DNA from: an uncultured Nitrososphaerota archaeon
GTDB lineage: Archaea; Thermoproteota; Nitrososphaeria; Nitrososphaerales; Nitrosopumilaceae
DNA length: 64,000 nt
Reading direction: 5' to 3'
Assembly (NCBI GenBank): GCA_963824385.1
Contig: CAWGPD010000003.1
Location: 96,001-160,000 of the forward strand
Position numbers and translations under genes: made by a program. Positions 1-64,000 of the stretch are shown piece after piece. A model generated the notes under the pieces. That model was not told the DNA's origin, made no database searches, and saw nothing but the letters and a program-made list of their open reading frames with translations. Every line of letters begins with the position of its first letter. Position 1 is the stretch's first letter.

Positions 1-1375
1 TGGTCCGTTAGGAGCTCTTGCAGATCCTAATAAAACTAATGAGCTTCACTGTGCTCAGCCGATGATACCACCAGGTAATGGAACGTTCGGTGGAAGTAAT
101 GCCCCATGTATAGATACAGGAGATACAACCTTCATGTACGCAGCAGCAGTCTTCGTCATGATCATGACTCCTGGTGGTGTGGGATTCTTGTATGGAGGTC
201 TTACAAGAAGAAAGCACTCTCTAACAGTAATTTTACAGGCATTCATGGTCTATGCAATTGTCAGTGTTCAATGGGTAGTCTTTGGATACTCGATAATGTT
301 TGGTCCTTCTGCTGATCCTGTTGGATTTATCGGAAACCTTGACTGGGTAGGCTTGAATAACGTATCGCACAATGCACCAGCCGATGTATATGCTCCAACC
401 ATTCCTCACTTAGCCTATGTGATGTTCCAACTCATGTTCGCTGCCATCACTCCGTCACTTGCCATAGCTGGTTATGCTGACAGAGTAAAGATGAGTGCAT
501 TTCTAATACATGTTGTATTGTGGACTACATTTGTCTATGATTTCGTAGGACATGCAAACTGGTCTCTTGCAAGTCAGGGTACCGCGATGGGCTGGTTAGC
601 CAAGATCGGTACGGAAGACTTTGCGGGTGGAACAGTCATTCACATCACCTCAGGATTTGCAGGTTTAGCTACCGCAATGTTCTTGGGAAGAAGAATAGGA
701 TATGGCAAGGCACCATTTGAACCACACTCAATTCCGCTTATAATTTTGGGTGCATCATTACTTTGGTTTGGATGGTTTGGTTTTAACCCTGGTAGTGCAG
801 GATTTGCTGGTTTCCTTGAAACACAAGCATTCCAGAACACCAACATTGCAACTGCTGTTGCAGCAATATGGTGGATGTTCTTAAGCTGGGCACATACAGG
901 AAAGACTAGTGCCATAGGTGCGGTAAACGGAGCTGTAGCTGGACTTGTAGCAATCACGCCAGCCTCTGGTTTCATTGGAACGTGGGCATCAATAATAGTA
1001 GGATTTGCATGTGCAACGGTATGCTTCTACTGTGTATTAATCAAGAACAGGGCAAGAATAGATGATGCGCTGGATACTTGGGGTGTACACGGAATGGGCG
1101 GTGTTGTTGGTGCATTACTTACAGGTGCATTCAGTGAAGTCAGAATCAATCCATTTGGACACAATGGTCTCTTCTTTGGAAACCCAATGCAGTTTGTAAT
1201 TAATTGTATGGGTGCAGGATTTGGTGCAGCTTGGTCCTTTGGCATAACTTACATCATTTGGAGAATCCAAGATGCAATTTGGCCAGGTGGAGTTAGAGTC
1301 ACACCAAAAGAAGAAGAAGTAGGATTGGACATATCTCAAGTAGGCGAACACGCGTACTCTGGATTCGCAGAGTAA
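1..1375 (+). CDS. amt: Ammonium transporter (Amt family), 5'-truncated by the window edge
   Basis: Motifs DTGDT, FQLMFAAIT, DFAGGTVIH, LLWFGWFGFN, GLVAITPA, DDALDTWGVHG. The frame stays open upstream of ATG62 to the window start (GPLGALADPNKTNELHCAQP). Confidence 0.97.
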   Translation, partial: GPLGALADPNKTNELHCAQPMIPPGNGTFGGSNAPCIDTGDTTFMYAAAVFVMIMTPGGVGFLYGGLTRRKHSLTVILQAFMVYAIVSVQWVVFGYSIMFGPSADPVGFIGNLDWVGLNNVSHNAPADVYAPTIPHLAYVMFQLMFAAITPSLAIAGYADRVKMSAFLIHVVLWTTFVYDFVGHANWSLASQGTAMGWLAKIGTEDFAGGTVIHITSGFAGLATAMFLGRRIGYGKAPFEPHSIPLIILGASLLWFGWFGFNPGSAGFAGFLETQAFQNTNIATAVAAIWWMFLSWAHTGKTSAIGAVNGAVAGLVAITPASGFIGTWASIIVGFACATVCFYCVLIKNRARIDDALDTWGVHGMGGVVGALLTGAFSEVRINPFGHNGLFFGNPMQFVINCMGAGFGAAWSFGITYIIWRIQDAIWPGGVRVTPKEEEVGLDISQVGEHAYSGFAE

Positions 1376-1482
1376 ACTATTCCCACCTTTTTCATTTTTA
1401 TGTTTTCCAAGTCGCTGTTGATTGATTATTATTTCTTAAATTGAGAAACAGTAAATAGATGTCAATTTACCAAACTTTGTAA

Positions 1483-1689
1483 ATGGCAGACAAGTGGTTA
1501 GTTTTTGTTGCATTACAATTTGTTAGTGCTGCAATTGGATTTGGTTTTTGGTATCTTGTTGATCATAGTTTTATCTTTCTAATGGTAGGAGGGCTCTTCT
1601 TTACACTTGGAACATTTGGTGCCACACGCTGGGGCTTTGACAAATGGAAAGGTAAAAACAAACCAAGAAAACGCGAAAAGAAACGATAA
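1483..1689 (+). CDS. Small two-TM membrane protein with basic tail
   Basis: 68-aa ORF, two hydrophobic segments, K/R-rich C-terminus. Confidence 0.65.
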   Translation: MADKWLVFVALQFVSAAIGFGFWYLVDHSFIFLMVGGLFFTLGTFGATRWGFDKWKGKNKPRKREKKR

Positions 1690-1773
1690 TTTTATTTTTT
1701 ATGTTTTAATTTTTGATTTTCATATAATGGTATCTTTTATATCAATCACAATTTGCACTACCTGTAGATATTC

Positions 1774-2460
1774 TTGTCAGCAAAAAAACTCACATCTAGT
1801 AAAAAGAGACGTCTTGTAATATTTGCCATAATTACCATAATTGGAATTTCATATGCATTTTACAATTCGCAACTCAACTCTGGTTTTAAACATACCGTGA
1901 TGTGGAACTTTGATTCGTATCAAAATGGGACAATCCCCCAGGGTTTTGCTGCACTATCTACTGATCAAACGCCTTCCTGGGTAATAGTATCAGACCCAAC
2001 TGCACCATCTCCACCAAATGTATTGGAAAAAATACCGATTAATGATACTAATGATTATCATCTACAATTAATTCCAAATTCGCCTAATGTTGATACTGAA
2101 AATGTCACCATGAATTTTAAAATTGTGTCAGGTGAAAATGCAAAGTCTGCAGGTATGATTCTTCGATTCGTTGACATGAAACATTATTTTGTTTTGATGG
2201 CAGATTCTGGCCAAAACAGGCTCTCTTTATGCAAGGATACTCCTGACTTTTTATTGTGTATTTATGAAAAAAATATTACGATTACTTCAGGTCAGTGGCA
2301 TACACTCAAAGCATTGGTATCTTCGCAGGGAATAGCCGCATATCTTGATGGTCAAGTTGTCATACGAGCAAATGATCATAATTATCTGCAAGGACAAGTT
2401 GGACTGTGGACCAAGAAAGACACTGGTGCATTATTTGATGATCTTAAAATAGAGTACTAG
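1774..2460 (+). CDS. Membrane-anchored concanavalin A-like (DUF1080/LamG-type) domain protein
   Basis: N-terminal TM, then a beta-sandwich pattern (AGMILRFVD..HYF, GQWHTLK, G.VGLWT, FDDLKI). Confidence 0.75.
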   Translation: MSAKKLTSSKKRRLVIFAIITIIGISYAFYNSQLNSGFKHTVMWNFDSYQNGTIPQGFAALSTDQTPSWVIVSDPTAPSPPNVLEKIPINDTNDYHLQLIPNSPNVDTENVTMNFKIVSGENAKSAGMILRFVDMKHYFVLMADSGQNRLSLCKDTPDFLLCIYEKNITITSGQWHTLKALVSSQGIAAYLDGQVVIRANDHNYLQGQVGLWTKKDTGALFDDLKIEY

Positions 2461-2540
2461 CACAAACTCGTTTTAAAATTCTGGTCGAGTCCTTACACTA
2501 AAATTGCCTAGAGATTTGAATAGACTTTAGTTACAACAAT

Positions 2541-2819
2541 ATGGAGTCAATTGATGCCCAAGAAAAATTTCTCAAGATTCAGCTCATACTTGCAGTAATA
2601 CCTACATTTGTGACTCAGTTGTTTGCGTTTTACAGAATACGAAAACTAACCTATGGTATCATAATTGAAGTGATAATATTTTTTGTAGACTTGGTAATTC
2701 AGACAAGTATATCATGGCCATTTGGAGTGATAATTGTACTTCCGATATCTGTTTTAATTCCTGTTTACTTTGTACGAAAGTGGACTTTGGAATTTAACCA
2801 AACAAAGTCCATGTTCTAA
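2541..2819 (+). CDS. Small membrane protein
   Basis: 92-aa hydrophobic ORF with about 3 TM segments. Confidence 0.7.
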   Translation: MESIDAQEKFLKIQLILAVIPTFVTQLFAFYRIRKLTYGIIIEVIIFFVDLVIQTSISWPFGVIIVLPISVLIPVYFVRKWTLEFNQTKSMF

Positions 2820-2870
2820 AAATAGTTTATACTAATTCAAATAAAATGAAAAGAGAGGGGGTGATTGTTT

Positions 2871-3438
2871 TTAAATCACTTGCCAAGGTCTTGTAGCGAA
2901 AGTAACCACATATCCAATTGCAATGACTATCGATTGATAGGCTACGTTTACATATGGAATTGGTTTTACGATTGGATCGCCTGTTACCACGACTGTTTGT
3001 CCTGGACCTAGACCTGGACCGATGCTTGCTATGTTAAGTCTGTGTATGCATGTGATATACTGCTGGTTCAAGTGCTCTGATTGTTAGCTTGTATGGAACC
3101 ACTCCGTTTGCTGGTATTGTAATTACGTTACCAGGTGGATCTCTTGCTACAATCTCCCATCTGTTACCAGCGTTTGGTGAGTCACCGTAAACGGTGTACC
3201 ATCCTCGCAAGTCTCTGTTTACAAGACTTACAAATTTGCCAGAAACTGTCAGAGTGTCTCCTGTTTTAACAGATTGTTTTGACCAAGTCTCACCATCTAT
3301 TCTAATAAAACGACTCTGTAGTTGTGCCTGGACACCATGTGCTTCAGCATGTTGGAACATTTGTGCCATTGATGGTCCAACTGCTCCAAGTGCTACTATC
3401 ACACTTATTGCAGCCACAATAAACTTCTTATCGACCAT
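2871..3438 (-). CDS. amoB: Ammonia monooxygenase subunit B (one extra base at about 3039, probably a sequencing error)
   Basis: MVDKKF...AHGVQAQLQSRF...NAGNRWE...VYHMHTQ continues in the next frame as LNIASIGPGLGPGQTVVV...TRPWQVI. Removing base 3039 restores one ORF. Confidence 0.96.
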
Positions 3439-3506
3439 ATCGAACTGTAACAATTGAGAAACTACAACGATATATATTTTGCCCTGACTGATCCCTCTTA
3501 TGACAA

Positions 3507-3565
3507 TAATCATGTATAACAGCGGTGTTAATCATGTATAATGTAATTTTATGTATGATGTAATT
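3507..3565. promoter_or_regulatory. Direct repeats in the divergent amoB/amoC intergenic region
   Basis: TAATCATGTATAA at 3507-3519 and 3529-3541 (22-bp period); ATGTATRATGTAATT at 3534 and 3551. Confidence 0.5.
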
Positions 3566-3690
3566 ATCATATTGTATGTTGATTTAAAGTATTATTGATA
3601 TAATTTTTGGCATAAAAATATAAGAATTATACTTGATCTTATAGAAATTATAACTTATGGTTTAAATAAGTATCAACCATTCACTACTCC

Positions 3691-4254
3691 ATGGCACAAA
3701 TGCCCGCACTAATTCCAAAAGAAGTTGAAATCCAGAGACTGAAGAAGATCTGGCTTATCATCATCGCATTGGGATCAATTGCAGCATCAGTAGAGGTTGA
3801 TAACTTCGTAGATGGATCTTTACACCAGACATCAATCAGAGATAGTGCCTTCACACCAGCACACTGGTGGTTATACAGCCACTTCATTGCTCTTCCATTA
3901 GGATGGGGAATGGTAGCTATGTATGATAGAAAAGTACCAATCCTGAGAGGTCCAAACAACTCAATGAACACAGGTCTTAAGATGACCATCCTTGGTTACT
4001 TGGCAACAATGTTTACCATTGGTGTTAATGAGATGTGGCACTTCTGGTATGTAGAGGAGATCTTTGCAGTTCCAAATCACTGGATGTTTAACATGGGTGT
4101 CGTCGTTGCTTTCATGGGTGCACTTGCCTATGTAGTAAGAGTATACGCACGACTCGTCGAACTTGGAGCAGAAACCCCAGGAGAGAACCCATATGTTGCA
4201 GAAATGTACAAGATGGCCTTAGAGGGCAAATTGTACAGCAGATCAATCCCATAA
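3691..4254 (+). CDS. amoC: Ammonia monooxygenase subunit C
   Basis: MAQMPALIPKEVEIQRLKK, DNFVDGSLHQTSIRDSAFTPAH, NEMWHFW, typical archaeal AmoC. Confidence 0.99.
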   Translation: MAQMPALIPKEVEIQRLKKIWLIIIALGSIAASVEVDNFVDGSLHQTSIRDSAFTPAHWWLYSHFIALPLGWGMVAMYDRKVPILRGPNNSMNTGLKMTILGYLATMFTIGVNEMWHFWYVEEIFAVPNHWMFNMGVVVAFMGALAYVVRVYARLVELGAETPGENPYVAEMYKMALEGKLYSRSIP

Positions 4255-4361
4255 ACGCGCAAAAGGCGCTCTTTCTCTTTTATTTTTCCCGATCAAATTA
4301 ACGCAAGTTATGTCTCATCTTGGGAAAAGATTTAAAAGCATACATCTGTCATTAAATCCAA

Positions 4362-4724
4362 ATGACCTTACCAAAAGGATTCGGTACTGGTGGCGGAGCT
4401 TCAAGTTCCGATATAAGCAAGATGATAGGACGACGTGTAGAAGATCACTTCGGAATTATTACTGCATTCTTCCTCGCATTATGGGGAGGAACATGGGCAG
4501 GAATAGCAGTCGCATGCGTTTACTATCCTTGGGCATATCCACCGCCAAGCGCACACTTTGCATTGACATGCCTTACAATTATCGAGGCAATAGGTTACTT
4601 GTTCTGTGTTAAAGTAGTAACTGAAGGTACATCAAAAGCAAAGACATACAATGGTGCAATCGCTGGCATAATCGCAGCAGTAGCAATAGGCACATTGCTT
4701 ACAGATTGCTTCTTCTTCGGTTAG
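4362..4724 (+). CDS. amoX: Ammonia monooxygenase subunit X
   Basis: 120-aa membrane ORF between amoC and amoA; LPKGFG, MIGRRVE and YYPWAYP motifs. Confidence 0.93.
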   Translation: MTLPKGFGTGGGASSSDISKMIGRRVEDHFGIITAFFLALWGGTWAGIAVACVYYPWAYPPPSAHFALTCLTIIEAIGYLFCVKVVTEGTSKAKTYNGAIAGIIAAVAIGTLLTDCFFFG

Positions 4725-4769
4725 AAATTCCCTTTTCATCTTTTCTTTTATTATCCAGATCTAACTTGA

Positions 4770-4812
4770 GTTGATCTCGTTGTTGATCTCGTACTTGATA
4801 AAATTTTATATA
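4770..4812 (+). promoter_or_regulatory. amoA promoter: tandem GTTGATCTCGT repeats followed by BRE/TATA
   Basis: GTTGATCTCGT at 4770-4780 and 4782-4792, then GATAAAATTTTATATA about 25 bp before ATG4836. Confidence 0.6.
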
Positions 4813-4835
4813 CATCACATCCTGAATACAATCCA

Positions 4836-5486
4836 ATGGTCTGGCTAAGACGATGTACTCACTACTTATTCATAGTAGTGGTAGCAGTCAACTCGACCCT
4901 GTTGGTAATCAACGCAGGAGACTACATATTCTACACTGATTGGGCATGGACATCATATGTGATATTCACATTATCACAATCATTGATGCTCGCAGTTGGT
5001 GCAGCATATTACCTAACGTTCACTGGTGTTCCAGGAACTGCAACATACTATGCACTGATAATGACGGTGTATACGTGGATTGCAAAAGGTGCGTGGTTCT
5101 CCTTAGGATACCCATACAGCTTCATCGTTGTTCCGATATGGATTCCGTCAGCAATATTGATGGACTTGGCATATTGGGCAACAAAGAGAAACAAACACTC
5201 TTTGATCCTAATCGGCGGTGTACTCTGTGGAATGTCTATGTCGTTGTTCAACATGATCAATCTAATTACAATAGATGATCCTCTTGAGACTGCTTTCAAA
5301 TACCCGAGAACCACATTGCCTCCATACATGACCCCAATAGAACCCCAAGTAGGAAAGTTCTATGATAGTCCCGTAGCTTTGGGTGCAGGCGCTAGTGCAG
5401 TATTAACGGTAACAATGACTGCATTAGGAACCAAACTAACAACATGGACTTACAGGTGGATGGCAGCTTGGTCTAAGTGGGACTAA
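4836..5486 (+). CDS. amoA: Ammonia monooxygenase subunit A
   Basis: MVWLRRCTHYLFIVVVAVNSTLL...GDYIFYTDWAWTS...YRWMAAWSKWD, 216 aa. Confidence 0.99.
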   Translation: MVWLRRCTHYLFIVVVAVNSTLLVINAGDYIFYTDWAWTSYVIFTLSQSLMLAVGAAYYLTFTGVPGTATYYALIMTVYTWIAKGAWFSLGYPYSFIVVPIWIPSAILMDLAYWATKRNKHSLILIGGVLCGMSMSLFNMINLITIDDPLETAFKYPRTTLPPYMTPIEPQVGKFYDSPVALGAGASAVLTVTMTALGTKLTTWTYRWMAAWSKWD

Positions 5487-5575
5487 CTTCCCTTTCCTTT
5501 TACTTTTATTATTTTACTTGTAGTAAGCTATCTTCAAAATTTAGTTTTGATTAAAAAAAGTTACACAAGGTGTGA

Positions 5576-6485
<910 letters not shown>

Positions 6486-6549
6486 AATAGGCACTAAATC
6501 AGACAAACCAGTACAGTAAAATCAAAGATGATTTTCAGTCTCTGATAGA

Positions 6550-7089
6550 TTGGATCAAGACAAGAAAGAACACGTCATAAAAATTGCCAAATTAACAAGT
6601 GTAGAACTCTTGGAATCGGCAAGGCCTTTACGTGAAATCTTGGAGACATGCAAGAGCATCTGCAAGATGGCAGGAATATCTGATGAGAATTCCTGGATTG
6701 ACCTTGAGATTAATGGCTATGCGGTAAAGTACAAGACACAAGATGATCTGTGCCAAAATCTTCCGGCATATAGGAAGACTGGCTGGAAGTTTCATGATCT
6801 TTATGGAAACTTGATTCCACTACACCCCGTAGCAGCTGCTCTTTTTGGCCAGTCTACAATATATCATCCAATTAAGGAATTGGAAAGTAACAAACCAATT
6901 ATAATTGAAGCAAAGTATCTAGAAAAATTTAACAACTTTAGATCTAAATTCGGTTTGGATGAGATCTCTAAAGTTTCAATCCATGAAGGGAGAATCCCTC
7001 CAGAAGAGATAAGACATGTTCTGGAAGGTGTAAAAAATAGAATTCAAGAGTTGCTTGATGTTATCATCTCTTTGCTAGAGATGCAATAA
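6550..7089 (+). CDS. AbiTii-like domain protein
   Basis: EILETCKSICKMAG...SWIDLEINGY...LPAYRK resembles the AbiTii W..xELxGY...PxYR pattern. Confidence 0.6.
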   Translation: MDQDKKEHVIKIAKLTSVELLESARPLREILETCKSICKMAGISDENSWIDLEINGYAVKYKTQDDLCQNLPAYRKTGWKFHDLYGNLIPLHPVAAALFGQSTIYHPIKELESNKPIIIEAKYLEKFNNFRSKFGLDEISKVSIHEGRIPPEEIRHVLEGVKNRIQELLDVIISLLEMQ

Positions 7090-7230
7090 ACTGCATATTA
7101 TAATGAAAAGTTAATTTGCTAGCTTGTTACTATAATTGTATTCAAATTAGTCCATTACCAAAATCATATTTTCTGTTACCTGTTTTGGAGTCAAATCTAT
7201 ACAACAAAAGTGTAATGGAGGCTGACTAGC

Positions 7231-8559
7231 ATGGCCGGTTTTGGAAATATTGGCGGACTGTTGCTTGCAATCTTTGGGCTCTTAATTGCAGCCTTTGGGT
7301 TAAATGTGCACGGAAATCACTCAACTTATGCATTCATTCTCGGAGTAGGCTGTGCTGCTACTGGTGGAATAATTGTATGGTCTAGTAAAAGACAAGGAAA
7401 AAATTTCCAAACACAACCATATGAGGTCATATCTGGAAATACAACTTACTCTGTAGACTCGAAATACAAAAAAATCTATGAAGGCTCCCCAATTTTACAA
7501 AGAACGGTAAATACTTCTGGGATCATTCTAGAATGTAATCCTGCATATGTGAAAAATTTTGCAAATTCAAAAGAAGAAATTATCGGCAAGTCTATTTTTG
7601 ATCATGTCGCAGAAAAAAGTTCTGCTGATATGAAAAATGCCTTTGAAAACTGGAAGAAAGCTAATAAAGTAGACAATGTTGAAATATGGTTCAAAAGAAA
7701 AGATGGGACGACATTTCCTGGATTACTTTCTGCAAATAATATCTATGACGACAAAGGCAAAATGATAGGAAGTAATACTTTTATCAGAAATATATCTGAT
7801 ATTTATGACGCTCACAAAGTTCTCGAGGAGCATGAAAGACAAAAAATCCAGATTGACGAGCTACAAAAAACAGATTCTTCTAAAGCAGCATTTTATATGA
7901 CGGTTGCAAAAGAATCTCAAGTTCCTATATCTCCAATCTTGAAATATTCAAGGGATCTTCTAAAGGAGATTCCTCATGGAAAACTTACCAAAAAACAAGT
8001 AGAGGCAATAACTGAGATTCATGATAATGCAGCAAAACTTGATCAATTAATGATTGACATAATAGATGTACAAAAACTCAACACCAAAACCATGGAATTC
8101 AAAAAGGAGCCATTTAATGTTGATAGCTTGATGGGAGAAGTTGTTGAATTGTGCAAACCTATGATGGACGACAAGAAGATCAAGTTTGTAGATTCTTCAA
8201 GCACCAAAAAAACAATATCAAGTGACAAAGCCCTGTTAAACAAGGTCTTTTTCAATTTAGTACAAAATGCAGTTGATTTTGTGCCTACAACAGGCGCACA
8301 AATAGAGATAGGCGCCAAGGAGGAAGGTGATTCTGTGGTATTTTATGTAAAAGATAATGGGGTTGGCATAATGGATAAAAAGAAAGAATTTGTCTTTAAA
8401 AAATTCTATCAGGTGGATATTACCTACAAGAGAAAATATGGCGGTAGTGGATTTGGGTTGGTTATCTGCAAAGGAATTGTCGAAAACCTTGGCGGAAAAA
8501 TTTGGTTTGATACTCAAAGGGATGTAGGTACGACATTTTATTTCTCAATTCCAGCATAA
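7231..8559 (+). CDS. Membrane PAS-domain histidine kinase-like protein with degenerate H-box
   Basis: 2 TM, PAS (CNPAY, EEIIGKSIFD), N-box NLVQNAVDF, G1 VKDNGVGI, G2 GSGFGLVICK; H-box reads TVAKESQVPI. Confidence 0.88.
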   Translation: MAGFGNIGGLLLAIFGLLIAAFGLNVHGNHSTYAFILGVGCAATGGIIVWSSKRQGKNFQTQPYEVISGNTTYSVDSKYKKIYEGSPILQRTVNTSGIILECNPAYVKNFANSKEEIIGKSIFDHVAEKSSADMKNAFENWKKANKVDNVEIWFKRKDGTTFPGLLSANNIYDDKGKMIGSNTFIRNISDIYDAHKVLEEHERQKIQIDELQKTDSSKAAFYMTVAKESQVPISPILKYSRDLLKEIPHGKLTKKQVEAITEIHDNAAKLDQLMIDIIDVQKLNTKTMEFKKEPFNVDSLMGEVVELCKPMMDDKKIKFVDSSSTKKTISSDKALLNKVFFNLVQNAVDFVPTTGAQIEIGAKEEGDSVVFYVKDNGVGIMDKKKEFVFKKFYQVDITYKRKYGGSGFGLVICKGIVENLGGKIWFDTQRDVGTTFYFSIPA

Positions 8560-8577
8560 TAAAATTATAAAACATTA

Positions 8578-8651
8578 AGCTTCGAACGGGATTCGATCCC
8601 GCGACCTTTACCTTACCAAGGTAACGCTCTACCAGGCTGAGCTATCGAAGC
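8578..8651 (-). tRNA. tRNA-Thr(GGT)
   Basis: Reverse complement folds as a cloverleaf: GCTTCGA acceptor, TTACC-TTGGTAA-GGTAA anticodon arm. Confidence 0.95.
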
Positions 8652-8749
8652 ATAACAAGCTCGCACTTCCGAATCCTTATTAATCTTACTTGGTTTTAGA
8701 AAAAATTTTCATAAAACGTTTAATTTCTCCGACATCTCGCTAATAAAAC

Positions 8750-8871
8750 GCAGGAGTCGCCGAGCCTGGCCAAAGTAGGTCTGATGGCCTTTGGACGCGC
8801 GGGACTTAAGATCATACAAATGGGTGATCCCGTCTCTTAGGGGTTCGTGGGTTCAAATCCCACCTCCTGCA
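8750..8871 (+). tRNA. tRNA-Leu(TAA) with two introns (8776-8796 in the D-arm; 8811-8826 at 37/38)
   Basis: Removing 21 and 16 nt gives GCAGGAGTCGCCGAGCCTGGCCAAAGGCGCGGGACTTAAGATCCCGTCTCTTAGGGGTTCGTGGGTTCAAATCCCACCTCCTGCA. Confidence 0.92.
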
Positions 8872-8878
8872 CCTTTTT

Positions 8879-9265
8879 TTATCTTTGGTGCTTTATTCCT
8901 CTAGCATTTAGAATTTCGTAAACTTCTGGAAGAGAAAATACAAATCCTACATGGACACAATTTTTCTCATCACACAATAAACAAAAGAGCTCATTATTTT
9001 GTACAGCAACTTCAGCTATTCTGTTTTTGATGTTATCTTTTATTACAACTCTATCATCGTCAACTGAAATCTTTTCAAGTTTTGGCGCGTATCTTGCAAA
9101 GGTATCGTCCTTTTGCATCAGGTCTTCCATCATGTAAGTAATATATCCTGCAAAACTGTTAACACCCTTCATTGCAAGTTCGTGTTTACTTTTCTTGTAT
9201 GTATCATGGAATTTGTTGTACACTTCTTCTGAAATTGTGATTGATTTGAAACCTGCTTTTGGCAT
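8879..9265 (-). CDS. Conserved thaumarchaeal protein (RHH-like N-terminus, CxxC...CxH C-terminus)
   Basis: MPKAGFKSITISEEVY; LFCLLCDEKNCVHVGF. Confidence 0.8.
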   Translation of the reverse strand: MPKAGFKSITISEEVYNKFHDTYKKSKHELAMKGVNSFAGYITYMMEDLMQKDDTFARYAPKLEKISVDDDRVVIKDNIKNRIAEVAVQNNELFCLLCDEKNCVHVGFVFSLPEVYEILNARGIKHQR

Positions 9266-9529
9266 TACTTATCTATACCGTACTTTAAAGTACTAATATT
9301 TAATACTTTTGGCTGTAAATATTGCAACCAAAGGTCAGCTTCATGTCAACTAATGTTTCATGAAAAAATGTCTTGATTATAATATGATAAAAATAATTTT
9401 AATATTTAATTAAAAAATTATTTAAAATATAATTTGATCTGTATCACGTGATATGTTTGAAGAACAAATTACTATTTTCAAACTATTAAGGATTGGGTAT
9501 CAATTCTGAGGTTTTTTTAATTACTTTTT

Positions 9530-9660
9530 TGATGTTATGCAATCTAGTGCGCAAGTGGCATACAATATGCACCACCACATAACTTGGACCAACCAGACCA
9601 TACCAAAGTACCGGGTCAGCAAGGACTGCCTTTCATCAGCGGTCCTTTGCTGATTTTTAT
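9530..9660. ncRNA. Candidate structured non-coding RNA
   Basis: GC-richer island in an AT-rich intergenic region; long hairpin TCAGCAAGGACTGC...GCGGTCCTTTGCTGA followed by a T-tract. Confidence 0.35.
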
Positions 9661-9693
9661 TAATCCTATATACAGGAAAATCAAACAAAGTTT

Positions 9694-10593
9694 GTGACAC
9701 GAGAGTATAGTGCAGAAAAAATACGTCAAAAACTAATTGATGTTTTAGGTTCATCAAAGACAGGATTAACAGGAGTTGAGATCTCAGAAAAACTCAAGGT
9801 TAACCGTGTAACAATGTCAAAATATCTAAAAATTTTTGCAGGCGAGGGTCTGATAAAACAAAAAAACATGGGCAGTGTTAATCTTTGGTTCATTGAAGAG
9901 GGTGCTGATAAACTCAATTTTCCAGCGGATTTTTTCCAAGTAAAAAACAAGTATCTGGAATATGTCTTGGCAGGCTCAACTCCTGAGGCACATACCCTAA
10001 TTCGAACCTCACTTCACTCTGGAGCGGCGCCTACTAAATTGGTAAGTGAGGTAATAATTCCTGCAATAGAATCAATTGAAAATTCCTATGATAGTGGAAA
10101 GATGGGAAGGTCTGAGAAGAATTTCTATAATGAACTGATATCCACCTCGATTTCATTGATTGGCCTATCAGAAGTTGAGGTAGATCCAAAAAAGAATATT
10201 GTCATTTTGGCTACTGATTACCCAAATGCACTTTTAGCTCAAGCCGCCTCTGGCGCACTTCGTACTGGAAAATGGAAAGTATCGTTACTTGGTGACATGT
10301 CCTCTGCAATCGATGTTATGTTTGATATTGACTTGCAGAGATTTCTAAATAAAATCTGGCCCAAGCGTGATGGCATAATGATTATCGCTGTATTTGCTTC
10401 AAAAGAAGCTGAAATCAAATTCTTTTCGCATGCAGTTGAAACAGGCAAGGGAAAATATGGAAAAAATATTCATCTTGCACTTTGCACTAAGATTGGAAAG
10501 AAAACAAAGACTAGTGCAGATTTTGTGTCATCTGATGTAGAAACTTTATTGCAATGGTGTCAGACTGTGTATGAAAGTTATCAGAATCAATGA
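9694..10593 (+). CDS. HTH transcriptional regulator with B12-binding-like cap/Rossmann domain
   Basis: N-terminal wHTH (GLTGVEISEKLKVNRVTMSKYL), EVIIPAIESIENSYDSG cap motif, GKWKVSLLG. Confidence 0.8.
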   Translation: MTREYSAEKIRQKLIDVLGSSKTGLTGVEISEKLKVNRVTMSKYLKIFAGEGLIKQKNMGSVNLWFIEEGADKLNFPADFFQVKNKYLEYVLAGSTPEAHTLIRTSLHSGAAPTKLVSEVIIPAIESIENSYDSGKMGRSEKNFYNELISTSISLIGLSEVEVDPKKNIVILATDYPNALLAQAASGALRTGKWKVSLLGDMSSAIDVMFDIDLQRFLNKIWPKRDGIMIIAVFASKEAEIKFFSHAVETGKGKYGKNIHLALCTKIGKKTKTSADFVSSDVETLLQWCQTVYESYQNQ

Positions 10594-10937
10594 TTGACTA
10601 GTTCTAAAATCTGGAACGGAAGTTTGGAGAAATCAATATCCTTTTCAACTGAGATCAAAAGTATGTTGTCATTTACTGGAAAACTCATAATTATCAGCTT
10701 GTCTCTATATGACATGGCAAATTTTACAGGACCCAATACCTTGTCAAACTCTCTTCGCATCTTTGCCCTTAAAACTAGTTCCATGTACATCATCTCGTCA
10801 TCTCTTGCATCTTCTAAAGACTCAAACCCAGGTTTCATTCCGCCTGCAATCAGTCTACCATTCCCATTAATCAAACCTGCAAATCTTATTCTCGAGTCTA
10901 ACTCGTGGATTTTTTTGCACAACTCGTCTTTATCCAT
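10587..10937 (-). CDS. Roadblock/profilin-like protein (DUF6659-type)
   Basis: IRFAGLIN.NGRLIAGG...REFDKVLGPVKFAMSYR; paralog of 17670..18026. Confidence 0.82.
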   Translation of the reverse strand: MDKDELCKKIHELDSRIRFAGLINGNGRLIAGGMKPGFESLEDARDDEMMYMELVLRAKMRREFDKVLGPVKFAMSYRDKLIIMSFPVNDNILLISVEKDIDFSKLPFQILELVNH

Positions 10938-11049
10938 GTTATACCACTTGCTTGTCTTCGAAATATATTACTAGCTTAAATCTTGACAACAAAAGTGTAA
11001 TGGGTTGTTCCTATTTATTGAAATCTGTCATATTTTGATTGAAAACTAG

Positions 11050-11137
11050 TGGGCCGAATGGGATTCGAACCCACGACCTTTCGATATCTGAATAATTTTA
11101 TCAGTCGAACGCTCCAGCCAAGCTGAGCTATCGGCCC
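11050..11137 (-). tRNA. tRNA-Ile(GAT) with a 13-nt intron (11086-11098)
   Basis: Reverse complement GGGCCGATAGCTCAGC...TTCGA-CTGATA[intron]A-TCGAA...GGTTCGAATCCCATTCGGCCCA. Confidence 0.93.
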
Positions 11138-11168
11138 AAATTTTTTTTTATCCGATTCTCATTTAAGT

Positions 11169-11723
11169 CTACTGGCTTTTCCACTTTATTGAACAACCCA
11201 TCGATGGGTCAAAATCTTTCTCTATCTTCTTTTCTGAAAGAACTTTCTCTATATTTTGAATCATTGTCTTCTCTGTTGGCTTGTCTTCTGGTTTTAATGC
11301 ATTGTCTAGTCTTCCATGAAAAACCAGTCTTCCATCTTTGTCAAAAAGAAATGGATCTGGAGTACAGACTGCGCCATATTTTTTTGCAATCTCTTGAGTT
11401 TCATCAACTAGATATGTAAATCCAAAACCTTTCTCTTTTGCAAATTTTTTCATGGCATCAAAACTGTCATCTGGATATTTTGTCGCATCGTTGCTGTTAA
11501 TTCCAATCATGGCAATTTTGCCCTTGAATTTATTGTAGATCTCATTTAGTGCATCTACCTTGGCCTGTACATATGGGCAGTGATTGCACATGAAAATTAT
11601 GAGCTTTGCGTTATAGTCCTTGTATTCAGAAAGTGAATGATTCTTGTCATCAATTCCTAATAAATTAAAGTCAGGTGACTTGTCTCCTGCTTTTAGAACA
11701 ATCTCTGATTTTAGAAGTACCAT
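11169..11723 (-). CDS. Peroxiredoxin-like thioredoxin-family protein (AhpC/TSA)
   Basis: FMCNHCPYV, GINSND, YGAVCTPD, GCSIKW. Confidence 0.92.
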   Translation of the reverse strand: MVLLKSEIVLKAGDKSPDFNLLGIDDKNHSLSEYKDYNAKLIIFMCNHCPYVQAKVDALNEIYNKFKGKIAMIGINSNDATKYPDDSFDAMKKFAKEKGFGFTYLVDETQEIAKKYGAVCTPDPFLFDKDGRLVFHGRLDNALKPEDKPTEKTMIQNIEKVLSEKKIEKDFDPSMGCSIKWKSQ

Positions 11724-11809
11724 GTATCTTTTGTAAGATATTATTCAATAAAATCTTTGCCCGTCCAAAGGCAACAATTAAAATCTAAGCGGTTTTCAAT
11801 TCTTGCAAT

Positions 11810-11881
11810 GGGCTGGTAGTTCAGCGGTAGAATACTCGCCTTGCACGCGAGGGGTCAGGGGTTCAAATCCCCTCCAGTCCA
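11810..11881 (+). tRNA. tRNA-Ala(TGC)
   Basis: GGGCTGG/CCAGTCC acceptor with G3:U70; CTCGC-CTTGCAC-GCGAG anticodon arm. Confidence 0.96.
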
Positions 11882-11972
11882 CTCCTACTGTGAGTTCAAA
11901 CTGAATCTAGGTAATTACTTGCGTTATGATTTGTTGGAAATTGCTTAAAATCAATATCCTCGTAATGACTGC

Positions 11973-12537
11973 GTGAAAAAGCTAGTTTTCATAATTCCAG
12001 TTATTATAGTAATATTTGGAATAGCACTCTCTGCATATTCTGAAATTAATCAGACGCCCAAAACTGTATTCACCTATGTCTGGTAATGATTTACAAATAT
12101 TTTCAGTCTCAAGTAATGCGTTTGAAGACCAAGGCAACATTCCATCAGAGTTTACTTGTGATGGACAGAACATCTCCCCACCTCTAAGTATTGCAAACAT
12201 ACCAAAGGATGCTAAAACTATGTCACTGATTATGACTGACCCTGATACTCCCAAAGGAAATTTTACTCATTGGACTGCCTGGAACATTCCTTATACAAAG
12301 ACAGAATTTGCAAAAGGTGAAAATTTTGATTTCCCTCAAGGGAAGACTAGTTTTGGAACATCAGGATACCAAGGTCCATGTCCTCCATCAGGTACTCATA
12401 GATACTATATTGAACTTTATGCATTGGATATACAACTAGATCTTTCTAAAGAATCAAGTGTTGCGGAACTTCAAAACGCAATGTCAGGACACATAATTTC
12501 AGAATCTTCCTTGATGGGAAAATATTCTAGAAACTAA
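11973..12537 (+). CDS. YbhB/YbcL (PEBP) family protein; signal peptide joined by a frameshift at about 12069
   Basis: FTCDGQNISPPL, MTDPDTP.GNFTHW, GYQGPCPPSGTHRY. Upstream GTG11973 encodes MKKLVFIIPVIIVIFGIALSAYS in the adjacent frame. Confidence 0.85.
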
Positions 12538-12616
12538 ATCAAACCAAGTCTTGTAGATTTTTTAAAAAAATCAAAGATAGCCTTAAGAGAAAGTATGAGC
12601 AAATGTGGTTTAAGAA

Positions 12617-12799
12617 ATGAGGTATGTAACACAATGGTACAGACAGGTCATGGGATTATCGCCTAGAAAGAAAAAGATTCTGTTAATCTGCCTGTGGTGT
12701 GTTGCGCCTATTGAGATGGGAGTTATTACAGGTGCATTTTACCTAGGAAAGCACTTGCATCAGAAAAGTATTGGATTACCTGTTCAAATTAGTCAGTAA
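12617..12799 (+). CDS. Small membrane protein
   Basis: 60-aa ORF with one hydrophobic segment. Confidence 0.5.
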   Translation: MRYVTQWYRQVMGLSPRKKKILLICLWCVAPIEMGVITGAFYLGKHLHQKSIGLPVQISQ

Positions 12800-12823
12800 G
12801 TCTTAGGGATAATCTTTAGCGAG

Positions 12824-13401
12824 TTAGTGCAATGGAGGAATCAACCAGTGCAAAACCTCGGGAGATGGAATATTCAAGCCGTAGATGATTAATGGAATTG
12901 CAGTACTTGTAAGAAGCACACCTGCTACTAATCTGATAATTCGTATTGGTATTTTCTTAACAACTCCTAATCGTAACAAGCCAATGATTAGTCCTATTGC
13001 CACAAAGAATCCAGTAGAGCACTGGTTATCTCAATGAGACTAAATGTAGCCAGTGCAACAGAGTTTTCAACTGCCTCTATCATTACTATGTAAAAGTATG
13101 CAATTTTGTATTTTGCGCCATCATCTTCATGTTCATCTTCAAAAAATTCCTTAAACATTGTGCCGCTAAAAAACAGCAATCCTAACCCTAATGCTATCTC
13201 AAGTAGATTAATTGGTACAAACCCTGCGATTTTTAGAAAGACAAAGTACAGAATTACTCCTATCAACAAACCAATAATTGTAATCTTGATGGTCTGACGT
13301 AATCCTATTTTACTTGCTGTTCCTATTCCGACTAGAACTTGTTCTCCACCTTCAACAAAGATGTACTTGAATGATGTGAAAAATACGATTAATTGAAACA
13401 C
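12824..13401 (-). CDS. Membrane protein with duplicated ExxE motifs (COG4280/FTR1-like), frameshift at about 13015
   Basis: FVEGGEQVLVG and MIEAVENSVAL; the next frame continues GFFVAIGLII...KKIPIRIIRLVAGVLLTSTA...LIPPLH. Confidence 0.65.
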
Positions 13402-13473
13402 ATGATTGTAATCGTTGTTTGTCTATAATATCCAAGCTTTATTTTAAATCATAAAATCCAGAAATTTCAATTT

Positions 13474-15018
13474 GTGAGAATTTCCAAGTCTACTGTAAAG
13501 AGAGTTTCTATAATGTTTGCTACAACTATTGCAGTTTTGGTAATATGGTTTGCCGTATATATTCCAGAATTTGAAAAAATCCATACTGACTACCAAGTAT
13601 ACGTGGAACAAGAAGGTCAAGACCAAGTTGCAAATGGTGTTGGAGCTGCACTATCGCAACCATTCAATCTTAGGGAATCATTAATTCAAAAAGTAACTGA
13701 TTCCAATGGCGAATTTATGACAATCTCATCTGTAATTAACGGCGTAAGAAGTGATAATGGACAGGTAATCTTTCATTCTGAAAAACAGTATCAGGTAAAT
13801 GCCTATACTAGAACATATCAGAATATGCCAACAAAACAATTTGCATTCAAACCCGGAGTAGAAAAACATGATTATGAATTTTATCACCCGCTTGTTTTAG
13901 GAGACGCTCCACTAGTGTATAAAAATACAGACACAATTAATGGTCTTCAAGTGTATGTCTTTCAAGCACAAACACACGATGTGGATCTTACAGACGCATT
14001 TCCAAAATATCCTGGTGTAAGAGTGCTCTCTGATACCATCTCAACTTTCTGGATAGAGCCAGTAACAGGAGATCTGATTAAATTTCAAAAGATCTGGAAT
14101 GACCATCAGGTAATAGACAACAAGAAAATATCTTCAATGGAAAAGGGTTCAAAACAGACTACAGATTATTCTGTTTTTATTTTATCTCAGACAGCCAAGA
14201 CTAAAATCGATAACATAAACTTTAACAAAAATGTGATTCCTGCATTTTTGGTTTCTCTAACAATTGGGTTGAACATAATTTTCATTTTAAGAAATAGGCT
14301 AAAACTCTCAAGTGAAATGATGCTCAAAAATGAAAAGCTAGTGGCAGTTGGAAACTTGGCAGCAAGAGTATCACATGATTTGAGAAATCCGCTCTCAGTC
14401 ATAAACGCAGAGGTGGAGATAATGGCACTTCGAGGTCCTAAGGATGAAAAAACCATGTCTAGGATAAATCGATTAAAGCGAGCAATTGAAAGGATGGACA
14501 GACAGATAAACGGAATTTTGGATTTTGTCCGGGAAAAACCATTAACAAGTGAATGGATGTCATCTAAACTTCTAATAGATTCAGTTCTTAGGAGCATCAC
14601 GGTTCCTAGTGGACTACAAATTGTTATGCCAAATCAAGATGTGCAAATATTTGGAGACGTGGTACAGCTTGAAACTGTCTTGTCAAACATTATTACAAAT
14701 GCAATTCAAGCAATAGGAAATACTGGCAAGATTATCATATCTACTGAAGAGACACAAGATCTAACAATACTTAGCATATCTGATTCAGGTCCGGGTATAT
14801 CTGAGAGTGATCTTCCAAAAATATTTGAGCCTCTATTTACTACAAAACAAATGGGAACTGGTCTTGGTCTATCTAGCTGTAAAACAGTTATAGAAAACCA
14901 CGGTGGAAAAATCATAGTAAAAAACAACCCTACCACGTTTATCATTCAATTGCCTAAAGTAAAAGAAGAGTTTGAAAAATTAGTAATAAAAGGACAGAAT
15001 AATCTTAAAGAGATTTAA
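13474..15018 (+). CDS. Sensor histidine kinase with DUF3068 (PorA-like) extracellular domain
   Basis: TM, VEKHDYEFY/INGLQVYVF/WIEPVTG, TM, SHDLRNPL, NIITNAIQA, SDSGPGI, GTGLGL. Confidence 0.88.
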   Translation: MRISKSTVKRVSIMFATTIAVLVIWFAVYIPEFEKIHTDYQVYVEQEGQDQVANGVGAALSQPFNLRESLIQKVTDSNGEFMTISSVINGVRSDNGQVIFHSEKQYQVNAYTRTYQNMPTKQFAFKPGVEKHDYEFYHPLVLGDAPLVYKNTDTINGLQVYVFQAQTHDVDLTDAFPKYPGVRVLSDTISTFWIEPVTGDLIKFQKIWNDHQVIDNKKISSMEKGSKQTTDYSVFILSQTAKTKIDNINFNKNVIPAFLVSLTIGLNIIFILRNRLKLSSEMMLKNEKLVAVGNLAARVSHDLRNPLSVINAEVEIMALRGPKDEKTMSRINRLKRAIERMDRQINGILDFVREKPLTSEWMSSKLLIDSVLRSITVPSGLQIVMPNQDVQIFGDVVQLETVLSNIITNAIQAIGNTGKIIISTEETQDLTILSISDSGPGISESDLPKIFEPLFTTKQMGTGLGLSSCKTVIENHGGKIIVKNNPTTFIIQLPKVKEEFEKLVIKGQNNLKEI

Positions 15019-15063
15019 TCAATTTCGAACAAAAAAATAAAAATTTGGGAAAATATCATATGA

Positions 15064-15530
15064 TTAGCAATATGATGAAAAAAACAATTTCTGCTCATGC
15101 ACATAGTCTGAATCTAGAGCACCCACAATAACTACTCCCATCATCCATGGGTGAAGGTTGTCAAAGTATGGATAAACACCCATTCTATCAAAAAAATAAG
15201 AAAACTTTTGACCCGGTTCAACTACTCCACTGAACAATCCAGCCGGTTTATTGTCGGGATTTCCATTTGTAATCATGTGAACGTTATAATCAAGGTTGAA
15301 CCAAGTTACTGTACCACCTGGAATTATAGTAAGACAAGGCTGAAAACAATCAAAACTGCATTCAGTGGTAGTTATTACTACCTTAGCAGATGCTAGATTG
15401 GGTAGTTTTTGCTGTGTCTGGTAATGATTATGCCATGACAAATCAAGAGTTGCAGCATTGGCAACAGATGGTAAACATAAGACAAGTAAAAGTACTGATA
15501 CTAGAATTGTACTTGATACTAATTTTGAAT
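15064..15530 (-). CDS. Secreted cupredoxin/plastocyanin-like protein (start uncertain)
   Basis: GGTVTWFN.D...H, FSYFFDRMGVYPYFDNLHPWMMGVVIV; in-frame signal peptide upstream of the called ORF (VSVLLLVLCLPSVANA). Confidence 0.78.
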
Positions 15531-15680
15531 TAGACGTGATTACATATTGGCATTGACTTAGATAAACGGTTCATAGATTCTCAAAAATAATTTCCAACAA
15601 TTATGGCACAATATTATTCTAGTAATAAACAGAATTATAACAAAAAATGCTTAATGGTCAGGAAGCCGTATAGATATCCT

Positions 15681-16165
15681 ATGGGATTGGTGCTTGATAG
15701 ATCACCCCAAAGATGAACCATACAAGAAAGTAGACGAGACAGATGAACTCATAGTGGATGTGTTTGAAGGAATTATCAGATCTAAGCGCATTACAATGGA
15801 AAATATCATGACACGCGATGTTATAGCATTGGATCATACCAAAACCGCACATGATGCAGCTGTAGCCATGATGGAAAAGAAAATTGGGAGTGTCATAATA
15901 ACAGCATATGGAAGACCCTTTGGCATTGTTACAGAAAGAGACTTGGCGCGTCTGGTGGCATTTCTAGATATTCCTGCCAAGAGTCTGATGCTGAGTTTTC
16001 TTGCATCAAGACCGTTAATTTATGCAAGATACAACTCAAACAATCCAAGAGGCATCTGATATCATGGGAATACACCACATTGATCATTTACCGATATTAG
16101 AAAATGACGAGATTGTTGGAATGGTTACAACAAGTGATCTAGCAAAGTATTTGGTTTGTGCTTGA
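15681..16165 (+). CDS. CBS-pair protein (extra bases at about 15698 and 16029 relative to its paralog)
   Basis: Closely matches 27072..27554 at DNA level; IMTRDVI, IGSVII, GIVTERDL, IDHLPIL, VGMVTT. Confidence 0.82.
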
Positions 16166-16362
16166 AGAGAACTGTTTGCAATGACATGATATAACAAGTT
16201 CTAAAAACCAACTAGACAGTATTTCATGACTAGGAGTTTGCTCAAAAGCTTACACACTGTATTTTAAATATATTTTCTAATAATTTGGCGCATGACTCAC
16301 AACGATGTGTGGAATTCAAAAAGTGTGATTCCAACTATATTCATTGAGGGATTCAAGTAAAA

Positions 16363-16494
16363 ATGGCAATTTTTTATCTAAAACTCAAATGTTCATTTTG
16401 TGGCTATGATGAAACAGAGATAATAATGTCAAAATCTGCATTTTCACCAATCAGGGCAATATGCATGAAATGCAAAAAACATTTCGAGTACTAG
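16363..16494 (+). CDS. Zinc-finger micro-protein (43 aa)
   Basis: Manual translation: MAIFYLKLKCSFCGYDETEIIMSKSAFSPIRAICMKCKKHFEY. Confidence 0.6.
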   Translation: MAIFYLKLKCSFCGYDETEIIMSKSAFSPIRAICMKCKKHFEY

Positions 16495-16540
16495 TTTTTT
16501 ACTTTCAGTAAATTAGTTTGGCTCAAACATGTTATAGTTT

Positions 16541-16557
16541 CAAGTCTTACATGACTC
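16541..16557 (+). repeat. Copy of the dispersed AGTC-N6-GACT boundary motif
   Basis: CAAGTC-TTACAT-GACTC. Confidence 0.6.
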
Positions 16558-16635
16558 TAACCTTTGTATTTAGATTTATGAAAATTTCTTAATTTTTTAA
16601 AAAACAATTGAAACGAAATGTACTTGGTGTTAAAA

Positions 16636-17499
16636 CTAGTACCCTCGTTTATCAAGCCAGTCTGATATGATTTTGTTTGCAAGCTCATTTGGATGTATAT
16701 CTTTACGGCGTGATTGTACCAATAGTCCATGAGTCTTTCTTTTTGATAACCTTACTGAAACATTCTGTTGTAATGCAAGTGATCTTGCCTTTTTCATTAT
16801 TTTATTGTGTGATAAATTTGGATTATATCCTAAAACCTTGAAGTATCGCTTTTTTGTTTGTGGTTCAAGTTCTGATATTTGATGTGCGATCTTAACTGCT
16901 TTTGAAATATCTGGAATAATTTGATACAACTTTGTTGCGCTATCCCTTGAGAGTATCTTTGGTACAAGTTCTTTTAGCTTGTCTGGTACTCCTGCAAAAC
17001 CGTAATACTTCATGAATGTTGACATTGCAAGTCCCAATGACTTTGCAGCCTTTGACTTACCCATCTGTTCTGCCAAAAACGCACATGCTTCAGCCATATC
17101 CTTTACATTCATGTTTTTGCGGTGAATATTTTCAATAACAGAAGCTGCTTTTGCATCAGGGGTATCATATTCTGTTTTTCTAGTCAAAACCAATACAGGA
17201 ATTTTTTTTGCACCCAGTCTTTTCAGTGCAGCCAATCTACGTTGTCCTGACATCAAAAGATACATGTTTCCTTCTTTTTGCACCATTGGAGGATTTTGCA
17301 GCCCCTCGGTTTTGATTGACTTTGCCAATTCTGATATTCCTTCTCGGTCAAGCTTTCTTGCCTGAGCCTCTTTCCAAACCTTGATCTGTTTTATCGGAAT
17401 TTCCTTTAAGCGATAAGAAACCCTTGAAGTGTATCGTGTCTTGCCACCAGTCCGTCTTTTGGTGATTCGTCTGATTTTTCTTGTCCTAGCCTTTGCCAA
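16636..17499 (-). CDS. ParB/Srx-like domain protein with K/R-rich N-terminus
   Basis: ELAKSIKTEGLQNPPMV, LLMSGQRRLAALKRLG, ENIHRKNM, followed by an HTH. Confidence 0.88.
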   Translation of the reverse strand: MAKARTRKIRRITKRRTGGKTRYTSRVSYRLKEIPIKQIKVWKEAQARKLDREGISELAKSIKTEGLQNPPMVQKEGNMYLLMSGQRRLAALKRLGAKKIPVLVLTRKTEYDTPDAKAASVIENIHRKNMNVKDMAEACAFLAEQMGKSKAAKSLGLAMSTFMKYYGFAGVPDKLKELVPKILSRDSATKLYQIIPDISKAVKIAHQISELEPQTKKRYFKVLGYNPNLSHNKIMKKARSLALQQNVSVRLSKRKTHGLLVQSRRKDIHPNELANKIISDWLDKRGY

Positions 17500-17669
17500 C
17501 TATATTGTTTGGTTTTAATTTTGTAAAAGGTGAGATGGTTGAATCCAATTCGCTTATGCGTGATGAATAATTAGGTAATTGAGGATCTAATTATCATTTA
17601 AAAATCCATAAAGAACTCTAATCTTTGAATTTTATATGATCTTGACTACCAGTATGTACGATTACAATA

Positions 17670-18026
17670 TCATTTTTCGCTGTGAACTAGTTCTAAAACC
17701 TTGGTTGGAAGTTTGAAAAAATCAATATTTTTTTCAGCCGAGATTAATAGTATCTGACCACTTACTGGGAAGCTCATCAGGATCAAATTCTCTCTATATG
17801 CCATTGAAAATTTTACTGGACCAAACACTTTGTCAAATGCCTTTCGGAGATTTACCTTTAAAGCTAGTTGGAGAAATATCATTTCATTATCTTTTGACTC
17901 TTCAAGTGATAGTAATCCCGGTCTCATTCCGCCTGCAACCAGTCTACCCATTTCACTAATCATGCCTGCAAATCTAATTTTTGAGTCCAACTCTAGAATT
18001 TTCTTGCATAATTGGTCTTTGTCCAT
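17670..18026 (-). CDS. Roadblock/profilin-like protein (DUF6659-type)
   Basis: Close paralog of 10587..10937. Confidence 0.82.
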   Translation of the reverse strand: MDKDQLCKKILELDSKIRFAGMISEMGRLVAGGMRPGLLSLEESKDNEMIFLQLALKVNLRKAFDKVFGPVKFSMAYRENLILMSFPVSGQILLISAEKNIDFFKLPTKVLELVHSEK

Positions 18027-18240
18027 GTCATGTGATGTTCTTTTGAGAGTTCTAAAACATTACGACAGGCATATTTTAGTGAACAATTGGTGAGTAAACC
18101 ATTTTTACTGTATAAAAAACCCATTTGGACAAAATTGGAAATAATTGTTATTTTAGGGGCACAAATGGTATTTGAGAAAACTGATTATATCTGATAATCT
18201 AAAATGACTCTTATATGGCAACTTTAGGTAGAATAATTTA

Positions 18241-18423
18241 ATGCAAATACCGTTTGGACTGATAATTTTAATTGGATGTCTCTTAATTGGAGTCTTCGTA
18301 ATGGCAAATTATCTCCTACCAGATGTTATATGCAAAATGATTCCTCAGAGCACCGTTACAACTCAGATGGGCCAATACAATTCACAAGTGTTAAGCGACA
18401 TATGTTCTGGAATACCCAAATGA
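18241..18423 (+). CDS. Small single-TM protein
   Basis: 60 aa, N-terminal TM, two Cys in the soluble part. Confidence 0.55.
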   Translation: MQIPFGLIILIGCLLIGVFVMANYLLPDVICKMIPQSTVTTQMGQYNSQVLSDICSGIPK

Positions 18424-18460
18424 TATTATGAAAAATTCTGACTGGCTCTAACTATTCCAT

Positions 18461-18477
18461 CAAGTCTTGAAGGACTC
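18461..18477 (+). repeat. Copy of the dispersed boundary motif
   Basis: CAAGTC-TTGAAG-GACTC, overlapping the stop codon of the Lrp gene. Confidence 0.55.
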
Positions 18478-19045
18478 AAACTTTAGATTCGGACTTGCGA
18501 GAGATTGGTTGTGATCTTTTTGCTTTTTGCGAATAACCTCGTTGTCTAAGAAAACGTACTAGTGCTACATCATCTTGTCGTTTTATCTGTGATGATACTA
18601 TTGAGCTTGCAAGCTTTGCAGTGATTGGCTCAAAACGAGTCATGACTTCCTCTCTCAAGCTTTGCAAGTCAGTTTCCATTACCTTAAAAAAATATTCTTG
18701 ATCGCCAATTGTAGAATATGCTTCTATAATGCGTGGTTCTTTTCGAATGTATTCGTGCATTTTTTTAACATCATCCTCTCCAAGTCCTGTTTCAGCACCA
18801 ACATATGCAGAGATCCCAATTCCAAGTCTTGTCCAGTCTAACTCGATCTTGTGTTTGAAAACTTCCTTTTCTTTCATGATTCCTACTCTTTTTGCTATTG
18901 TACGCTGATCAACTTTTAGAATTTCTGCTAGTTGCTTGAACTGTATGCTTGCATCTTTTGCCATGTATTCCAATATCATTAAATCCAATTCATCAGACAC
19001 AAAAATTGGTTCCTTCATATCAATTCTAGTGATATTTGATATCAT
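18476..19045 (-). CDS. Lrp/AsnC family transcriptional regulator
   Basis: DELDLMILEYMAKDASIQFKQLAEILKVDQRTIAKRV HTH; RAM domain (EAYSTIGDQEY). Confidence 0.92.
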   Translation of the reverse strand: MISNITRIDMKEPIFVSDELDLMILEYMAKDASIQFKQLAEILKVDQRTIAKRVGIMKEKEVFKHKIELDWTRLGIGISAYVGAETGLGEDDVKKMHEYIRKEPRIIEAYSTIGDQEYFFKVMETDLQSLREEVMTRFEPITAKLASSIVSSQIKRQDDVALVRFLRQRGYSQKAKRSQPISRKSESKV

Positions 19046-19200
19046 ATTAATATTTTCTTAATGATATTCAGTAACATCAAAGTCTATATCTTTGTATTTG
19101 GATGAAGAGCTGATTACAGATGGATACAAATGTGGATTTGAGAAAATCGATAAAAACGCCAACTATGAATCAACACCCACATTGTAAAAAAAGAATCTAG

Positions 19201-20817
19201 GTGACATATGTGGACATTGTAATACTTCTAGTTGTACTAGCAGGTTCTCTTGGGTTGGCTGTAATTTTTGGCCGATACATGGCAAGGATGATTGTATATG
19301 AAAAACGTCCATTGGAAAAAACATTGGGTAGCATAGAGAACGGTTTCTACAGGATTATCGGTGTAGACAGATATGAGCAGATGACATGGAAACAATATAC
19401 TCTGGCACTAATAGTAACTAATGTCATAGCAGCTGGTTTTCTGTTGGGGGTACTACTATATCAAAACAATCTGCCACTTTCGCCAAAGCCTGGGTTATCA
19501 CTTGATCTTGCATTTAATACCGCTGCATCGTTTATTACAAATACTGATCTTCAACACTATGCTGGAGATCAACAACTATCAATCTTTTCACAGATGGTAG
19601 GATTAATCTTTATAATGTTTGTAGCGCCTGCCTCTGGAATGGCTGCGGCGTTTGCTTTTATCCGAGGTTTTATCAGAAAAGAATTTGGACTGGGAAATTT
19701 TTATGTTGATTTTACAAGAATAATTTTAACACTTTTACTACCAATTGCATTTTTCTCTGCATTGTTGTTACTTTTCTTGGGGGCTCCTCAGACATTAGAC
19801 CCAACAATTACAGTAGGCACACTCCAAGGAGGAAATCAAACAATTACAATTGGACCAGTCGCATCACTGGAATCAATAAAGGATCTTGGAAGTAATGGAG
19901 GTGGATTTTTCGGTGCAAATTCTGCACATCCGTTTGAAAATCCTACTGGTGTATCAAACGTCTTTGAGTGTATCCTTATGCTTGTAATACCATTTTCATT
20001 TCCAATAGCATATGGTCATCTGTTAGGCAAAGGAAGGGGTATCTCCATACTTGCCGCCATGTTAATTGGATTTGGTGTGATGCTTGCTCTAGGGTTATCA
20101 GAACAGAGCGGTCCATCGGGTCTTGAGACACGTTTTGGAAGCTTTGGAAGTACGCTCTTTATGGAATCATCAGTATCATCAAACACTGGATCTGCAAATG
20201 CATCTCTTACTGGAATGTCCCCCAATGCTGTAATTGGATTATTTTTGGGAATGTTTGTCCAGGCAATACCTGGTGCAGACGGTATGGGAATGATGATGAT
20301 GATTATCTTTGTTATTCTTACACTCTTTTTGGTTGGACTAATGGTAGGAAAGACTCCAGAATTTATGAGCATGAAGATAAGCCCAAGAGATATAAAAATT
20401 GCCGCCTTTGTATTTCTGATTCACCCTGCATTGATATTGGTTCCATCGGTATTGGCGTATACTACTGAGAATGCACAGAGTGTTCTTGGAGAACCAACAA
20501 CTCCTGCGACATTTACACAAGTTTTGTATGAATATAGCTCAGCTGCTGCAAACAATGGATCAGATTATCTTGGCACATCTGCAAACACAGCATTTTGGAA
20601 TTGGTCTACGATGGCAGTCATGTTACTTGGACGTTTTGTGCCAATAGCATTGATGTTGGCAATTGCAGGATCGTTTACCCTAAGAGATAGAAAAGAAGTT
20701 GTCGAGCCAATAAAAACTTCAGGTTTTCTTTTTGTTGGCATATTGTCAATCATGGTATTTATTTTAACTGCTCTTACTTTCTTTCCGTTCTTGGTTATGG
20801 GGCCATTTTCAATATAG
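19201..20817 (+). CDS. kdpA: K+-transporting ATPase subunit A
   Basis: FNTAASFITNTDLQHY, SIKDLGSNGGGFFGANSAHPFENP, LMVGKTPEF, YEYSSAAANNGS. Confidence 0.97.
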   Translation: MTYVDIVILLVVLAGSLGLAVIFGRYMARMIVYEKRPLEKTLGSIENGFYRIIGVDRYEQMTWKQYTLALIVTNVIAAGFLLGVLLYQNNLPLSPKPGLSLDLAFNTAASFITNTDLQHYAGDQQLSIFSQMVGLIFIMFVAPASGMAAAFAFIRGFIRKEFGLGNFYVDFTRIILTLLLPIAFFSALLLLFLGAPQTLDPTITVGTLQGGNQTITIGPVASLESIKDLGSNGGGFFGANSAHPFENPTGVSNVFECILMLVIPFSFPIAYGHLLGKGRGISILAAMLIGFGVMLALGLSEQSGPSGLETRFGSFGSTLFMESSVSSNTGSANASLTGMSPNAVIGLFLGMFVQAIPGADGMGMMMMIIFVILTLFLVGLMVGKTPEFMSMKISPRDIKIAAFVFLIHPALILVPSVLAYTTENAQSVLGEPTTPATFTQVLYEYSSAAANNGSDYLGTSANTAFWNWSTMAVMLLGRFVPIALMLAIAGSFTLRDRKEVVEPIKTSGFLFVGILSIMVFILTALTFFPFLVMGPFSI

Positions 20818-20829
20818 TGTGATGGAATC

Positions 20830-22947
20830 ATGGTAGCAAAATTTAGACAATCATTATTTGACAAAAGAATGCTCAAGGATTCAATAACAAAGCTAAGTCC
20901 GCTTTACCTTGCCAAAAAAAGTCCAGTAATGTTTACCGTTGAAGTTGGATTCTTTTTGCTACTTGCAATAGGTTTGTTGCCAAACATGTCATTGGAATAT
21001 GTAAATGAAAACCATGTCTTCTATATCGAGTCTGCAATAATTCTACTTACTACAGTTTGGTTTGCAACATTTTCTGAATCTTTATCAGAGTCACAAGCAA
21101 GGGCAAAGGTTGATTCACTAAAAAATTTAGAAAAGGAAGTTTTAGCAAAAAAACTTGTAGATGGCAAAGAGGTTTCTGTAAAATCAACAAGTCTTGTAGT
21201 GGGAGACAGAGTCAGAGTTTACGCAGGAGAGATAATTCCAAGGGATGGCATTGTTCATGAAGGAAAGGCATTTGTAGACGAATCCATGATGACTGGAGAA
21301 TCAAATCCAGTCTTTAAAGAAAAGGATAATCCTGTTCTTGGAGGAACCAAAGTAGCAAACGACAGTCTCATTATAGAAATAACTTCGGAAGCTGGTAAGA
21401 GTTTTCTTGATGAGATGGTTGGATTAATTGAGAGCGCAAAAAGACCCAAGACAAAAAATGAGATTGCTCTTACCATACTGCTTGCAGGATTATCATTAAT
21501 CTTCATAACTGTAGTTGGAACTATGCTGTTCTTTGGGCACTATCTCGGATATCACATGGACATCTCCGTACTTTTTGCATTACTAGTGGCTTTGATGCCA
21601 ACCACTATTGGAGCATTATTACCTGCCATAGGAGTTGCTGGAATTAACAGACTGGCAAGAGATAACATTGTAGTAAAATCTGGAAAGGGAATAGAGGCAG
21701 CAGGTGACTGTGATATACTCATCTTGGATAAAACTGGAACAATTACTGAAGGTGCAAGAAGAGCAATTGCATTTGTTCCAATGGAAAAATTTACAGAGCA
21801 GGATATTGTTGAAGCTGCATACGCAGCATCATTTAGTGATCACACTCATGAAGGAACATCAATTATTGAACTTGCAAATGAGAAAAAAATTGAACCGCCA
21901 TTTATGATGGAGATTATGACAGGAAAACCTGTCGAGTTTAGTTCAGAAACAAGAGTTAGTGGCATAGAGTTTTCACCAAAGAAAAAATTATCCACTACAC
22001 AGGATCAAACTCTAAAATCAACATTGCCACGTACTAGAGTTTCTGCCAGGGTGGAAGAACTAGAAGAATCCAATACGCCAGTGAAGATCCTAAAAGGATC
22101 AGTTGAGGCCATTCTTAAGATTGCTACAAATGTTAACGAGCCAGAATTACGTTGGAAGGCACAAGAAATATCCAAAAATGGTGGAACACCGCTTGCAGTT
22201 ACAGTAAATGATGAGATAATTGGTTTGATCTCACTTAAGGACACTCTTAAAAAAGACATTCGAGAAAAGTTGGATGAAGTTCATGTCGCTGGCATAACCA
22301 CTGTTATGATCACAGGTGACAATCTACTTACTGCACAGGTAATTGCAAAAGAGGCAAATATTGATCAAATTATTGCCGAAGCCAAACCAACTGACAAGCT
22401 AAACAGAGTTGTAGAAGAGCAGCTAAAAGGCCACGTTGTAGGCATGATTGGTGATGGAACTAATGATGCGCCAGCCCTTGCAAAAGCCGATGTGGGACTT
22501 GCCATGAACCGAGGCACTGCAGTTGCAAGAGAAGCTGCAAACATGGTAGACTTGGATTCTGACCCTTCAAAGATTCTCAATGTTGTAAAGCTTGGCAAGC
22601 AGTTACTAATGACACGTGGTGCAATTACCACATTTTCAATTGCAAACGATGTTGCAAAATACTTTGCAATCCTTCCAGCAATGTTCATGAAGAGCAATCC
22701 AAAAATGGAGTTGCTAAATGTAATGCATCTTCACAGTCCTGAAAGTGCAGTACTAGCCACATTGATATTTAATGCAATAGTAATTCCAATGTTAATTCCG
22801 TTATCACTCAAGGGTGTAAAATACAAGCCAGAACTTCCAGAAAAGACATTTGTCAAGAACATGATGTTATATGGACTTGGAGGAGTTGTCTTTCCATTTG
22901 CAGGAATTAAAGCAATTGACCTACTACTGTCAGTGTTTATGAGATGA
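20830..22947 (+). CDS. kdpB: K+-transporting ATPase subunit B
   Basis: TGES, PTTIGALL, DKTGT, MITGDN, GDGTNDAPALA, TFSIANDVAKYF. Confidence 0.98.
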   Translation: MVAKFRQSLFDKRMLKDSITKLSPLYLAKKSPVMFTVEVGFFLLLAIGLLPNMSLEYVNENHVFYIESAIILLTTVWFATFSESLSESQARAKVDSLKNLEKEVLAKKLVDGKEVSVKSTSLVVGDRVRVYAGEIIPRDGIVHEGKAFVDESMMTGESNPVFKEKDNPVLGGTKVANDSLIIEITSEAGKSFLDEMVGLIESAKRPKTKNEIALTILLAGLSLIFITVVGTMLFFGHYLGYHMDISVLFALLVALMPTTIGALLPAIGVAGINRLARDNIVVKSGKGIEAAGDCDILILDKTGTITEGARRAIAFVPMEKFTEQDIVEAAYAASFSDHTHEGTSIIELANEKKIEPPFMMEIMTGKPVEFSSETRVSGIEFSPKKKLSTTQDQTLKSTLPRTRVSARVEELEESNTPVKILKGSVEAILKIATNVNEPELRWKAQEISKNGGTPLAVTVNDEIIGLISLKDTLKKDIREKLDEVHVAGITTVMITGDNLLTAQVIAKEANIDQIIAEAKPTDKLNRVVEEQLKGHVVGMIGDGTNDAPALAKADVGLAMNRGTAVAREAANMVDLDSDPSKILNVVKLGKQLLMTRGAITTFSIANDVAKYFAILPAMFMKSNPKMELLNVMHLHSPESAVLATLIFNAIVIPMLIPLSLKGVKYKPELPEKTFVKNMMLYGLGGVVFPFAGIKAIDLLLSVFMR

Positions 22948-22952
22948 TATAG

Positions 22953-23435
22953 ATGAGAACAATTAAGAGCAAAGTATTTTCGCCCGCCATAAGAATAGTG
23001 GTACTTATGATTATTACTACAGGGGTTACATACCCATTGGTTATTACAGCGATAGGTCAGACTGCCCTTCCATACCAATCTAATGGAAGTCAGGTTGTTC
23101 TAAACGGCAAAGTAGTTGGTTCAGAACTTATTGCACAAAATTTCACCTCTGCAAAATTCTTTCAACCAAGAAATTCAACTGATTCAGGATCAGGTGTAGA
23201 CCCAGATATTACTCTCAAGATGGCAATATCGCAAATACCTGTCATAAGTACTGCAACTGGAATTCCTGTAAATGCTTTGAAGACTCTAGTTGAGCTAAAC
23301 ATTGCAGGAAACAGGGAAACAAATGCTCTAGTCTTTGCACCGGATTACGTCAATGTATTAAATATCAACGTGGAGCTAGTAAAGCAATATCCCGATGTAT
23401 ATGCACAAGAAGTTTCTGTAAAGGGGGGAACTTGA
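22953..23435 (+). CDS. kdpC: K+-transporting ATPase subunit C
   Basis: YPLVITAIGQ, NGS..., VGSELIAQ.F, SGSGVDPDI, VNVLNIN. Confidence 0.95.
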   Translation: MRTIKSKVFSPAIRIVVLMIITTGVTYPLVITAIGQTALPYQSNGSQVVLNGKVVGSELIAQNFTSAKFFQPRNSTDSGSGVDPDITLKMAISQIPVISTATGIPVNALKTLVELNIAGNRETNALVFAPDYVNVLNINVELVKQYPDVYAQEVSVKGGT

Positions 23436-23436
23436 T

Positions 23437-23523
23437 ATGCATGAAATATTGATAGCATTTGTCATATCTCTTGCCATCTCTGGAGGAGTATTGATGTATT
23501 CCTTGTTAAGAGCTGAGAAATGA
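23437..23523 (+). CDS. kdpF: KdpF-like peptide (28 aa)
   Basis: Manual translation MHEILIAFVISLAISGGVLMYSLLRAEK; starts 1 nt after the kdpC stop and has the KdpF-type Y..L.AE C-terminus. Confidence 0.7.
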   Translation: MHEILIAFVISLAISGGVLMYSLLRAEK

Positions 23524-23542
23524 TCATTGTAGTAATTTCAAT

Positions 23543-23821
23543 ATGGCACTAGTCGAATTGTATGAAAAAGCAGTCAAAGGACAATGGTATGACTCACGAA
23601 ATAAGAGGACTGTAGAAGTCTTTGTAGTTACATATGAAATGACACAAAAACCTAGTCGAGAGAAGATTCTGATAATGGAAATTTTGACAGATTTTTCAGA
23701 TGCTGGAAGTTTTGATTATTCCGATGATGAGAAATTACCATATGAGAAAGGCATGCCTGTTTATCCACAAATACAAGTTGGTAGTGTAAACAAAAGAGAG
23801 ATCCTAAGTAAAGATATTTGA
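23543..23821 (+). CDS. Hypothetical protein
   Basis: 92-aa ORF directly after the kdp operon. Confidence 0.55.
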   Translation: MALVELYEKAVKGQWYDSRNKRTVEVFVVTYEMTQKPSREKILIMEILTDFSDAGSFDYSDDEKLPYEKGMPVYPQIQVGSVNKREILSKDI

Positions 23822-23923
23822 AAATATTAGTATACTATTCAGCACTATATGTGATACCAAGTAAGAATTAACTACTTGATTTAATATTGTATTTTCATAA
23901 ACTCTCCAAAAATAAATCCTAAT

Positions 23924-24244
23924 ATGATAAAATGTGATGTATCAGACATCTGGAAAGTTCTTGGTAAAGCATGGTCGCTTTTGATCCTAAAGAATCTAAG
24001 CACAAAAGAAACTGTACGATTTAACGAGTTAAAGAAGTTACTTCCTGAAATAAGCAATACTGTTTTAGCAGATAGGTTACGGGAGTTGGAATCTGAAAAA
24101 CTAATTGTAAAAAAGATCTATGCTCAAGTGCCATTAAAAGTAGAATATAGTTTGACCAAGGATGCAAAGGATCTTGAAATAGTACTAGAAGAATTGGAAC
24201 GATGGATTAAAAAAAGAGAATCTGCTACAAGGAACAAAAAATAG
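23924..24244 (+). CDS. HxlR family winged-helix regulator
   Basis: LGKAWSLLIL, RFNELKK, LADRLRELE, VPLKVEYSLT. Confidence 0.93.
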   Translation: MIKCDVSDIWKVLGKAWSLLILKNLSTKETVRFNELKKLLPEISNTVLADRLRELESEKLIVKKIYAQVPLKVEYSLTKDAKDLEIVLEELERWIKKRESATRNKK

Positions 24245-24264
24245 TCAAGGTTTTTGACGTACTT

Positions 24265-24981
24265 TTATTGATTGTATTTTTCTGGAAGATCAATCAGTAT
24301 TAATTCTGTTGTTTTTTTAGCCTCTATAGAAATTGTATTTGTATTTTCAATTTTTGCTGCATCTTGTGTTTCCATAATCTTATCGTTCATGGATATTTTA
24401 CCATCAATTACAAACAAGTATGCTTTTCTTCCTGAATCTAGGTTGTGTTCCACTTTATTTCCAGAATCTAAACTTGAGAGATAAAACAAGGCATTTTGGT
24501 GTATTGAAAGTTCAGAACCTGAATTATTCATTGGTCCTATGACTTGAAGTAGCTTGTTTTTTCTATCTTCTAGAGAGTATTTCTTTTGTTGCCATGATGG
24601 GCGAAGTCCCTTCCTATCTGGGAAAACCCACATCTGTAACAATCGTAATGGATTTGTTTTAGACGCATTGTGTTCTGAATGGACAACTCCAGTTCCTGCA
24701 GTCATTCTCTGCATTTCTCCTGCCCCGATTATCCCATCATTTCCTAGATTGTCTCTATGACGTAGTGCGCCATCAATAACATAAGTTACAATTTCCATGT
24801 CCTTATGTTGATGAAATTCAAACCCTGTACCTAGTTTTATCAGATCGTCATTAAATACTCGTAATGGACCATAATCGTGCTTTTCTGGGTTGTAGTATTC
24901 CCCAAATGAGAAATGGTGATATGTTGTAAGCCAGTCTATCTCATTTTTGTAATGTTCATTTGCTTTGATTAATTCTTGCAT
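24265..24981 (-). CDS. Pirin family protein
   Basis: HFSFGEYY, LRVFNDD, HQHKDMEIVTYV, QRMTAGTGVVHSE. Confidence 0.95.
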   Translation of the reverse strand: MQELIKANEHYKNEIDWLTTYHHFSFGEYYNPEKHDYGPLRVFNDDLIKLGTGFEFHQHKDMEIVTYVIDGALRHRDNLGNDGIIGAGEMQRMTAGTGVVHSEHNASKTNPLRLLQMWVFPDRKGLRPSWQQKKYSLEDRKNKLLQVIGPMNNSGSELSIHQNALFYLSSLDSGNKVEHNLDSGRKAYLFVIDGKISMNDKIMETQDAAKIENTNTISIEAKKTTELILIDLPEKYNQ

Positions 24982-25088
24982 GTTATGTATACGTCAATAT
25001 TATATTTAAATTAAGTAGTAATTTATTACTTAGTTGTTATTAATAACCTAACTAGGTAAGTATGAACTTATCTGATATTTATTATATA

Positions 25089-25481
25089 CTATAAATCGTT
25101 CTTGTCGATAATTCTTTTTGGGATGTAATTTTCTATATCTGTACTGAAAATTCTAATGTTTGCAAATGTCTTTAGTATGGATTTTGCAATTAAACCCATT
25201 GCACTTTTTGCAAAATCTGATTTTCTAAGACTCTCATCTGAAAAAATACTTAAAGTAGATCTCTCCTGCATTGAAATTATCTCAATCATGAACTCTTGAT
25301 TGTTTTTATCAGATGTAACTGGAATTAGTGCTCGTTTTTTCTTCTTGTCAAGGAAGATATCATCTATTTTAATCGGAAATGGTCTCTCTTGTATTATATC
25401 TTGAAATCTTGATGAAAATTCCTCAAGGTTAATTCCATTGTCAAAAATAACATGTGGCATAGCCTCCCTTGAATTTGTCAT
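25089..25481 (-). CDS. Hypothetical protein
   Basis: 130-aa ORF of globular composition. Confidence 0.65.
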   Translation of the reverse strand: MTNSREAMPHVIFDNGINLEEFSSRFQDIIQERPFPIKIDDIFLDKKKKRALIPVTSDKNNQEFMIEIISMQERSTLSIFSDESLRKSDFAKSAMGLIAKSILKTFANIRIFSTDIENYIPKRIIDKNDL

Positions 25482-25711
25482 TTAAACAATCTAGTTATTC
25501 TAATTTGGTATATTAGAAATTTGTACAAGTTCCTACGGTTTTTTTGATGTAGTCTTGACAAATTCTAATTCTAGATAACTAGAATCATGATTTTGAAAAT
25601 ATTGGTATTTTGTTCAACATTTTACCAAATTATTATGACATGGTATTGTCTAAAAATGATATGACAAAACTTGAAAAAGAGATAAAATAGAGTATTGCCA
25701 ATGCGTTTTAC

Positions 25712-26068
25712 ATGCAAGGCACAAACGCACTTGATAACTATGACGCAAATAAAGCCAACAAATCCCTTAAAATGTTACTCAATGACAAGAGTAATGAATT
25801 TCGGGAGCTTGCAAATGGTATTGGGTATCCAACATCGAACAAGGATTGGGAATTAATAATTTTGAACTTTTGTCTTGATTTTAGTGATTGCTTCAAGGCC
25901 TGGTCAAGTAAGGATATAGACGCAGATCACATGCAAGTTCACAAATGTAATACCATGATGAGACAGATAGGTATTGGCAAGTCCAACATGACTGAAGTTA
26001 CACATCTTGAAAATACTGCATACAGGATTGCAGAAGATTTTAAAGCAATTTACAAGAGAATAGAATAA
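25712..26068 (+). CDS. Hypothetical protein
   Basis: 118-aa ORF with ATG start. Confidence 0.7.
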   Translation: MQGTNALDNYDANKANKSLKMLLNDKSNEFRELANGIGYPTSNKDWELIILNFCLDFSDCFKAWSSKDIDADHMQVHKCNTMMRQIGIGKSNMTEVTHLENTAYRIAEDFKAIYKRIE

Positions 26069-26153
26069 TTCTTAAAAAATCTATCTGAATCTACAGATAT
26101 AAATTTCACCTGACATGGCTTAATCTAAATAGTGTGATGAGATATAATATGAA

Positions 26154-26357
26154 ATGAAAAGAAAGGTCTCTGATGCAGAATTTGTAAATGAGTCAGTCGA
26201 GTTCTTCAATGAGCGAATTGATGAAATAATTGCTCAACTTCGTAAATCTACTCTAAGCACACAACAAAAGACCGTACTAGAAAATGAAAAACAACTAGTC
26301 ATAGACAGAAGAAACTATTGGAAGCTTGAACAGACTAAATTACAATTATGTGACTAG
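26154..26357 (+). CDS. Small coiled-coil protein
   Basis: 67-aa charged helical ORF. Confidence 0.55.
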   Translation: MKRKVSDAEFVNESVEFFNERIDEIIAQLRKSTLSTQQKTVLENEKQLVIDRRNYWKLEQTKLQLCD

Positions 26358-26567
26358 ATCTCTTTTAGATACTAGTAAATTTTCTCCAGTTTAAGATATG
26401 CTAATCGGAGCCAGTTTAATAGGGACGGTGACGTAATAGTATTTGGAGAATTAGCACATGACATATAATGTCGCTAAAAAGTATTTTCTGAATTATCCCT
26501 CAGTGTATAGAGTAGAGTTTGTCAAACTTGTTGACATGTTTGATATCACAACTGGTAGTGATGTAAT

Positions 26568-26687
26568 TTGCAAATAATTACACTAAAAAAATCAAAAATT
26601 TGTAAAAAATGCAAGATAGAATTTGAGGAAGAAAATGGTTATCCAATATGCAACTATTGTCTAAAGTTACTGGATAATTGGGAGTAG
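26568..26687 (+). CDS. Zinc-finger micro-protein (39 aa)
   Basis: TTG start; MQIITLKKSKICKKCKIEFEEENGYPICNYCLKLLDNWE. Confidence 0.55.
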   Translation: MQIITLKKSKICKKCKIEFEEENGYPICNYCLKLLDNWE

Positions 26688-26691
26688 TAAA

Positions 26692-26850
26692 ATGTCTCTC
26701 CAAAGCGTTGTTCCAAAAGAGATCAATGAACACCTCCGCCTTTATCTAAAAGAACCATGGGAGATACAATTTCTTGAAGAGTGTGATTTGTGTGGGAGAA
26801 AACTTGACGAATTTGGAATGTGTGGATGTGATACAGGTGGAGGAGATTAA
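26692..26850 (+). CDS. Zinc-binding micro-protein (52 aa)
   Basis: MSLQSVVPKE...EECDLCGRKLDEFGMCGCDTGGGD. Confidence 0.6.
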   Translation: MSLQSVVPKEINEHLRLYLKEPWEIQFLEECDLCGRKLDEFGMCGCDTGGGD

Positions 26851-27071
26851 AAGTGGAATCTGACTCAAATCATAAAATGCCTGAAAAAGAATCACCAAGA
26901 TATAGTAAAGGTATTTGTTGGTTTTGCCAAAACCACTGCAAAAATTCAGGTTATGCTCATGAAGCATGCATAATAGATTATTTTATAAAACCAAAACCGC
27001 GCCAACTAGTTGCAGCATAGCAAACCAATACTGAAAAAAATGCTTAATGGGTGGGAAGCAGTATAGATACT

Positions 27072-27554
27072 ATGGGGTTGGTGTTTGAAGATCACCACAG
27101 AGATGAACCACACAAGAAAGTAGGCATGACAGACGAAATCATTGTGGATGTATTTGAGGGAATTATCCGAACTAAGCACATTACCATGGAAAATGTCATG
27201 ACGCGCGATGTTATAACATTAGACCATACAAAAACAGCACATGATGCAGCTATGACAATGATGGAAAAAAAGATTGGAAGTGTCATTATAACAGCATATA
27301 GAAAACCCTTTGGCATAGTTACAGAAAGAGACTTGGCGCGTCTAGTAGCATTTCTAGATATGCCTGCCAGGAGCCTAATGCTGAGTTTTCTTGCGTCAAG
27401 ACCACTAATTTATGCAAGTACAACTCTAACAATTCAAGAAGCATCTGATATCATGGGAATGCACAACATTGATCACCTTCCAATATTGGATAAAGGCCAG
27501 ATTGTTGGAATGGTTACCACAAGAGATCTAGCAAAGTATTTGCTTTGTGCTTAA
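27072..27554 (+). CDS. CBS-pair protein
   Basis: Two CBS motifs; intact paralog of 15681..16165. Confidence 0.9.
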   Translation: MGLVFEDHHRDEPHKKVGMTDEIIVDVFEGIIRTKHITMENVMTRDVITLDHTKTAHDAAMTMMEKKIGSVIITAYRKPFGIVTERDLARLVAFLDMPARSLMLSFLASRPLIYASTTLTIQEASDIMGMHNIDHLPILDKGQIVGMVTTRDLAKYLLCA

Positions 27555-27615
27555 AAATTCTGTTTGCAATGACATGAAAAAACAAAGCAACAAGTTCTAA
27601 AAAGGCTCAGACTCT

Positions 27616-27630
27616 AGTCTTACAGAACTC
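27616..27630 (+). repeat. Copy of the dispersed boundary motif
   Basis: AGTC-TTACAG-AACTC. Confidence 0.5.
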
Positions 27631-27726
27631 GAATCCTCCTAACATAGATGCAACACGAGTCTAAAATTGTTCCAAGTTAGTAGATGCATGTCCTGTCCGG
27701 TCAATCCTTTTTTGAATTAGGAAATT

Positions 27727-29253
27727 CTATTTTTGTGGAAGTGTTATTGTAAAAACAGTAGGAGGCGATTTGACCGATATAGTTCCACCATGGGATTCTA
27801 CTATGGCGCGAACACTGGAAAGACCTAAACCAGTACCAGTTTGTTTGGTGGTAAACAATGGCTCAAATATTTTATTGATATTTTCTTTTGATATTCCATC
27901 CCCCGAATCCTCAAATTCTATGGTCAGATTATTTTTTTCACTCTTATTACGTATTGTTACAATTCCTTTGTTTTTTCCTATTTCCTCGATTGCATTTAAC
28001 AAAATATTGGTAAATACAACTGATAACTGAATTTTATCTGCCATGAGAGAAAAGTCATTTTCTGGCAGTGTGATAGTGATGTTTTCTGGTATGTGTATGC
28101 TTTTAATAGAATCACCTAAAATATTGGAAATTGAGACTAGTTTTTTGTCTAAGGGTATTGTTTTAACAAATCCTAGTACTTGGTTAATCTGATGATTAAT
28201 TCTAGATACTGCGTCATTAATTATTGGAAGATATTCATCAAGTTTTGGGTCAGATTTGTTATTAATCCGCATCTCCATTCCTTCAACTGATAATCTGATT
28301 ACGCTTAATGGGTTTCGGAGGTCATGTGAAAGTCTTGCAGTAAGCTCACCTATTACAGATAGTTTTTCTTTTTTTATCACTTCATTTTGTGTTTGGATGA
28401 TGATTTTAGTTTGATTTTTTGTCTTGTCAAATAAGAGTATGACAAATAATATTGAAATTCCAATTAAGGCAATCAGCGTTGGAAAAACTAAATCAAGAAA
28501 ATAATAGAGCGTCTTTGCAGATTTTGCAGTATTAACTAGAATATCTTTGGAATATTCTGTGGTGTGCTTTTCTCCGATCTCCACATCTGCTCCTCTAATT
28601 CCATCATTTACAAAATAGTCATCCCAGTATTTAGAAAAAGAAACCATGGTTCCAGTTACAGGTTCAACTGAGATTGTACAACCTCCATCAGACAATATTT
28701 TTTTAGATAAAAACTCTGGATGGTCTGAAGATACATCAACCCCACTATATTTACACGAGAAATCATATACGTCAAGACCGTTAACGTTGTCTTCTTTCTC
28801 AAAAACAAAAGGAGTTTCGGAAAATATCATTGGATGGAAAAAATCATAATCTATTTTTTGAACATTGGGAGGAAAGGTGAAATATCCATTCATTGACTGA
28901 TGCTTTTCAGTTGTCCTGTCAACAAAAAATGTATGAGTGTCATCAAAGACGATTTTATTTGTCATAGGATCTCTTCCCAGTATGGTAGAATTGATCTCTA
29001 AAATATTACCAGTTACATTGATCACGTTTTCTCTCAGAGTCTCCCTTATCCCAAATGGTTCAGACAGGTTTCCACCTAATGAACTCAATACTTGGTCTTG
29101 TCCTTCCTGTTCTGCAATATATTCATAATTTAACGGGATTTTTTTTATTTCGTTAACAAATAAGCCGTATATGATCATGACGGAAATAATAGCTAAAAAC
29201 CCTATGACTAATTTTATCTTAAAATTCATCAAAAGTGTAGTGTATAATACCAC
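27727..29253 (-). CDS. Sensor histidine kinase with DUF3068-like extracellular domain
   Basis: EQEGQDQV, FFVDRTT, FTFPPNVQKIDYDFFHP, VNGLDVYDF, VEPVTG; SHDLRNPL, NILLNAIE, DSGDGI, GTGLGL. Confidence 0.88.
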   Translation of the reverse strand: MVLYTTLLMNFKIKLVIGFLAIISVMIIYGLFVNEIKKIPLNYEYIAEQEGQDQVLSSLGGNLSEPFGIRETLRENVINVTGNILEINSTILGRDPMTNKIVFDDTHTFFVDRTTEKHQSMNGYFTFPPNVQKIDYDFFHPMIFSETPFVFEKEDNVNGLDVYDFSCKYSGVDVSSDHPEFLSKKILSDGGCTISVEPVTGTMVSFSKYWDDYFVNDGIRGADVEIGEKHTTEYSKDILVNTAKSAKTLYYFLDLVFPTLIALIGISILFVILLFDKTKNQTKIIIQTQNEVIKKEKLSVIGELTARLSHDLRNPLSVIRLSVEGMEMRINNKSDPKLDEYLPIINDAVSRINHQINQVLGFVKTIPLDKKLVSISNILGDSIKSIHIPENITITLPENDFSLMADKIQLSVVFTNILLNAIEEIGKNKGIVTIRNKSEKNNLTIEFEDSGDGISKENINKIFEPLFTTKQTGTGLGLSSVRAIVESHGGTISVKSPPTVFTITLPQK

Positions 29254-29354
29254 ATATTAAGAAATTAATTTTTTAAGAGAATTATATTTGAAATCAAATC
29301 TTCCTGAACACTGTTTTACCGAATCTTTTTAAATAAACCCTGTCTTGGAATTAT

Positions 29355-29723
29355 GTGATTACCTGTATAGTTGTGGATGACGATGTGAATACTGTCAAGG
29401 TTTTTTCTGACATTCTTGAATTTATGGGGCTACAAGTAATAGGAAGAGGTTTTAGCGGCAGCGAAGCAGTATGTCTCTATAAAACATATGTCCCAGATGT
29501 TATTTTTATTGATCTCATGATGCCAAAAACAGATGGTATTTATGCTATTGAAAAAATTCTGAAAATTAATCCTACTGCAAAGATTGTAGCAATAACAGCT
29601 GATCTTTCACTGGAAACATATCACAAGTTAAATGAACTAAAAATTAAAGCGATTATTTACAAACCGTTTAGTATCCATAACATAAAAAAAGTATTAGAAC
29701 AGTACAATATCAATACATCATAA
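29355..29723 (+). CDS. Stand-alone response regulator receiver
   Basis: VVDDD, IDLMMPKTDG, AITA, YKPF; divergent from the kinase. Confidence 0.92.
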   Translation: MITCIVVDDDVNTVKVFSDILEFMGLQVIGRGFSGSEAVCLYKTYVPDVIFIDLMMPKTDGIYAIEKILKINPTAKIVAITADLSLETYHKLNELKIKAIIYKPFSIHNIKKVLEQYNINTS

Positions 29724-29804
29724 TTTTATTTTATCAAAAATGTTGCACAAATGCATTTTCCATTATTTCTAATACATCTTGGAACGAAATAAAAAATTTG
29801 GAAA

Positions 29805-30176
29805 TCAGTTAAAACTCTCTTCTACGTAGGATTGTATCTTGATTGAAATATCTGTCAAAACATGTCTATCGGTATTTCTGTCACAACTTACCAGGATTGT
29901 CCAATTATTATGATAATATATCAAAACATGAACCTTTTCCCTTATCAAATGAACCATGGTATTTTTACCAATAAGTTCATCATACAACACTAGCAATCGC
30001 CTGAGTATTTGCATGTCTATTCCAAGCAGAGATGCTTGTTTGTCATTTAGAAGAAAGGAATTTGTAGATATCTTGCTATGAACTATTTTACCTTCCTCGT
30101 CTGTAATGAATACAAAACGAATTAAATCGTTGATTTTTATTATGTTATTTAATAATTCTTCAAAATTAGATGTCAT
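29805..30176 (-). CDS. Roadblock/profilin-like protein
   Basis: IRFVFITDEEGKIV...YDELIGK...IREKVHVLIY. Confidence 0.72.
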   Translation of the reverse strand: MTSNFEELLNNIIKINDLIRFVFITDEEGKIVHSKISTNSFLLNDKQASLLGIDMQILRRLLVLYDELIGKNTMVHLIREKVHVLIYYHNNWTILVSCDRNTDRHVLTDISIKIQSYVEESFN

Positions 30177-30329
30177 CGTAAAATGATTTCAAGCGTAAGA
30201 TCACTTAACCTTTTGTATAACGGAAATGAAAAAATCAAGTAATTGTAAAAAATTAGGAAAACATCTTTTGAATTTAGAAAATGAAACTTTGTTATTCCTA
30301 AATAAAAAATTAAGGAAAAGGTTTTTAGG

Positions 30330-30480
30330 TTTTCACCATAATCACCTGATTATTTTACGGCGCAGAACGCGAGATGTAGCACCCTTAGTATGTTCAAACA
30401 CCCTCAGTTTACTCCTACTGTTAGTTCAAACAGTTTACTTCTCTTCCCACGTGTGATGGAGACACATACGATCAATCGAT
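30330..30480. ncRNA. Candidate structured ncRNA or regulatory element
   Basis: GC-richer intergenic block with internal repeats (GTTCAAACA x2, CAGTTTACT x2) and hairpins. Confidence 0.3.
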
Positions 30481-30503
30481 ACTGTGTACTCAAAATTAGG
30501 GAT

Positions 30504-31454
30504 TCAGACCTGTGAGATTCTGGTTCTTTTATGGGATTGGAACTGATACAAAAGAATAATTGAAACAATGCTTAGTGCAAGTACAATTTCAGCAAAAGGA
30601 AATTCAGGTACTGCCGGAATAAGTTTCGACATGTTAGTAATTTGCACAGGTGGTTGTTGATTTGTGATCAAATTTGTACTTGGTGTGTTAATAGTAGAAT
30701 TATTCTGAGATGCTACACTGGTACCAATAATTTGGATATCTTTGTTTCCTTGCAGGAACTGTATTGTCAAAATTCTATCACTTGTAGTCCCTTGTTCTTT
30801 TTGTGGAATAGTTTCTATACCATCAATTAAGATAGTAAACGGAACATCAATGCCATTACTTGTCTTTGCATCAAGCAAAGACCGTGGGAGCGAAAGTGTA
30901 ATTGTACCGTAATTAACTGATAGTATGGATACAGTCAGAGAAGGATTTGAGGTATCAGCAGACATTTTCATTACTGAACCTCCGAATATAGTATATGGCA
31001 CATTAAAGATCTGGTGATTATTTGGAATTTGTACTTGGAATGTATCATTGACAGGAGTAGTTGTTGCCGTAAATGCAAAAGTTGTTCGGGTTTGAACTTC
31101 AGAACCATATTGAACTAGAACGGTATAAACGCCGCCTGATTTCCACTCAGAGCCAGTTATCTCCACAAAGTCTGCGTAAGAACCATCTTGAACAACGCTA
31201 GTTTGTGCTGTCTGAATTAAATTACCGTAGGGATCTAAAATTTGGATAGTTATAGAATCTCCTTGTATAACAGTTTTAACAGCACCATAAATTACAATTG
31301 TATCGCCAAAGATGTAAGATGATTTGTCAGTCTTGGCGGTAATATTGGGATTTGTGAGAACTTTTTGTGCAAAAACGATATGAGGATATGTAGATAAAAG
31401 AATTAGACTTGAAATTGTTATTGCCATGATGAAATAAATACGGCTCAATAGCAA
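30504..31454 (-). CDS. Secreted PEF(G)-CTERM surface protein
   Basis: Signal peptide, TDKSSY.FGDTI, YTI.GG, LPRSLLDA, IQIIGT, C-terminal VPEFP + TM + basic tail. Confidence 0.88.
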   Translation of the reverse strand: MLLSRIYFIMAITISSLILLSTYPHIVFAQKVLTNPNITAKTDKSSYIFGDTIVIYGAVKTVIQGDSITIQILDPYGNLIQTAQTSVVQDGSYADFVEITGSEWKSGGVYTVLVQYGSEVQTRTTFAFTATTTPVNDTFQVQIPNNHQIFNVPYTIFGGSVMKMSADTSNPSLTVSILSVNYGTITLSLPRSLLDAKTSNGIDVPFTILIDGIETIPQKEQGTTSDRILTIQFLQGNKDIQIIGTSVASQNNSTINTPSTNLITNQQPPVQITNMSKLIPAVPEFPFAEIVLALSIVSIILLYQFQSHKRTRISQV

Positions 31455-31586
31455 ATTGTTGATCTTCTAGGGTTCTAAAGGTTTACGATAATAGCGAATT
31501 TTTGTGAGTAAACAGGGGGTAAACCATTTTTACTCGTTGTCAATAAACTCGTTTAGATTTAGTAGCGAGCCTTTAGAACCTGCATT

Positions 31587-31769
31587 CTAACGAGTAAAAT
31601 AATAACAATTCCATTTCATATGGGGAACTGATTCCATTTCATGTTGTAGGCAATGTAATTGAAAGTGTTCTTGTGGTATGTATGGAATAGCAAATAAATG
31701 TACGATGAAAATTAAAATTCCTATTCCAACTATTGAAATTATCAGTATTACAATAACTGATTTTTTCAC
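31587..31769 (-). CDS. Small membrane-anchored protein
   Basis: 60 aa with N-terminal TM. Confidence 0.5.
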   Translation of the reverse strand: MKKSVIVILIISIVGIGILIFIVHLFAIPYIPQEHFQLHCLQHEMESVPHMKWNCYYFTR

Positions 31770-31853
31770 ACCATTAGAATGTTAACATTAATGTTAAAGA
31801 TTATTCAAATCGTAACCTTCATGATTGAACAATTTCTAAAAATTCATTATGAT

Positions 31854-32060
31854 TTATTGAACTATCATTTCGCGGGGGCTATTTTCTGATTGGGAATTTG
31901 AATACCTGGATTTTAGATATAATACCTTGTCATCTCCTTCTGGAATTGGATTTGCGCATCTTCCACACTTTGGAAGCATCACAATTGCGTCCTCATCAAT
32001 TTCTCCTATGAACTTGCCACACTTTGAACAATAAATGCACTTTGTATCGTATATGTTCAT
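31854..32060 (-). CDS. Zinc-ribbon protein
   Basis: CSKCGKFIGEID...PKCGRCANP; paralog of 41143..41355. Confidence 0.8.
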   Translation of the reverse strand: MNIYDTKCIYCSKCGKFIGEIDEDAIVMLPKCGRCANPIPEGDDKVLYLKSRYSNSQSENSPREMIVQ

Positions 32061-32066
32061 ATCATA

Positions 32067-32447
32067 TCACGCCTTTCTAGAGCCTTGTTTCATGGATTTT
32101 GCATGTCTTATTGCATCCAAGATGTTTTTTACTCGTGATAAAAATTCTCCTTCATTATCCACTACAAAAATTAATGTGTTTGATTCTTGCGGAATGGTAA
32201 TTATTCTATGATTCTCCCTCTCTGTTACTGAATATTTGACCTGTCCAAAATCCTCATCGTAATCTTGGTTCATCCTCTGTTGCAAAGAGCATGACATGAA
32301 AAACATCTCCTTTTGTTCTTTGGATAAATTAAGGCTATTTTTGTTGCAGTCTACAAGACGGCCATTTTTAGTAATCAATCCGATAAAATCAATTCCCTCC
32401 CCTAACATGTGTTCATCAAGGTGTCTGGCCTCGATAGTTTGAGACAT
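32067..32447 (-). CDS. Roadblock/profilin-like protein (DUF6659-type)
   Basis: FIGLITKNGRL, KEMFFMSCSL, DYDEDFGQVKYSVTER. Confidence 0.8.
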   Translation of the reverse strand: MSQTIEARHLDEHMLGEGIDFIGLITKNGRLVDCNKNSLNLSKEQKEMFFMSCSLQQRMNQDYDEDFGQVKYSVTERENHRIITIPQESNTLIFVVDNEGEFLSRVKNILDAIRHAKSMKQGSRKA

Positions 32448-32543
32448 GCTATTTCACTAGGGTAGAATACGTGTCATTTCCTAATAAACCTGATCATAAT
32501 CTTCCTATGATGTAATATTTTATTGCACAAAAAGTGGAAGAAC

Positions 32544-32708
32544 CTATGTTGCAGGCATAGATTCTGATTCAAGTTCATACAATCTCTTTTGCAACATCTT
32601 TTTGTAGTCTTGTGCAGTTGGTTTCTTTTTAGAATTGTCACCATCAGTTGATAGCACAAAATCTTCTTTTGTATCACTGAACATCTTGCGTTGAGATCTT
32701 GTTATCAT
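32544..32708 (-). CDS. Small hypothetical protein (54 aa)
   Basis: Manual translation MITRSQRKMFSDTKEDF...YKKMLQKRLYELESESMPAT. Confidence 0.45.
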   Translation of the reverse strand: MITRSQRKMFSDTKEDFVLSTDGDNSKKKPTAQDYKKMLQKRLYELESESMPAT

Positions 32709-32794
32709 GTAATGTAATACACTTTGAAATATTTTAACTTGATCAGAATTTTTTCTTGAATAATATTTTTATCTTTGGAACACGTAATAGTACC

Positions 32795-32926
32795 ATGACA
32801 AAAGAATTTTGCCATTTCTGCAAAGAAGGTGGCAAACAATGTGTGCAGGTTGACACAAAACAGCAAGTGTACATGGAGATGTATCATATTGTCTGCTCTA
32901 AATGTGGAAGACTGTTAGTAGCGTAG
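32795..32926 (+). CDS. Zinc-finger micro-protein (43 aa)
   Basis: MTKEFCHFCKEGG...HIVCSKCGRLLVA. Confidence 0.6.
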   Translation: MTKEFCHFCKEGGKQCVQVDTKQQVYMEMYHIVCSKCGRLLVA

Positions 32927-33034
32927 ATTATTTTTTTTATTTTAGAACAACATTATTCTAGAACATTTTTGTAAAATGATTTGAAATTGCATAGTTTTAC
33001 CTGACATACATACGTACAGTTTTTGAGAGTTATT

Positions 33035-33262
33035 CTAGACTGCTCTGAAGACTAGAGCGATGTATCCTATTAGGACACCGGCAAAGATCAGCCCTGCACC
33101 CTCAAAGAATGCAAGCTGATTTGTGCCTCCTCCATATCCTCCACTTTCGGGATTGATAACAAATATCGTCACCAAGCAGGTAGCAAGCATTATTGCCACT
33201 GCAATTGGAAGATATTCGCTATGTTGTTTTCGTGTTTCATACGAGTCGCGGTATGAAGACAT
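33035..33262 (-). CDS. Small two-TM protein
   Basis: 75 aa with two hydrophobic helices. Confidence 0.6.
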   Translation of the reverse strand: MSSYRDSYETRKQHSEYLPIAVAIMLATCLVTIFVINPESGGYGGGTNQLAFFEGAGLIFAGVLIGYIALVFRAV

Positions 33263-33357
33263 GGGTAATAATACGTGATTCTAAGATATACGGGTATCTG
33301 TTATAGTGGAACATTTATCAAACACAGATACATGACGGTAAAAGTCAGAGACTGTCC

Positions 33358-33627
33358 ATGTGGGAACAAACAAAAAAAAGACCTCAGGTTAAGATGCTGA
33401 TTCTAATCGTCCTAGTGGTATCATTTATCCCGTTTTCGTACCTGTGGTATGAACAACTGACTAGTCTCAAATGCTCTGCTTCTACTGGAATAATTTACCA
33501 GGCAAGCCCCGGTAATCATAGCTGTACACAGCAAACAGGTATGCATTGGGCAATATTTTATGGGATTAATAGTATGATATACGGAATCCCACTGCTTACA
33601 TTTGTTCTAAAATCAAAAACAAAGTAG
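33358..33627 (+). CDS. Small two-TM protein with a Cys pair in the loop
   Basis: 89-aa ORF. Confidence 0.6.
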   Translation: MWEQTKKRPQVKMLILIVLVVSFIPFSYLWYEQLTSLKCSASTGIIYQASPGNHSCTQQTGMHWAIFYGINSMIYGIPLLTFVLKSKTK

Positions 33628-33791
33628 GCTTGGCAGTTTACGAGTGTCCATTGTGTAGAGCCAAGATGATATTGACTATGAACATTCTCCAAGATATTTT
33701 TGGTGTGACGATTGTAGGATTAAAGTTTGGAGATACTGGAAACTGCTTTGATATTTTGATTTGAATGCATATTATTCCTAGTTGGAAATGA

Positions 33792-34127
33792 TTGAAAATG
33801 AATAATACTAAAAAACAGCTATATGTATTATACATGATATTCTTAGCAGGAACAAATAGGACTGTAGTAGTGACATGTATTGAAGTGGCATTGATGAAGA
33901 GAGGGAATGCCAATTATAATTTAGTCATAGCAAAACTTCGGTCATTTTACAATTGTGATATTGAAGATTGTATTAACAATCTAGAATATTTGCGAACAGT
34001 ATTAAAAGAAGTGTATGAGCAAGACTATACTTCTGTTTTAGAGGATATTACTTGGGAATTGGAGACATTGGATGTATTTGAGATAAACGATTTCAAATCT
34101 GAGTTTTGTAAAATCATGGCAAGTTAA
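33792..34127 (+). CDS. Stand-alone NitrOD5-like (thaumarchaeal output domain) protein
   Basis: CIEVALMKRGNANYNLVIAKLRSFYNCDIEDCINNLEYLRTVLKEVY; paralog of 43572..43856. Confidence 0.7.
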   Translation: MKMNNTKKQLYVLYMIFLAGTNRTVVVTCIEVALMKRGNANYNLVIAKLRSFYNCDIEDCINNLEYLRTVLKEVYEQDYTSVLEDITWELETLDVFEINDFKSEFCKIMAS

Positions 34128-34211
34128 TTGTGCCTGGATAAAAAGAATTTTTGATTCTTAAACTAAAAAAATAAAAGCAAGTTCTACGTAATTATATATC
34201 CATGCGTACAC

Positions 34212-34655
34212 TTGATTCAAAAACTAGAGTCAAACAAATTGGAAGATATGATTGATTTTAGTGACTCTCTAGTAATTCTTTCAGTAGTTGTTCTAATGAT
34301 ATCTGTAAGTATTGGTGGAATGTACTATCTTGACAAGACTAGACTAGATAAAAAACAGCGAACTCCTACTTTTAGTAAATTACAAAGAACCAGATATAAA
34401 GATGGATCGTGGTCAATACTACTTTATTCACCTAGTAGATCAATAGCAAAATGTAATGCTACATTTAGAGATGTCCCGCTTTTTGAAATTGGGTCTAATT
34501 ATTACGAGAAAAGTCTAGCATTGGAGGAAGGAATGGCATTTCTTGTACCTTACGCTTCTGAAGATGATGATGATGGATTGATAAAAATCCGGGATGGAAA
34601 AATAGTTATAATTAAAGAAAAATTCAACAAAATTCCAATACGTAAATGGAGTTGA
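34212..34655 (+). CDS. Single-TM hypothetical protein
   Basis: 147 aa with N-terminal TM. Confidence 0.65.
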   Translation: MIQKLESNKLEDMIDFSDSLVILSVVVLMISVSIGGMYYLDKTRLDKKQRTPTFSKLQRTRYKDGSWSILLYSPSRSIAKCNATFRDVPLFEIGSNYYEKSLALEEGMAFLVPYASEDDDDGLIKIRDGKIVIIKEKFNKIPIRKWS

Positions 34656-34733
34656 TCTCAATCTCAAAAACAGGTTTACCATGCCCATCCTGAATAGAAT
34701 AGCCTTACAGAACCAAAAATTTACCAGTAATAT

Positions 34734-34982
34734 CTAAAAAATGTATGAAAATGCAAGGTTTTGACCAATTATGACCATTACTATTGCCAACAACCACGTG
34801 TGATTTCCAGTCCTAGCCACTGTCCTCCCACAGACATTACATATCCAGCGTGATTGAATCATAGTCAATCTGTGCTCATGTCGTGCTTCTGACATGACCT
34901 TTCTTATAGATCGATTTGATATTTTTTTATGCGGCTGGGTAGGAGAATCGTATGGTACTACTTTTTTATTCCGCAGCCGCAT
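34734..34982 (-). CDS. HxH...CxxC small protein fused to the remnant of a membrane ORF
   Basis: HEHRL...RWICNVCG, paralog of 38823..39026; its tail resembles the start of 39019..39267. Confidence 0.55.
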   Translation of the reverse strand: MRLRNKKVVPYDSPTQPHKKISNRSIRKVMSEARHEHRLTMIQSRWICNVCGRTVARTGNHTWLLAIVMVIIGQNLAFSYIF

Positions 34983-34997
34983 GAATTACTAAAAAAC

Positions 34998-35042
34998 ATT
35001 CTTTGTATATTATATTTGAGGATCACTTCTCAAAATGAAAAA
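34998..35042 (-). promoter_or_regulatory. Operator/TATA element, copy A
   Basis: Minus strand TTTTCATTTTGAG-AAGTGATC-CTCAAA-TATAATATACAAAG, about 32 bp before ATG34982. Confidence 0.7.
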
Positions 35043-35050
35043 TAAAATAT

Positions 35051-35266
35051 TCATGCGATAGATCTAGAGTCGTGACATATCATGGATGTAAGAAAGTCAT
35101 GAGTTTGGGGAATTGATTCTATACTATCAAAACAATCCGAGTGTAACTGCTCTATAGTTTTTAATCCACATTTAACACAAATTTGTTGCGTTACTTTTCT
35201 ACATTCTGCACACAGTGAACATTTTTTTAATATTCCTCCACATGTTCTACATGATTCGTCTGGCAT
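35051..35266 (-). CDS. Multi-CxxC zinc-ribbon protein
   Basis: MPDESCRTCGG...CAECRK...ICVKCG...H..C. Confidence 0.75.
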   Translation of the reverse strand: MPDESCRTCGGILKKCSLCAECRKVTQQICVKCGLKTIEQLHSDCFDSIESIPQTHDFLTSMICHDSRSIA

Positions 35267-35293
35267 GTCTACTTTTAAAATAATATTCGTGTT

Positions 35294-35332
35294 GATATAT
35301 TATATTTGAGGAACACTTGTCGAAATGAAAGA
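35294..35332 (-). promoter_or_regulatory. Operator/TATA element, copy B
   Basis: Minus strand TTTCATTTCGAC-AAGTGTTC-CTCAAA-TATAATATA upstream of ATG35266. Confidence 0.65.
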
Positions 35333-35354
35333 TAAAAAATGATCTAGTGAAACT

Positions 35355-35654
35355 TTATTTTTTGAGTATTGCCAAAAAGAACATGCCCATGATAGCCATT
35401 GTCATTATTGCAAATGATAGATATCTAATATCATCTGGCATGAAATGGACCACTGCCTGATCTACATAATTTAGAGTATGTTGTGCTGCAAACAAGACAA
35501 ATGCAATAGCAACATAGATCAATTTTTGCAGGCGTGTATTTCTATAGGCTTTGATAGTTATTGCCAGTAAGAAAAGTGCACATATTGTGATTATAATTTG
35601 AGCAATAAGAAATGCTTCACTTGTGGGACTAAAGCCTGATTCAGGTAGTGCCAT
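35355..35654 (-). CDS. Three-TM membrane protein coupled to the wHTH regulator
   Basis: IKAYRNTRLQKLIYVAIAFVLFA; start overlaps the stop of the upstream gene. Confidence 0.78.
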   Translation of the reverse strand: MALPESGFSPTSEAFLIAQIIITICALFLLAITIKAYRNTRLQKLIYVAIAFVLFAAQHTLNYVDQAVVHFMPDDIRYLSFAIMTMAIMGMFFLAILKK

Positions 35655-36220
35655 TATTTTTCATTCTCCGATGGTGAAGAAGATAGGAATAACTCTGCCA
35701 ATCTGTTACTCCACTTGTCCCATATTGAAGAATGATAGTTTTTCAAAAGATTCACTATATTTTCATGGGTTCCATTTAGTAGGTATTTTTTGAACTTTCC
35801 CTCTTTTTCTTCATATATTATACCAAGACTAACTAGTCTCTTAAGGTGCCAATTGGCTGTGGCATGTGATATTTTGATGTTATTTGCAATATCAGTCTGA
35901 GTGGGGTTTTTTCTTTCAATTATCAATAGGATTATCTCTCTTACTGTATCCTGGTTTAAAATTTTAAGTAAATTTCGCTCAAAAGTTTTAAAAAATCCTA
36001 CAGGAAAATAGAATCTTTTTAGATTTTCTTTCTCCGAGACGATTCGCCCTGCTTGTTCTAAGATATTCAAGTGATATCGTACACTACCCATTGACATGTT
36101 CAAATCCTTTTTGATCCATCGCATATGACATCCGGGATTTTCTTGTATAAACTGTAAAACTTTCTCTGTATTCTCATTGAGTATGTCCCCCACTGTTATC
36201 ACTTCAATATGCCTAGTCAA
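35654..36220 (-). CDS. Tandem winged-helix transcriptional regulator (ArsR/MarR-like)
   Basis: FIQENPGCH...SVRYHLNILE and NPTQTDIA...TANWHLKRL. Confidence 0.88.
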   Translation of the reverse strand: MTRHIEVITVGDILNENTEKVLQFIQENPGCHMRWIKKDLNMSMGSVRYHLNILEQAGRIVSEKENLKRFYFPVGFFKTFERNLLKILNQDTVREIILLIIERKNPTQTDIANNIKISHATANWHLKRLVSLGIIYEEKEGKFKKYLLNGTHENIVNLLKNYHSSIWDKWSNRLAELFLSSSPSENEK

Positions 36221-36482
36221 GAATAAAACAATTCTATAACTTTGTTAGTGAATAATGTTCTAAATGGCATGACAATTCTTTTGGTTCTTTGTCTATGCTA
36301 GTCTTTAAACTAAATTGATGATACAAGTTCAACATTTTGGAATTTTGTAAGTCGATATGTAAAAAATTTATAGATATGCAAGACTTTATCTTCATTTTTT
36401 ATCATCAGATGCATACTGCTAATCAAAGTATATGTCTAATCTAGTGATTTAATATTTGTAGCACAAACATCAAAACGTCATT

Positions 36483-37013
36483 TTGATTTTATGCATATAC
36501 GTTATATCCATAGGGTGTTTTTTGATGCTTGTTTTTGATTATTGTGTCACATTTCTTATTAATTTGATTACGATTATTGCCACTGTGCTAAAACCATATT
36601 CATCTAAAAAGTTGGTCTCTCAAAATATTGGGAAGAGTAAGGTTTTGATTCAAACTGATTCGTTATTGGAAAAGGGAGTTGAATATTTGGCAATCATTAA
36701 CAAGAAAGGTAGAATTGAAGATGCCATATACAAAAACGACATAAATCTAAATGATGAGAGAAAACAGGTCTTTTTCCTGAGTATTTTACTACACAATTCA
36801 ATGCAGCGTGATTTTGACGAGGAATTTGGGGAAGTTAATTATACCATGGCAGATAGGGGAAATTCAAAATTTGTGGCAGTACCCACACGTGACGGGATTT
36901 TATTTGCAAAATTAGACAAATCACTAGACCCAACTGTATTTATTAAAAAAATTCTTGGAATTCTCAAATTTTCCAACGGAGCATTTTCTATACGAGATGA
37001 GATTTACCAATAA
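36483..37013 (+). CDS. Roadblock/profilin-like protein (true start probably downstream)
   Basis: YLAIINKKGRI, RDFDEEFGEVNYTMADR. Confidence 0.75.
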   Translation: MILCIYVISIGCFLMLVFDYCVTFLINLITIIATVLKPYSSKKLVSQNIGKSKVLIQTDSLLEKGVEYLAIINKKGRIEDAIYKNDINLNDERKQVFFLSILLHNSMQRDFDEEFGEVNYTMADRGNSKFVAVPTRDGILFAKLDKSLDPTVFIKKILGILKFSNGAFSIRDEIYQ

Positions 37014-37134
37014 ATTTTATGCGTTCTTAAAATTTATTCAAATGAGATTGTCTAAAAAAAATTGATTAACAATAAAATTATTTAAAATATATAGTACAAT
37101 TATCTAAATATTTTTTTATAACAAAAATTAATTT

Positions 37135-37182
37135 TTTCAATTAGAGAAATGAGCCACAATTGTTTATAATCTCTAATTGAAA
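37135..37182 (+). promoter_or_regulatory. Operator/TATA element, degenerate copy E, inside a 13-bp inverted repeat
   Basis: TTTCAATTAGAG-AAATGAGC-CACAAT-TGTTTATAA; arms TTTCAATTAGAGA and TCTCTAATTGAAA. Confidence 0.5.
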
Positions 37183-37200
37183 TTACTTGCAAGAACCAAC

Positions 37201-38170
37201 ATGAACGTCCAGCAACAAAACAAAATCAAATCTGACCTGACAAAAAAGGTTACTGCAATTGCATTAGCATCTGTATTGGTTGTATCCTTTTTTGGAGGTA
37301 ATTTGATGACTTTGCAGGCAATGGCAGTTACTGATAATCAGGCTGCAAAACAGACATTACGTCAAACGCTGCAACAAGATCAAACAACATACAAGCAAGC
37401 AGTTCAAGCAGCAGACCTTGCGTACAAGCAAGCAGTACAAACAGCAGATCTTGCTCACTCACAAGCAGTCCAAGATGCAAATGACGCATACAATCAAGCT
37501 GCACAAGATGCAAAATCTGCATACAATACTGTAGTTAGCAGTGCACATGGAAATGCAGCGATAATTGGTTCTGCTATGTCAACAAGAGACCAAGCAATTG
37601 CAACGGCTCAGACTACAAAAATTAATGCAATTGTAACTGCCGATACTACACATGACAAGGCAGTAAATGATGCATGGGTTGCACATGAGACTACAGTCTA
37701 TACATCTCTTGCAACACGTGATGGCAACGACGGAACTGCACAGAGTACATTCTATACCACTATAGGAAATGCTACACTTGCAACTAGAGCCCAGACAATA
37801 GGTCAGGCACATGTTACAGAAGACAATTCCATTTTGCAAGCTCAGAGAAACAAGAATTGCCGCAGTAGAAATTGCCGATGCTACAAAGATTCAGGCAGTA
37901 GGGGCTGCACAGATTGCATATGTTAGTGCAGAGAGCAGTGCTCATGTGACACTTGATAATGCTTACACTACTGATGCCAAGACTTGGAATGCAGAGCAGC
38001 AATCATACTGGAATACAGTAGCTCTACTTGTACAAACAGAAGATAGTGCCATTGCTACAGCCAATGCAAACCAAGTAACTGCAATAGGAAATGCTGATGC
38101 CACAAGAGATCAGGCAATTGATCAGGCTCATGCCACAATGTATGGAGCCATTTCAGCAGCATACCAATAA
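37201..38170 (+). CDS. Secreted Ala/Gln/Thr-rich protein with 11-residue repeats, frameshift at about 37845
   Basis: Signal peptide; YKQAVQAADLA-YKQAVQTADLA-HSQAVQDANDA-YNQAAQDAKSA; continues as ETRIAAVEIADATK. Confidence 0.8.
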
Positions 38171-38222
38171 GCCGACAAAATCGGCTCTCTTTTTTTATTG
38201 TATTGTATAATATGATGTATGA

Positions 38223-38263
38223 TTTTTCATTTTGAGACTTGTGCCTCAAATATAATATATAAA
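38223..38263 (+). promoter_or_regulatory. Operator/TATA element, copy C
   Basis: TTTTCATTTTGAG-ACTTGTGC-CTCAAA-TATAATATA, 31 bp before ATG38282. Confidence 0.7.
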
Positions 38264-38281
38264 ATTCGATATAATATAACC

Positions 38282-38680
38282 ATGAATTTCAGTATTGATT
38301 CAAAAACAAATAAGGGATTGTTCATGGGATTAGTAATCTGTACCTTGGGATCAATCATAGCAAATAGTTCCACATGGACTGTCTCTGCTGATAGTTGTTA
38401 TGCACGTGGACCAAACTTTGATCTGCATGGATGTAATTTTACAAGTGCAGATCTTAGTAATCTAAATCTCTTTGGTGTAAACCTTAGTGGAGCAAATCTC
38501 TTTGGTGCAAATCTCAGTGGTACGAATCTTAGTAATGCAAACCTTCTTGGTGCCAACCTTAGCTATACTGATCTTGCTAATACAGATTTTACTAATGCAA
38601 ACCTTGGTGGTATTAGCTACAATGGATGTATTGGAACACCAATTGGAACACCTGCGCAAGGAACACTGCCAACCTGTTAA
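38282..38680 (+). CDS. Secreted pentapeptide-repeat protein
   Basis: Signal peptide; ADLSN LNLFG VNLSG ANLFG ANLSG TNLSN ANLLG ANLSY. Confidence 0.88.
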   Translation: MNFSIDSKTNKGLFMGLVICTLGSIIANSSTWTVSADSCYARGPNFDLHGCNFTSADLSNLNLFGVNLSGANLFGANLSGTNLSNANLLGANLSYTDLANTDFTNANLGGISYNGCIGTPIGTPAQGTLPTC

Positions 38681-38761
38681 TTAAATTAAAAATCTATTTA
38701 TGAAAATAAATCCTATGGCACATCTCTAGTTCTGATTATGTTATCATGCAAGTATGATTAG

Positions 38762-38806
38762 TTTTTCATTTAGAGACTTGTGCCTCAAATATAATATACA
38801 AAGAAT
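38762..38806 (+). promoter_or_regulatory. Operator/TATA element, copy D
   Basis: TTTTCATTTAGAG-ACTTGTGC-CTCAAA-TATAATATACAAAGAAT upstream of ATG38823. Confidence 0.7.
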
Positions 38807-38822
38807 CACTAGATGAAACATT

Positions 38823-39026
38823 ATGAGATGGCATGATGAAAAGATCTCTTTGCCAAATGTCCCTGCTAGAGTAGATCCGACTATTAAGTACTCATCTGCC
38901 ACTCATTCCCCCAAAAAAACAAAGTCATTGCAAAAAAAGACAGACCAAAAAACACATCACCAACACGAATGGAATATATATTCGAATCGATGGGTGTGTA
39001 ATGTATGCGGTATGAAATATGGCTAA
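38823..39026 (+). CDS. HxH...CxxC small zinc-binding protein
   Basis: HQHEW...RWVCNVCG. Confidence 0.65.
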   Translation: MRWHDEKISLPNVPARVDPTIKYSSATHSPKKTKSLQKKTDQKTHHQHEWNIYSNRWVCNVCGMKYG

Positions 39027-39267
39027 GATAGCAGACTATGACATTTGGTTATTGGTATTAGTGATATTTGTAATAGGACTAACTCCAATATTTTCAGGTG
39101 TTGCCTTTGCACAGATGTATAACGATGCTGATAATCCGGTCGGTTCTATGGCTATTTATGCATGGGGAACTGCAGCAGTTGTTGTTGGTATAACGACAGG
39201 AGTAGGTATCTTGACAATAGTTCGAAAAGTAAATTCCAAACACCATTTGTTAAGAAATGGGTTTTAA
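39019..39267 (+). CDS. Small exported/membrane protein
   Basis: Signal ending AFAQ, second TM, basic tail. Confidence 0.65.
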   Translation: MAKIADYDIWLLVLVIFVIGLTPIFSGVAFAQMYNDADNPVGSMAIYAWGTAAVVVGITTGVGILTIVRKVNSKHHLLRNGF

Positions 39268-39307
39268 CTTACAACTAAACACTTTCATGTTCTTGGGATG
39301 ATTCAAA

Positions 39308-39914
39308 ATGGTAAGTCAGGAATCTCATCAAGACGGTGTTACAAGAAGAGACTTTCTTAAACTGCTTACACTGGAAGTGTTGCTTTAACCTTTACACCAT
39401 TTGTTCCTTGGGGAAAATTTATGCCAAATCCTTCCAATGTTTCTTTGGAGAGAGCCCAGGTAATACTGCCAGATGGAACACAGGCAAATATCAAGACTTT
39501 TCCAAAAAATCACTCTGAGGTTATTACTTATCCAAAATCAGGAGATGCAGTTTTAGATCAAGAGGCATTTAAAAAATGGCAGTTTGTTAGATTGCCAGAA
39601 GAACTTGGTGGTGGCATTAGATGACACAAGTGCTTTTCGAGCATACAGCATGGTTTGTTTACATTTATGGTATTTATGGAAATACTGGCCACAAGAAGGA
39701 AGGAAGAGAGGAGAATGCCCATGTCATGGAAGTATGTATAGCATGTTAAACGGCAAGGCCTTTGCAGGACCAGCTTCTCTTCAGCTCTCCATCCAATGTA
39801 TTGCCTTATCTTTACCTTGAAACTGACAATGATGGGGATTTATGGATAAAACCTGCAGTATGGGACGTCAATGAGAATGGTATAGTTGGATACGGACGTT
39901 TTCTTAAAAAGTAG
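39308..39914 (+). pseudogene. Tat-exported Rieske 2Fe-2S protein with three frameshifts
   Basis: MVSQESHQDGVTRRDFLK; CLHLWYLW and ECPCHGS; ends GIVGYGRFLKK. Breaks near 39371, 39618 and 39785. Confidence 0.75.
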
Positions 39915-39957
39915 AAAATACATTTTCGTAGATTTTGAAAATATTTCTATCAGAAGT

Positions 39958-40506
39958 CTAGTGTACCATTTTAATCAGCCAATGCATGAAATTGGTCCCC
40001 AAAAATACTATGACTGCAGCTTTTACTGTTTTACCAGTTGTCATTGCAATTGTGTACCTCTGAATATTGTATCGTTTGACTCCAGCTATTATTGATATGA
40101 CATCTCCAAATATGGGAATCCATGGGGAGAGAAAAATTATTGTAAACCACCCGTATTTTGTCATCAAGCCAACACTTTTTTTCTCATTTTCTTTTTCAGG
40201 AGTCTTTCTGAGTTTTTTTAACAGTCTTCCATTATAGCCAATGTAATATGCGATATATCCGCCAATTATGGAGCCAATAGTAGATACCAAAAACACGTCA
40301 AGTGGATTTATTCCTTGTAGTAATAATGCAGAAATGGTAAGTTCTGTTGGAATCGGAATGAAACTTGAGAACATTGCATTAAAAAATAATCCCAACAGTC
40401 CAAATTTTATAAATATTGAATCATGTAATGAAGAACTTGTGAATTTATGCAACATTGTAGAATTTTGAATAAAAAGTTCAGTCATCATCTGTATGAATAA
40501 CCACAA
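39958..40506 (-). CDS. DedA/VTT (YqaA-like) membrane protein
   Basis: FIPIPTE, GSIIGGYIAYYIG, PWIPIFGDVISIIAG, GKTVK. Confidence 0.88.
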   Translation of the reverse strand: MWLFIQMMTELFIQNSTMLHKFTSSSLHDSIFIKFGLLGLFFNAMFSSFIPIPTELTISALLLQGINPLDVFLVSTIGSIIGGYIAYYIGYNGRLLKKLRKTPEKENEKKSVGLMTKYGWFTIIFLSPWIPIFGDVISIIAGVKRYNIQRYTIAMTTGKTVKAAVIVFLGTNFMHWLIKMVH

Positions 40507-40705
40507 GGATTATCTAATCTATCTCCTAATTATATATGCAAAATAATAGAATATTCATTTTATAGCTACGAAATTTCTCTACGATTTAACAATTCTAGCA
40601 CACTTGTCTAAATGAACTCATTCCTGTTTGCATCTTGAAAGTAATTTTTGTCATCAACTGATGTTTGTTTTAGTTGATTGCTTCACATTTCTTAATAATT
40701 AATTA

Positions 40706-41152
40706 TTGGTAATGGTTAACATGTTAAAACTTTCTGCAACAAATTATTCAATGTTTGAACAAAATAATAGAAATGAATTTTTATCACAAATTACATCTCT
40801 TTTGGATGCAGGATCTGAATATATTGGAATTATTAGTAAAAATGGAAGATTAAAAGAAGTATTTCGCAAAGAAAGTGACTTGAATTTAACCGAAGATGAA
40901 AAGGAAATGTTCTTCATGTCACTACAACTACATATCACACTGCAGAGTGATTTTGATGGCAAACTTGGGTCGATAAACTATCTGCTAATCAAAAGGCAAA
41001 ACTCTAGATTTGTGTTAACTCCTACATCTGAAGGATTCATTCTGGTAAAACTGAATAAATTAGCAGATCCATTTTTAATTATAAATAAAATTCCGGGAAT
41101 CCTGGATTCTTACAAACAATTTCTTGAAACAAGTATGGGAGTTTGTCCCTGA
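40706..41152 (+). CDS. Roadblock/profilin-like protein (DUF6659-type)
   Basis: YIGIISKNGRL, KEMFFMSLQL, DFDGKLGSINY. Confidence 0.8.
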   Translation: MVMVNMLKLSATNYSMFEQNNRNEFLSQITSLLDAGSEYIGIISKNGRLKEVFRKESDLNLTEDEKEMFFMSLQLHITLQSDFDGKLGSINYLLIKRQNSRFVLTPTSEGFILVKLNKLADPFLIINKIPGILDSYKQFLETSMGVCP

Positions 41153-41355
41153 TGAATATTTATGATAAAAAGTCGGTTCGTTGTTCTCAGTGTGATAGAT
41201 TCATAGGTGAAATTGATGCTGATGCAGTTGTAGTTTTACCAAAATGCGGTAGATGCGCAAATCCAATGCCTGAAGGGGATGACAAGATACAATACATTGT
41301 AAGCAAGTTTAATCCAAATCCTAAAAGTCTAGTACCTATAGATTCTGTCACTTGA
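41143..41355 (+). CDS. Zinc-ribbon protein
   Basis: MNIYDKKSVRCSQCDRFIGEID...PKCGRCANPMPEGDDK. Confidence 0.8.
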   Translation: MSLMNIYDKKSVRCSQCDRFIGEIDADAVVVLPKCGRCANPMPEGDDKIQYIVSKFNPNPKSLVPIDSVT

Positions 41356-41454
41356 TTTTTGAGAAATGCAAAATAGATCTATTTTCTACAGTTATTATCT
41401 AGTCATTAAAATAATTGTAATTTTGTATCTAATTGATTTCATACCCTGTATGGT

Positions 41455-41754
41455 GTGATAAATGAATTGAAACTACAAAGACATGAACGCCGAAATAAAC
41501 TAGAACTCCATTATAGTATATTACATTCAATAATAAAGGAAAGTAAGAGTGTAGATTTTATAAGACCAACTAGAATTCAATTTCTAAGTAATTTGTCATA
41601 TGATACCATGTCAAACCATCTACAGGACCTAAAAGAAAAGAAGTTGATAAATCACTCCAAGGGAATTACCATTACAAAGAAAGGAGAACAATTTGTAAAA
41701 GATTATGAAATAATACAAAAATTAATCAAGCAAATAAGTATTGATTATCTTTAA
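41455..41754 (+). CDS. Archaeal winged-helix protein
   Basis: RRNKLELHYSIL, TRIQFLSNLSY, ITKKGEQF. Confidence 0.82.
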   Translation: MINELKLQRHERRNKLELHYSILHSIIKESKSVDFIRPTRIQFLSNLSYDTMSNHLQDLKEKKLINHSKGITITKKGEQFVKDYEIIQKLIKQISIDYL

Positions 41755-41817
41755 ACTAACAGACATTCACAGTTTATCGCTAAAGTATCATGTTATTAAT
41801 GCTAATTTTGATAACAA

Positions 41818-42216
41818 TCAAGAAGAAACCAGAATTAGATATACAAGCACTATGACTCCAAAGATGACAAGACCGATACTTGCTATGTACATAATGGAAT
41901 GTCTTGGTATGTATCTGCCTACTTCAATATCCTTCTGAGCTTTGAGATAATTTATCAGTGCATAAATTATCAATAAAATTCCAAGACCAATCATACTCAT
42001 ACCCAGTATGGTTGATGATGACTGTGTTGGCAAGTTAGTTGGAATTGTTTGATTTTTTGTTATAATGCTAAATTCTCTAAGAAATAGACTAAATCTTGCA
42101 ACTACAAAACCCAATCCCATGAGGGCTATGCACGTGCGTAACCATGCAAGAAAGGTACGCTCATTTGCAAAGTGTTGCGTAGAATGGTCTGGTTTTTTAT
42201 CTTCAGATGACAACAT
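41818..42216 (-). CDS. YidH/DUF202 membrane protein
   Basis: HFANERTFLAWLRT. Confidence 0.92.
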   Translation of the reverse strand: MLSSEDKKPDHSTQHFANERTFLAWLRTCIALMGLGFVVARFSLFLREFSIITKNQTIPTNLPTQSSSTILGMSMIGLGILLIIYALINYLKAQKDIEVGRYIPRHSIMYIASIGLVIFGVIVLVYLILVSS

Positions 42217-42359
42217 ATGGAACTAATATTTTGAACCTATAAGGTTTAGTTTTCATTTTTAAACTTTTAATGAGTAGGTCAAATAGAATTTATTCTCCAA
42301 CAAATCATGTCATCATAATTCAAGTTATGGCAAAAAATTTACCCACTGGTGTGTAAATG

Positions 42360-42394
42360 AAACAGGAAAAGGAGTTTGTAAGTCTTACAGGATA
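42360..42394 (+). repeat. Copy of the dispersed boundary motif with purine-rich leader
   Basis: AGGAAAAGGAGTTTGTA-AGTC-TTACAG-GATA. Confidence 0.65.
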
Positions 42395-42458
42395 TAACAG
42401 CTTTATGAAAACTCTGAAAATAGAATAAAGTATAAATTTATTGAAACAAAATCAATGC

Positions 42459-43038
42459 ATGGTAAAACCAAAAATTCTTGCATTTGCAGGAAGTACCCGG
42501 GTTGATTCATTTAATAAAAAACTAGTCAAAATTGCAGCTGCTGGTGCAGTCAAAGGCGGTGCAGATGTTACTGTGATTGATCTTCGAGACTTTGCCATGC
42601 CACTTTATGATGGTGATTTGGAACAACAAGAAGGACTTCCTTCTAATGCACGCAAACTAAAGGACCTGATGTTGTCACACCAAGGATTCTTAATTTCATC
42701 ACCAGAGTATAACAGACTCAATATCTGGTGTTCTAAAAAATACAATTGATTGGACATCTAGGCAATCCCAAGGAGAGGAATCTTTGGCATGTTTCAAGGG
42801 CAAAGTCGCAGGAATAATGAGTGCCTCTCCTGGAGGGCTAGGAGGTCTTCGTGGATTGGTTCACGTACGTGCAATTCTTGAAAATATCAGTGTTCTTGTA
42901 ATTCCAGAACAGACTGCAATAAGTAAAGCACACGAAGTCTTCAATACTGACGGTACTCTAAAGGACAAAAAACAAGAGGACCAAGTAAAAAAGATTGGTG
43001 CTAATGTTGCCAAGTTATTGCTAAAATTAACTGCTTGA
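42459..43038 (+). CDS. NADPH-dependent FMN reductase (extra A at about 42716)
   Basis: LAFAGSTR, PLYDGD, SPEYN(S)SISGVLKNTIDW, SASPGGLGG. Confidence 0.9.
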
Positions 43039-43080
43039 GATATTTTAAATTAAAAGCAATTTAGATATAAAAATACAGGT

Positions 43081-43128
43081 AAGAAATAAAAATTTCCAAG
43101 GCGTTTTGTAGCAAGTCTTACAGGATTC
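43081..43128 (+). repeat. Copy of the dispersed boundary motif
   Basis: AAGAAATAAA...GTTTTGTAGCA-AGTC-TTACAG-GATT. Confidence 0.65.
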
Positions 43129-43198
43129 AAATTTTATGATGGGGAAAAGTTCGGTATTGGCATTCAAGGCAATAACAAATGGCTAACCTTAATACAAA

Positions 43199-43370
43199 AT
43201 GCTAGTAGAGGATCGTAACGAAAAATCATATCTGTCCTCGTTGCAGGAAAGAATCTAAATGTCTTAATCCTGAATGTGATGATTATACGTTAAGGTATGA
43301 ATGGTGTCCTAATTGTAGGATCAAGCTTACTAGATACTTGACAGGATGGAATGTAATATCCATAATTTGA
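43199..43370 (+). CDS. Zinc-finger micro-protein (needs one A removed in the run at about 43221)
   Basis: NHICPRCRKESKCLNPEC...WCPNCRIK. Confidence 0.5.
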
Positions 43371-43571
43371 AACTGACTAGATAAAAAAAATTGCAGACTC
43401 GTTCAATTCGGCTCATGCTCTAAGGTTTTACCCTTAGAACACGAAACCGTTTCGTGTTAGTATAGAGTCTGCATAATACATTACGTAATTTGGATTCAAA
43501 AGGTTCTGTTTGTTTAGTTTGAAATAATGTAAGTAGAGAAATATTATAAGAACGTAAGAAAATAGACTGTA

Positions 43572-43856
43572 ATGAGTACTAACTTAAATCAAAACGAGAT
43601 CGCTTTGATCTCATGTATTGAAGTAGTTTTAATGAGAAAAGGTAATGTCAATTATAATCTAGTACTAGCTAGACTAAATGCTCTTTATGGGTGCAAGATG
43701 ATGGATTGCTATGAACACCCCGAATATTTGAAAACTGTCCTAAAGGAGGTGTATGAAGAAAATTATAATTCAATTATAATTGAAATCAAAATGGAATTGG
43801 GTAATTTAGACGCGGAAGAAATAAGTGATTTTATCAATATCATGTTAAAACCATAA
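43572..43856 (+). CDS. Stand-alone NitrOD5-like protein
   Basis: ALISCIEVVLMRKG...LNALYGCKMMDCYEHPEYLKTVLKEVY. Confidence 0.75.
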   Translation: MSTNLNQNEIALISCIEVVLMRKGNVNYNLVLARLNALYGCKMMDCYEHPEYLKTVLKEVYEENYNSIIIEIKMELGNLDAEEISDFINIMLKP

Positions 43857-43867
43857 CATTATACAAT

Positions 43868-43909
43868 AAAAAATTAAGGAAAGGAGTTGTAACGAGTCTT
43901 ATATGGATT
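43868..43909 (+). repeat. Copy of the dispersed boundary motif
   Basis: AAAAATTAAGGAAAGGAGTTGTAACG-AGTC-TTATATG-GATT. Confidence 0.6.
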
Positions 43910-43967
43910 ATCTTCATAGTGACAAAGATTGATAATTACCTTGAAGATTAAATTGATATAAAATTAA

Positions 43968-44255
43968 GTGATAAACATGAACTCAAACCGCAAAAAAACG
44001 ATCAACATATTTGCAATTGGAATAATATTGTTGGTTGCAGTTCCTGAAGTTGTAGGACATTCTCTTTTTGACAAGCCCCATCCTGAAAACTCTTCAGTTG
44101 TTGCCGCAAAGGCCTTTGCAAGCAAGCTTGTAACTAGTCCAGATGCTAGTTCACTATGTCAGATTCAAATTGAGAACGATCCGCCTGGTGCCAAAATTGC
44201 ACGAGTAGCAGGTCTTTATGGACAGTATGGAAATTTTACCTGTAAAACCACATGA
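43968..44255 (+). CDS. Small exported protein
   Basis: 95 aa, signal peptide, two Cys. Confidence 0.6.
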   Translation: MINMNSNRKKTINIFAIGIILLVAVPEVVGHSLFDKPHPENSSVVAAKAFASKLVTSPDASSLCQIQIENDPPGAKIARVAGLYGQYGNFTCKTT

Positions 44256-44317
44256 TTGTTAAAACAAGTTATCTATTTTTAAAATAAAAATATTTGAGGA
44301 AATTCTCTTTTTGAGAA

Positions 44318-45010
44318 TTAGCCTGTTCCAGTACTTGATTTGCATGCAGCCAAAGCGTCGTAGTAAGTAACCTCTTCTCCGTTAATAGTACCATAGTAAG
44401 CTGCCCATGCCTGACCGATGCTTGTCCACATTGTCTCTCTAACTGCTTCGATATTTGCATCCCTTGTAGCAGCTGCACCCCAAATAGAGTGTGCTCTCTC
44501 AGTGGCTTCTTGGTATATCGTTACATAATAGTGAGAGTATGTTGCATCAACGGTATTTGCATGTTGTATTCTATCTGCAGCAATCTTGGCAGGATCTCCC
44601 TTGTCTGCTGCAACTGCAGTCTTCAAGGTCTGTGCGGCTGTTGTTAGATTACTTTTTGCCGATGTGAGATTTGCTTGCTGTTGAGTTTTGTACAAAGACT
44701 GTGCTGCTTGTGCAGCTTGTTGATAGTCTGTCCTGTATTGCTGCTCTGATGTTTGCTCTGTTTGTTTTATCTGCTGTATTGCAGAATCTCGAGCTTGCTT
44801 TGCACTTTGTACTGCTGAGTCGTAGGTCTGTTTTGCATCCGACATACAACTATTGGTAGCCGAATTTGGACTAGTACTGTTAGATGTCTGTGCGGCTGCA
44901 AAATCTAGATGGGCTGTAAAACCAAATAGCAATATGAAAATTATACTTCCAGCTATTGTAGTCTTGAACCCTATTCCTGACTTGCTTTGTTTATCCGATT
45001 TAGAATTCAT
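44318..45010 (-). CDS. Secreted Ala/Gln-rich helical repeat protein
   Basis: Signal peptide; AKQTYDSAVQSAKQARDSAIQQ; resembles 37201..38170. Confidence 0.78.
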   Translation of the reverse strand: MNSKSDKQSKSGIGFKTTIAGSIIFILLFGFTAHLDFAAAQTSNSTSPNSATNSCMSDAKQTYDSAVQSAKQARDSAIQQIKQTEQTSEQQYRTDYQQAAQAAQSLYKTQQQANLTSAKSNLTTAAQTLKTAVAADKGDPAKIAADRIQHANTVDATYSHYYVTIYQEATERAHSIWGAAATRDANIEAVRETMWTSIGQAWAAYYGTINGEEVTYYDALAACKSSTGTG

Positions 45011-45111
45011 GTAATTTATTTTTAAAAAAATTATATATAAGGAATGCGCTGTATTGATACGAAATTACATTGTGAAACAAGTTTTAAATATTATATTTAC
45101 ACGGAATTTTT

Positions 45112-45507
45112 ATGCATTTAAGAACTGTATTATTTACAATGGCAATAATTACCTTTACTACTCTTGCTTTTACAAATATTTCTACATCTATACCGTTTGT
45201 TACCATTCCAGCATATGCGCAACAAACTCCTGGCACAAGTCTACCAAATCCTGCAGACTTGGGTCTTCCAGCTGACAACTCGTCAAGTTCTAGCGCATCA
45301 TCTGACAACTCGACAGACTTGAATGCTCTTTCACCAAGTACTGCAGACTTGGGTGCGGTAAGTACCAATTCAACAAATCCTGCATATACTCAAACAACTC
45401 AGAGTGCAACCGTGCCAGAATTTGGTCCAGTCTCATTGGCAGTACTTGTTGTTTCTGTAATGTCAATCATAATTGTCTCAGCAAGAACAAGATTGAGATT
45501 CTCCTAA
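45112..45507 (+). CDS. Small Ser/Thr-rich PEFG-CTERM protein
   Basis: AYAQ signal, repeated ADLG, VPEFG + TM + RTR. Confidence 0.85.
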   Translation: MHLRTVLFTMAIITFTTLAFTNISTSIPFVTIPAYAQQTPGTSLPNPADLGLPADNSSSSSASSDNSTDLNALSPSTADLGAVSTNSTNPAYTQTTQSATVPEFGPVSLAVLVVSVMSIIIVSARTRLRFS

Positions 45508-45531
45508 TTTTGGACTAGAGAATCTTGAAAT

Positions 45532-45572
45532 AAGAAATTAAGGAAAAAAGTTTTGCAAAGTCTTTCAGGACA
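45532..45572 (+). repeat. Copy of the dispersed boundary motif
   Basis: AAGAAATTAAGGAAAAAAGTTTTGCAA-AGTC-TTTCAG-GACA. Confidence 0.65.
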
Positions 45573-45621
45573 TTTATGGGAATCTATTCAAAAAACTCAG
45601 TAAATATATGATGGATGATTC

Positions 45622-46059
45622 TTAGCTTTCATCATCAACAATCATTGCTTTTGCCATTGTGCGGAATTTGATAGCTGAAAACCCTTCAACTTCTGTAATT
45701 AATGCCTGTACCGTAAATGGCTTGTTCACTATTCGAGCATTCTCTGGGAGTTGACCGAGTTTTTTTAATACATCAAGACCATTGCCTGTTATGAATACCA
45801 TTTTTTGTTTTGGATTTATTTTTTGAATCTCTTTTGCAGTCTCAATCCCATCCATTCCTAGCATATTTTGGTCGAGTATGACAAGATCAAAATGTTGTTT
45901 AATTTTTCCATCAAACTGTTTTGTGTATTGTTTGTATGCTCTGTAACACTCTATACCATTAGTTGTTATCATCACCTCATGACCCCTTCCCTCTAATACC
46001 ATGCGATACGCGTTGACAAGTTCATAGTTGTCTTCTGCAATCAGTATCTTTAGAGTCAT
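45622..46059 (-). CDS. Stand-alone response regulator receiver
   Basis: LIAEDN, ILDQNMLGMDG, FITG, NKPF. Confidence 0.9.
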   Translation of the reverse strand: MTLKILIAEDNYELVNAYRMVLEGRGHEVMITTNGIECYRAYKQYTKQFDGKIKQHFDLVILDQNMLGMDGIETAKEIQKINPKQKMVFITGNGLDVLKKLGQLPENARIVNKPFTVQALITEVEGFSAIKFRTMAKAMIVDDES

Positions 46060-46233
46060 TTTTATCTACTACAATAAAGAAAATGTCTGGCTGATTAATC
46101 ACCAGTGTGTTTATGTTAAACAATCTTACTTGTTTTAAAAATATGATGTCTCTGATACCTACATATCTTATAGATATTTGCAAAATGCTAGTTTGGGAGG
46201 ATTTGTTATATCTTAGTTAATGATTAAACTCTC

Positions 46234-46729
46234 ATGGGATATCTGAAGATAACTCCTGAATTGCGTAGTGCATTGGGAGAAACATATTGCAAGGAATATT
46301 GCATACAGAACGGTTGGGCATATGCATCCTTAGAACGAGATCTCAAAAAACCCAATTCATAAAAACAAGTTAGAATTCAGTTATGGTTCTAAGAGAATAC
46401 TTGTCAAGATTCCTTTAGAAATTCAAAAAGAGATTACAGCAATTGCAAAATCTCACAGCAAGAAAGAAGAAAATCCTTCATTTGCATACGACTTTTTGGC
46501 TTGCAAGAGATATGAAAGTAAAGATCCGCGAAACTTGGTAGACAGAAAACCTGAAGACTTTAGATGGATTGAAATTAAAACGGGATACGGAAAACTTGCT
46601 AGAAAGCAATTTGAGACTCCCAAGAAAAACAAGATTTCATTGTTTAGATGCCGTGTTGTAAATGTACATGCACTTCCAGAGGAAGTCAAAGTCTACTTGG
46701 ATGAAGTAAGTGAATCATGTTTGATATGA
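46234..46729 (+). CDS. PD-(D/E)xK nuclease-like protein, frameshift at about 46337
   Basis: Joined ORF MGYLKITPELRSALGETY...FAYDFLAC...WIEIKTGYGKLARKQ. Confidence 0.6.
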
Positions 46730-46990
46730 CTTGAAGAAACAGTCTCCAGTACATCCTTTTTGAATTTATCACAGATCGCAATCTGACCCCATTCTTTATA
46801 GCACGGAAAAAAGAGGTTATTTTGAATGCCTTTTGATATAGACCAGACAATGCTTGTCTACCTTGCAATGATTACAGCTGGCATATTCTTATTTCCTATA
46901 GAATCAAGTCCGCCCTATTATTTGGTCATAGGTATTGGATTGATTGTAGTAGGTGGAATATTGGTTGTTCGTAAATCACGAAAGAAGGAA

Positions 46991-47353
46991 CTAGGAACGA
47001 AACTTTGATTGTGTCTTTAGTTTTTCTGTCAAGCTAGTAAATATCTCATTGTGGGAGACATCTGAGAAATTAACAGTTCCACCCTCGCGGATTATCTGTT
47101 TGTCAAACTTTTCCTTGACTGCAAATGTTACTGATGAATAATGAATTCGTCCTTTTAGTTTCTCTTGAACCATGGCATCAGTATCAGGAAATGTTGCAAA
47201 ATGAAATGCTATTCCTCCTGCCCATAGTATGGTAGGTATACCACCACCGCCAGACCTTGCACCTGCTATAATCTGTGTAATCCAGTCTTCGAATTTTTGT
47301 TCCAATACTTCATGAATGACAAGCTGCTTCCATGGCTCGATAATAATTTCCAA
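46991..47353 (-). CDS. Conserved archaeal hypothetical protein
   Basis: EPWKQLVIHE, LWAGGIAF, GRIHYSSVTFA. Confidence 0.8.
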   Translation of the reverse strand: MEIIIEPWKQLVIHEVLEQKFEDWITQIIAGARSGGGGIPTILWAGGIAFHFATFPDTDAMVQEKLKGRIHYSSVTFAVKEKFDKQIIREGGTVNFSDVSHNEIFTSLTEKLKTQSKFRS

Positions 47354-47487
47354 ATGTAACTAAAAATCACGCCCAAGTTTTATTTAAGGAACCATGCATG
47401 TAATGACAGGCGATCTGGCAAAATCTAGCCGTCTTAAAGATGGATTTAAATACTATTCTGTTTTTTTGTTGATTAGGTAATTTAGAT

Positions 47488-47589
47488 ATGCAAGATTGGA
47501 GTCAAGCGGGCGTATACATACCATTGATGGTAGGATTGATACCTGGATTCATTTACTGGTGTGTAATTACCGCACGAAAACACAAGTAA
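47488..47589 (+). CDS. Single-TM micro-protein (33 aa)
   Basis: MQDWSQAGVYIPLMVGLIPGFIYWCVITARKHK; TTTAAATA box upstream, T-tract downstream. Confidence 0.55.
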   Translation: MQDWSQAGVYIPLMVGLIPGFIYWCVITARKHK

Positions 47590-47724
47590 ATCAACAAAAT
47601 CTTTTATCTTCTTTTTATAATTATGAAGATCCTAACGCAAAGTTAGTAGAACCTTCTATACTAGGTTGTATAGATTATGAATGCAGTACATGATTAATGC
47701 CTTGACGGCATTAAAAAGGAAGGT

Positions 47725-48753
47725 ATGAAGGCTGTAATTTTATCTGGTTTACTAATTTCCATATTGTTTGCGCCAAACTTGGTCTTGGCACAAGAGAATC
47801 TTCCATCAAATACATCACTTGGAGTTGTAGTACTTGACGGAACCATATACTCTCACAAGGCAATTGATGGCACTACTATAGTATATGGTGAAGTTCAAAA
47901 CAATCTCAGCTCCCCAGTAAATGATGTAACCCTTGGTGTTACATTTATGGATGATAACTCTAATCAGGTTGAATATAAGACTGGTCCTACGCTTTTACAA
48001 GTAATCCAACCTGGTGGAATGGTTCCGTTTTCAATCTCTTCAACTAAAGCAGATCCTTCTATTTCACAAATCCAAGTAAAACTTGCAAGTTTTGAATCAT
48101 CATCTGACAGACCGACAGTACTTACAATCTCTCCTGGCACTCTACAAGTCTCTGATGCACTGATACTTACTGGCAGTGTAACAAACATGGGAGACCAAAA
48201 GTCTACCAATACCAAATTATATCTTATATCATATGACGCATTCCAGCGAGTAGTTGGCATTGGAACTTCAACTCCTGTAGATGTTGGAATCTCACAAAGT
48301 TCAGAGTTTAGTATAATATCCGATACAAATTCAAAGGCAAGAACATACATGATTGTTGCCGAGTCTGATAATTACCAATCAAAACTAACTCCTGTAACTG
48401 CTGTCAATATTTCATTGCCAGTTGTTGTAGGAAAGACTGTAGTTACTGATACTAATGGTACAGAATATGCTACAGTTCCAGTGAATGCTACTGCAAACAT
48501 AACTAGCAATCTACATTATCTTCTAAATTCTACGCAGCCATTTGTCTACTATGTCCAGGTCAAACACTTTGGTGGCCAGGCTTCATTTATTGGAAAATAT
48601 CAGGGAATACTTGTTGACTCTGAATCAACAGCCACTGTTACCTGGACTCCTCAAGTGACAGGTTCATATTTTATTGAGACATATGTATGGGATTACAATA
48701 ACAAGCCGCTTTCTTCAGCAGTACCGACAGTTAACATAGTACTTGTTAGATGA
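47725..48753 (+). CDS. Secreted FxLYD/DUF3426-like Ig-fold protein
   Basis: Signal peptide; VYGEVQN, TFMD, PGGMVPF, WTPQVTGSYFIETYVW. Confidence 0.8.
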   Translation: MKAVILSGLLISILFAPNLVLAQENLPSNTSLGVVVLDGTIYSHKAIDGTTIVYGEVQNNLSSPVNDVTLGVTFMDDNSNQVEYKTGPTLLQVIQPGGMVPFSISSTKADPSISQIQVKLASFESSSDRPTVLTISPGTLQVSDALILTGSVTNMGDQKSTNTKLYLISYDAFQRVVGIGTSTPVDVGISQSSEFSIISDTNSKARTYMIVAESDNYQSKLTPVTAVNISLPVVVGKTVVTDTNGTEYATVPVNATANITSNLHYLLNSTQPFVYYVQVKHFGGQASFIGKYQGILVDSESTATVTWTPQVTGSYFIETYVWDYNNKPLSSAVPTVNIVLVR

Positions 48754-48772
48754 TTACATCCAATACATTCTC

Positions 48773-49240
48773 ATGACTAGATTCAAGCTTGTTGCAATGG
48801 GAGGTACGTTTGATATTATACACAGGGGACACTTGGAACTTTTATGCGGTGCATTTTCTATATCAGACAAAGTGATTATAGGTCTTACAAGTGATGATCT
48901 TGCTAAAAAAAGAGGCAAGTATCCTGGAAATGATTACTCTACACGATACAAGACACTAGAGGATATAATACGCAAAAATTTTCCAAATTCTAAATACATA
49001 ATAGCAAAACTTGAAAATGATTTTGGACCTGCTGTGCTAGAAAAAGAGGTAGAGGCGTTAGTTGTAAGTGATGAGACATCATCAAAGGGTGTAGAGCTCA
49101 ATAAACTCCGAGCTGCCAAGGGTTCTCCCCCTGTAGAGGTTGTAGTAATTCCCTTGGTACTAGCTAAAGACGGCACAAGAATATCTACAACGAGAATTAA
49201 AAAGTCAGAGATTGACTCTGATGGCAACATACTAAATTGA
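48773..49240 (+). CDS. coaD: Phosphopantetheine adenylyltransferase (archaeal type)
   Basis: GGTFDIIHRGH, IGLTSD, FGPA, LVVSDET, RISTTRI. Confidence 0.9.
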   Translation: MTRFKLVAMGGTFDIIHRGHLELLCGAFSISDKVIIGLTSDDLAKKRGKYPGNDYSTRYKTLEDIIRKNFPNSKYIIAKLENDFGPAVLEKEVEALVVSDETSSKGVELNKLRAAKGSPPVEVVVIPLVLAKDGTRISTTRIKKSEIDSDGNILN

Positions 49241-49284
49241 CAAATAACTTTGAGTCGTTTCTATAAAACTCTAAAAATTGTGTT

Positions 49285-49623
49285 ATGTCATTGAAAGAAC
49301 TCTCCGAGCGAATGCTTGGCAAAATGTCCTCAGATATCACAGGTCTCAAAGACGGGCTAGATCCTGAAAATATAGCATTTTGGTACAAAAAAGTAATAGC
49401 AGAGGCAAAAGAGATGGCACCACCGTGGCTTGTTGATAAAATCAGTGTCAAGCAGGATCCTATTTTATATCTGAAATTTAATCTTGATATTTCTAAGCGA
49501 GCTGTAAGATACCTGATGATTGCAATAGAAGACAACATGGATGCCATGCCATATACTACAAGACTGTATTTTCTCAAGGTACAGGAACTAGTTACTCAGG
49601 AAATGGATAAAGCATTAGTATAA
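49285..49623 (+). CDS. Conserved thaumarchaeal hypothetical protein
   Basis: 112-aa ORF (APPWL.DKI.VKQDP, MPYTTRLYFLKV). Confidence 0.8.
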   Translation: MSLKELSERMLGKMSSDITGLKDGLDPENIAFWYKKVIAEAKEMAPPWLVDKISVKQDPILYLKFNLDISKRAVRYLMIAIEDNMDAMPYTTRLYFLKVQELVTQEMDKALV

Positions 49624-49718
49624 AAATTATAGCCGCCTTTTAGCTGACTCGTAATTGTTTCTATATTGACTCACAAAGGGGCTTTGTATTTTTACTGTTA
49701 ATTTCGGTTGGTAGAAAT

Positions 49719-49853
49719 TTATGAACGGCGAGATTTTTTCTTCTTTCTGTTTTTATTAGATTGGTAGGCAAAGAAGCCAAGTATTATGCCAATAATCATA
49801 GTAGCTGCCACTATGCCCATTAAAACTGATGGAGTGACATGAGAAGTATCCAT
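49719..49853 (-). CDS. Single-TM micro-protein (44 aa) with basic tail
   Basis: MDTSHVTPSVLMGIVAATMIIGIILGFFAYQSNKNRKKKKSRRS. Confidence 0.55.
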   Translation of the reverse strand: MDTSHVTPSVLMGIVAATMIIGIILGFFAYQSNKNRKKKKSRRS

Positions 49854-50040
49854 AGAAATCAGGTATTGAAACTAAGTTAATTAAGATTCCAATCTGATTT
49901 AATTATCAGAAATACTTTTGACTTGAATTTTGGATAAGCATTTGAGTTGAATGAGGATTTTGATAGTGATTGTGACATACTATAATTTAATGAAAGACAA
50001 GCACCAAAAGAGTTTATTACAATAGTTTAGATCTTCCTTT

Positions 50041-51118
50041 TTGGAATTGGGATCAATAGGACTTATAATGCCACTGAGTGTTATTTTGGTAATTTTTATG
50101 TCTTCATTAATGACAACTGCCTATGCAGATTACTATGAATCAGGATTTAGACTAATTCACAATCCTACCATTTATGCAATGACACCCCCGCCAGATCCAA
50201 CTATTCCAAATCTGGACTTGCAATTATTCGTGCAAACCCAATCTGCCGTACTGGATTGGGAAACGCATTTGAATCAAGGAGAAGGAGCACATCCGTTATG
50301 GAATATGAATCTAGTACAAATTCCATATTCACAGGCAAATTATAATTCATCCGCATCATCACCAGCTGACATACAGATTTTTTATTTACCCTCTCCAACA
50401 TCCACACCATCTGCTACAGAGCCAGTTGGAATTACAACATATGATTTTGTCAATCATAGGGCACAGATCATAATTTATTATGATAAAATAACAACTAGGA
50501 TAATAACAACAGAAACTGGCTATTCCAGTTATGTTTTATTTCAGTATACTCCTGTTTCATCCTACTCTGACCAATTCAGCTTCTGATGCACAACTAGGTA
50601 TGGCTATAGAACATGAGTTAGGTCACGCTTTAGGCATGGGTCACTATAAAATCTCTCAAGATGAGGAAAATAATATTATTTCAGGTAAACAGACAGATAT
50701 CCCATCGATAATGATACCAGTAGTTATTCCAGTTGGAGTTAGCGGTCTTGGCATAACCCAGAGTGACGTAATTCAATTAAAATCATTATATGGTAATAAT
50801 GGATTTGACAATCCAATTCGACCTATGCAAAATCAAGAAACGTCAATGAACAATCCTAAATATGACGATGTTAAAAATTTACTACTCACAGATATTCAAT
50901 ATGGTTCTATTACTGACTTACATTTTGAATCATCATTTTTTGCACTAGCACAGGATGGACTTATCCACATAAATTGGCAAGAAAAATCCATTGGGCATTT
51001 GATAAAACCACGTTGGTCAAATTCAATCATAACATTTTGGGCTCAAGATAAAATTTCAGATGAGGACTATGCTTCATGTTTGCAATATTTGTATGATTCC
51101 AAATTATTACAAACATGA
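50041..51118 (+). CDS. Secreted metzincin (matrixin-like) metalloprotease, frameshift at about 50577
   Basis: HELGHALGMGH plus Met-turn PSIMIP; thaumarchaeal C-terminal W...ISDEDY...QYL repeat. Confidence 0.85.
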
Positions 51119-51376
51119 CACAAATCACACTTGCATCGTAATTCTAGTTATGGATAAAATTATCATTTATAGAATTTCTAGCAAATCATAATGTATTCTA
51201 TACAGTGAATCGCTAACTACTCAGGCGTCAATTTGGGGGATTCTATTTTTACTTACTGTCAATAAACTTGTTTGGAGTTATTTTCTTTTAATTCTAAATT
51301 TCATATGTGATTTGTGAAAATCACAATTGATAAAATTATCACGAGTTAATATATTGTAAAATATATTTAATGTCTA

Positions 51377-52363
51377 ATGACAAGTACCATTTGTTATAGT
51401 ATAATTTTATTACTTGTTATAATTGGAGTTTTGATTATATCCTCTCCAGCATCTGCCCAATTGCCAATACTCCACAATCCACAACTACAAATAATTTTAC
51501 TCAAATTAATTATCCAGGGGCTAACAGTACAATTAGTGCTGGGATTAATGATGATGGAAAGATAGTTGGAATGTATCTTGATAATGCATTAAATCAACAT
51601 GGCTTTGTACTAGATTCTGGCAATTATACCTCATTTGATTATCCCGGTGCCAACAGTACAACTGGTGCGGGAATTAACAATGCAGGAGAGATAATTGGAT
51701 ACTATACTGATAGTTCCAAAATATATCATGGATTTTTATTATCATCTGGTAACTATACCAAAATTGATTATCCGGGTTCAAGTGACACACTAACTTTTGG
51801 AATCAACAATGCAGGAAAGATAGTAGGATACTATACTGATAGTTCCAAAGTACAACACGGATTTTTATTATCTTCTAACACCTACACCAGAATTGATTAT
51901 CCAAGTTCAAGTGACACACTAGCTTTTGGAATCAACAATGCAGGGCAGATAGTTGGAACGTATATTGACAGTTCAAAGATCCCTCATCAGCTTTCTACTC
52001 TCATCTGGTATCTATACCTCAGTTGATTATCCTAATGCCACAGTTACAACTAGTGCGGGAATTAATGATGCAGGAAAAATAGTTGGAATGTATGTTGATA
52101 ATTCAAGAAACCAACATGGTTTTCTACTCTCATCTGGTACGTATTCTATAACAGATTATCCAGGTGCCAATAGTACAACTAATACAGCAATTAACAATGC
52201 AGGACAGATAGTTGGAATGTATATTGATAGTTCACTAAACCAACATGGCTTTTTGTTAAACACTATAACCGTACAGACGCCTCCTGAATTTAGTCTGGCA
52301 CTTGGAGGAATAATTGCAATGTCTGCAGTTGGTGGTATAGTTTTATACAAAAGATTTGTCTAG
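51377..52363 (+). CDS. Secreted HAF/HGF-repeat beta-propeller protein with PEF anchor, two frameshifts
   Basis: About six repeats DYP...T..GINNAG.IVG.Y.DSS...HGFLL; PPEF + TM; breaks near 51458 and 51988. Confidence 0.82.
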
Positions 52364-52645
52364 CTATTCTTTAGTGATCTCTACTACATCCTCAAAGACC
52401 ACAGTCATTGTAATCTTGTTTAAACCATCTATTACTGACTGGATAAAGTCTGCAAATGCATCAGCTTGTATCTTGTCTTGAAACAAAACACTATGTGCAG
52501 ATTTGTCCTTTAATGCTATGACTATCTCATTTTCTATGATCTCTAAAATTCCGGAAATAAAAATTTCATTATCATCTTTTATGTATATTAGACTAGCAAG
52601 CTTCTGTGCCTCGTAACTGTCTGCGCATGTTATGTTTTTCTTCAT
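52364..52645 (-). CDS. Conserved thaumarchaeal hypothetical protein
   Basis: EAQKLASLI, LKDKSAHSV, FADFIQSV; directly downstream of trpS. Confidence 0.78.
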   Translation of the reverse strand: MKKNITCADSYEAQKLASLIYIKDDNEIFISGILEIIENEIVIALKDKSAHSVLFQDKIQADAFADFIQSVIDGLNKITMTVVFEDVVEITKE

Positions 52646-52647
52646 CT

Positions 52648-53764
52648 TTATTCAAACATGAATTTGTCTACCTGATCTTTGGCTTGCTCTCTTCTTTTTT
52701 GAAACTCTGCCAAGAAGGGTTTAGTTGCATCTTTTAGGTTGCCCTTGCATTCTCCGCAGAGCAATCCCCCGCTCTTGCATTTTCTTGCCCTCTCGTCTGA
52801 CTCTTTTTCTGTATCAAAAAAGTATCTTAGATACCAAAACACTGGACAGATGGCAAAGTTTGCGCCAAGACTTTTCTGAAGCTCAACAGTTGGCTGACCG
52901 CCAGTAAACGTACTGTTGATTTTTTTGTCTACTGTTTTTTCATCATCTGTTGTAAATATTGCAGTTTCTGGAATTGACGAAGACATCTTTCCCTGCATTC
53001 CTAATCCTGGTAGAAACTTGGAATGAATCTGTGCAGGTTTTGGATATCCCATCTTTTCAGCTATGTCTCTTGTAACTCTCCAGTATGGGTCCTGGTCTAT
53101 TGCTGCAGGAATCAGTACAGGTGTAGGTTTTCCTTCTATTATCGAAGGCAGAAAACATGGTGCAGCCTGAATTGGTGGAAACCCAATCATGCCAATGTTT
53201 GTAGAATTTTCAAATCCAAATACTGCCTTTAACTGTAGAATATGTAATGCGCTTTGCAATTTCAAGTGCTATGGGATAAATTCTCTTGATGTCTCTAGTA
53301 TCAACTAGAATCTTTGTCTTTTTTGGATCAAATCCTATTGCTATAATATCCAGAATATTTTCCTCTGTGAATTTTTTTACATCCTCCATTGTTTTTTGGT
53401 CGCTGTAGAGAAACTTTTCATCGTCAGTTAGCTGAAATATTAATTTGACATCAAACTTTTCTTGGAGATATTTAGTAAATATCCATGGTAATAAATGTCC
53501 CATATGTATCTTTCCAGATGGTCCCCTTCCTGTGTATAGGTAAAACTTGTTTCCCTTTTCATATTCTGTGATGATTTTATCCAAATCCCTGTGGCTAAAG
53601 AAATAGCCTAGTTTGAGCATAGGGTGAACTTCTCCAGTAATTTTTTCAATTCGTGCCTCAAGTTGTGGTGAAATTTTTTCTGTGCCAAACTTTACCATGA
53701 GTTTATCATAGTCAATCTCTCCTTCTACGCTCCAAGGAGTGACTGTAAACTCTTCAGATGACAT
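52648..53764 (-). CDS. trpS: Tryptophanyl-tRNA synthetase (extra base at about 53228)
   Basis: VTPW, YTGRGPSGKIHMGH, AAIDQDPY, KMSSS; joins as TVKAVFGF. Confidence 0.96.
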
Positions 53765-53816
53765 TCAGGGTTCAACTGGCTTAAGGTTTAAAAAGTCTTT
53801 TTGGCTTTTCCTGATA

Positions 53817-55280
53817 ATGTCTCAAGTTTTGCATCCAATTGAGCAAAAACTTCTCAAGACATTACTTGCAAAACAAAACTTGTCCCCTGAAGAACTACAT
53901 GAAATTTCAAAATTATCTATTGATCAGGTACGACGTGGAATTGAATGGTTAAAGTTCAAAAATCTAGTAAACGTTGTGGATACTGAGAAAAATTTTGTAA
54001 CGTTAGGCAAAAGAGGAATTGAAGCTCATGAGAAAGGATTTCCAGAAAGACAATTAATTAATCATCTTAGAGTATTGCAAGGATTTTCTTGTGAGATGAA
54101 TGATGTTAAAAATTTACTACAAAATGAGTTTGGTCCAGCAATAGCAAATGCCAAGAAAAATGCATGGGTTGAGATCCATGAAAACAGAATCATGCTCAAG
54201 GGGTATCATGATGTAACTTCAGAAGAAAAAATAATCAAGACTGTATCAAAAAACCCATCTGGTGTATCTGTAGATGACCTAGACAAGGACGCAGTCGAGT
54301 CGCTTAAAAAAAGACCCGAGTTTATTGTTGTTAGTTCGATAAAGTCTGCTACAGTTAGTTTAACTGAACAAGGAACTGAGACTGCAAAATCAGTTCCAGG
54401 AAATATTATGTTTGAAACTATAACCGAGACGTCTCATGTCGAACCTGATACCAAAACTGTTCGCGCAATAGATGTTGAAGCAACAGCTCCCATGGTATTT
54501 GCAGCAAAGAGCCATCCTCTACGAGATGTAATAGATGAGGTAAGAGAGATCTTTGTTAGTTTGGGATTTTCTGAAATTATTGGAAATAATGTACAGAGTA
54601 GCTTTTGGAACTTTGATGCCTTGTTTACACCACAAGACCATCCTGCAAGAGAGATGCAAGATACGTTTTATCTCAAGGATGTAAAGGCAAAAAATATTGC
54701 AGTACCTTCACAGATAAAAAAAGTATCTGATGCACACAAAAAGGGCTGGAATTATTTATGGCAAAGCGAAGAGGCAAAAAGACTAGTTCTTCGAACGCAT
54801 ACTACATGTGTAACTATACGGGAATTAGCTGACAAAAAACATGATGAAGCTAGATTATTTTCTATAGGTCGTGTATTTAGAAATGAGAAACTATCCTACA
54901 AGCACCTGGCAGAGTTTCATCAGGTAGAAGGAGTTGTAGTTGGCAAAAATGTCACACTACGAGATTTAATGGGACTACAGACTGAATTTTATCACAAGAT
55001 GGGAATTAAGAAAATAAAATTCTGGCCAACATTTTTCCCGTATACAGAACCGTCATTGCAGTCGATGATTTATAATGAAAAACTTGGAAAATGGGTGGAA
55101 CTTTTCGGAATGGGAATTTTCAGACCAGAGGTGACACAACCTTTGGGAATTAAAAATCCGGTACTAGCATGGGGTGGAGGAATTGAACGAATTGCAATGC
55201 TGCGTTATGGTCTAACAGATGTAAGAGAATTGTATGAGAACAAGTTTGGCTGGTTGAGAGGAGTACCAAAATGCCAGTAG
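53817..55280 (+). CDS. pheS: Phenylalanyl-tRNA synthetase alpha subunit
   Basis: FWNFDALFTPQDHPAREMQDTF, RTHTT, FRNE, FFPYTEPS. Confidence 0.97.
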   Translation: MSQVLHPIEQKLLKTLLAKQNLSPEELHEISKLSIDQVRRGIEWLKFKNLVNVVDTEKNFVTLGKRGIEAHEKGFPERQLINHLRVLQGFSCEMNDVKNLLQNEFGPAIANAKKNAWVEIHENRIMLKGYHDVTSEEKIIKTVSKNPSGVSVDDLDKDAVESLKKRPEFIVVSSIKSATVSLTEQGTETAKSVPGNIMFETITETSHVEPDTKTVRAIDVEATAPMVFAAKSHPLRDVIDEVREIFVSLGFSEIIGNNVQSSFWNFDALFTPQDHPAREMQDTFYLKDVKAKNIAVPSQIKKVSDAHKKGWNYLWQSEEAKRLVLRTHTTCVTIRELADKKHDEARLFSIGRVFRNEKLSYKHLAEFHQVEGVVVGKNVTLRDLMGLQTEFYHKMGIKKIKFWPTFFPYTEPSLQSMIYNEKLGKWVELFGMGIFRPEVTQPLGIKNPVLAWGGGIERIAMLRYGLTDVRELYENKFGWLRGVPKCQ

Positions 55281-56912
55281 TCACGCTTTATTATAATCGA
55301 GTAAAAAAAATTCTTGGAAAGAGCATTACTAAGGGGAAATTAATTGAGACATTGCCGTTTATTGGATTGGATATAGAAGATGAGACGGCTGATCACATCA
55401 ACGTGGAATACAGTCCAAACAGACCTGATTATTCTACAGATTATGGTATCATAACAGGTCTTCAAGGATTGCTTGGAATTAAAACAGGAATGTCTGTGTT
55501 GAAAATTAAAACTGGAAAATATTCTATTAAAGCTGATCCGTCTGTATCCAAAGTACGACCATATGTTACTGCAATAGAAGCAAGAAATGGAAAACTTGAC
55601 GATGAAACTATACGACAGATAATAACAATGCAGGAAGATCTTCACAATGGACTAGGTAGAAGAAGAAAGAAGGCATCTATTGGGATTCATGATCTTACAA
55701 AAATAAAATTTCCTTTGATATACAATACTGTATCTCGTGAGCATCAGCTTTGTTCCTTTAGAGTCGGATGTATCCATGACTGTAAAAGATATTTTAGAAA
55801 AAACAGAGACTGGAAAAAAATACAAACACATCTTGGACGGTCATGCCAAAGTTCCAATCATAATAGATTCAGCCGGACAGACAATATCACTTCCGCCTAT
55901 AGCAAACGCAAAACTAACAGAGATGAATACAAAGACTAGTAACTTGCTAGTAGAAGTTACTGCAACTGATAAAATTGCAGCTGAAGGTGTGCTTGCTGTT
56001 ATTGCAAATACTTTACAGATTGCAGGATTTGAGTTGTATTCTATTAAAGTGACAGGATCTGGAAACTCTACTCCTGTACTGAAATCTAGAGAACTTGTTC
56101 TAGAACCTGAGCTTGTAAACAAGACTTTGGGAATTGATGTATCAAACTCTGTTATTGTAAAATCTTTGAAGAAAAGTAGACTGGATGCTAAATTGAGAGG
56201 AAAAAAAATTGTATGTACCATACCACGATACAGGACTGATATCTTTGGAGTGATGGATTTAGTAGAGGAAGTTGCTTTGGGTTATGGAATCCAAAATCTT
56301 GTACCCTACAATGCCTGGTTCGGTATCTGCTGGTGAGCAGAAATGAAATTACAAAAACATTGGAGGCTTTGCGCCAAACAATGATTGGCCTTGGATATTT
56401 GGAAGTGATGAACTTTGAATTAACAGGAAAAGAGATTCTATATGACAAGACTGATAGGGAATCATCCAAAATAATTTCTGTTGCAGATTCAAAGAGTCAG
56501 GAGCATATCATCTTGCGTGATATACTTCTTCCTGGAATGCTTGAAGTGTTGTCAAGAAATATCCATGAATCCTATCCTCAAAAGATATTTGAAATAGGAA
56601 CTGTATTTGAAAAAGATTCACCTATTATAGAAAGTATTCATCTTGCTTGTCTTTGTGCACACAAAGATGTCAACTATACCGAAGTAAAATCTGTCTTGCA
56701 ATCATTGCTTAAGACTGGACTAGATCTTACATGTAACACTGTACCACAAAAGGAAAAGATGTACGTTGATGGAAGAAGTGCAGGAATGATGATTTATGCC
56801 AAAAAGTTTGGTTCTTTAGGAGAGATTGATGGTAAAGTCTTGGAGAATTTCAAGCTTCGAACTCCAGTATCTGGTTTTGAGATCAAGCTTTTCTGGATTA
56901 GCGTTTGATTAA
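55271..56912 (+). CDS. pheT: Phenylalanyl-tRNA synthetase beta subunit (about four single-base insertions)
   Basis: MPVV, PNRPDY, QEDLHNGLGRRRKKASIGIHD, ISLPPI, PRYRTDI..DLVEEVA, IFEIG; breaks near 55748, 56305, 56341, 56890. Confidence 0.94.
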
Positions 56913-56978
56913 AAAATTGTTGCAAAATTGTAACTATTAATTTAATAAATATCATACGTACCACAACTTTGATTATTT

Positions 56979-57190
56979 CTAAAACTGTCTGAATTTTGGA
57001 ATAAAAACAATAGAAAGTGTTGCAACTATCAACACAATGGCAGCAAATGGAAATTCAGGAACCGTTGAAGCCATTATCTTTGACATGTTCATTATAGTAA
57101 TACTGTGAATTGAAAAGTGTGGTACTAGAACTAACCCCTGTACTCCACTTTGAGTAACTACTATGGCAAAACTTGGATATGTGTTGATTA
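56979..57190 (-). pseudogene. C-terminal remnant of a PEF-CTERM surface protein
   Basis: YPSFAIVVTQSGVQGLVLVPHFSIHSITIMNMSK...VPEFPFAAIVLIVATL; no N-terminal part. Confidence 0.65.
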
Positions 57191-57829
57191 ATTCATCAAT
57201 TAATGTGACAGGACAATCATTTGGAAATCCTTATGCTCAAAGATTGTACGAGTTGCACAAGAAAAATTTTATGGACATGTTAAATCTGATCTATACTGAC
57301 AGATTAGCAATGAAAAGTAAAATTTCATAAAATCATTACCAATTTTGTCATTTTTTTGCCTATTATTGAAAATAGAACTGCCAAAAATGTACCAATCAAA
57401 AAAGATCTTCTCTTTACATGAATCTCTAGTCAATAAATCTTCAATCATATAATTACAATAAAAATTGGGTACACCAATATGTCATGCCGAACTTGAAAGA
57501 AAGTAATATTGCATTTGACTCTAATGATGGATTGAATTCATCTCATTCACGATCACAAAAAGGCAATGATCGATAAATTTTAAAAATAAATGGTATTGTG
57601 CTTTATCCACAAGTGTAATACAGAATCAAGATACATCCTAGTAGAATATTTCTGTGAAGATATGAAATATAAAAGTAGCGAAAATCGGCGTGTAGTGAAG
57701 ACAAGGAATACTAATACAAATGTAATTTCAAACTAAGGGCGTTAAAGGTAAGATCCGGTATTAAAAGAAATTGTAACGGAAACTATAAACCACCCAAAAC
57801 ACTTCTAGATGTTCTCAATGAGGAACTGA

Positions 57830-58735
57830 TTTCTTACAAGTTCCATACTTGCCCAAGACAGTGCACAATATGAAATGCAAGGCGGTCAAGGATACCGCGG
57901 TGGTCAAGGATACCCTGGATATCAAGGACAAGGTCACGCATACCAAACACCAGGCCAAGCCGCACAAGGTCAACATCACTTCCTATTGCACCCTAGTGGA
58001 CAGTTCACAAGACCAGGAAATTAAAGGAATATATAATAACAATGGATTTGGTAACAGGACCATGTTTGAGAATCACTTCAACAGAACCATGTTTGAAAAC
58101 CAGAACCAAACTCTGTACCAACACGAATTCAACAAGAAGTGTAACAATCCGAAGATGATCGACATGGACCACGTGGCTTTAATTTTACCGCAACCCAGCA
58201 TGACCTTGAAAGCATCACTAAAGCAGTATAAAACCAGACAAATGAGCAGAAGTTAACATTCGTAACAATCCATTAGATCAAATAACAAAACTGTCTCTGT
58301 CCAGACTACAAAAGTACTGCTGATCGATGAAAATAAACGTCAGTGCACCTAGCCAGAAAGGTCCAAAGGTAATAGTATTTAATCTCAATTCTAGAACAAT
58401 TAATCTGGCAAATTAAATAATTTAGTTAATATTGTATGACGGAAAATTAATCCATCCCGCAGCAAACGTTGATGCTGTATTACATGGAAAATCAACAGAC
58501 ACTCCAACATTTGCCGTTGTTATTACACAAAGCGGAGTACAGGTACTAGTTCTTGTACCGCACTTTTCAACTCATACGATAACTATAATGAACATGTCAC
58601 AATACACTCTCAGCACCTACAGTTCCAGAGTTTCCAACTGCTGGAATAATTCTGGTTATAGCAACAGTCTCTCTAGTTGTTGTATCAAGAATAAAACAGG
58701 TTGAAAAAATATATCCATGTTTTAGACAATCTTGA
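57830..58735 (+). pseudogene. Decayed secreted Gln/Gly-rich PEF-CTERM protein gene
   Basis: Fragments in several frames: LTSSILAQDSAQYEMQGGQGY, NRTMFEN x2, GPKVIVFNL, YDGKLIHPAA...VLVPHFSTHTITIMN, VPEFPTAG; internal stops. Confidence 0.65.
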
Positions 58736-58770
58736 TCAAGCTTAATTAGTTAAATCGTATAGTACCACCT

Positions 58771-58989
58771 ATGGGTAGAACTTTTGAACAATGGTGGAGT
58801 ACAATCCCAAAAGACCTCCGAGACAAAACTCGAAGAGGCGATGAGGGAAACAAGCCATTATTGAATCAAATAAACTGGATTTGGGTTCATAACATGATGA
58901 ATAAGAACGGAGATCTAAATCCATCTTCAGCAGAATTGCTTAGCTGGGTAACATCAGGCCAGATCGAAGCAATGCGACAACTAAAGTGA
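58771..58989 (+). CDS. Conserved thaumarchaeal small protein
   Basis: MGRTFEQWWSTIPKDLR...NKPLLNQIN...LLSWVTSGQI. Confidence 0.78.
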   Translation: MGRTFEQWWSTIPKDLRDKTRRGDEGNKPLLNQINWIWVHNMMNKNGDLNPSSAELLSWVTSGQIEAMRQLK

Positions 58990-59163
58990 AAATATAACTT
59001 ACTCTTTTTTATTTTTATTATACACATGAAACTGTTCTAGCAAGGCTTGTTTTACTCATAAATGATAAATAGAATGAAACCCAATTATTTTAATGGCAAA
59101 ATACATCTTCTTTAGTAACTCATCTGTTTATTGGAATAACAATCAAAAATGTAGCGGGTCCTT

Positions 59164-59376
59164 ATGACAGACCTTGAAAAATCTATGAGAAAGCAATTCC
59201 AGTATATGCGCCTTGGGCAAAATGTTATAGAAAATCAAAAAGAGTTGGCACAATTACAAGACTGGGCAGAAAAATGGATCATAAAAAGGAAAGGCAAGCT
59301 GACAATAACAGATGAGAATGATATCAAGTATGTCCTGGATAAATTGCGTTCATTAGATGTATCAAACCAGAGTTGA
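59164..59376 (+). CDS. Hypothetical protein
   Basis: 70-aa ORF. Confidence 0.55.
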   Translation: MTDLEKSMRKQFQYMRLGQNVIENQKELAQLQDWAEKWIIKRKGKLTITDENDIKYVLDKLRSLDVSNQS

Positions 59377-59402
59377 TATCATATTACAATTTTTAAAATA
59401 AC

Positions 59403-60065
59403 CTAGTGAATCTTGTGACCAGTCAGCCTGTTGTGAGCCTTTGCCTGCTTGCCATTTGGCAGGACTGCCTCGCACTCTTTGCATATTATCTCGCCTGTTC
59501 GAAAATACTTGGGATTTCCAAGGTCAAATGGAAAGTACTCGTATGCAGTATCTTTCTCTGAGAAGAGTTCATCTCTTAATTCTTGCATAACGTCCAAAAA
59601 TTTCTCCCATCGTTTTGCATTTACCGAATCGTTTTTCTTTGATATGATTATCTTACCTTCAAATATATCAAAACTAGAGATGCTCTTCTCAATCCAGAGA
59701 GGAGTCGTATAGTATACTATATCGTTTAGTCCAGGATTGAAGCTAGTACAGCCAACAATAAAGATCTGACAAGAAGGCTTTTCTATAGTTCCACTTGGAA
59801 ATACATTTTCTATCAAAGATAACAACTCGTACTCCCAGTATGGAAGCCAGAATGTCTCCTTTTCATCAAATCTTTTAAGAAGATAAATGTAGACGCCATG
59901 TTTTCCACAACCCCCGCCGCGCTCTTTCTCTGATGGTTTTACTATGCCGTGCAGCCTCTGAGTGTTATCAATTGTGTTTAGCAGTTCCTTGTAATAAGAG
60001 ACAACGTCTTGCTCTTTTCTCAAGGATGTATGTACGATATCATGATTGATAAAGTTCAGGATCAT
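59403..60065 (-). CDS. Hypothetical protein with C-terminal C2H2-like finger
   Basis: CKECEAVLPNGKQAKAHNRLTGH. Confidence 0.7.
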   Translation of the reverse strand: MILNFINHDIVHTSLRKEQDVVSYYKELLNTIDNTQRLHGIVKPSEKERGGGCGKHGVYIYLLKRFDEKETFWLPYWEYELLSLIENVFPSGTIEKPSCQIFIVGCTSFNPGLNDIVYYTTPLWIEKSISSFDIFEGKIIISKKNDSVNAKRWEKFLDVMQELRDELFSEKDTAYEYFPFDLGNPKYFRTGEIICKECEAVLPNGKQAKAHNRLTGHKIH

Positions 60066-60131
60066 TCTATCACAAGTGTTGATTTTCTATAGATATGATT
60101 TAATTTTAGATATGATATCTCTGATATTATT

Positions 60132-60338
60132 CTAAATTGAACTAGTAATTTTTGTAAATACTTGAGCAATGTTACCAAATAACTGACAAACCAAGTCTGA
60201 ATTTTGATCCCATTGTGGATTGTAAGTGCCTTTATCAGCTATACATAATGTATTCATAGCCATCGTTCCACCATAAAAGACAAGTGCAATTACAAAAAAT
60301 ATGCCAATAGCAAATAGAATATTTTTAGCGTTCATCAA
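60132..60338 (-). CDS. Small membrane-anchored protein
   Basis: 68 aa, N-terminal TM, Cys pair. Confidence 0.55.
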   Translation of the reverse strand: MMNAKNILFAIGIFFVIALVFYGGTMAMNTLCIADKGTYNPQWDQNSDLVCQLFGNIAQVFTKITSSI

Positions 60339-60493
60339 AAACGAGTCTCTGGCACCAGATTATAAAGCAATATACAACAAATCAATATCTCAGTTAACTT
60401 GGAATTTCTTGTCAATCAAGGGATGATAAAATTATCTTAAAACCATATGAAAGATGAGATCTGTTTATTAGAAGGAAATCAAGAACAAAGCCT

Positions 60494-61375
60494 ATGAATC
60501 ATTCTAAAATATTTCTAGTTACTATATTATCAATAACAACTGTTCTTCTTCTTACAAGTTCTTCATTTGCACCTCTAGCTAGTGCGCAATACCAAGGACA
60601 AGGCGGTCAAGGGTATCAAGGACAAGGCGGTCAAGGGTATCAAGGACAAGGGTACCCAGGTCAAGGATTTCGAGGACCAGGTCAGGGATTTCATGGTGTA
60701 CGTACTGCTGTAAATGGAACTTATGCCAACTCTAACTTTGGTATACAGATTACACTTCCAGATGGATGGAGCGGTTTTGAGGTAAAGCAATCATCGGGAA
60801 ATGCGCGAGTAATGATTGCGCCAGGCGGAATTCAGACAACTCAGGGAGCATCACGTCCGCCAGTTACAATTGGAATATCAATGATGCCGTCTACTTCAAC
60901 AATGCCTACTTCATTTATGCCAAGAAATATGCAGGGATTCACATGTACCAATGCAACATCAACAAATTCTGTAAACAGTTTGAGTCTTAATGTTGTAACA
61001 ATAGACTGTACTGGAACTGATTCTGATGGTAATCCTGTTGAGATGAAATCAAAGATAGAGACTGCCCAGACAAACTCTACAAATATTATTCTAAGTATTA
61101 GAGCAAATCCTTCTTCAGGATATGACTCTCAGGTTTCAACTTTTGATAATATGGTAAGCACACTACAGGTCTCAACTCCATCACTGCCTCTTCCAACACC
61201 ACAAGATCAACAACAGCCTCAACCCCCAAGTCAATCAATGCCGCAAATAACTGGCAAGATTCCAAACTGGGTCAAGGGTGTATTTGGAATGTATGCACAA
61301 GGAAAATTATCTGATGCTGATCTAATCCAGGCACTACAGTTTCTAATAAAACAAGGAATCCTCAACGTTAGCTAA
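60494..61375 (+). CDS. Secreted protein with YQGQGGQG repeats, PsbP-like core and thaumarchaeal C-terminal domain
   Basis: Signal peptide; YQGQGGQG repeats; Y.NSNFGIQITLPDGW; KIPNWVK...LSDADLIQALQFLIKQGIL. Confidence 0.82.
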   Translation: MNHSKIFLVTILSITTVLLLTSSSFAPLASAQYQGQGGQGYQGQGGQGYQGQGYPGQGFRGPGQGFHGVRTAVNGTYANSNFGIQITLPDGWSGFEVKQSSGNARVMIAPGGIQTTQGASRPPVTIGISMMPSTSTMPTSFMPRNMQGFTCTNATSTNSVNSLSLNVVTIDCTGTDSDGNPVEMKSKIETAQTNSTNIILSIRANPSSGYDSQVSTFDNMVSTLQVSTPSLPLPTPQDQQQPQPPSQSMPQITGKIPNWVKGVFGMYAQGKLSDADLIQALQFLIKQGILNVS

Positions 61376-61412
61376 GACTTTACTAAAAGATACACACAAT
61401 CACAAATTACAA

Positions 61413-62051
61413 TTGTCTAAAGACAGCAGGTTTCCAGACTGGGATGCTCTCTACAAACAAGATGTATCTACCATGCCATGGTACAACAAAAAACTAGACT
61501 CTGATCTGGAACAAGAAATAAAAAAACGAAATCTAACCAAGGGAAGGTTTCTTGATTTGGGAACTGGTCCTGGAACGCAAGCCATACAGCTTGCAAAGAT
61601 TGGATTTACAGTAACTGGCACAGATTTATCATCAAACGCAATACAAAAGGCGCAAAGACTGGACGCAACAATAAATTTTCTAGTAGACGACATCCTGGAT
61701 TCAAAACTAGGAAAAGACAGTTTTGACTATATCCTAGATAGGGGCTGCTTTCATGTACTGTCTAATGACAAATGGACCAAGTATGTCAAAACTATACACA
61801 ATATACTTGACAAGAACGGATTGTTCTTTTTGAAATGTTTTAGCATGAAAGAAGAAAAGCTAACCTATGGTCCTTTTAGATTCTCAAAGCAGGATATGCA
61901 AAATATCTTTGGCCAAGACTTTGTTATAGATACAATAACTGATACTGTATACCAGGGAACACTGGATCCATATCCCAAAGCCTTGTTTGCAGTAATGAGA
62001 AAAAGCTCAATTAATACAAATATATCATTTGAGATGTGGCAAGAAATCTAA
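61413..62051 (+). CDS. Class I SAM-dependent methyltransferase (TPMT-like)
   Basis: WDALY...PW, LDLGTGPG, GTDLS, ILDRGCFH. Confidence 0.9.
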   Translation: MSKDSRFPDWDALYKQDVSTMPWYNKKLDSDLEQEIKKRNLTKGRFLDLGTGPGTQAIQLAKIGFTVTGTDLSSNAIQKAQRLDATINFLVDDILDSKLGKDSFDYILDRGCFHVLSNDKWTKYVKTIHNILDKNGLFFLKCFSMKEEKLTYGPFRFSKQDMQNIFGQDFVIDTITDTVYQGTLDPYPKALFAVMRKSSINTNISFEMWQEI

Positions 62052-62953
62052 AATTAGAAAATAAGACTGTAATTATTGGATATGTTTCCGCAATACTTGC
62101 ATCTACACTCTTTGGTGCAGTCCCAACTATGGCAAAACCACTGGTATCAAATGTCAACATACTATTGCTTGCTACTATATCATATCTGATAGCATCTGCT
62201 ACATTTACTCCGATAGCACAAAAAAGCAAGATATTATTTTCAAAAAAAGACTATGGAATCTTAATTATTGTATCTGTCTGTGGTGCCACTGTTGCACCGT
62301 TACTTTATTTTCTTGGCTTGAACCAAAGTACTGCATCAGATACATCATTATTATCAAATGCTGAAATTGTATTCACAGTACTGCTTGCATTAATTTTCTT
62401 CAAGGAGAGATTAAAACCAGTTGGTTTTGTTGCAGTAGGACTGGTTTTATTTGGAGTTACAATAATTACAACAAACCTTCAAGTGTCAAGTTCATTATTT
62501 CATATCAACTCAGGACACTTGTTAATTCTTGGTGCAACTGCACTATGGGCTTTGGATAATAACCTGAGCAGAATTATATCCACTAGAATCAACTCTGCAA
62601 GGTTAGTCCAGATAAAATATGCTATAGGGGGTATGATCATGCTTGGAATCATATTCTCCATGAGAGAACCATTTCAAATTAGCCCTTCACAGATACCGTA
62701 TGTAATTCTGTTAGGTATGTTGGGCATTGGAGGTTCACTGTACTTTTTCTTACAGAGCCTAAAGAGGATAGGTACTATACGTACAATTGTCATATTTTCT
62801 ATGTCATCTGTCTTTGGTTTGGGGTTTGCAGGATTATTTTTACACGAGCAGATTAGCGAATTTCAGATAATTGCAATTATCATAATGCTCACTGGGATTT
62901 ACTTGATAAACAGAAAGGAGAGCCTTAAGGAAAAACAAGAAAATAATATATAA
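62036..62953 (+). CDS. DMT/EamA family transporter
   Basis: About 10 TM; LLSNAEIVFTVLLALIFFKERL; WALDNNLSR. Confidence 0.92.
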   Translation: MARNLKLENKTVIIGYVSAILASTLFGAVPTMAKPLVSNVNILLLATISYLIASATFTPIAQKSKILFSKKDYGILIIVSVCGATVAPLLYFLGLNQSTASDTSLLSNAEIVFTVLLALIFFKERLKPVGFVAVGLVLFGVTIITTNLQVSSSLFHINSGHLLILGATALWALDNNLSRIISTRINSARLVQIKYAIGGMIMLGIIFSMREPFQISPSQIPYVILLGMLGIGGSLYFFLQSLKRIGTIRTIVIFSMSSVFGLGFAGLFLHEQISEFQIIAIIIMLTGIYLINRKESLKEKQENNI

Positions 62954-63000
62954 CTTGGATATTATATCCTCAAGATTTATTAGATTTAACTTGATAAAAA

Positions 63001-63312
63001 ATGTTGATGCTTTTTGGAGTTTTGGCAGTGCATTCCCCGGAACTGTGCCCCCTGAACAACAAGAACAGCAAGAAAATTTTCCTAGAGATTCAAAAAAAGA
63101 TTAAAGCAAACCAAAAAAAATTAAACATACTAAAAATAGTAGGCTTTTACGTCTCAGTCCTTGAGCATCAATGGGTAGTAATCTTGGATGCAAAGAATGC
63201 CCATGATATTGAACAGTTGTGCATAACAGTTGGAATATCTGCAATAAGTACAGTCAAGATTGTTCCAATTAATGACTTCAATAAAGTAGTAGCTAAAATG
63301 CAATCAGTTTAA
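63001..63312 (+). CDS. Small ferredoxin-like fold protein (DUF3303/GYD-like)
   Basis: HSPELCP, EHQWVVILDA, VKIVP. Confidence 0.65.
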   Translation: MLMLFGVLAVHSPELCPLNNKNSKKIFLEIQKKIKANQKKLNILKIVGFYVSVLEHQWVVILDAKNAHDIEQLCITVGISAISTVKIVPINDFNKVVAKMQSV

Positions 63313-63321
63313 TTCAAAACA

Positions 63322-63720
63322 TTAATCCAACAATTTGCCTGTTATGGCATCAACAAAATTAATCTGAGTACCGTTTTCTTTACTTGTTGAAAAACTGCAT
63401 TCCCAGGTGACTTCCCAGATGTATTCATTGTTCTGGTAATTCTTAAAGGGATAGCCAATGGCCAAAGACATGTCCTGCATAGTTTTCTCATCTACAGAAA
63501 ATATAGTATTATTTTTTACATGAAGCAAGTGTATGCCTACATTGTACAATTCACTAGTACTGTTGTCTTTACAAAGAGAATTCTGCATGGAAAAATCCAA
63601 CGCTTTTTGCTTGGATAAAAGATGCGGGCTTTGAATATAATCCACAACAATATACAGCCCGCCGATTATGGCTATGGAAAAAATACTGGTTGTTATAACA
63701 GTAATTGGTTTTATTCTCAC
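63322..63720 (-). CDS. Membrane-anchored PepSY-like protein
   Basis: N-terminal TM; LSKQKAL, IWEVTW, FVDAITGKLL. Confidence 0.65.
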   Translation of the reverse strand: MRIKPITVITTSIFSIAIIGGLYIVVDYIQSPHLLSKQKALDFSMQNSLCKDNSTSELYNVGIHLLHVKNNTIFSVDEKTMQDMSLAIGYPFKNYQNNEYIWEVTWECSFSTSKENGTQINFVDAITGKLLD

Positions 63721-64000
63721 TATACAGCATTGCTTTCTTATGATTTAACAACTTTCTAAAGCATCCGAGTTGAATAAAATCTTGCAAAAATTAGGATAAT
63801 TTTTTTAAAATGAAAAAACAAAAGTCTTTAACAGTAAAAAAGACCTTTATATCATATTGGCTAGTACAAAGCTCTAAAACACTTCATACTCATTTTACAG
63901 AGATAGTTCTCGTTGTAATTATTATAGCTGCATTTCTTGTTGTATTTGCCATACTAGAGTTGAATCAATCAAGTATTACCGATTCTTTATTAAAAAAACA

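Follow-up and report, generated by a model that had tools for sequence, protein, structure and literature searches.

Integrons are built around a co-oriented array of sites, each of which ends a small module, and this array can lie apart from the integrase. Their attC sites form long single-strand hairpins, the integrase IntI has its attI site beside the array, and the cassettes, which point one way, are excised as circles. Ghaly et al. have reportedly described integrons, archaeal ones included. Cryptic integrated elements are known from Thaumarchaeota, among them NitDev-E2/E3 and NitNCS1-E1 at tRNA-Arg(GCG); they were called enigmatic, and integron-like platforms had not been found in this group, as stated in the passages of that study used here (Krupovic et al. 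2019, PMC6563490). In Prochlorococcus, islands at tRNA genes are built by tycheposons (Hackl et al., bioRxiv 10.1101/2020.12.28.424599). On Acinetobacter plasmids, small accessory modules are associated with pdif sites that have a 6-bp spacer, and sites with identical spacers recombine (PMC13141974). Archaeal integrases of the pNOB8 type (type II) have the signature R...YxxR...Y and their gene stays intact after integration (PMC8371274). Our literature searches found no description of the site reported below.

We analyzed a stretch of 64,000 nucleotides (the window) from an uncultured Nitrososphaerota archaeon. An earlier note on this DNA had listed copies of a quasi-palindromic motif between genes and had read them as candidate recombination sites of gene cassettes. 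We confirmed that the repeated site is a real motif. The listed copies were present, the axis AGTC-N6-GACT was correct, and the core reads GAGTC-TTACAG-GACTC(RAAYYT), with inverted arms that flank a fixed 6-bp spacer. We dropped another possible axis, 11-6-11 with CRAGTC at its centre, as its left half is separable and flanks switch at TTACAG. The pattern AGTCTTACAGGACT, with at most 3 mismatches, matched the window 13 times (shuffle mean 5.5; 13 reached in 0 of 100 shuffles). The loose pattern AGTC-N6-GAC by itself was marginal (9 matches vs 3.9 in shuffled sequence, 3 of 100 shuffles as high). Since an iterative matrix trained on the genome itself had drifted into coding sequence, we used a weight matrix built from 49 training sites, all from other genomes. 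The genome that contains the window (G000) gave 14 matches of at least 18 bits, compared with 1, 1 and 1 in three shuffles, and 18 bits were reached in none of 60 shuffled windows. None of these 14 strong copies was located within an ORF of at least 100 aa.

Neighbouring sites less than 5 kb apart in a spacer-blind scan were on the same strand in 48 cases and on opposite strands in 3 (n = 51). The claim that all copies share one orientation holds inside islands but not genome-wide, where 11 of the strong copies are on the + strand and 3 on the - strand; in the window itself there is a candidate of 15 bits on the - strand at 30519. Among strong matches with a tRNA no more than 40 kb upstream, 14 of 16 read on the strand of that tRNA. 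Polarity by replichore found no support: single-contig genomes have strong copies on both strands and these track the upstream tRNA instead.

All copies described below are on the + strand. The matrix supported those at 43114 (34.7 bits), 16543 (27.2), 27616 (21.5), 18463 (21.4) and 42381 (14.9). The core AAGTC-TTACAT-GACTC-TAACCT (16542..16563) has no leader and its gap is non-syntenic with the relative G014, while AAGTC-TTGAAG-GACTC-AAACTT (18462..18483) forms the left edge of an AsnC-kdpABC module, which in the relative G076 is flanked left and right by core-like sequences and lies among different genes. The core TAGTC-TTACAG-AACTC-GAATCC (27615..27636) also lacks a leader. The clearest module carries a gene for an NADPH-dependent FMN reductase (42459..43038, +; Pfam PF03358 in two pieces). 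Its left seam is a partial leader with the core AAGTC-TTACAG-GATAT (42360..42395) and its right seam a leader with the best core, AAGTC-TTACAG-GATTC-AAATTT (43081..43134). The match to G041 begins at the 42381 core, which in G041 directly follows tRNA-Arg(GCG). The reductase gene with both seams is present in a different context in G003, and the match to G003 passes through the 43114 core and ends at spacer position +14.

The remaining copies were weaker. Those at 43895 and 45559 have decayed cores, GAGTC-TTATAT-GGATT (5.2 bits; 43865..43909) and AAGTC-TTTCAG-GACAT (5.9 bits; 45529..45573), and both are supported by a full A-rich leader; the match to G041 stops 27 bp, and that to G076 45 bp, short of the 45559 core. 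At 34701 we found a weak core, TAGCC-TTACAG-AACCA (34700..34715, 6.3 bits), and sequence common with G076 ends at 34645. The seam at 12799 (AAGTC-TTAGGG-ATAAT, 12798..12813) is a decayed copy despite its score of -21, because G076 has the better core GAATC-TTACGG-GACAA behind an identical left flank, followed by a different right flank. The copy proposed at 16245 received no support (matrix scores -29 / -14), and at 30305 the leader, an end of an element arm (30301..30327), is present without a core. The amo and trpS/phe blocks, in which the note had seen no convincing copy, had none of at least 18 bits.

The sites lie in a variable island of about 35 kb (11882..46790, no strand) anchored at tRNA-Ala(TGC) (11810..11881, +; Rfam and ARAGORN), and the conserved block resumes at 46791. 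Rfam found three tRNAs in the window and no other families; a relaxed ARAGORN run yielded noise. The sequence common with relatives stops at the tRNA-Ala 3' end or within 20 bp of it in 5 of 5 cases, and in relatives the interval measures 1.6 kb (G041, G009), 7.4 kb (G014) or 12.6 kb (G076). Many relatives have the same cargo genes without the sites. We compared synteny between G000 and 1.63 of the 1.97 Mb of G014, and because the last 0.34 Mb is missing, both sites and controls are called non-syntenic too often. Site-bearing gaps were syntenic in 0 of 13 cases vs 474 of 994 other gaps (p = 3e-4), and in 0 of 21, after 8 curated weaker sites had been added, vs 51 of 153 of the other gaps no more than 10 kb away (p = 6e-4). 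These p-values overstate the difference because pair members were selected by motif and the pairs depend on one another, because the patterns used to fetch most loci contained TTACAG, and because sites cluster. The motif marks seams between accessory gene blocks that differ among related ammonia-oxidising archaea.

Flanks were re-paired at the core. Among flank families of 142 sites, at least two right partners were found for 10 of 12 left flanks, and at least two left partners for 7 of 10 right flanks. In 31 of 40 pairs alike on one side, the break lay in the range from -10 to +16 relative to the spacer start. Directly behind the spacer, one left flank continued with GACTC in one genome and with the element arm TTTTTGAAC in another. 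Switches that were clean at the spacer's right edge, with only the core in common, were seen between L005 and C5 1730 and between L052, L064 and L086 on one side and L073 on the other; several other breakpoints reached through the common leader (-12 to -20). We also found one empty/filled trio, C1 44932 vs C5 6165-7377, in which a module of 1212 bp is present or absent between two sites. Single-base differences put this switch just left of the core, and C1 and C5 may be strain variants of the long-read assembly.

The arm sequences GARTC / GAYTCRAAYY mimic the T-loop of tRNAs, GGTTCGAGTC, which is located immediately to the left of the tRNA 3' stretch duplicated by these elements. The A-rich leader is the start of a conserved arm of about 120 bp, found at the end of integrative elements whose insertion targets are tRNA genes. 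This arm runs into CCCCCG (core of the tRNA-Arg 3' end), CCTGTG (tRNA-Val) or the reversed spacer of the motif (CTGTAA). Among 92 leader copies, 40 start the arm, 26 precede a core with a T-loop half and 6 precede a core with the arm. A reading of the 135-bp leader-to-leader units as MITEs was dropped, as these units are an element arm joined to a leader-core. The spacer TTACAG was found in none of 33 (of 39) parsed tRNAs of G000 and 30 (of 35) of G014; the nearest is TTGCCG of tRNA-Phe, with 2 mismatches, and across the genome collection 0 of 18 matches to T-loop plus spacer were inside a tRNA. The leader had no match in viral contigs, and none of 21 metagenome matches was on a circular contig. 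Two further candidates were rejected: IS6 ends, since the three IS6 transposase genes are away from the sites, and a casposase, since the 86% complete G000 genome has no Cas1.

The sites are probably part of the attachment apparatus used by tRNA-targeting integrative elements. In the passages and the Nitrosotalea rows of Krupovic et al. (PMC6563490) that we used, the elements share with ours a tRNA-targeting tyrosine integrase, tandem insertion at one tRNA, CBS, UspA and RHH cargo genes, and a listed att, CCCCGGGCCCG, equal to a core that the leader arm runs into here. All att duplications given there are of tRNA type or intragenic, whereas here a second, non-tRNA core, whose spacer is common to the sites, subdivides the cargo. 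In further contrast to those elements, the window has neither an integrase nor a duplication of the tRNA end, although five elements of relatives do have the duplication. These islands resemble tycheposon islands, as far as the preprint text used describes them, in that integrase elements arriving again and again behind a tRNA enlarge them and relics that lack the integrase persist. Tycheposon seams consist of partial copies of the tRNA, with an integrase that faces inward, whereas the seams here are mostly non-tRNA cores and the integrase points at the tRNA, its gene ending there in the main clade.

The note had also suggested a recombinase encoded elsewhere, with none in the window. Our integrase search of the window likewise found none, and the island showed no attR-side arm and, like the rest of the window, no tRNA-Ala 3' fragment besides the gene. 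A candidate was present outside it, a tRNA-targeting integrase of the YxxR tyrosine type at C2 315294-316754, beside tRNA-Val, in a family largely missed by Pfam; a PF00589 search of G000 found nothing. The G000 protein, however, is only 42-45% identical to the clade beside arrays, and no strong core was seen in the following 5.7 kb. The family is present in 43 of 63 genomes of the genus, in relatives also at the same tRNA-Ala(TGC). Its loci adjoin a tRNA in 23 of 30 cases, the position of a Krupovic-type integrase at an element end, which the island of the window lacks. Of seven stretches fetched around the integrase, six contain a core. Five elements combine the integrase, one or more internal cores and a leader arm ending in a tRNA core, with integrase and arm at opposite ends, and the order tRNA, integrase, cores recurs in a sister genus. 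The invariant residues are R178, K223, Y302xxR305, H332 and Y340; R178, Y302xxR305 and Y340 were found in 17 of 17 aligned proteins. By this signature and the intact gene the family resembles pNOB8-type integrases, but most copies are too divergent for PF00589 and for sequence searches of solved structures, which did not identify them. PHROGs gave an integrase match for 1 of 17 members, and NCBIfam no integron-integrase match for the L080 protein. In a fold search the closest structures were archaeal XerA and Cre, with an integron integrase ranking 22nd.

We regard this YxxR integrase as the likely enzyme acting on the sites. Overall, the motif marks module seams in tRNA-anchored islands and is, we think, probably a core site of this integrase family, which would swap or delete cargo between TTACAG sites. 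Strand exchange would take place across the 6-bp spacer, with the integrase bound to the T-loop-like arms. The internal sites may be mutually compatible, since islands at different tRNAs and in two genera have one non-tRNA spacer in common. Repeated and nested insertion, with deletion between co-oriented cores, could have produced the leader-core hybrid stacks at 42-46 kb, and cells might gain and reshuffle gene modules via the site. The array in the window is probably a mostly inactive record of past events, because the integrase and island ends are gone and several cores have decayed. The earlier view of tyrosine-recombinase-type cores at gain/loss breakpoints, with the enzyme encoded elsewhere, was borne out, while its host XerA/pdif and integron parts were not.

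The strongest competitor, although unlikely, is that element ends left the sites behind as passive scars, with homologous or slip-type deletion between leader-core repeats of 30-50 bp and no exchange at the spacer. The breakpoints that run through the common leader and the switch left of the core in the C1/C5 trio fit it. So does the lack of site-to-site joints in contigs from six sequencing runs (rare forms dropped). In these contigs circles and back-joints were not found either, and 0 of 10 listed strain joints ended at a site, which speaks against activity of the sites. The clean switches at the spacer argue against passive scars, and passive decay would not explain a single spacer kept across islands and two genera. 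The same site logic served by another enzyme, or by several families, seems rather doubtful: arrays also adjoin tyrosine integrases of the L071/L078, L073 and L083 types, and the motif-rich G015 and G229 have no match to the YxxR family, but the five elements and the sister genus pair that family with the cores.

A dimeric regulator could bind the 5-6-5 palindrome as operator, the leader being a T-rich terminator on the other strand. The motif is a palindrome between genes, the leader is often preceded by a stop codon and is T-rich on the - strand, and core-like units form runs near tRNA ends. We find this very improbable, as the asymmetric spacer is conserved, sites are co-oriented, no copy is in a syntenic gap, and the genes around strong copies are convergent (4), divergent (1) or tandem in either direction (5 and 4), in line with the note's doubt about a simple promoter or terminator. 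An attC- or REP-like single-strand hairpin for an integron-type or HUH enzyme is still harder to credit. With the help of G:T pairs, GAGTTTTGTAG of leader-core copies can pair with TTACAGGACTC, on the top strand only, but the median folding z-score of 84 sites was -0.9 (top) / -0.6 (bottom), with 19% / 11% below -2, most cores have no leader, and 40 of 92 leaders have no core. Host XerA on dif-like sites, as XerC/XerD on Acinetobacter pdif, is largely refuted. In its favour are the inverted arms with their 6-bp spacer, the module size of 1-3 genes and the first rank of XerA in the fold search. As with pdif, modules are small and the spacer is near-identical (62 of 78 spacer-blind arm matches differ from TTACAG, read in either direction, by at most 1 mismatch, the loci being partly chosen by TTACAG). 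However, in the part of the pdif study used (PMC13141974) the sites alternate in orientation, and ours are co-oriented with T-loop-mimic arms; moreover, the archaeal XerA model exceeded its cut-off in 0 of 5 genomes, with no match at all in G000 and the single-contig G014.

A bolder extension of the preferred reading, which we hold only tentatively, is integron-like capture without attC. A tRNA-docking integrase would have a second, universal cassette site (T-loop-mimic arms, TTACAG), and modules of 1-3 genes would excise as circles and re-insert in any site-bearing island, while visiting elements would provide the enzyme in trans. Integrons likewise have a co-oriented array in which each site ends a small module and which can be separate from the integrase; here, by contrast, no attC-type hairpin is present, cargo genes face both ways, the enzyme is a tRNA-targeting YxxR protein and the core has a double-strand layout, so membership among integrons was not upheld.

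In ammonia-oxidising archaea of soil and freshwater, flexible genes are numerous and include those for potassium uptake, two-component systems and stress proteins. A site of 16-22 bp with a common spacer, together with a candidate integrase, allows an in vitro test and gives a marker for mapping island seams; if active, it would be a compact recombinase-site pair. As Pfam misses most of the integrase family, elements of this kind are probably under-counted.

Strain indels in the window were located away from the sites (13407-15033, 26140-26407 and 39062-39954). In run X6 the alignment of one contig starts at 27618 and is preceded by 949 unplaced bases, from which we drew no inference. The FMN reductase gene has an extra base at 42716 that is absent in 4 of 4 sequencing runs; the frameshift is an assembly error.

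The window (C3:96001-160000) belongs to a genome of 1.68 Mb in 5 contigs (C1-C5; 86% complete), which carries archaeal amoA and therefore comes from an ammonia-oxidising archaeon. The organism is probably a Nitrosotalea, since att cores in its relatives agree with those published for elements of that genus. We trained a weight matrix on 49 sites, all from other genomes (consensus C-GAGTC-TTACAG-GACTC-AAACCT). There were 14 matches of at least 18 bits in this genome, compared with 1 in each of 3 shuffles, and none of the 14 was contained in an ORF of at least 100 aa. Strong copies in the window were detected at 16543, 18463, 27616 and 43114. The copy at 42381 scored 14.9 bits, and those at 43895, 45559 and 34701 were weak (5-6 bits each). 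Re-inspection confirmed the positions that an earlier note on this DNA had given for the motif. Two of its weak copies, 12799 and 16245, scored below zero; the former was rescued, since a better core follows the same left flank in the relative G076, and the latter was not. The same note described all copies as lying in one orientation. This holds for neighbours less than 5 kb apart (48/51 pairs co-oriented in all sequence examined) but not genome-wide, where 11 strong copies lie on the + strand and 3 on the - strand. In this genome and the relative G014, the strand of the tRNA was shared by 14 of the 16 strong hits with a tRNA at most 40 kb upstream; 7 further strong hits had no tRNA within that distance. 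A single 15-bit core candidate of opposite orientation is located at 30505-30520 (-), 180 bp from a lone A-rich leader at 30301.

The motif had been proposed to mark the boundaries of gene modules, and synteny with G014 (1.63 of 1.97 Mb covered) bears this out. None of the 13 site-bearing gaps was syntenic, compared with 474/994 of the others. When 8 curated weaker sites were added, syntenic gaps numbered 0/21, against 51/153 other gaps within 10 kb; the sites are clustered, so these counts are not independent. Further, we compared the flanks of 142 distinct sites. More than one right flank was observed in 10/12 left-flank families, and more than one left flank in 7/10 right-flank families. 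The breakpoint lay at -10 to +16 of the spacer start in 31 of 40 one-sided pairs and further away in the other 9. Since both members of a pair contain the motif by selection, the informative point is that likeness extends to the core and ends there. In the cleanest switches the left flank and spacer are kept and GACTC is then replaced by the element arm TTTTTGAAC (locus L005 of another genome versus C5 1730; loci L052, L064 and L086 versus L073).

Within this genome there is 87-96% similarity between C1 43.4-52.2 kb and C5 4.7-13.0 kb. A 1212-bp module lies between two sites in C5, and a single hybrid site occupies the same place in C1. A second tract starts exactly at AGTC, and single-base differences place the module switch just left of the core. 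The two contigs may be strain variants. Both seams of the FMN reductase module are kept in a different context in the relative G003, and in G041 this module starts at a core directly behind tRNA-Arg; most other relatives have the FMN reductase gene alone in common, without the seams. The split of this gene at 42716 is an assembly error, and those of trpS (52648-53764) and pheT (55271-56908) probably are as well.

Sequence common to 5/5 relatives ends at tRNA-Ala(TGC) (11810-11881) and restarts at 46791 in the 4 relatives with both sides on one contig. The gap between them, a variable island, measures 35 kb in the window, ~1.6 kb in each of G041 and G009, ~7.4 kb in G014 and ~12.6 kb in G076. 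A core was present at most 60 bp from the tRNA-Ala(TGC) end in G014 and G076. Strain-level deletions or replacements were observed in the island at 13407-15033, 26140-26407 and 39062-39954, none ending at the motif; in the first variant an entire histidine kinase gene is lost. Alternating series of core-like units, each made of arm, 6 bp and arm, lie directly behind tRNA-Ala ends (L153:12470-12510 and L154:18060-18100 of other genomes, C5:9130-9165 of this genome) and might serve as additional binding sites.

The leader was detected in 37/60 other genomes of the genus, with 0 control hits. Its 92 copies were sorted by context: 40 begin the conserved end arm of integrative elements, 26 precede a core with its GACTC half, 6 precede a core followed by the arm, 6 directly adjoin a cyclophilin gene and the remaining 14 have different surroundings. 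The arm is ~100 bp long and ends in the tRNA 3' cores CCCCCGGGCCCG (tRNA-Arg) or CCTGTGGACCCA (tRNA-Val), or else in CTGTAAGACT, a backward reading of the motif (end not parsed in 13/40 copies). A search of 127 genomes from other families gave no match to the arm. Krupovic et al. (2019, PMC6563490) give the tRNA-Arg core as the att of Nitrosotalea elements. The arms of the motif mirror the T-loop GGTTCGAGTC, which lies before the tRNA cores that end the element arm. None of the parsed tRNAs contained the motif spacer; the nearest was TTGCCG of tRNA-Phe, which serves as spacer at 2 sites. Spacers TTGCCG/TTACCG (L085:4194, L058:2263, C4:344277) bridge TTACAG and this tRNA-Phe 3' sequence, a possible origin of the motif. 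At L079:9440-9500 the arm runs into a pseudo-core, GAGCC-CTGCTC, which at other places overlaps the stop codon of the integrase itself; this joint suggests a way for elements to lose their integrase.

No integrase, second tRNA-end copy or element arm was found in the window. The recombinase had been expected to be encoded elsewhere, and we detected a tyrosine integrase at C2 315294-316754, at tRNA-Val. A PF00589 search of the genome gave no match, and a profile built from relatives' integrases identified this gene (E 4.5e-21). It looks intact and heads an element at tRNA-Val(TAC) that reaches the contig end. The YxxR family of tyrosine integrases is present in 43/63 genomes of the genus, adjoins a tRNA in 23/30 loci and retains R, K, YxxR, H and Y. 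The best fold matches of a predicted model (pLDDT 69.5) were archaeal XerA and Cre. Cores occurred in 6 of 7 stretches fetched around the integrase, 3 already being known to contain the leader, and 5 elements combine integrase, internal cores and a leader-begun arm ending in a tRNA core. A sister genus has 5-15 copies of the motif in 5/7 genomes, in long one-strand runs, and two of its genomes show the order tRNA, integrase, cores on the tRNA's strand; most of 25 other genera of the same taxonomic family have 0, 1 or 2 copies. The YxxR family is the likely enzyme acting on the cores. Against this, the copy in this genome is 42-45% identical to the array-linked clade, no strong core was found after it, the relatives G015 and G229 lack the family, and arrays are also adjoined by other integrase families.

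The earlier note had inferred an integron- or pdif-like array. In outline the array works like either system, but it failed tests that define them. Sites in pdif arrays alternate in orientation, whereas the cores do not, and the host XerA was not matched (0/5 genomes over the cut-off); the attC hairpin of integrons was absent from the cores. It is most aptly classed with the cryptic elements of Thaumarchaeota that target tRNAs, as a variant carrying one additional internal site. No prior description of this site was found in the literature searched, whose coverage excluded most subscription journals. The integrase would recognise the T-loop-like arms and exchange strands across the 6-bp spacer, and one shared non-tRNA spacer would make internal sites mutually compatible. 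Nested insertion, together with deletion between co-oriented cores, could then produce stacks like that at 42-46 kb. None of 10 listed joints ended at a site (6 runs, contigs only; one run possibly the source sample), and the 42-46 kb modules were covered in all 4 runs aligned there, which fits a mostly fossil array.

The sequence GGGGTAAACCATTTTT at 31516-31531 matches the terminal repeat given for casposon NitDev-C2 in PMC6563490. This repeat also resembles 51235-51280 and C1 44258-44355, and related sequence lies in front of the leader at both C1 44363 and C5 5596. A search for Cas1 in this 86% complete genome gave no match. Directly behind amoA (5838-7089) are genes for a D12-class adenine methyltransferase and for a protein with an AbiTii domain. 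A surface-protein-like ORF contains a 129-bp tandem repeat (51473-52258), with paralogues at C1 198 kb.
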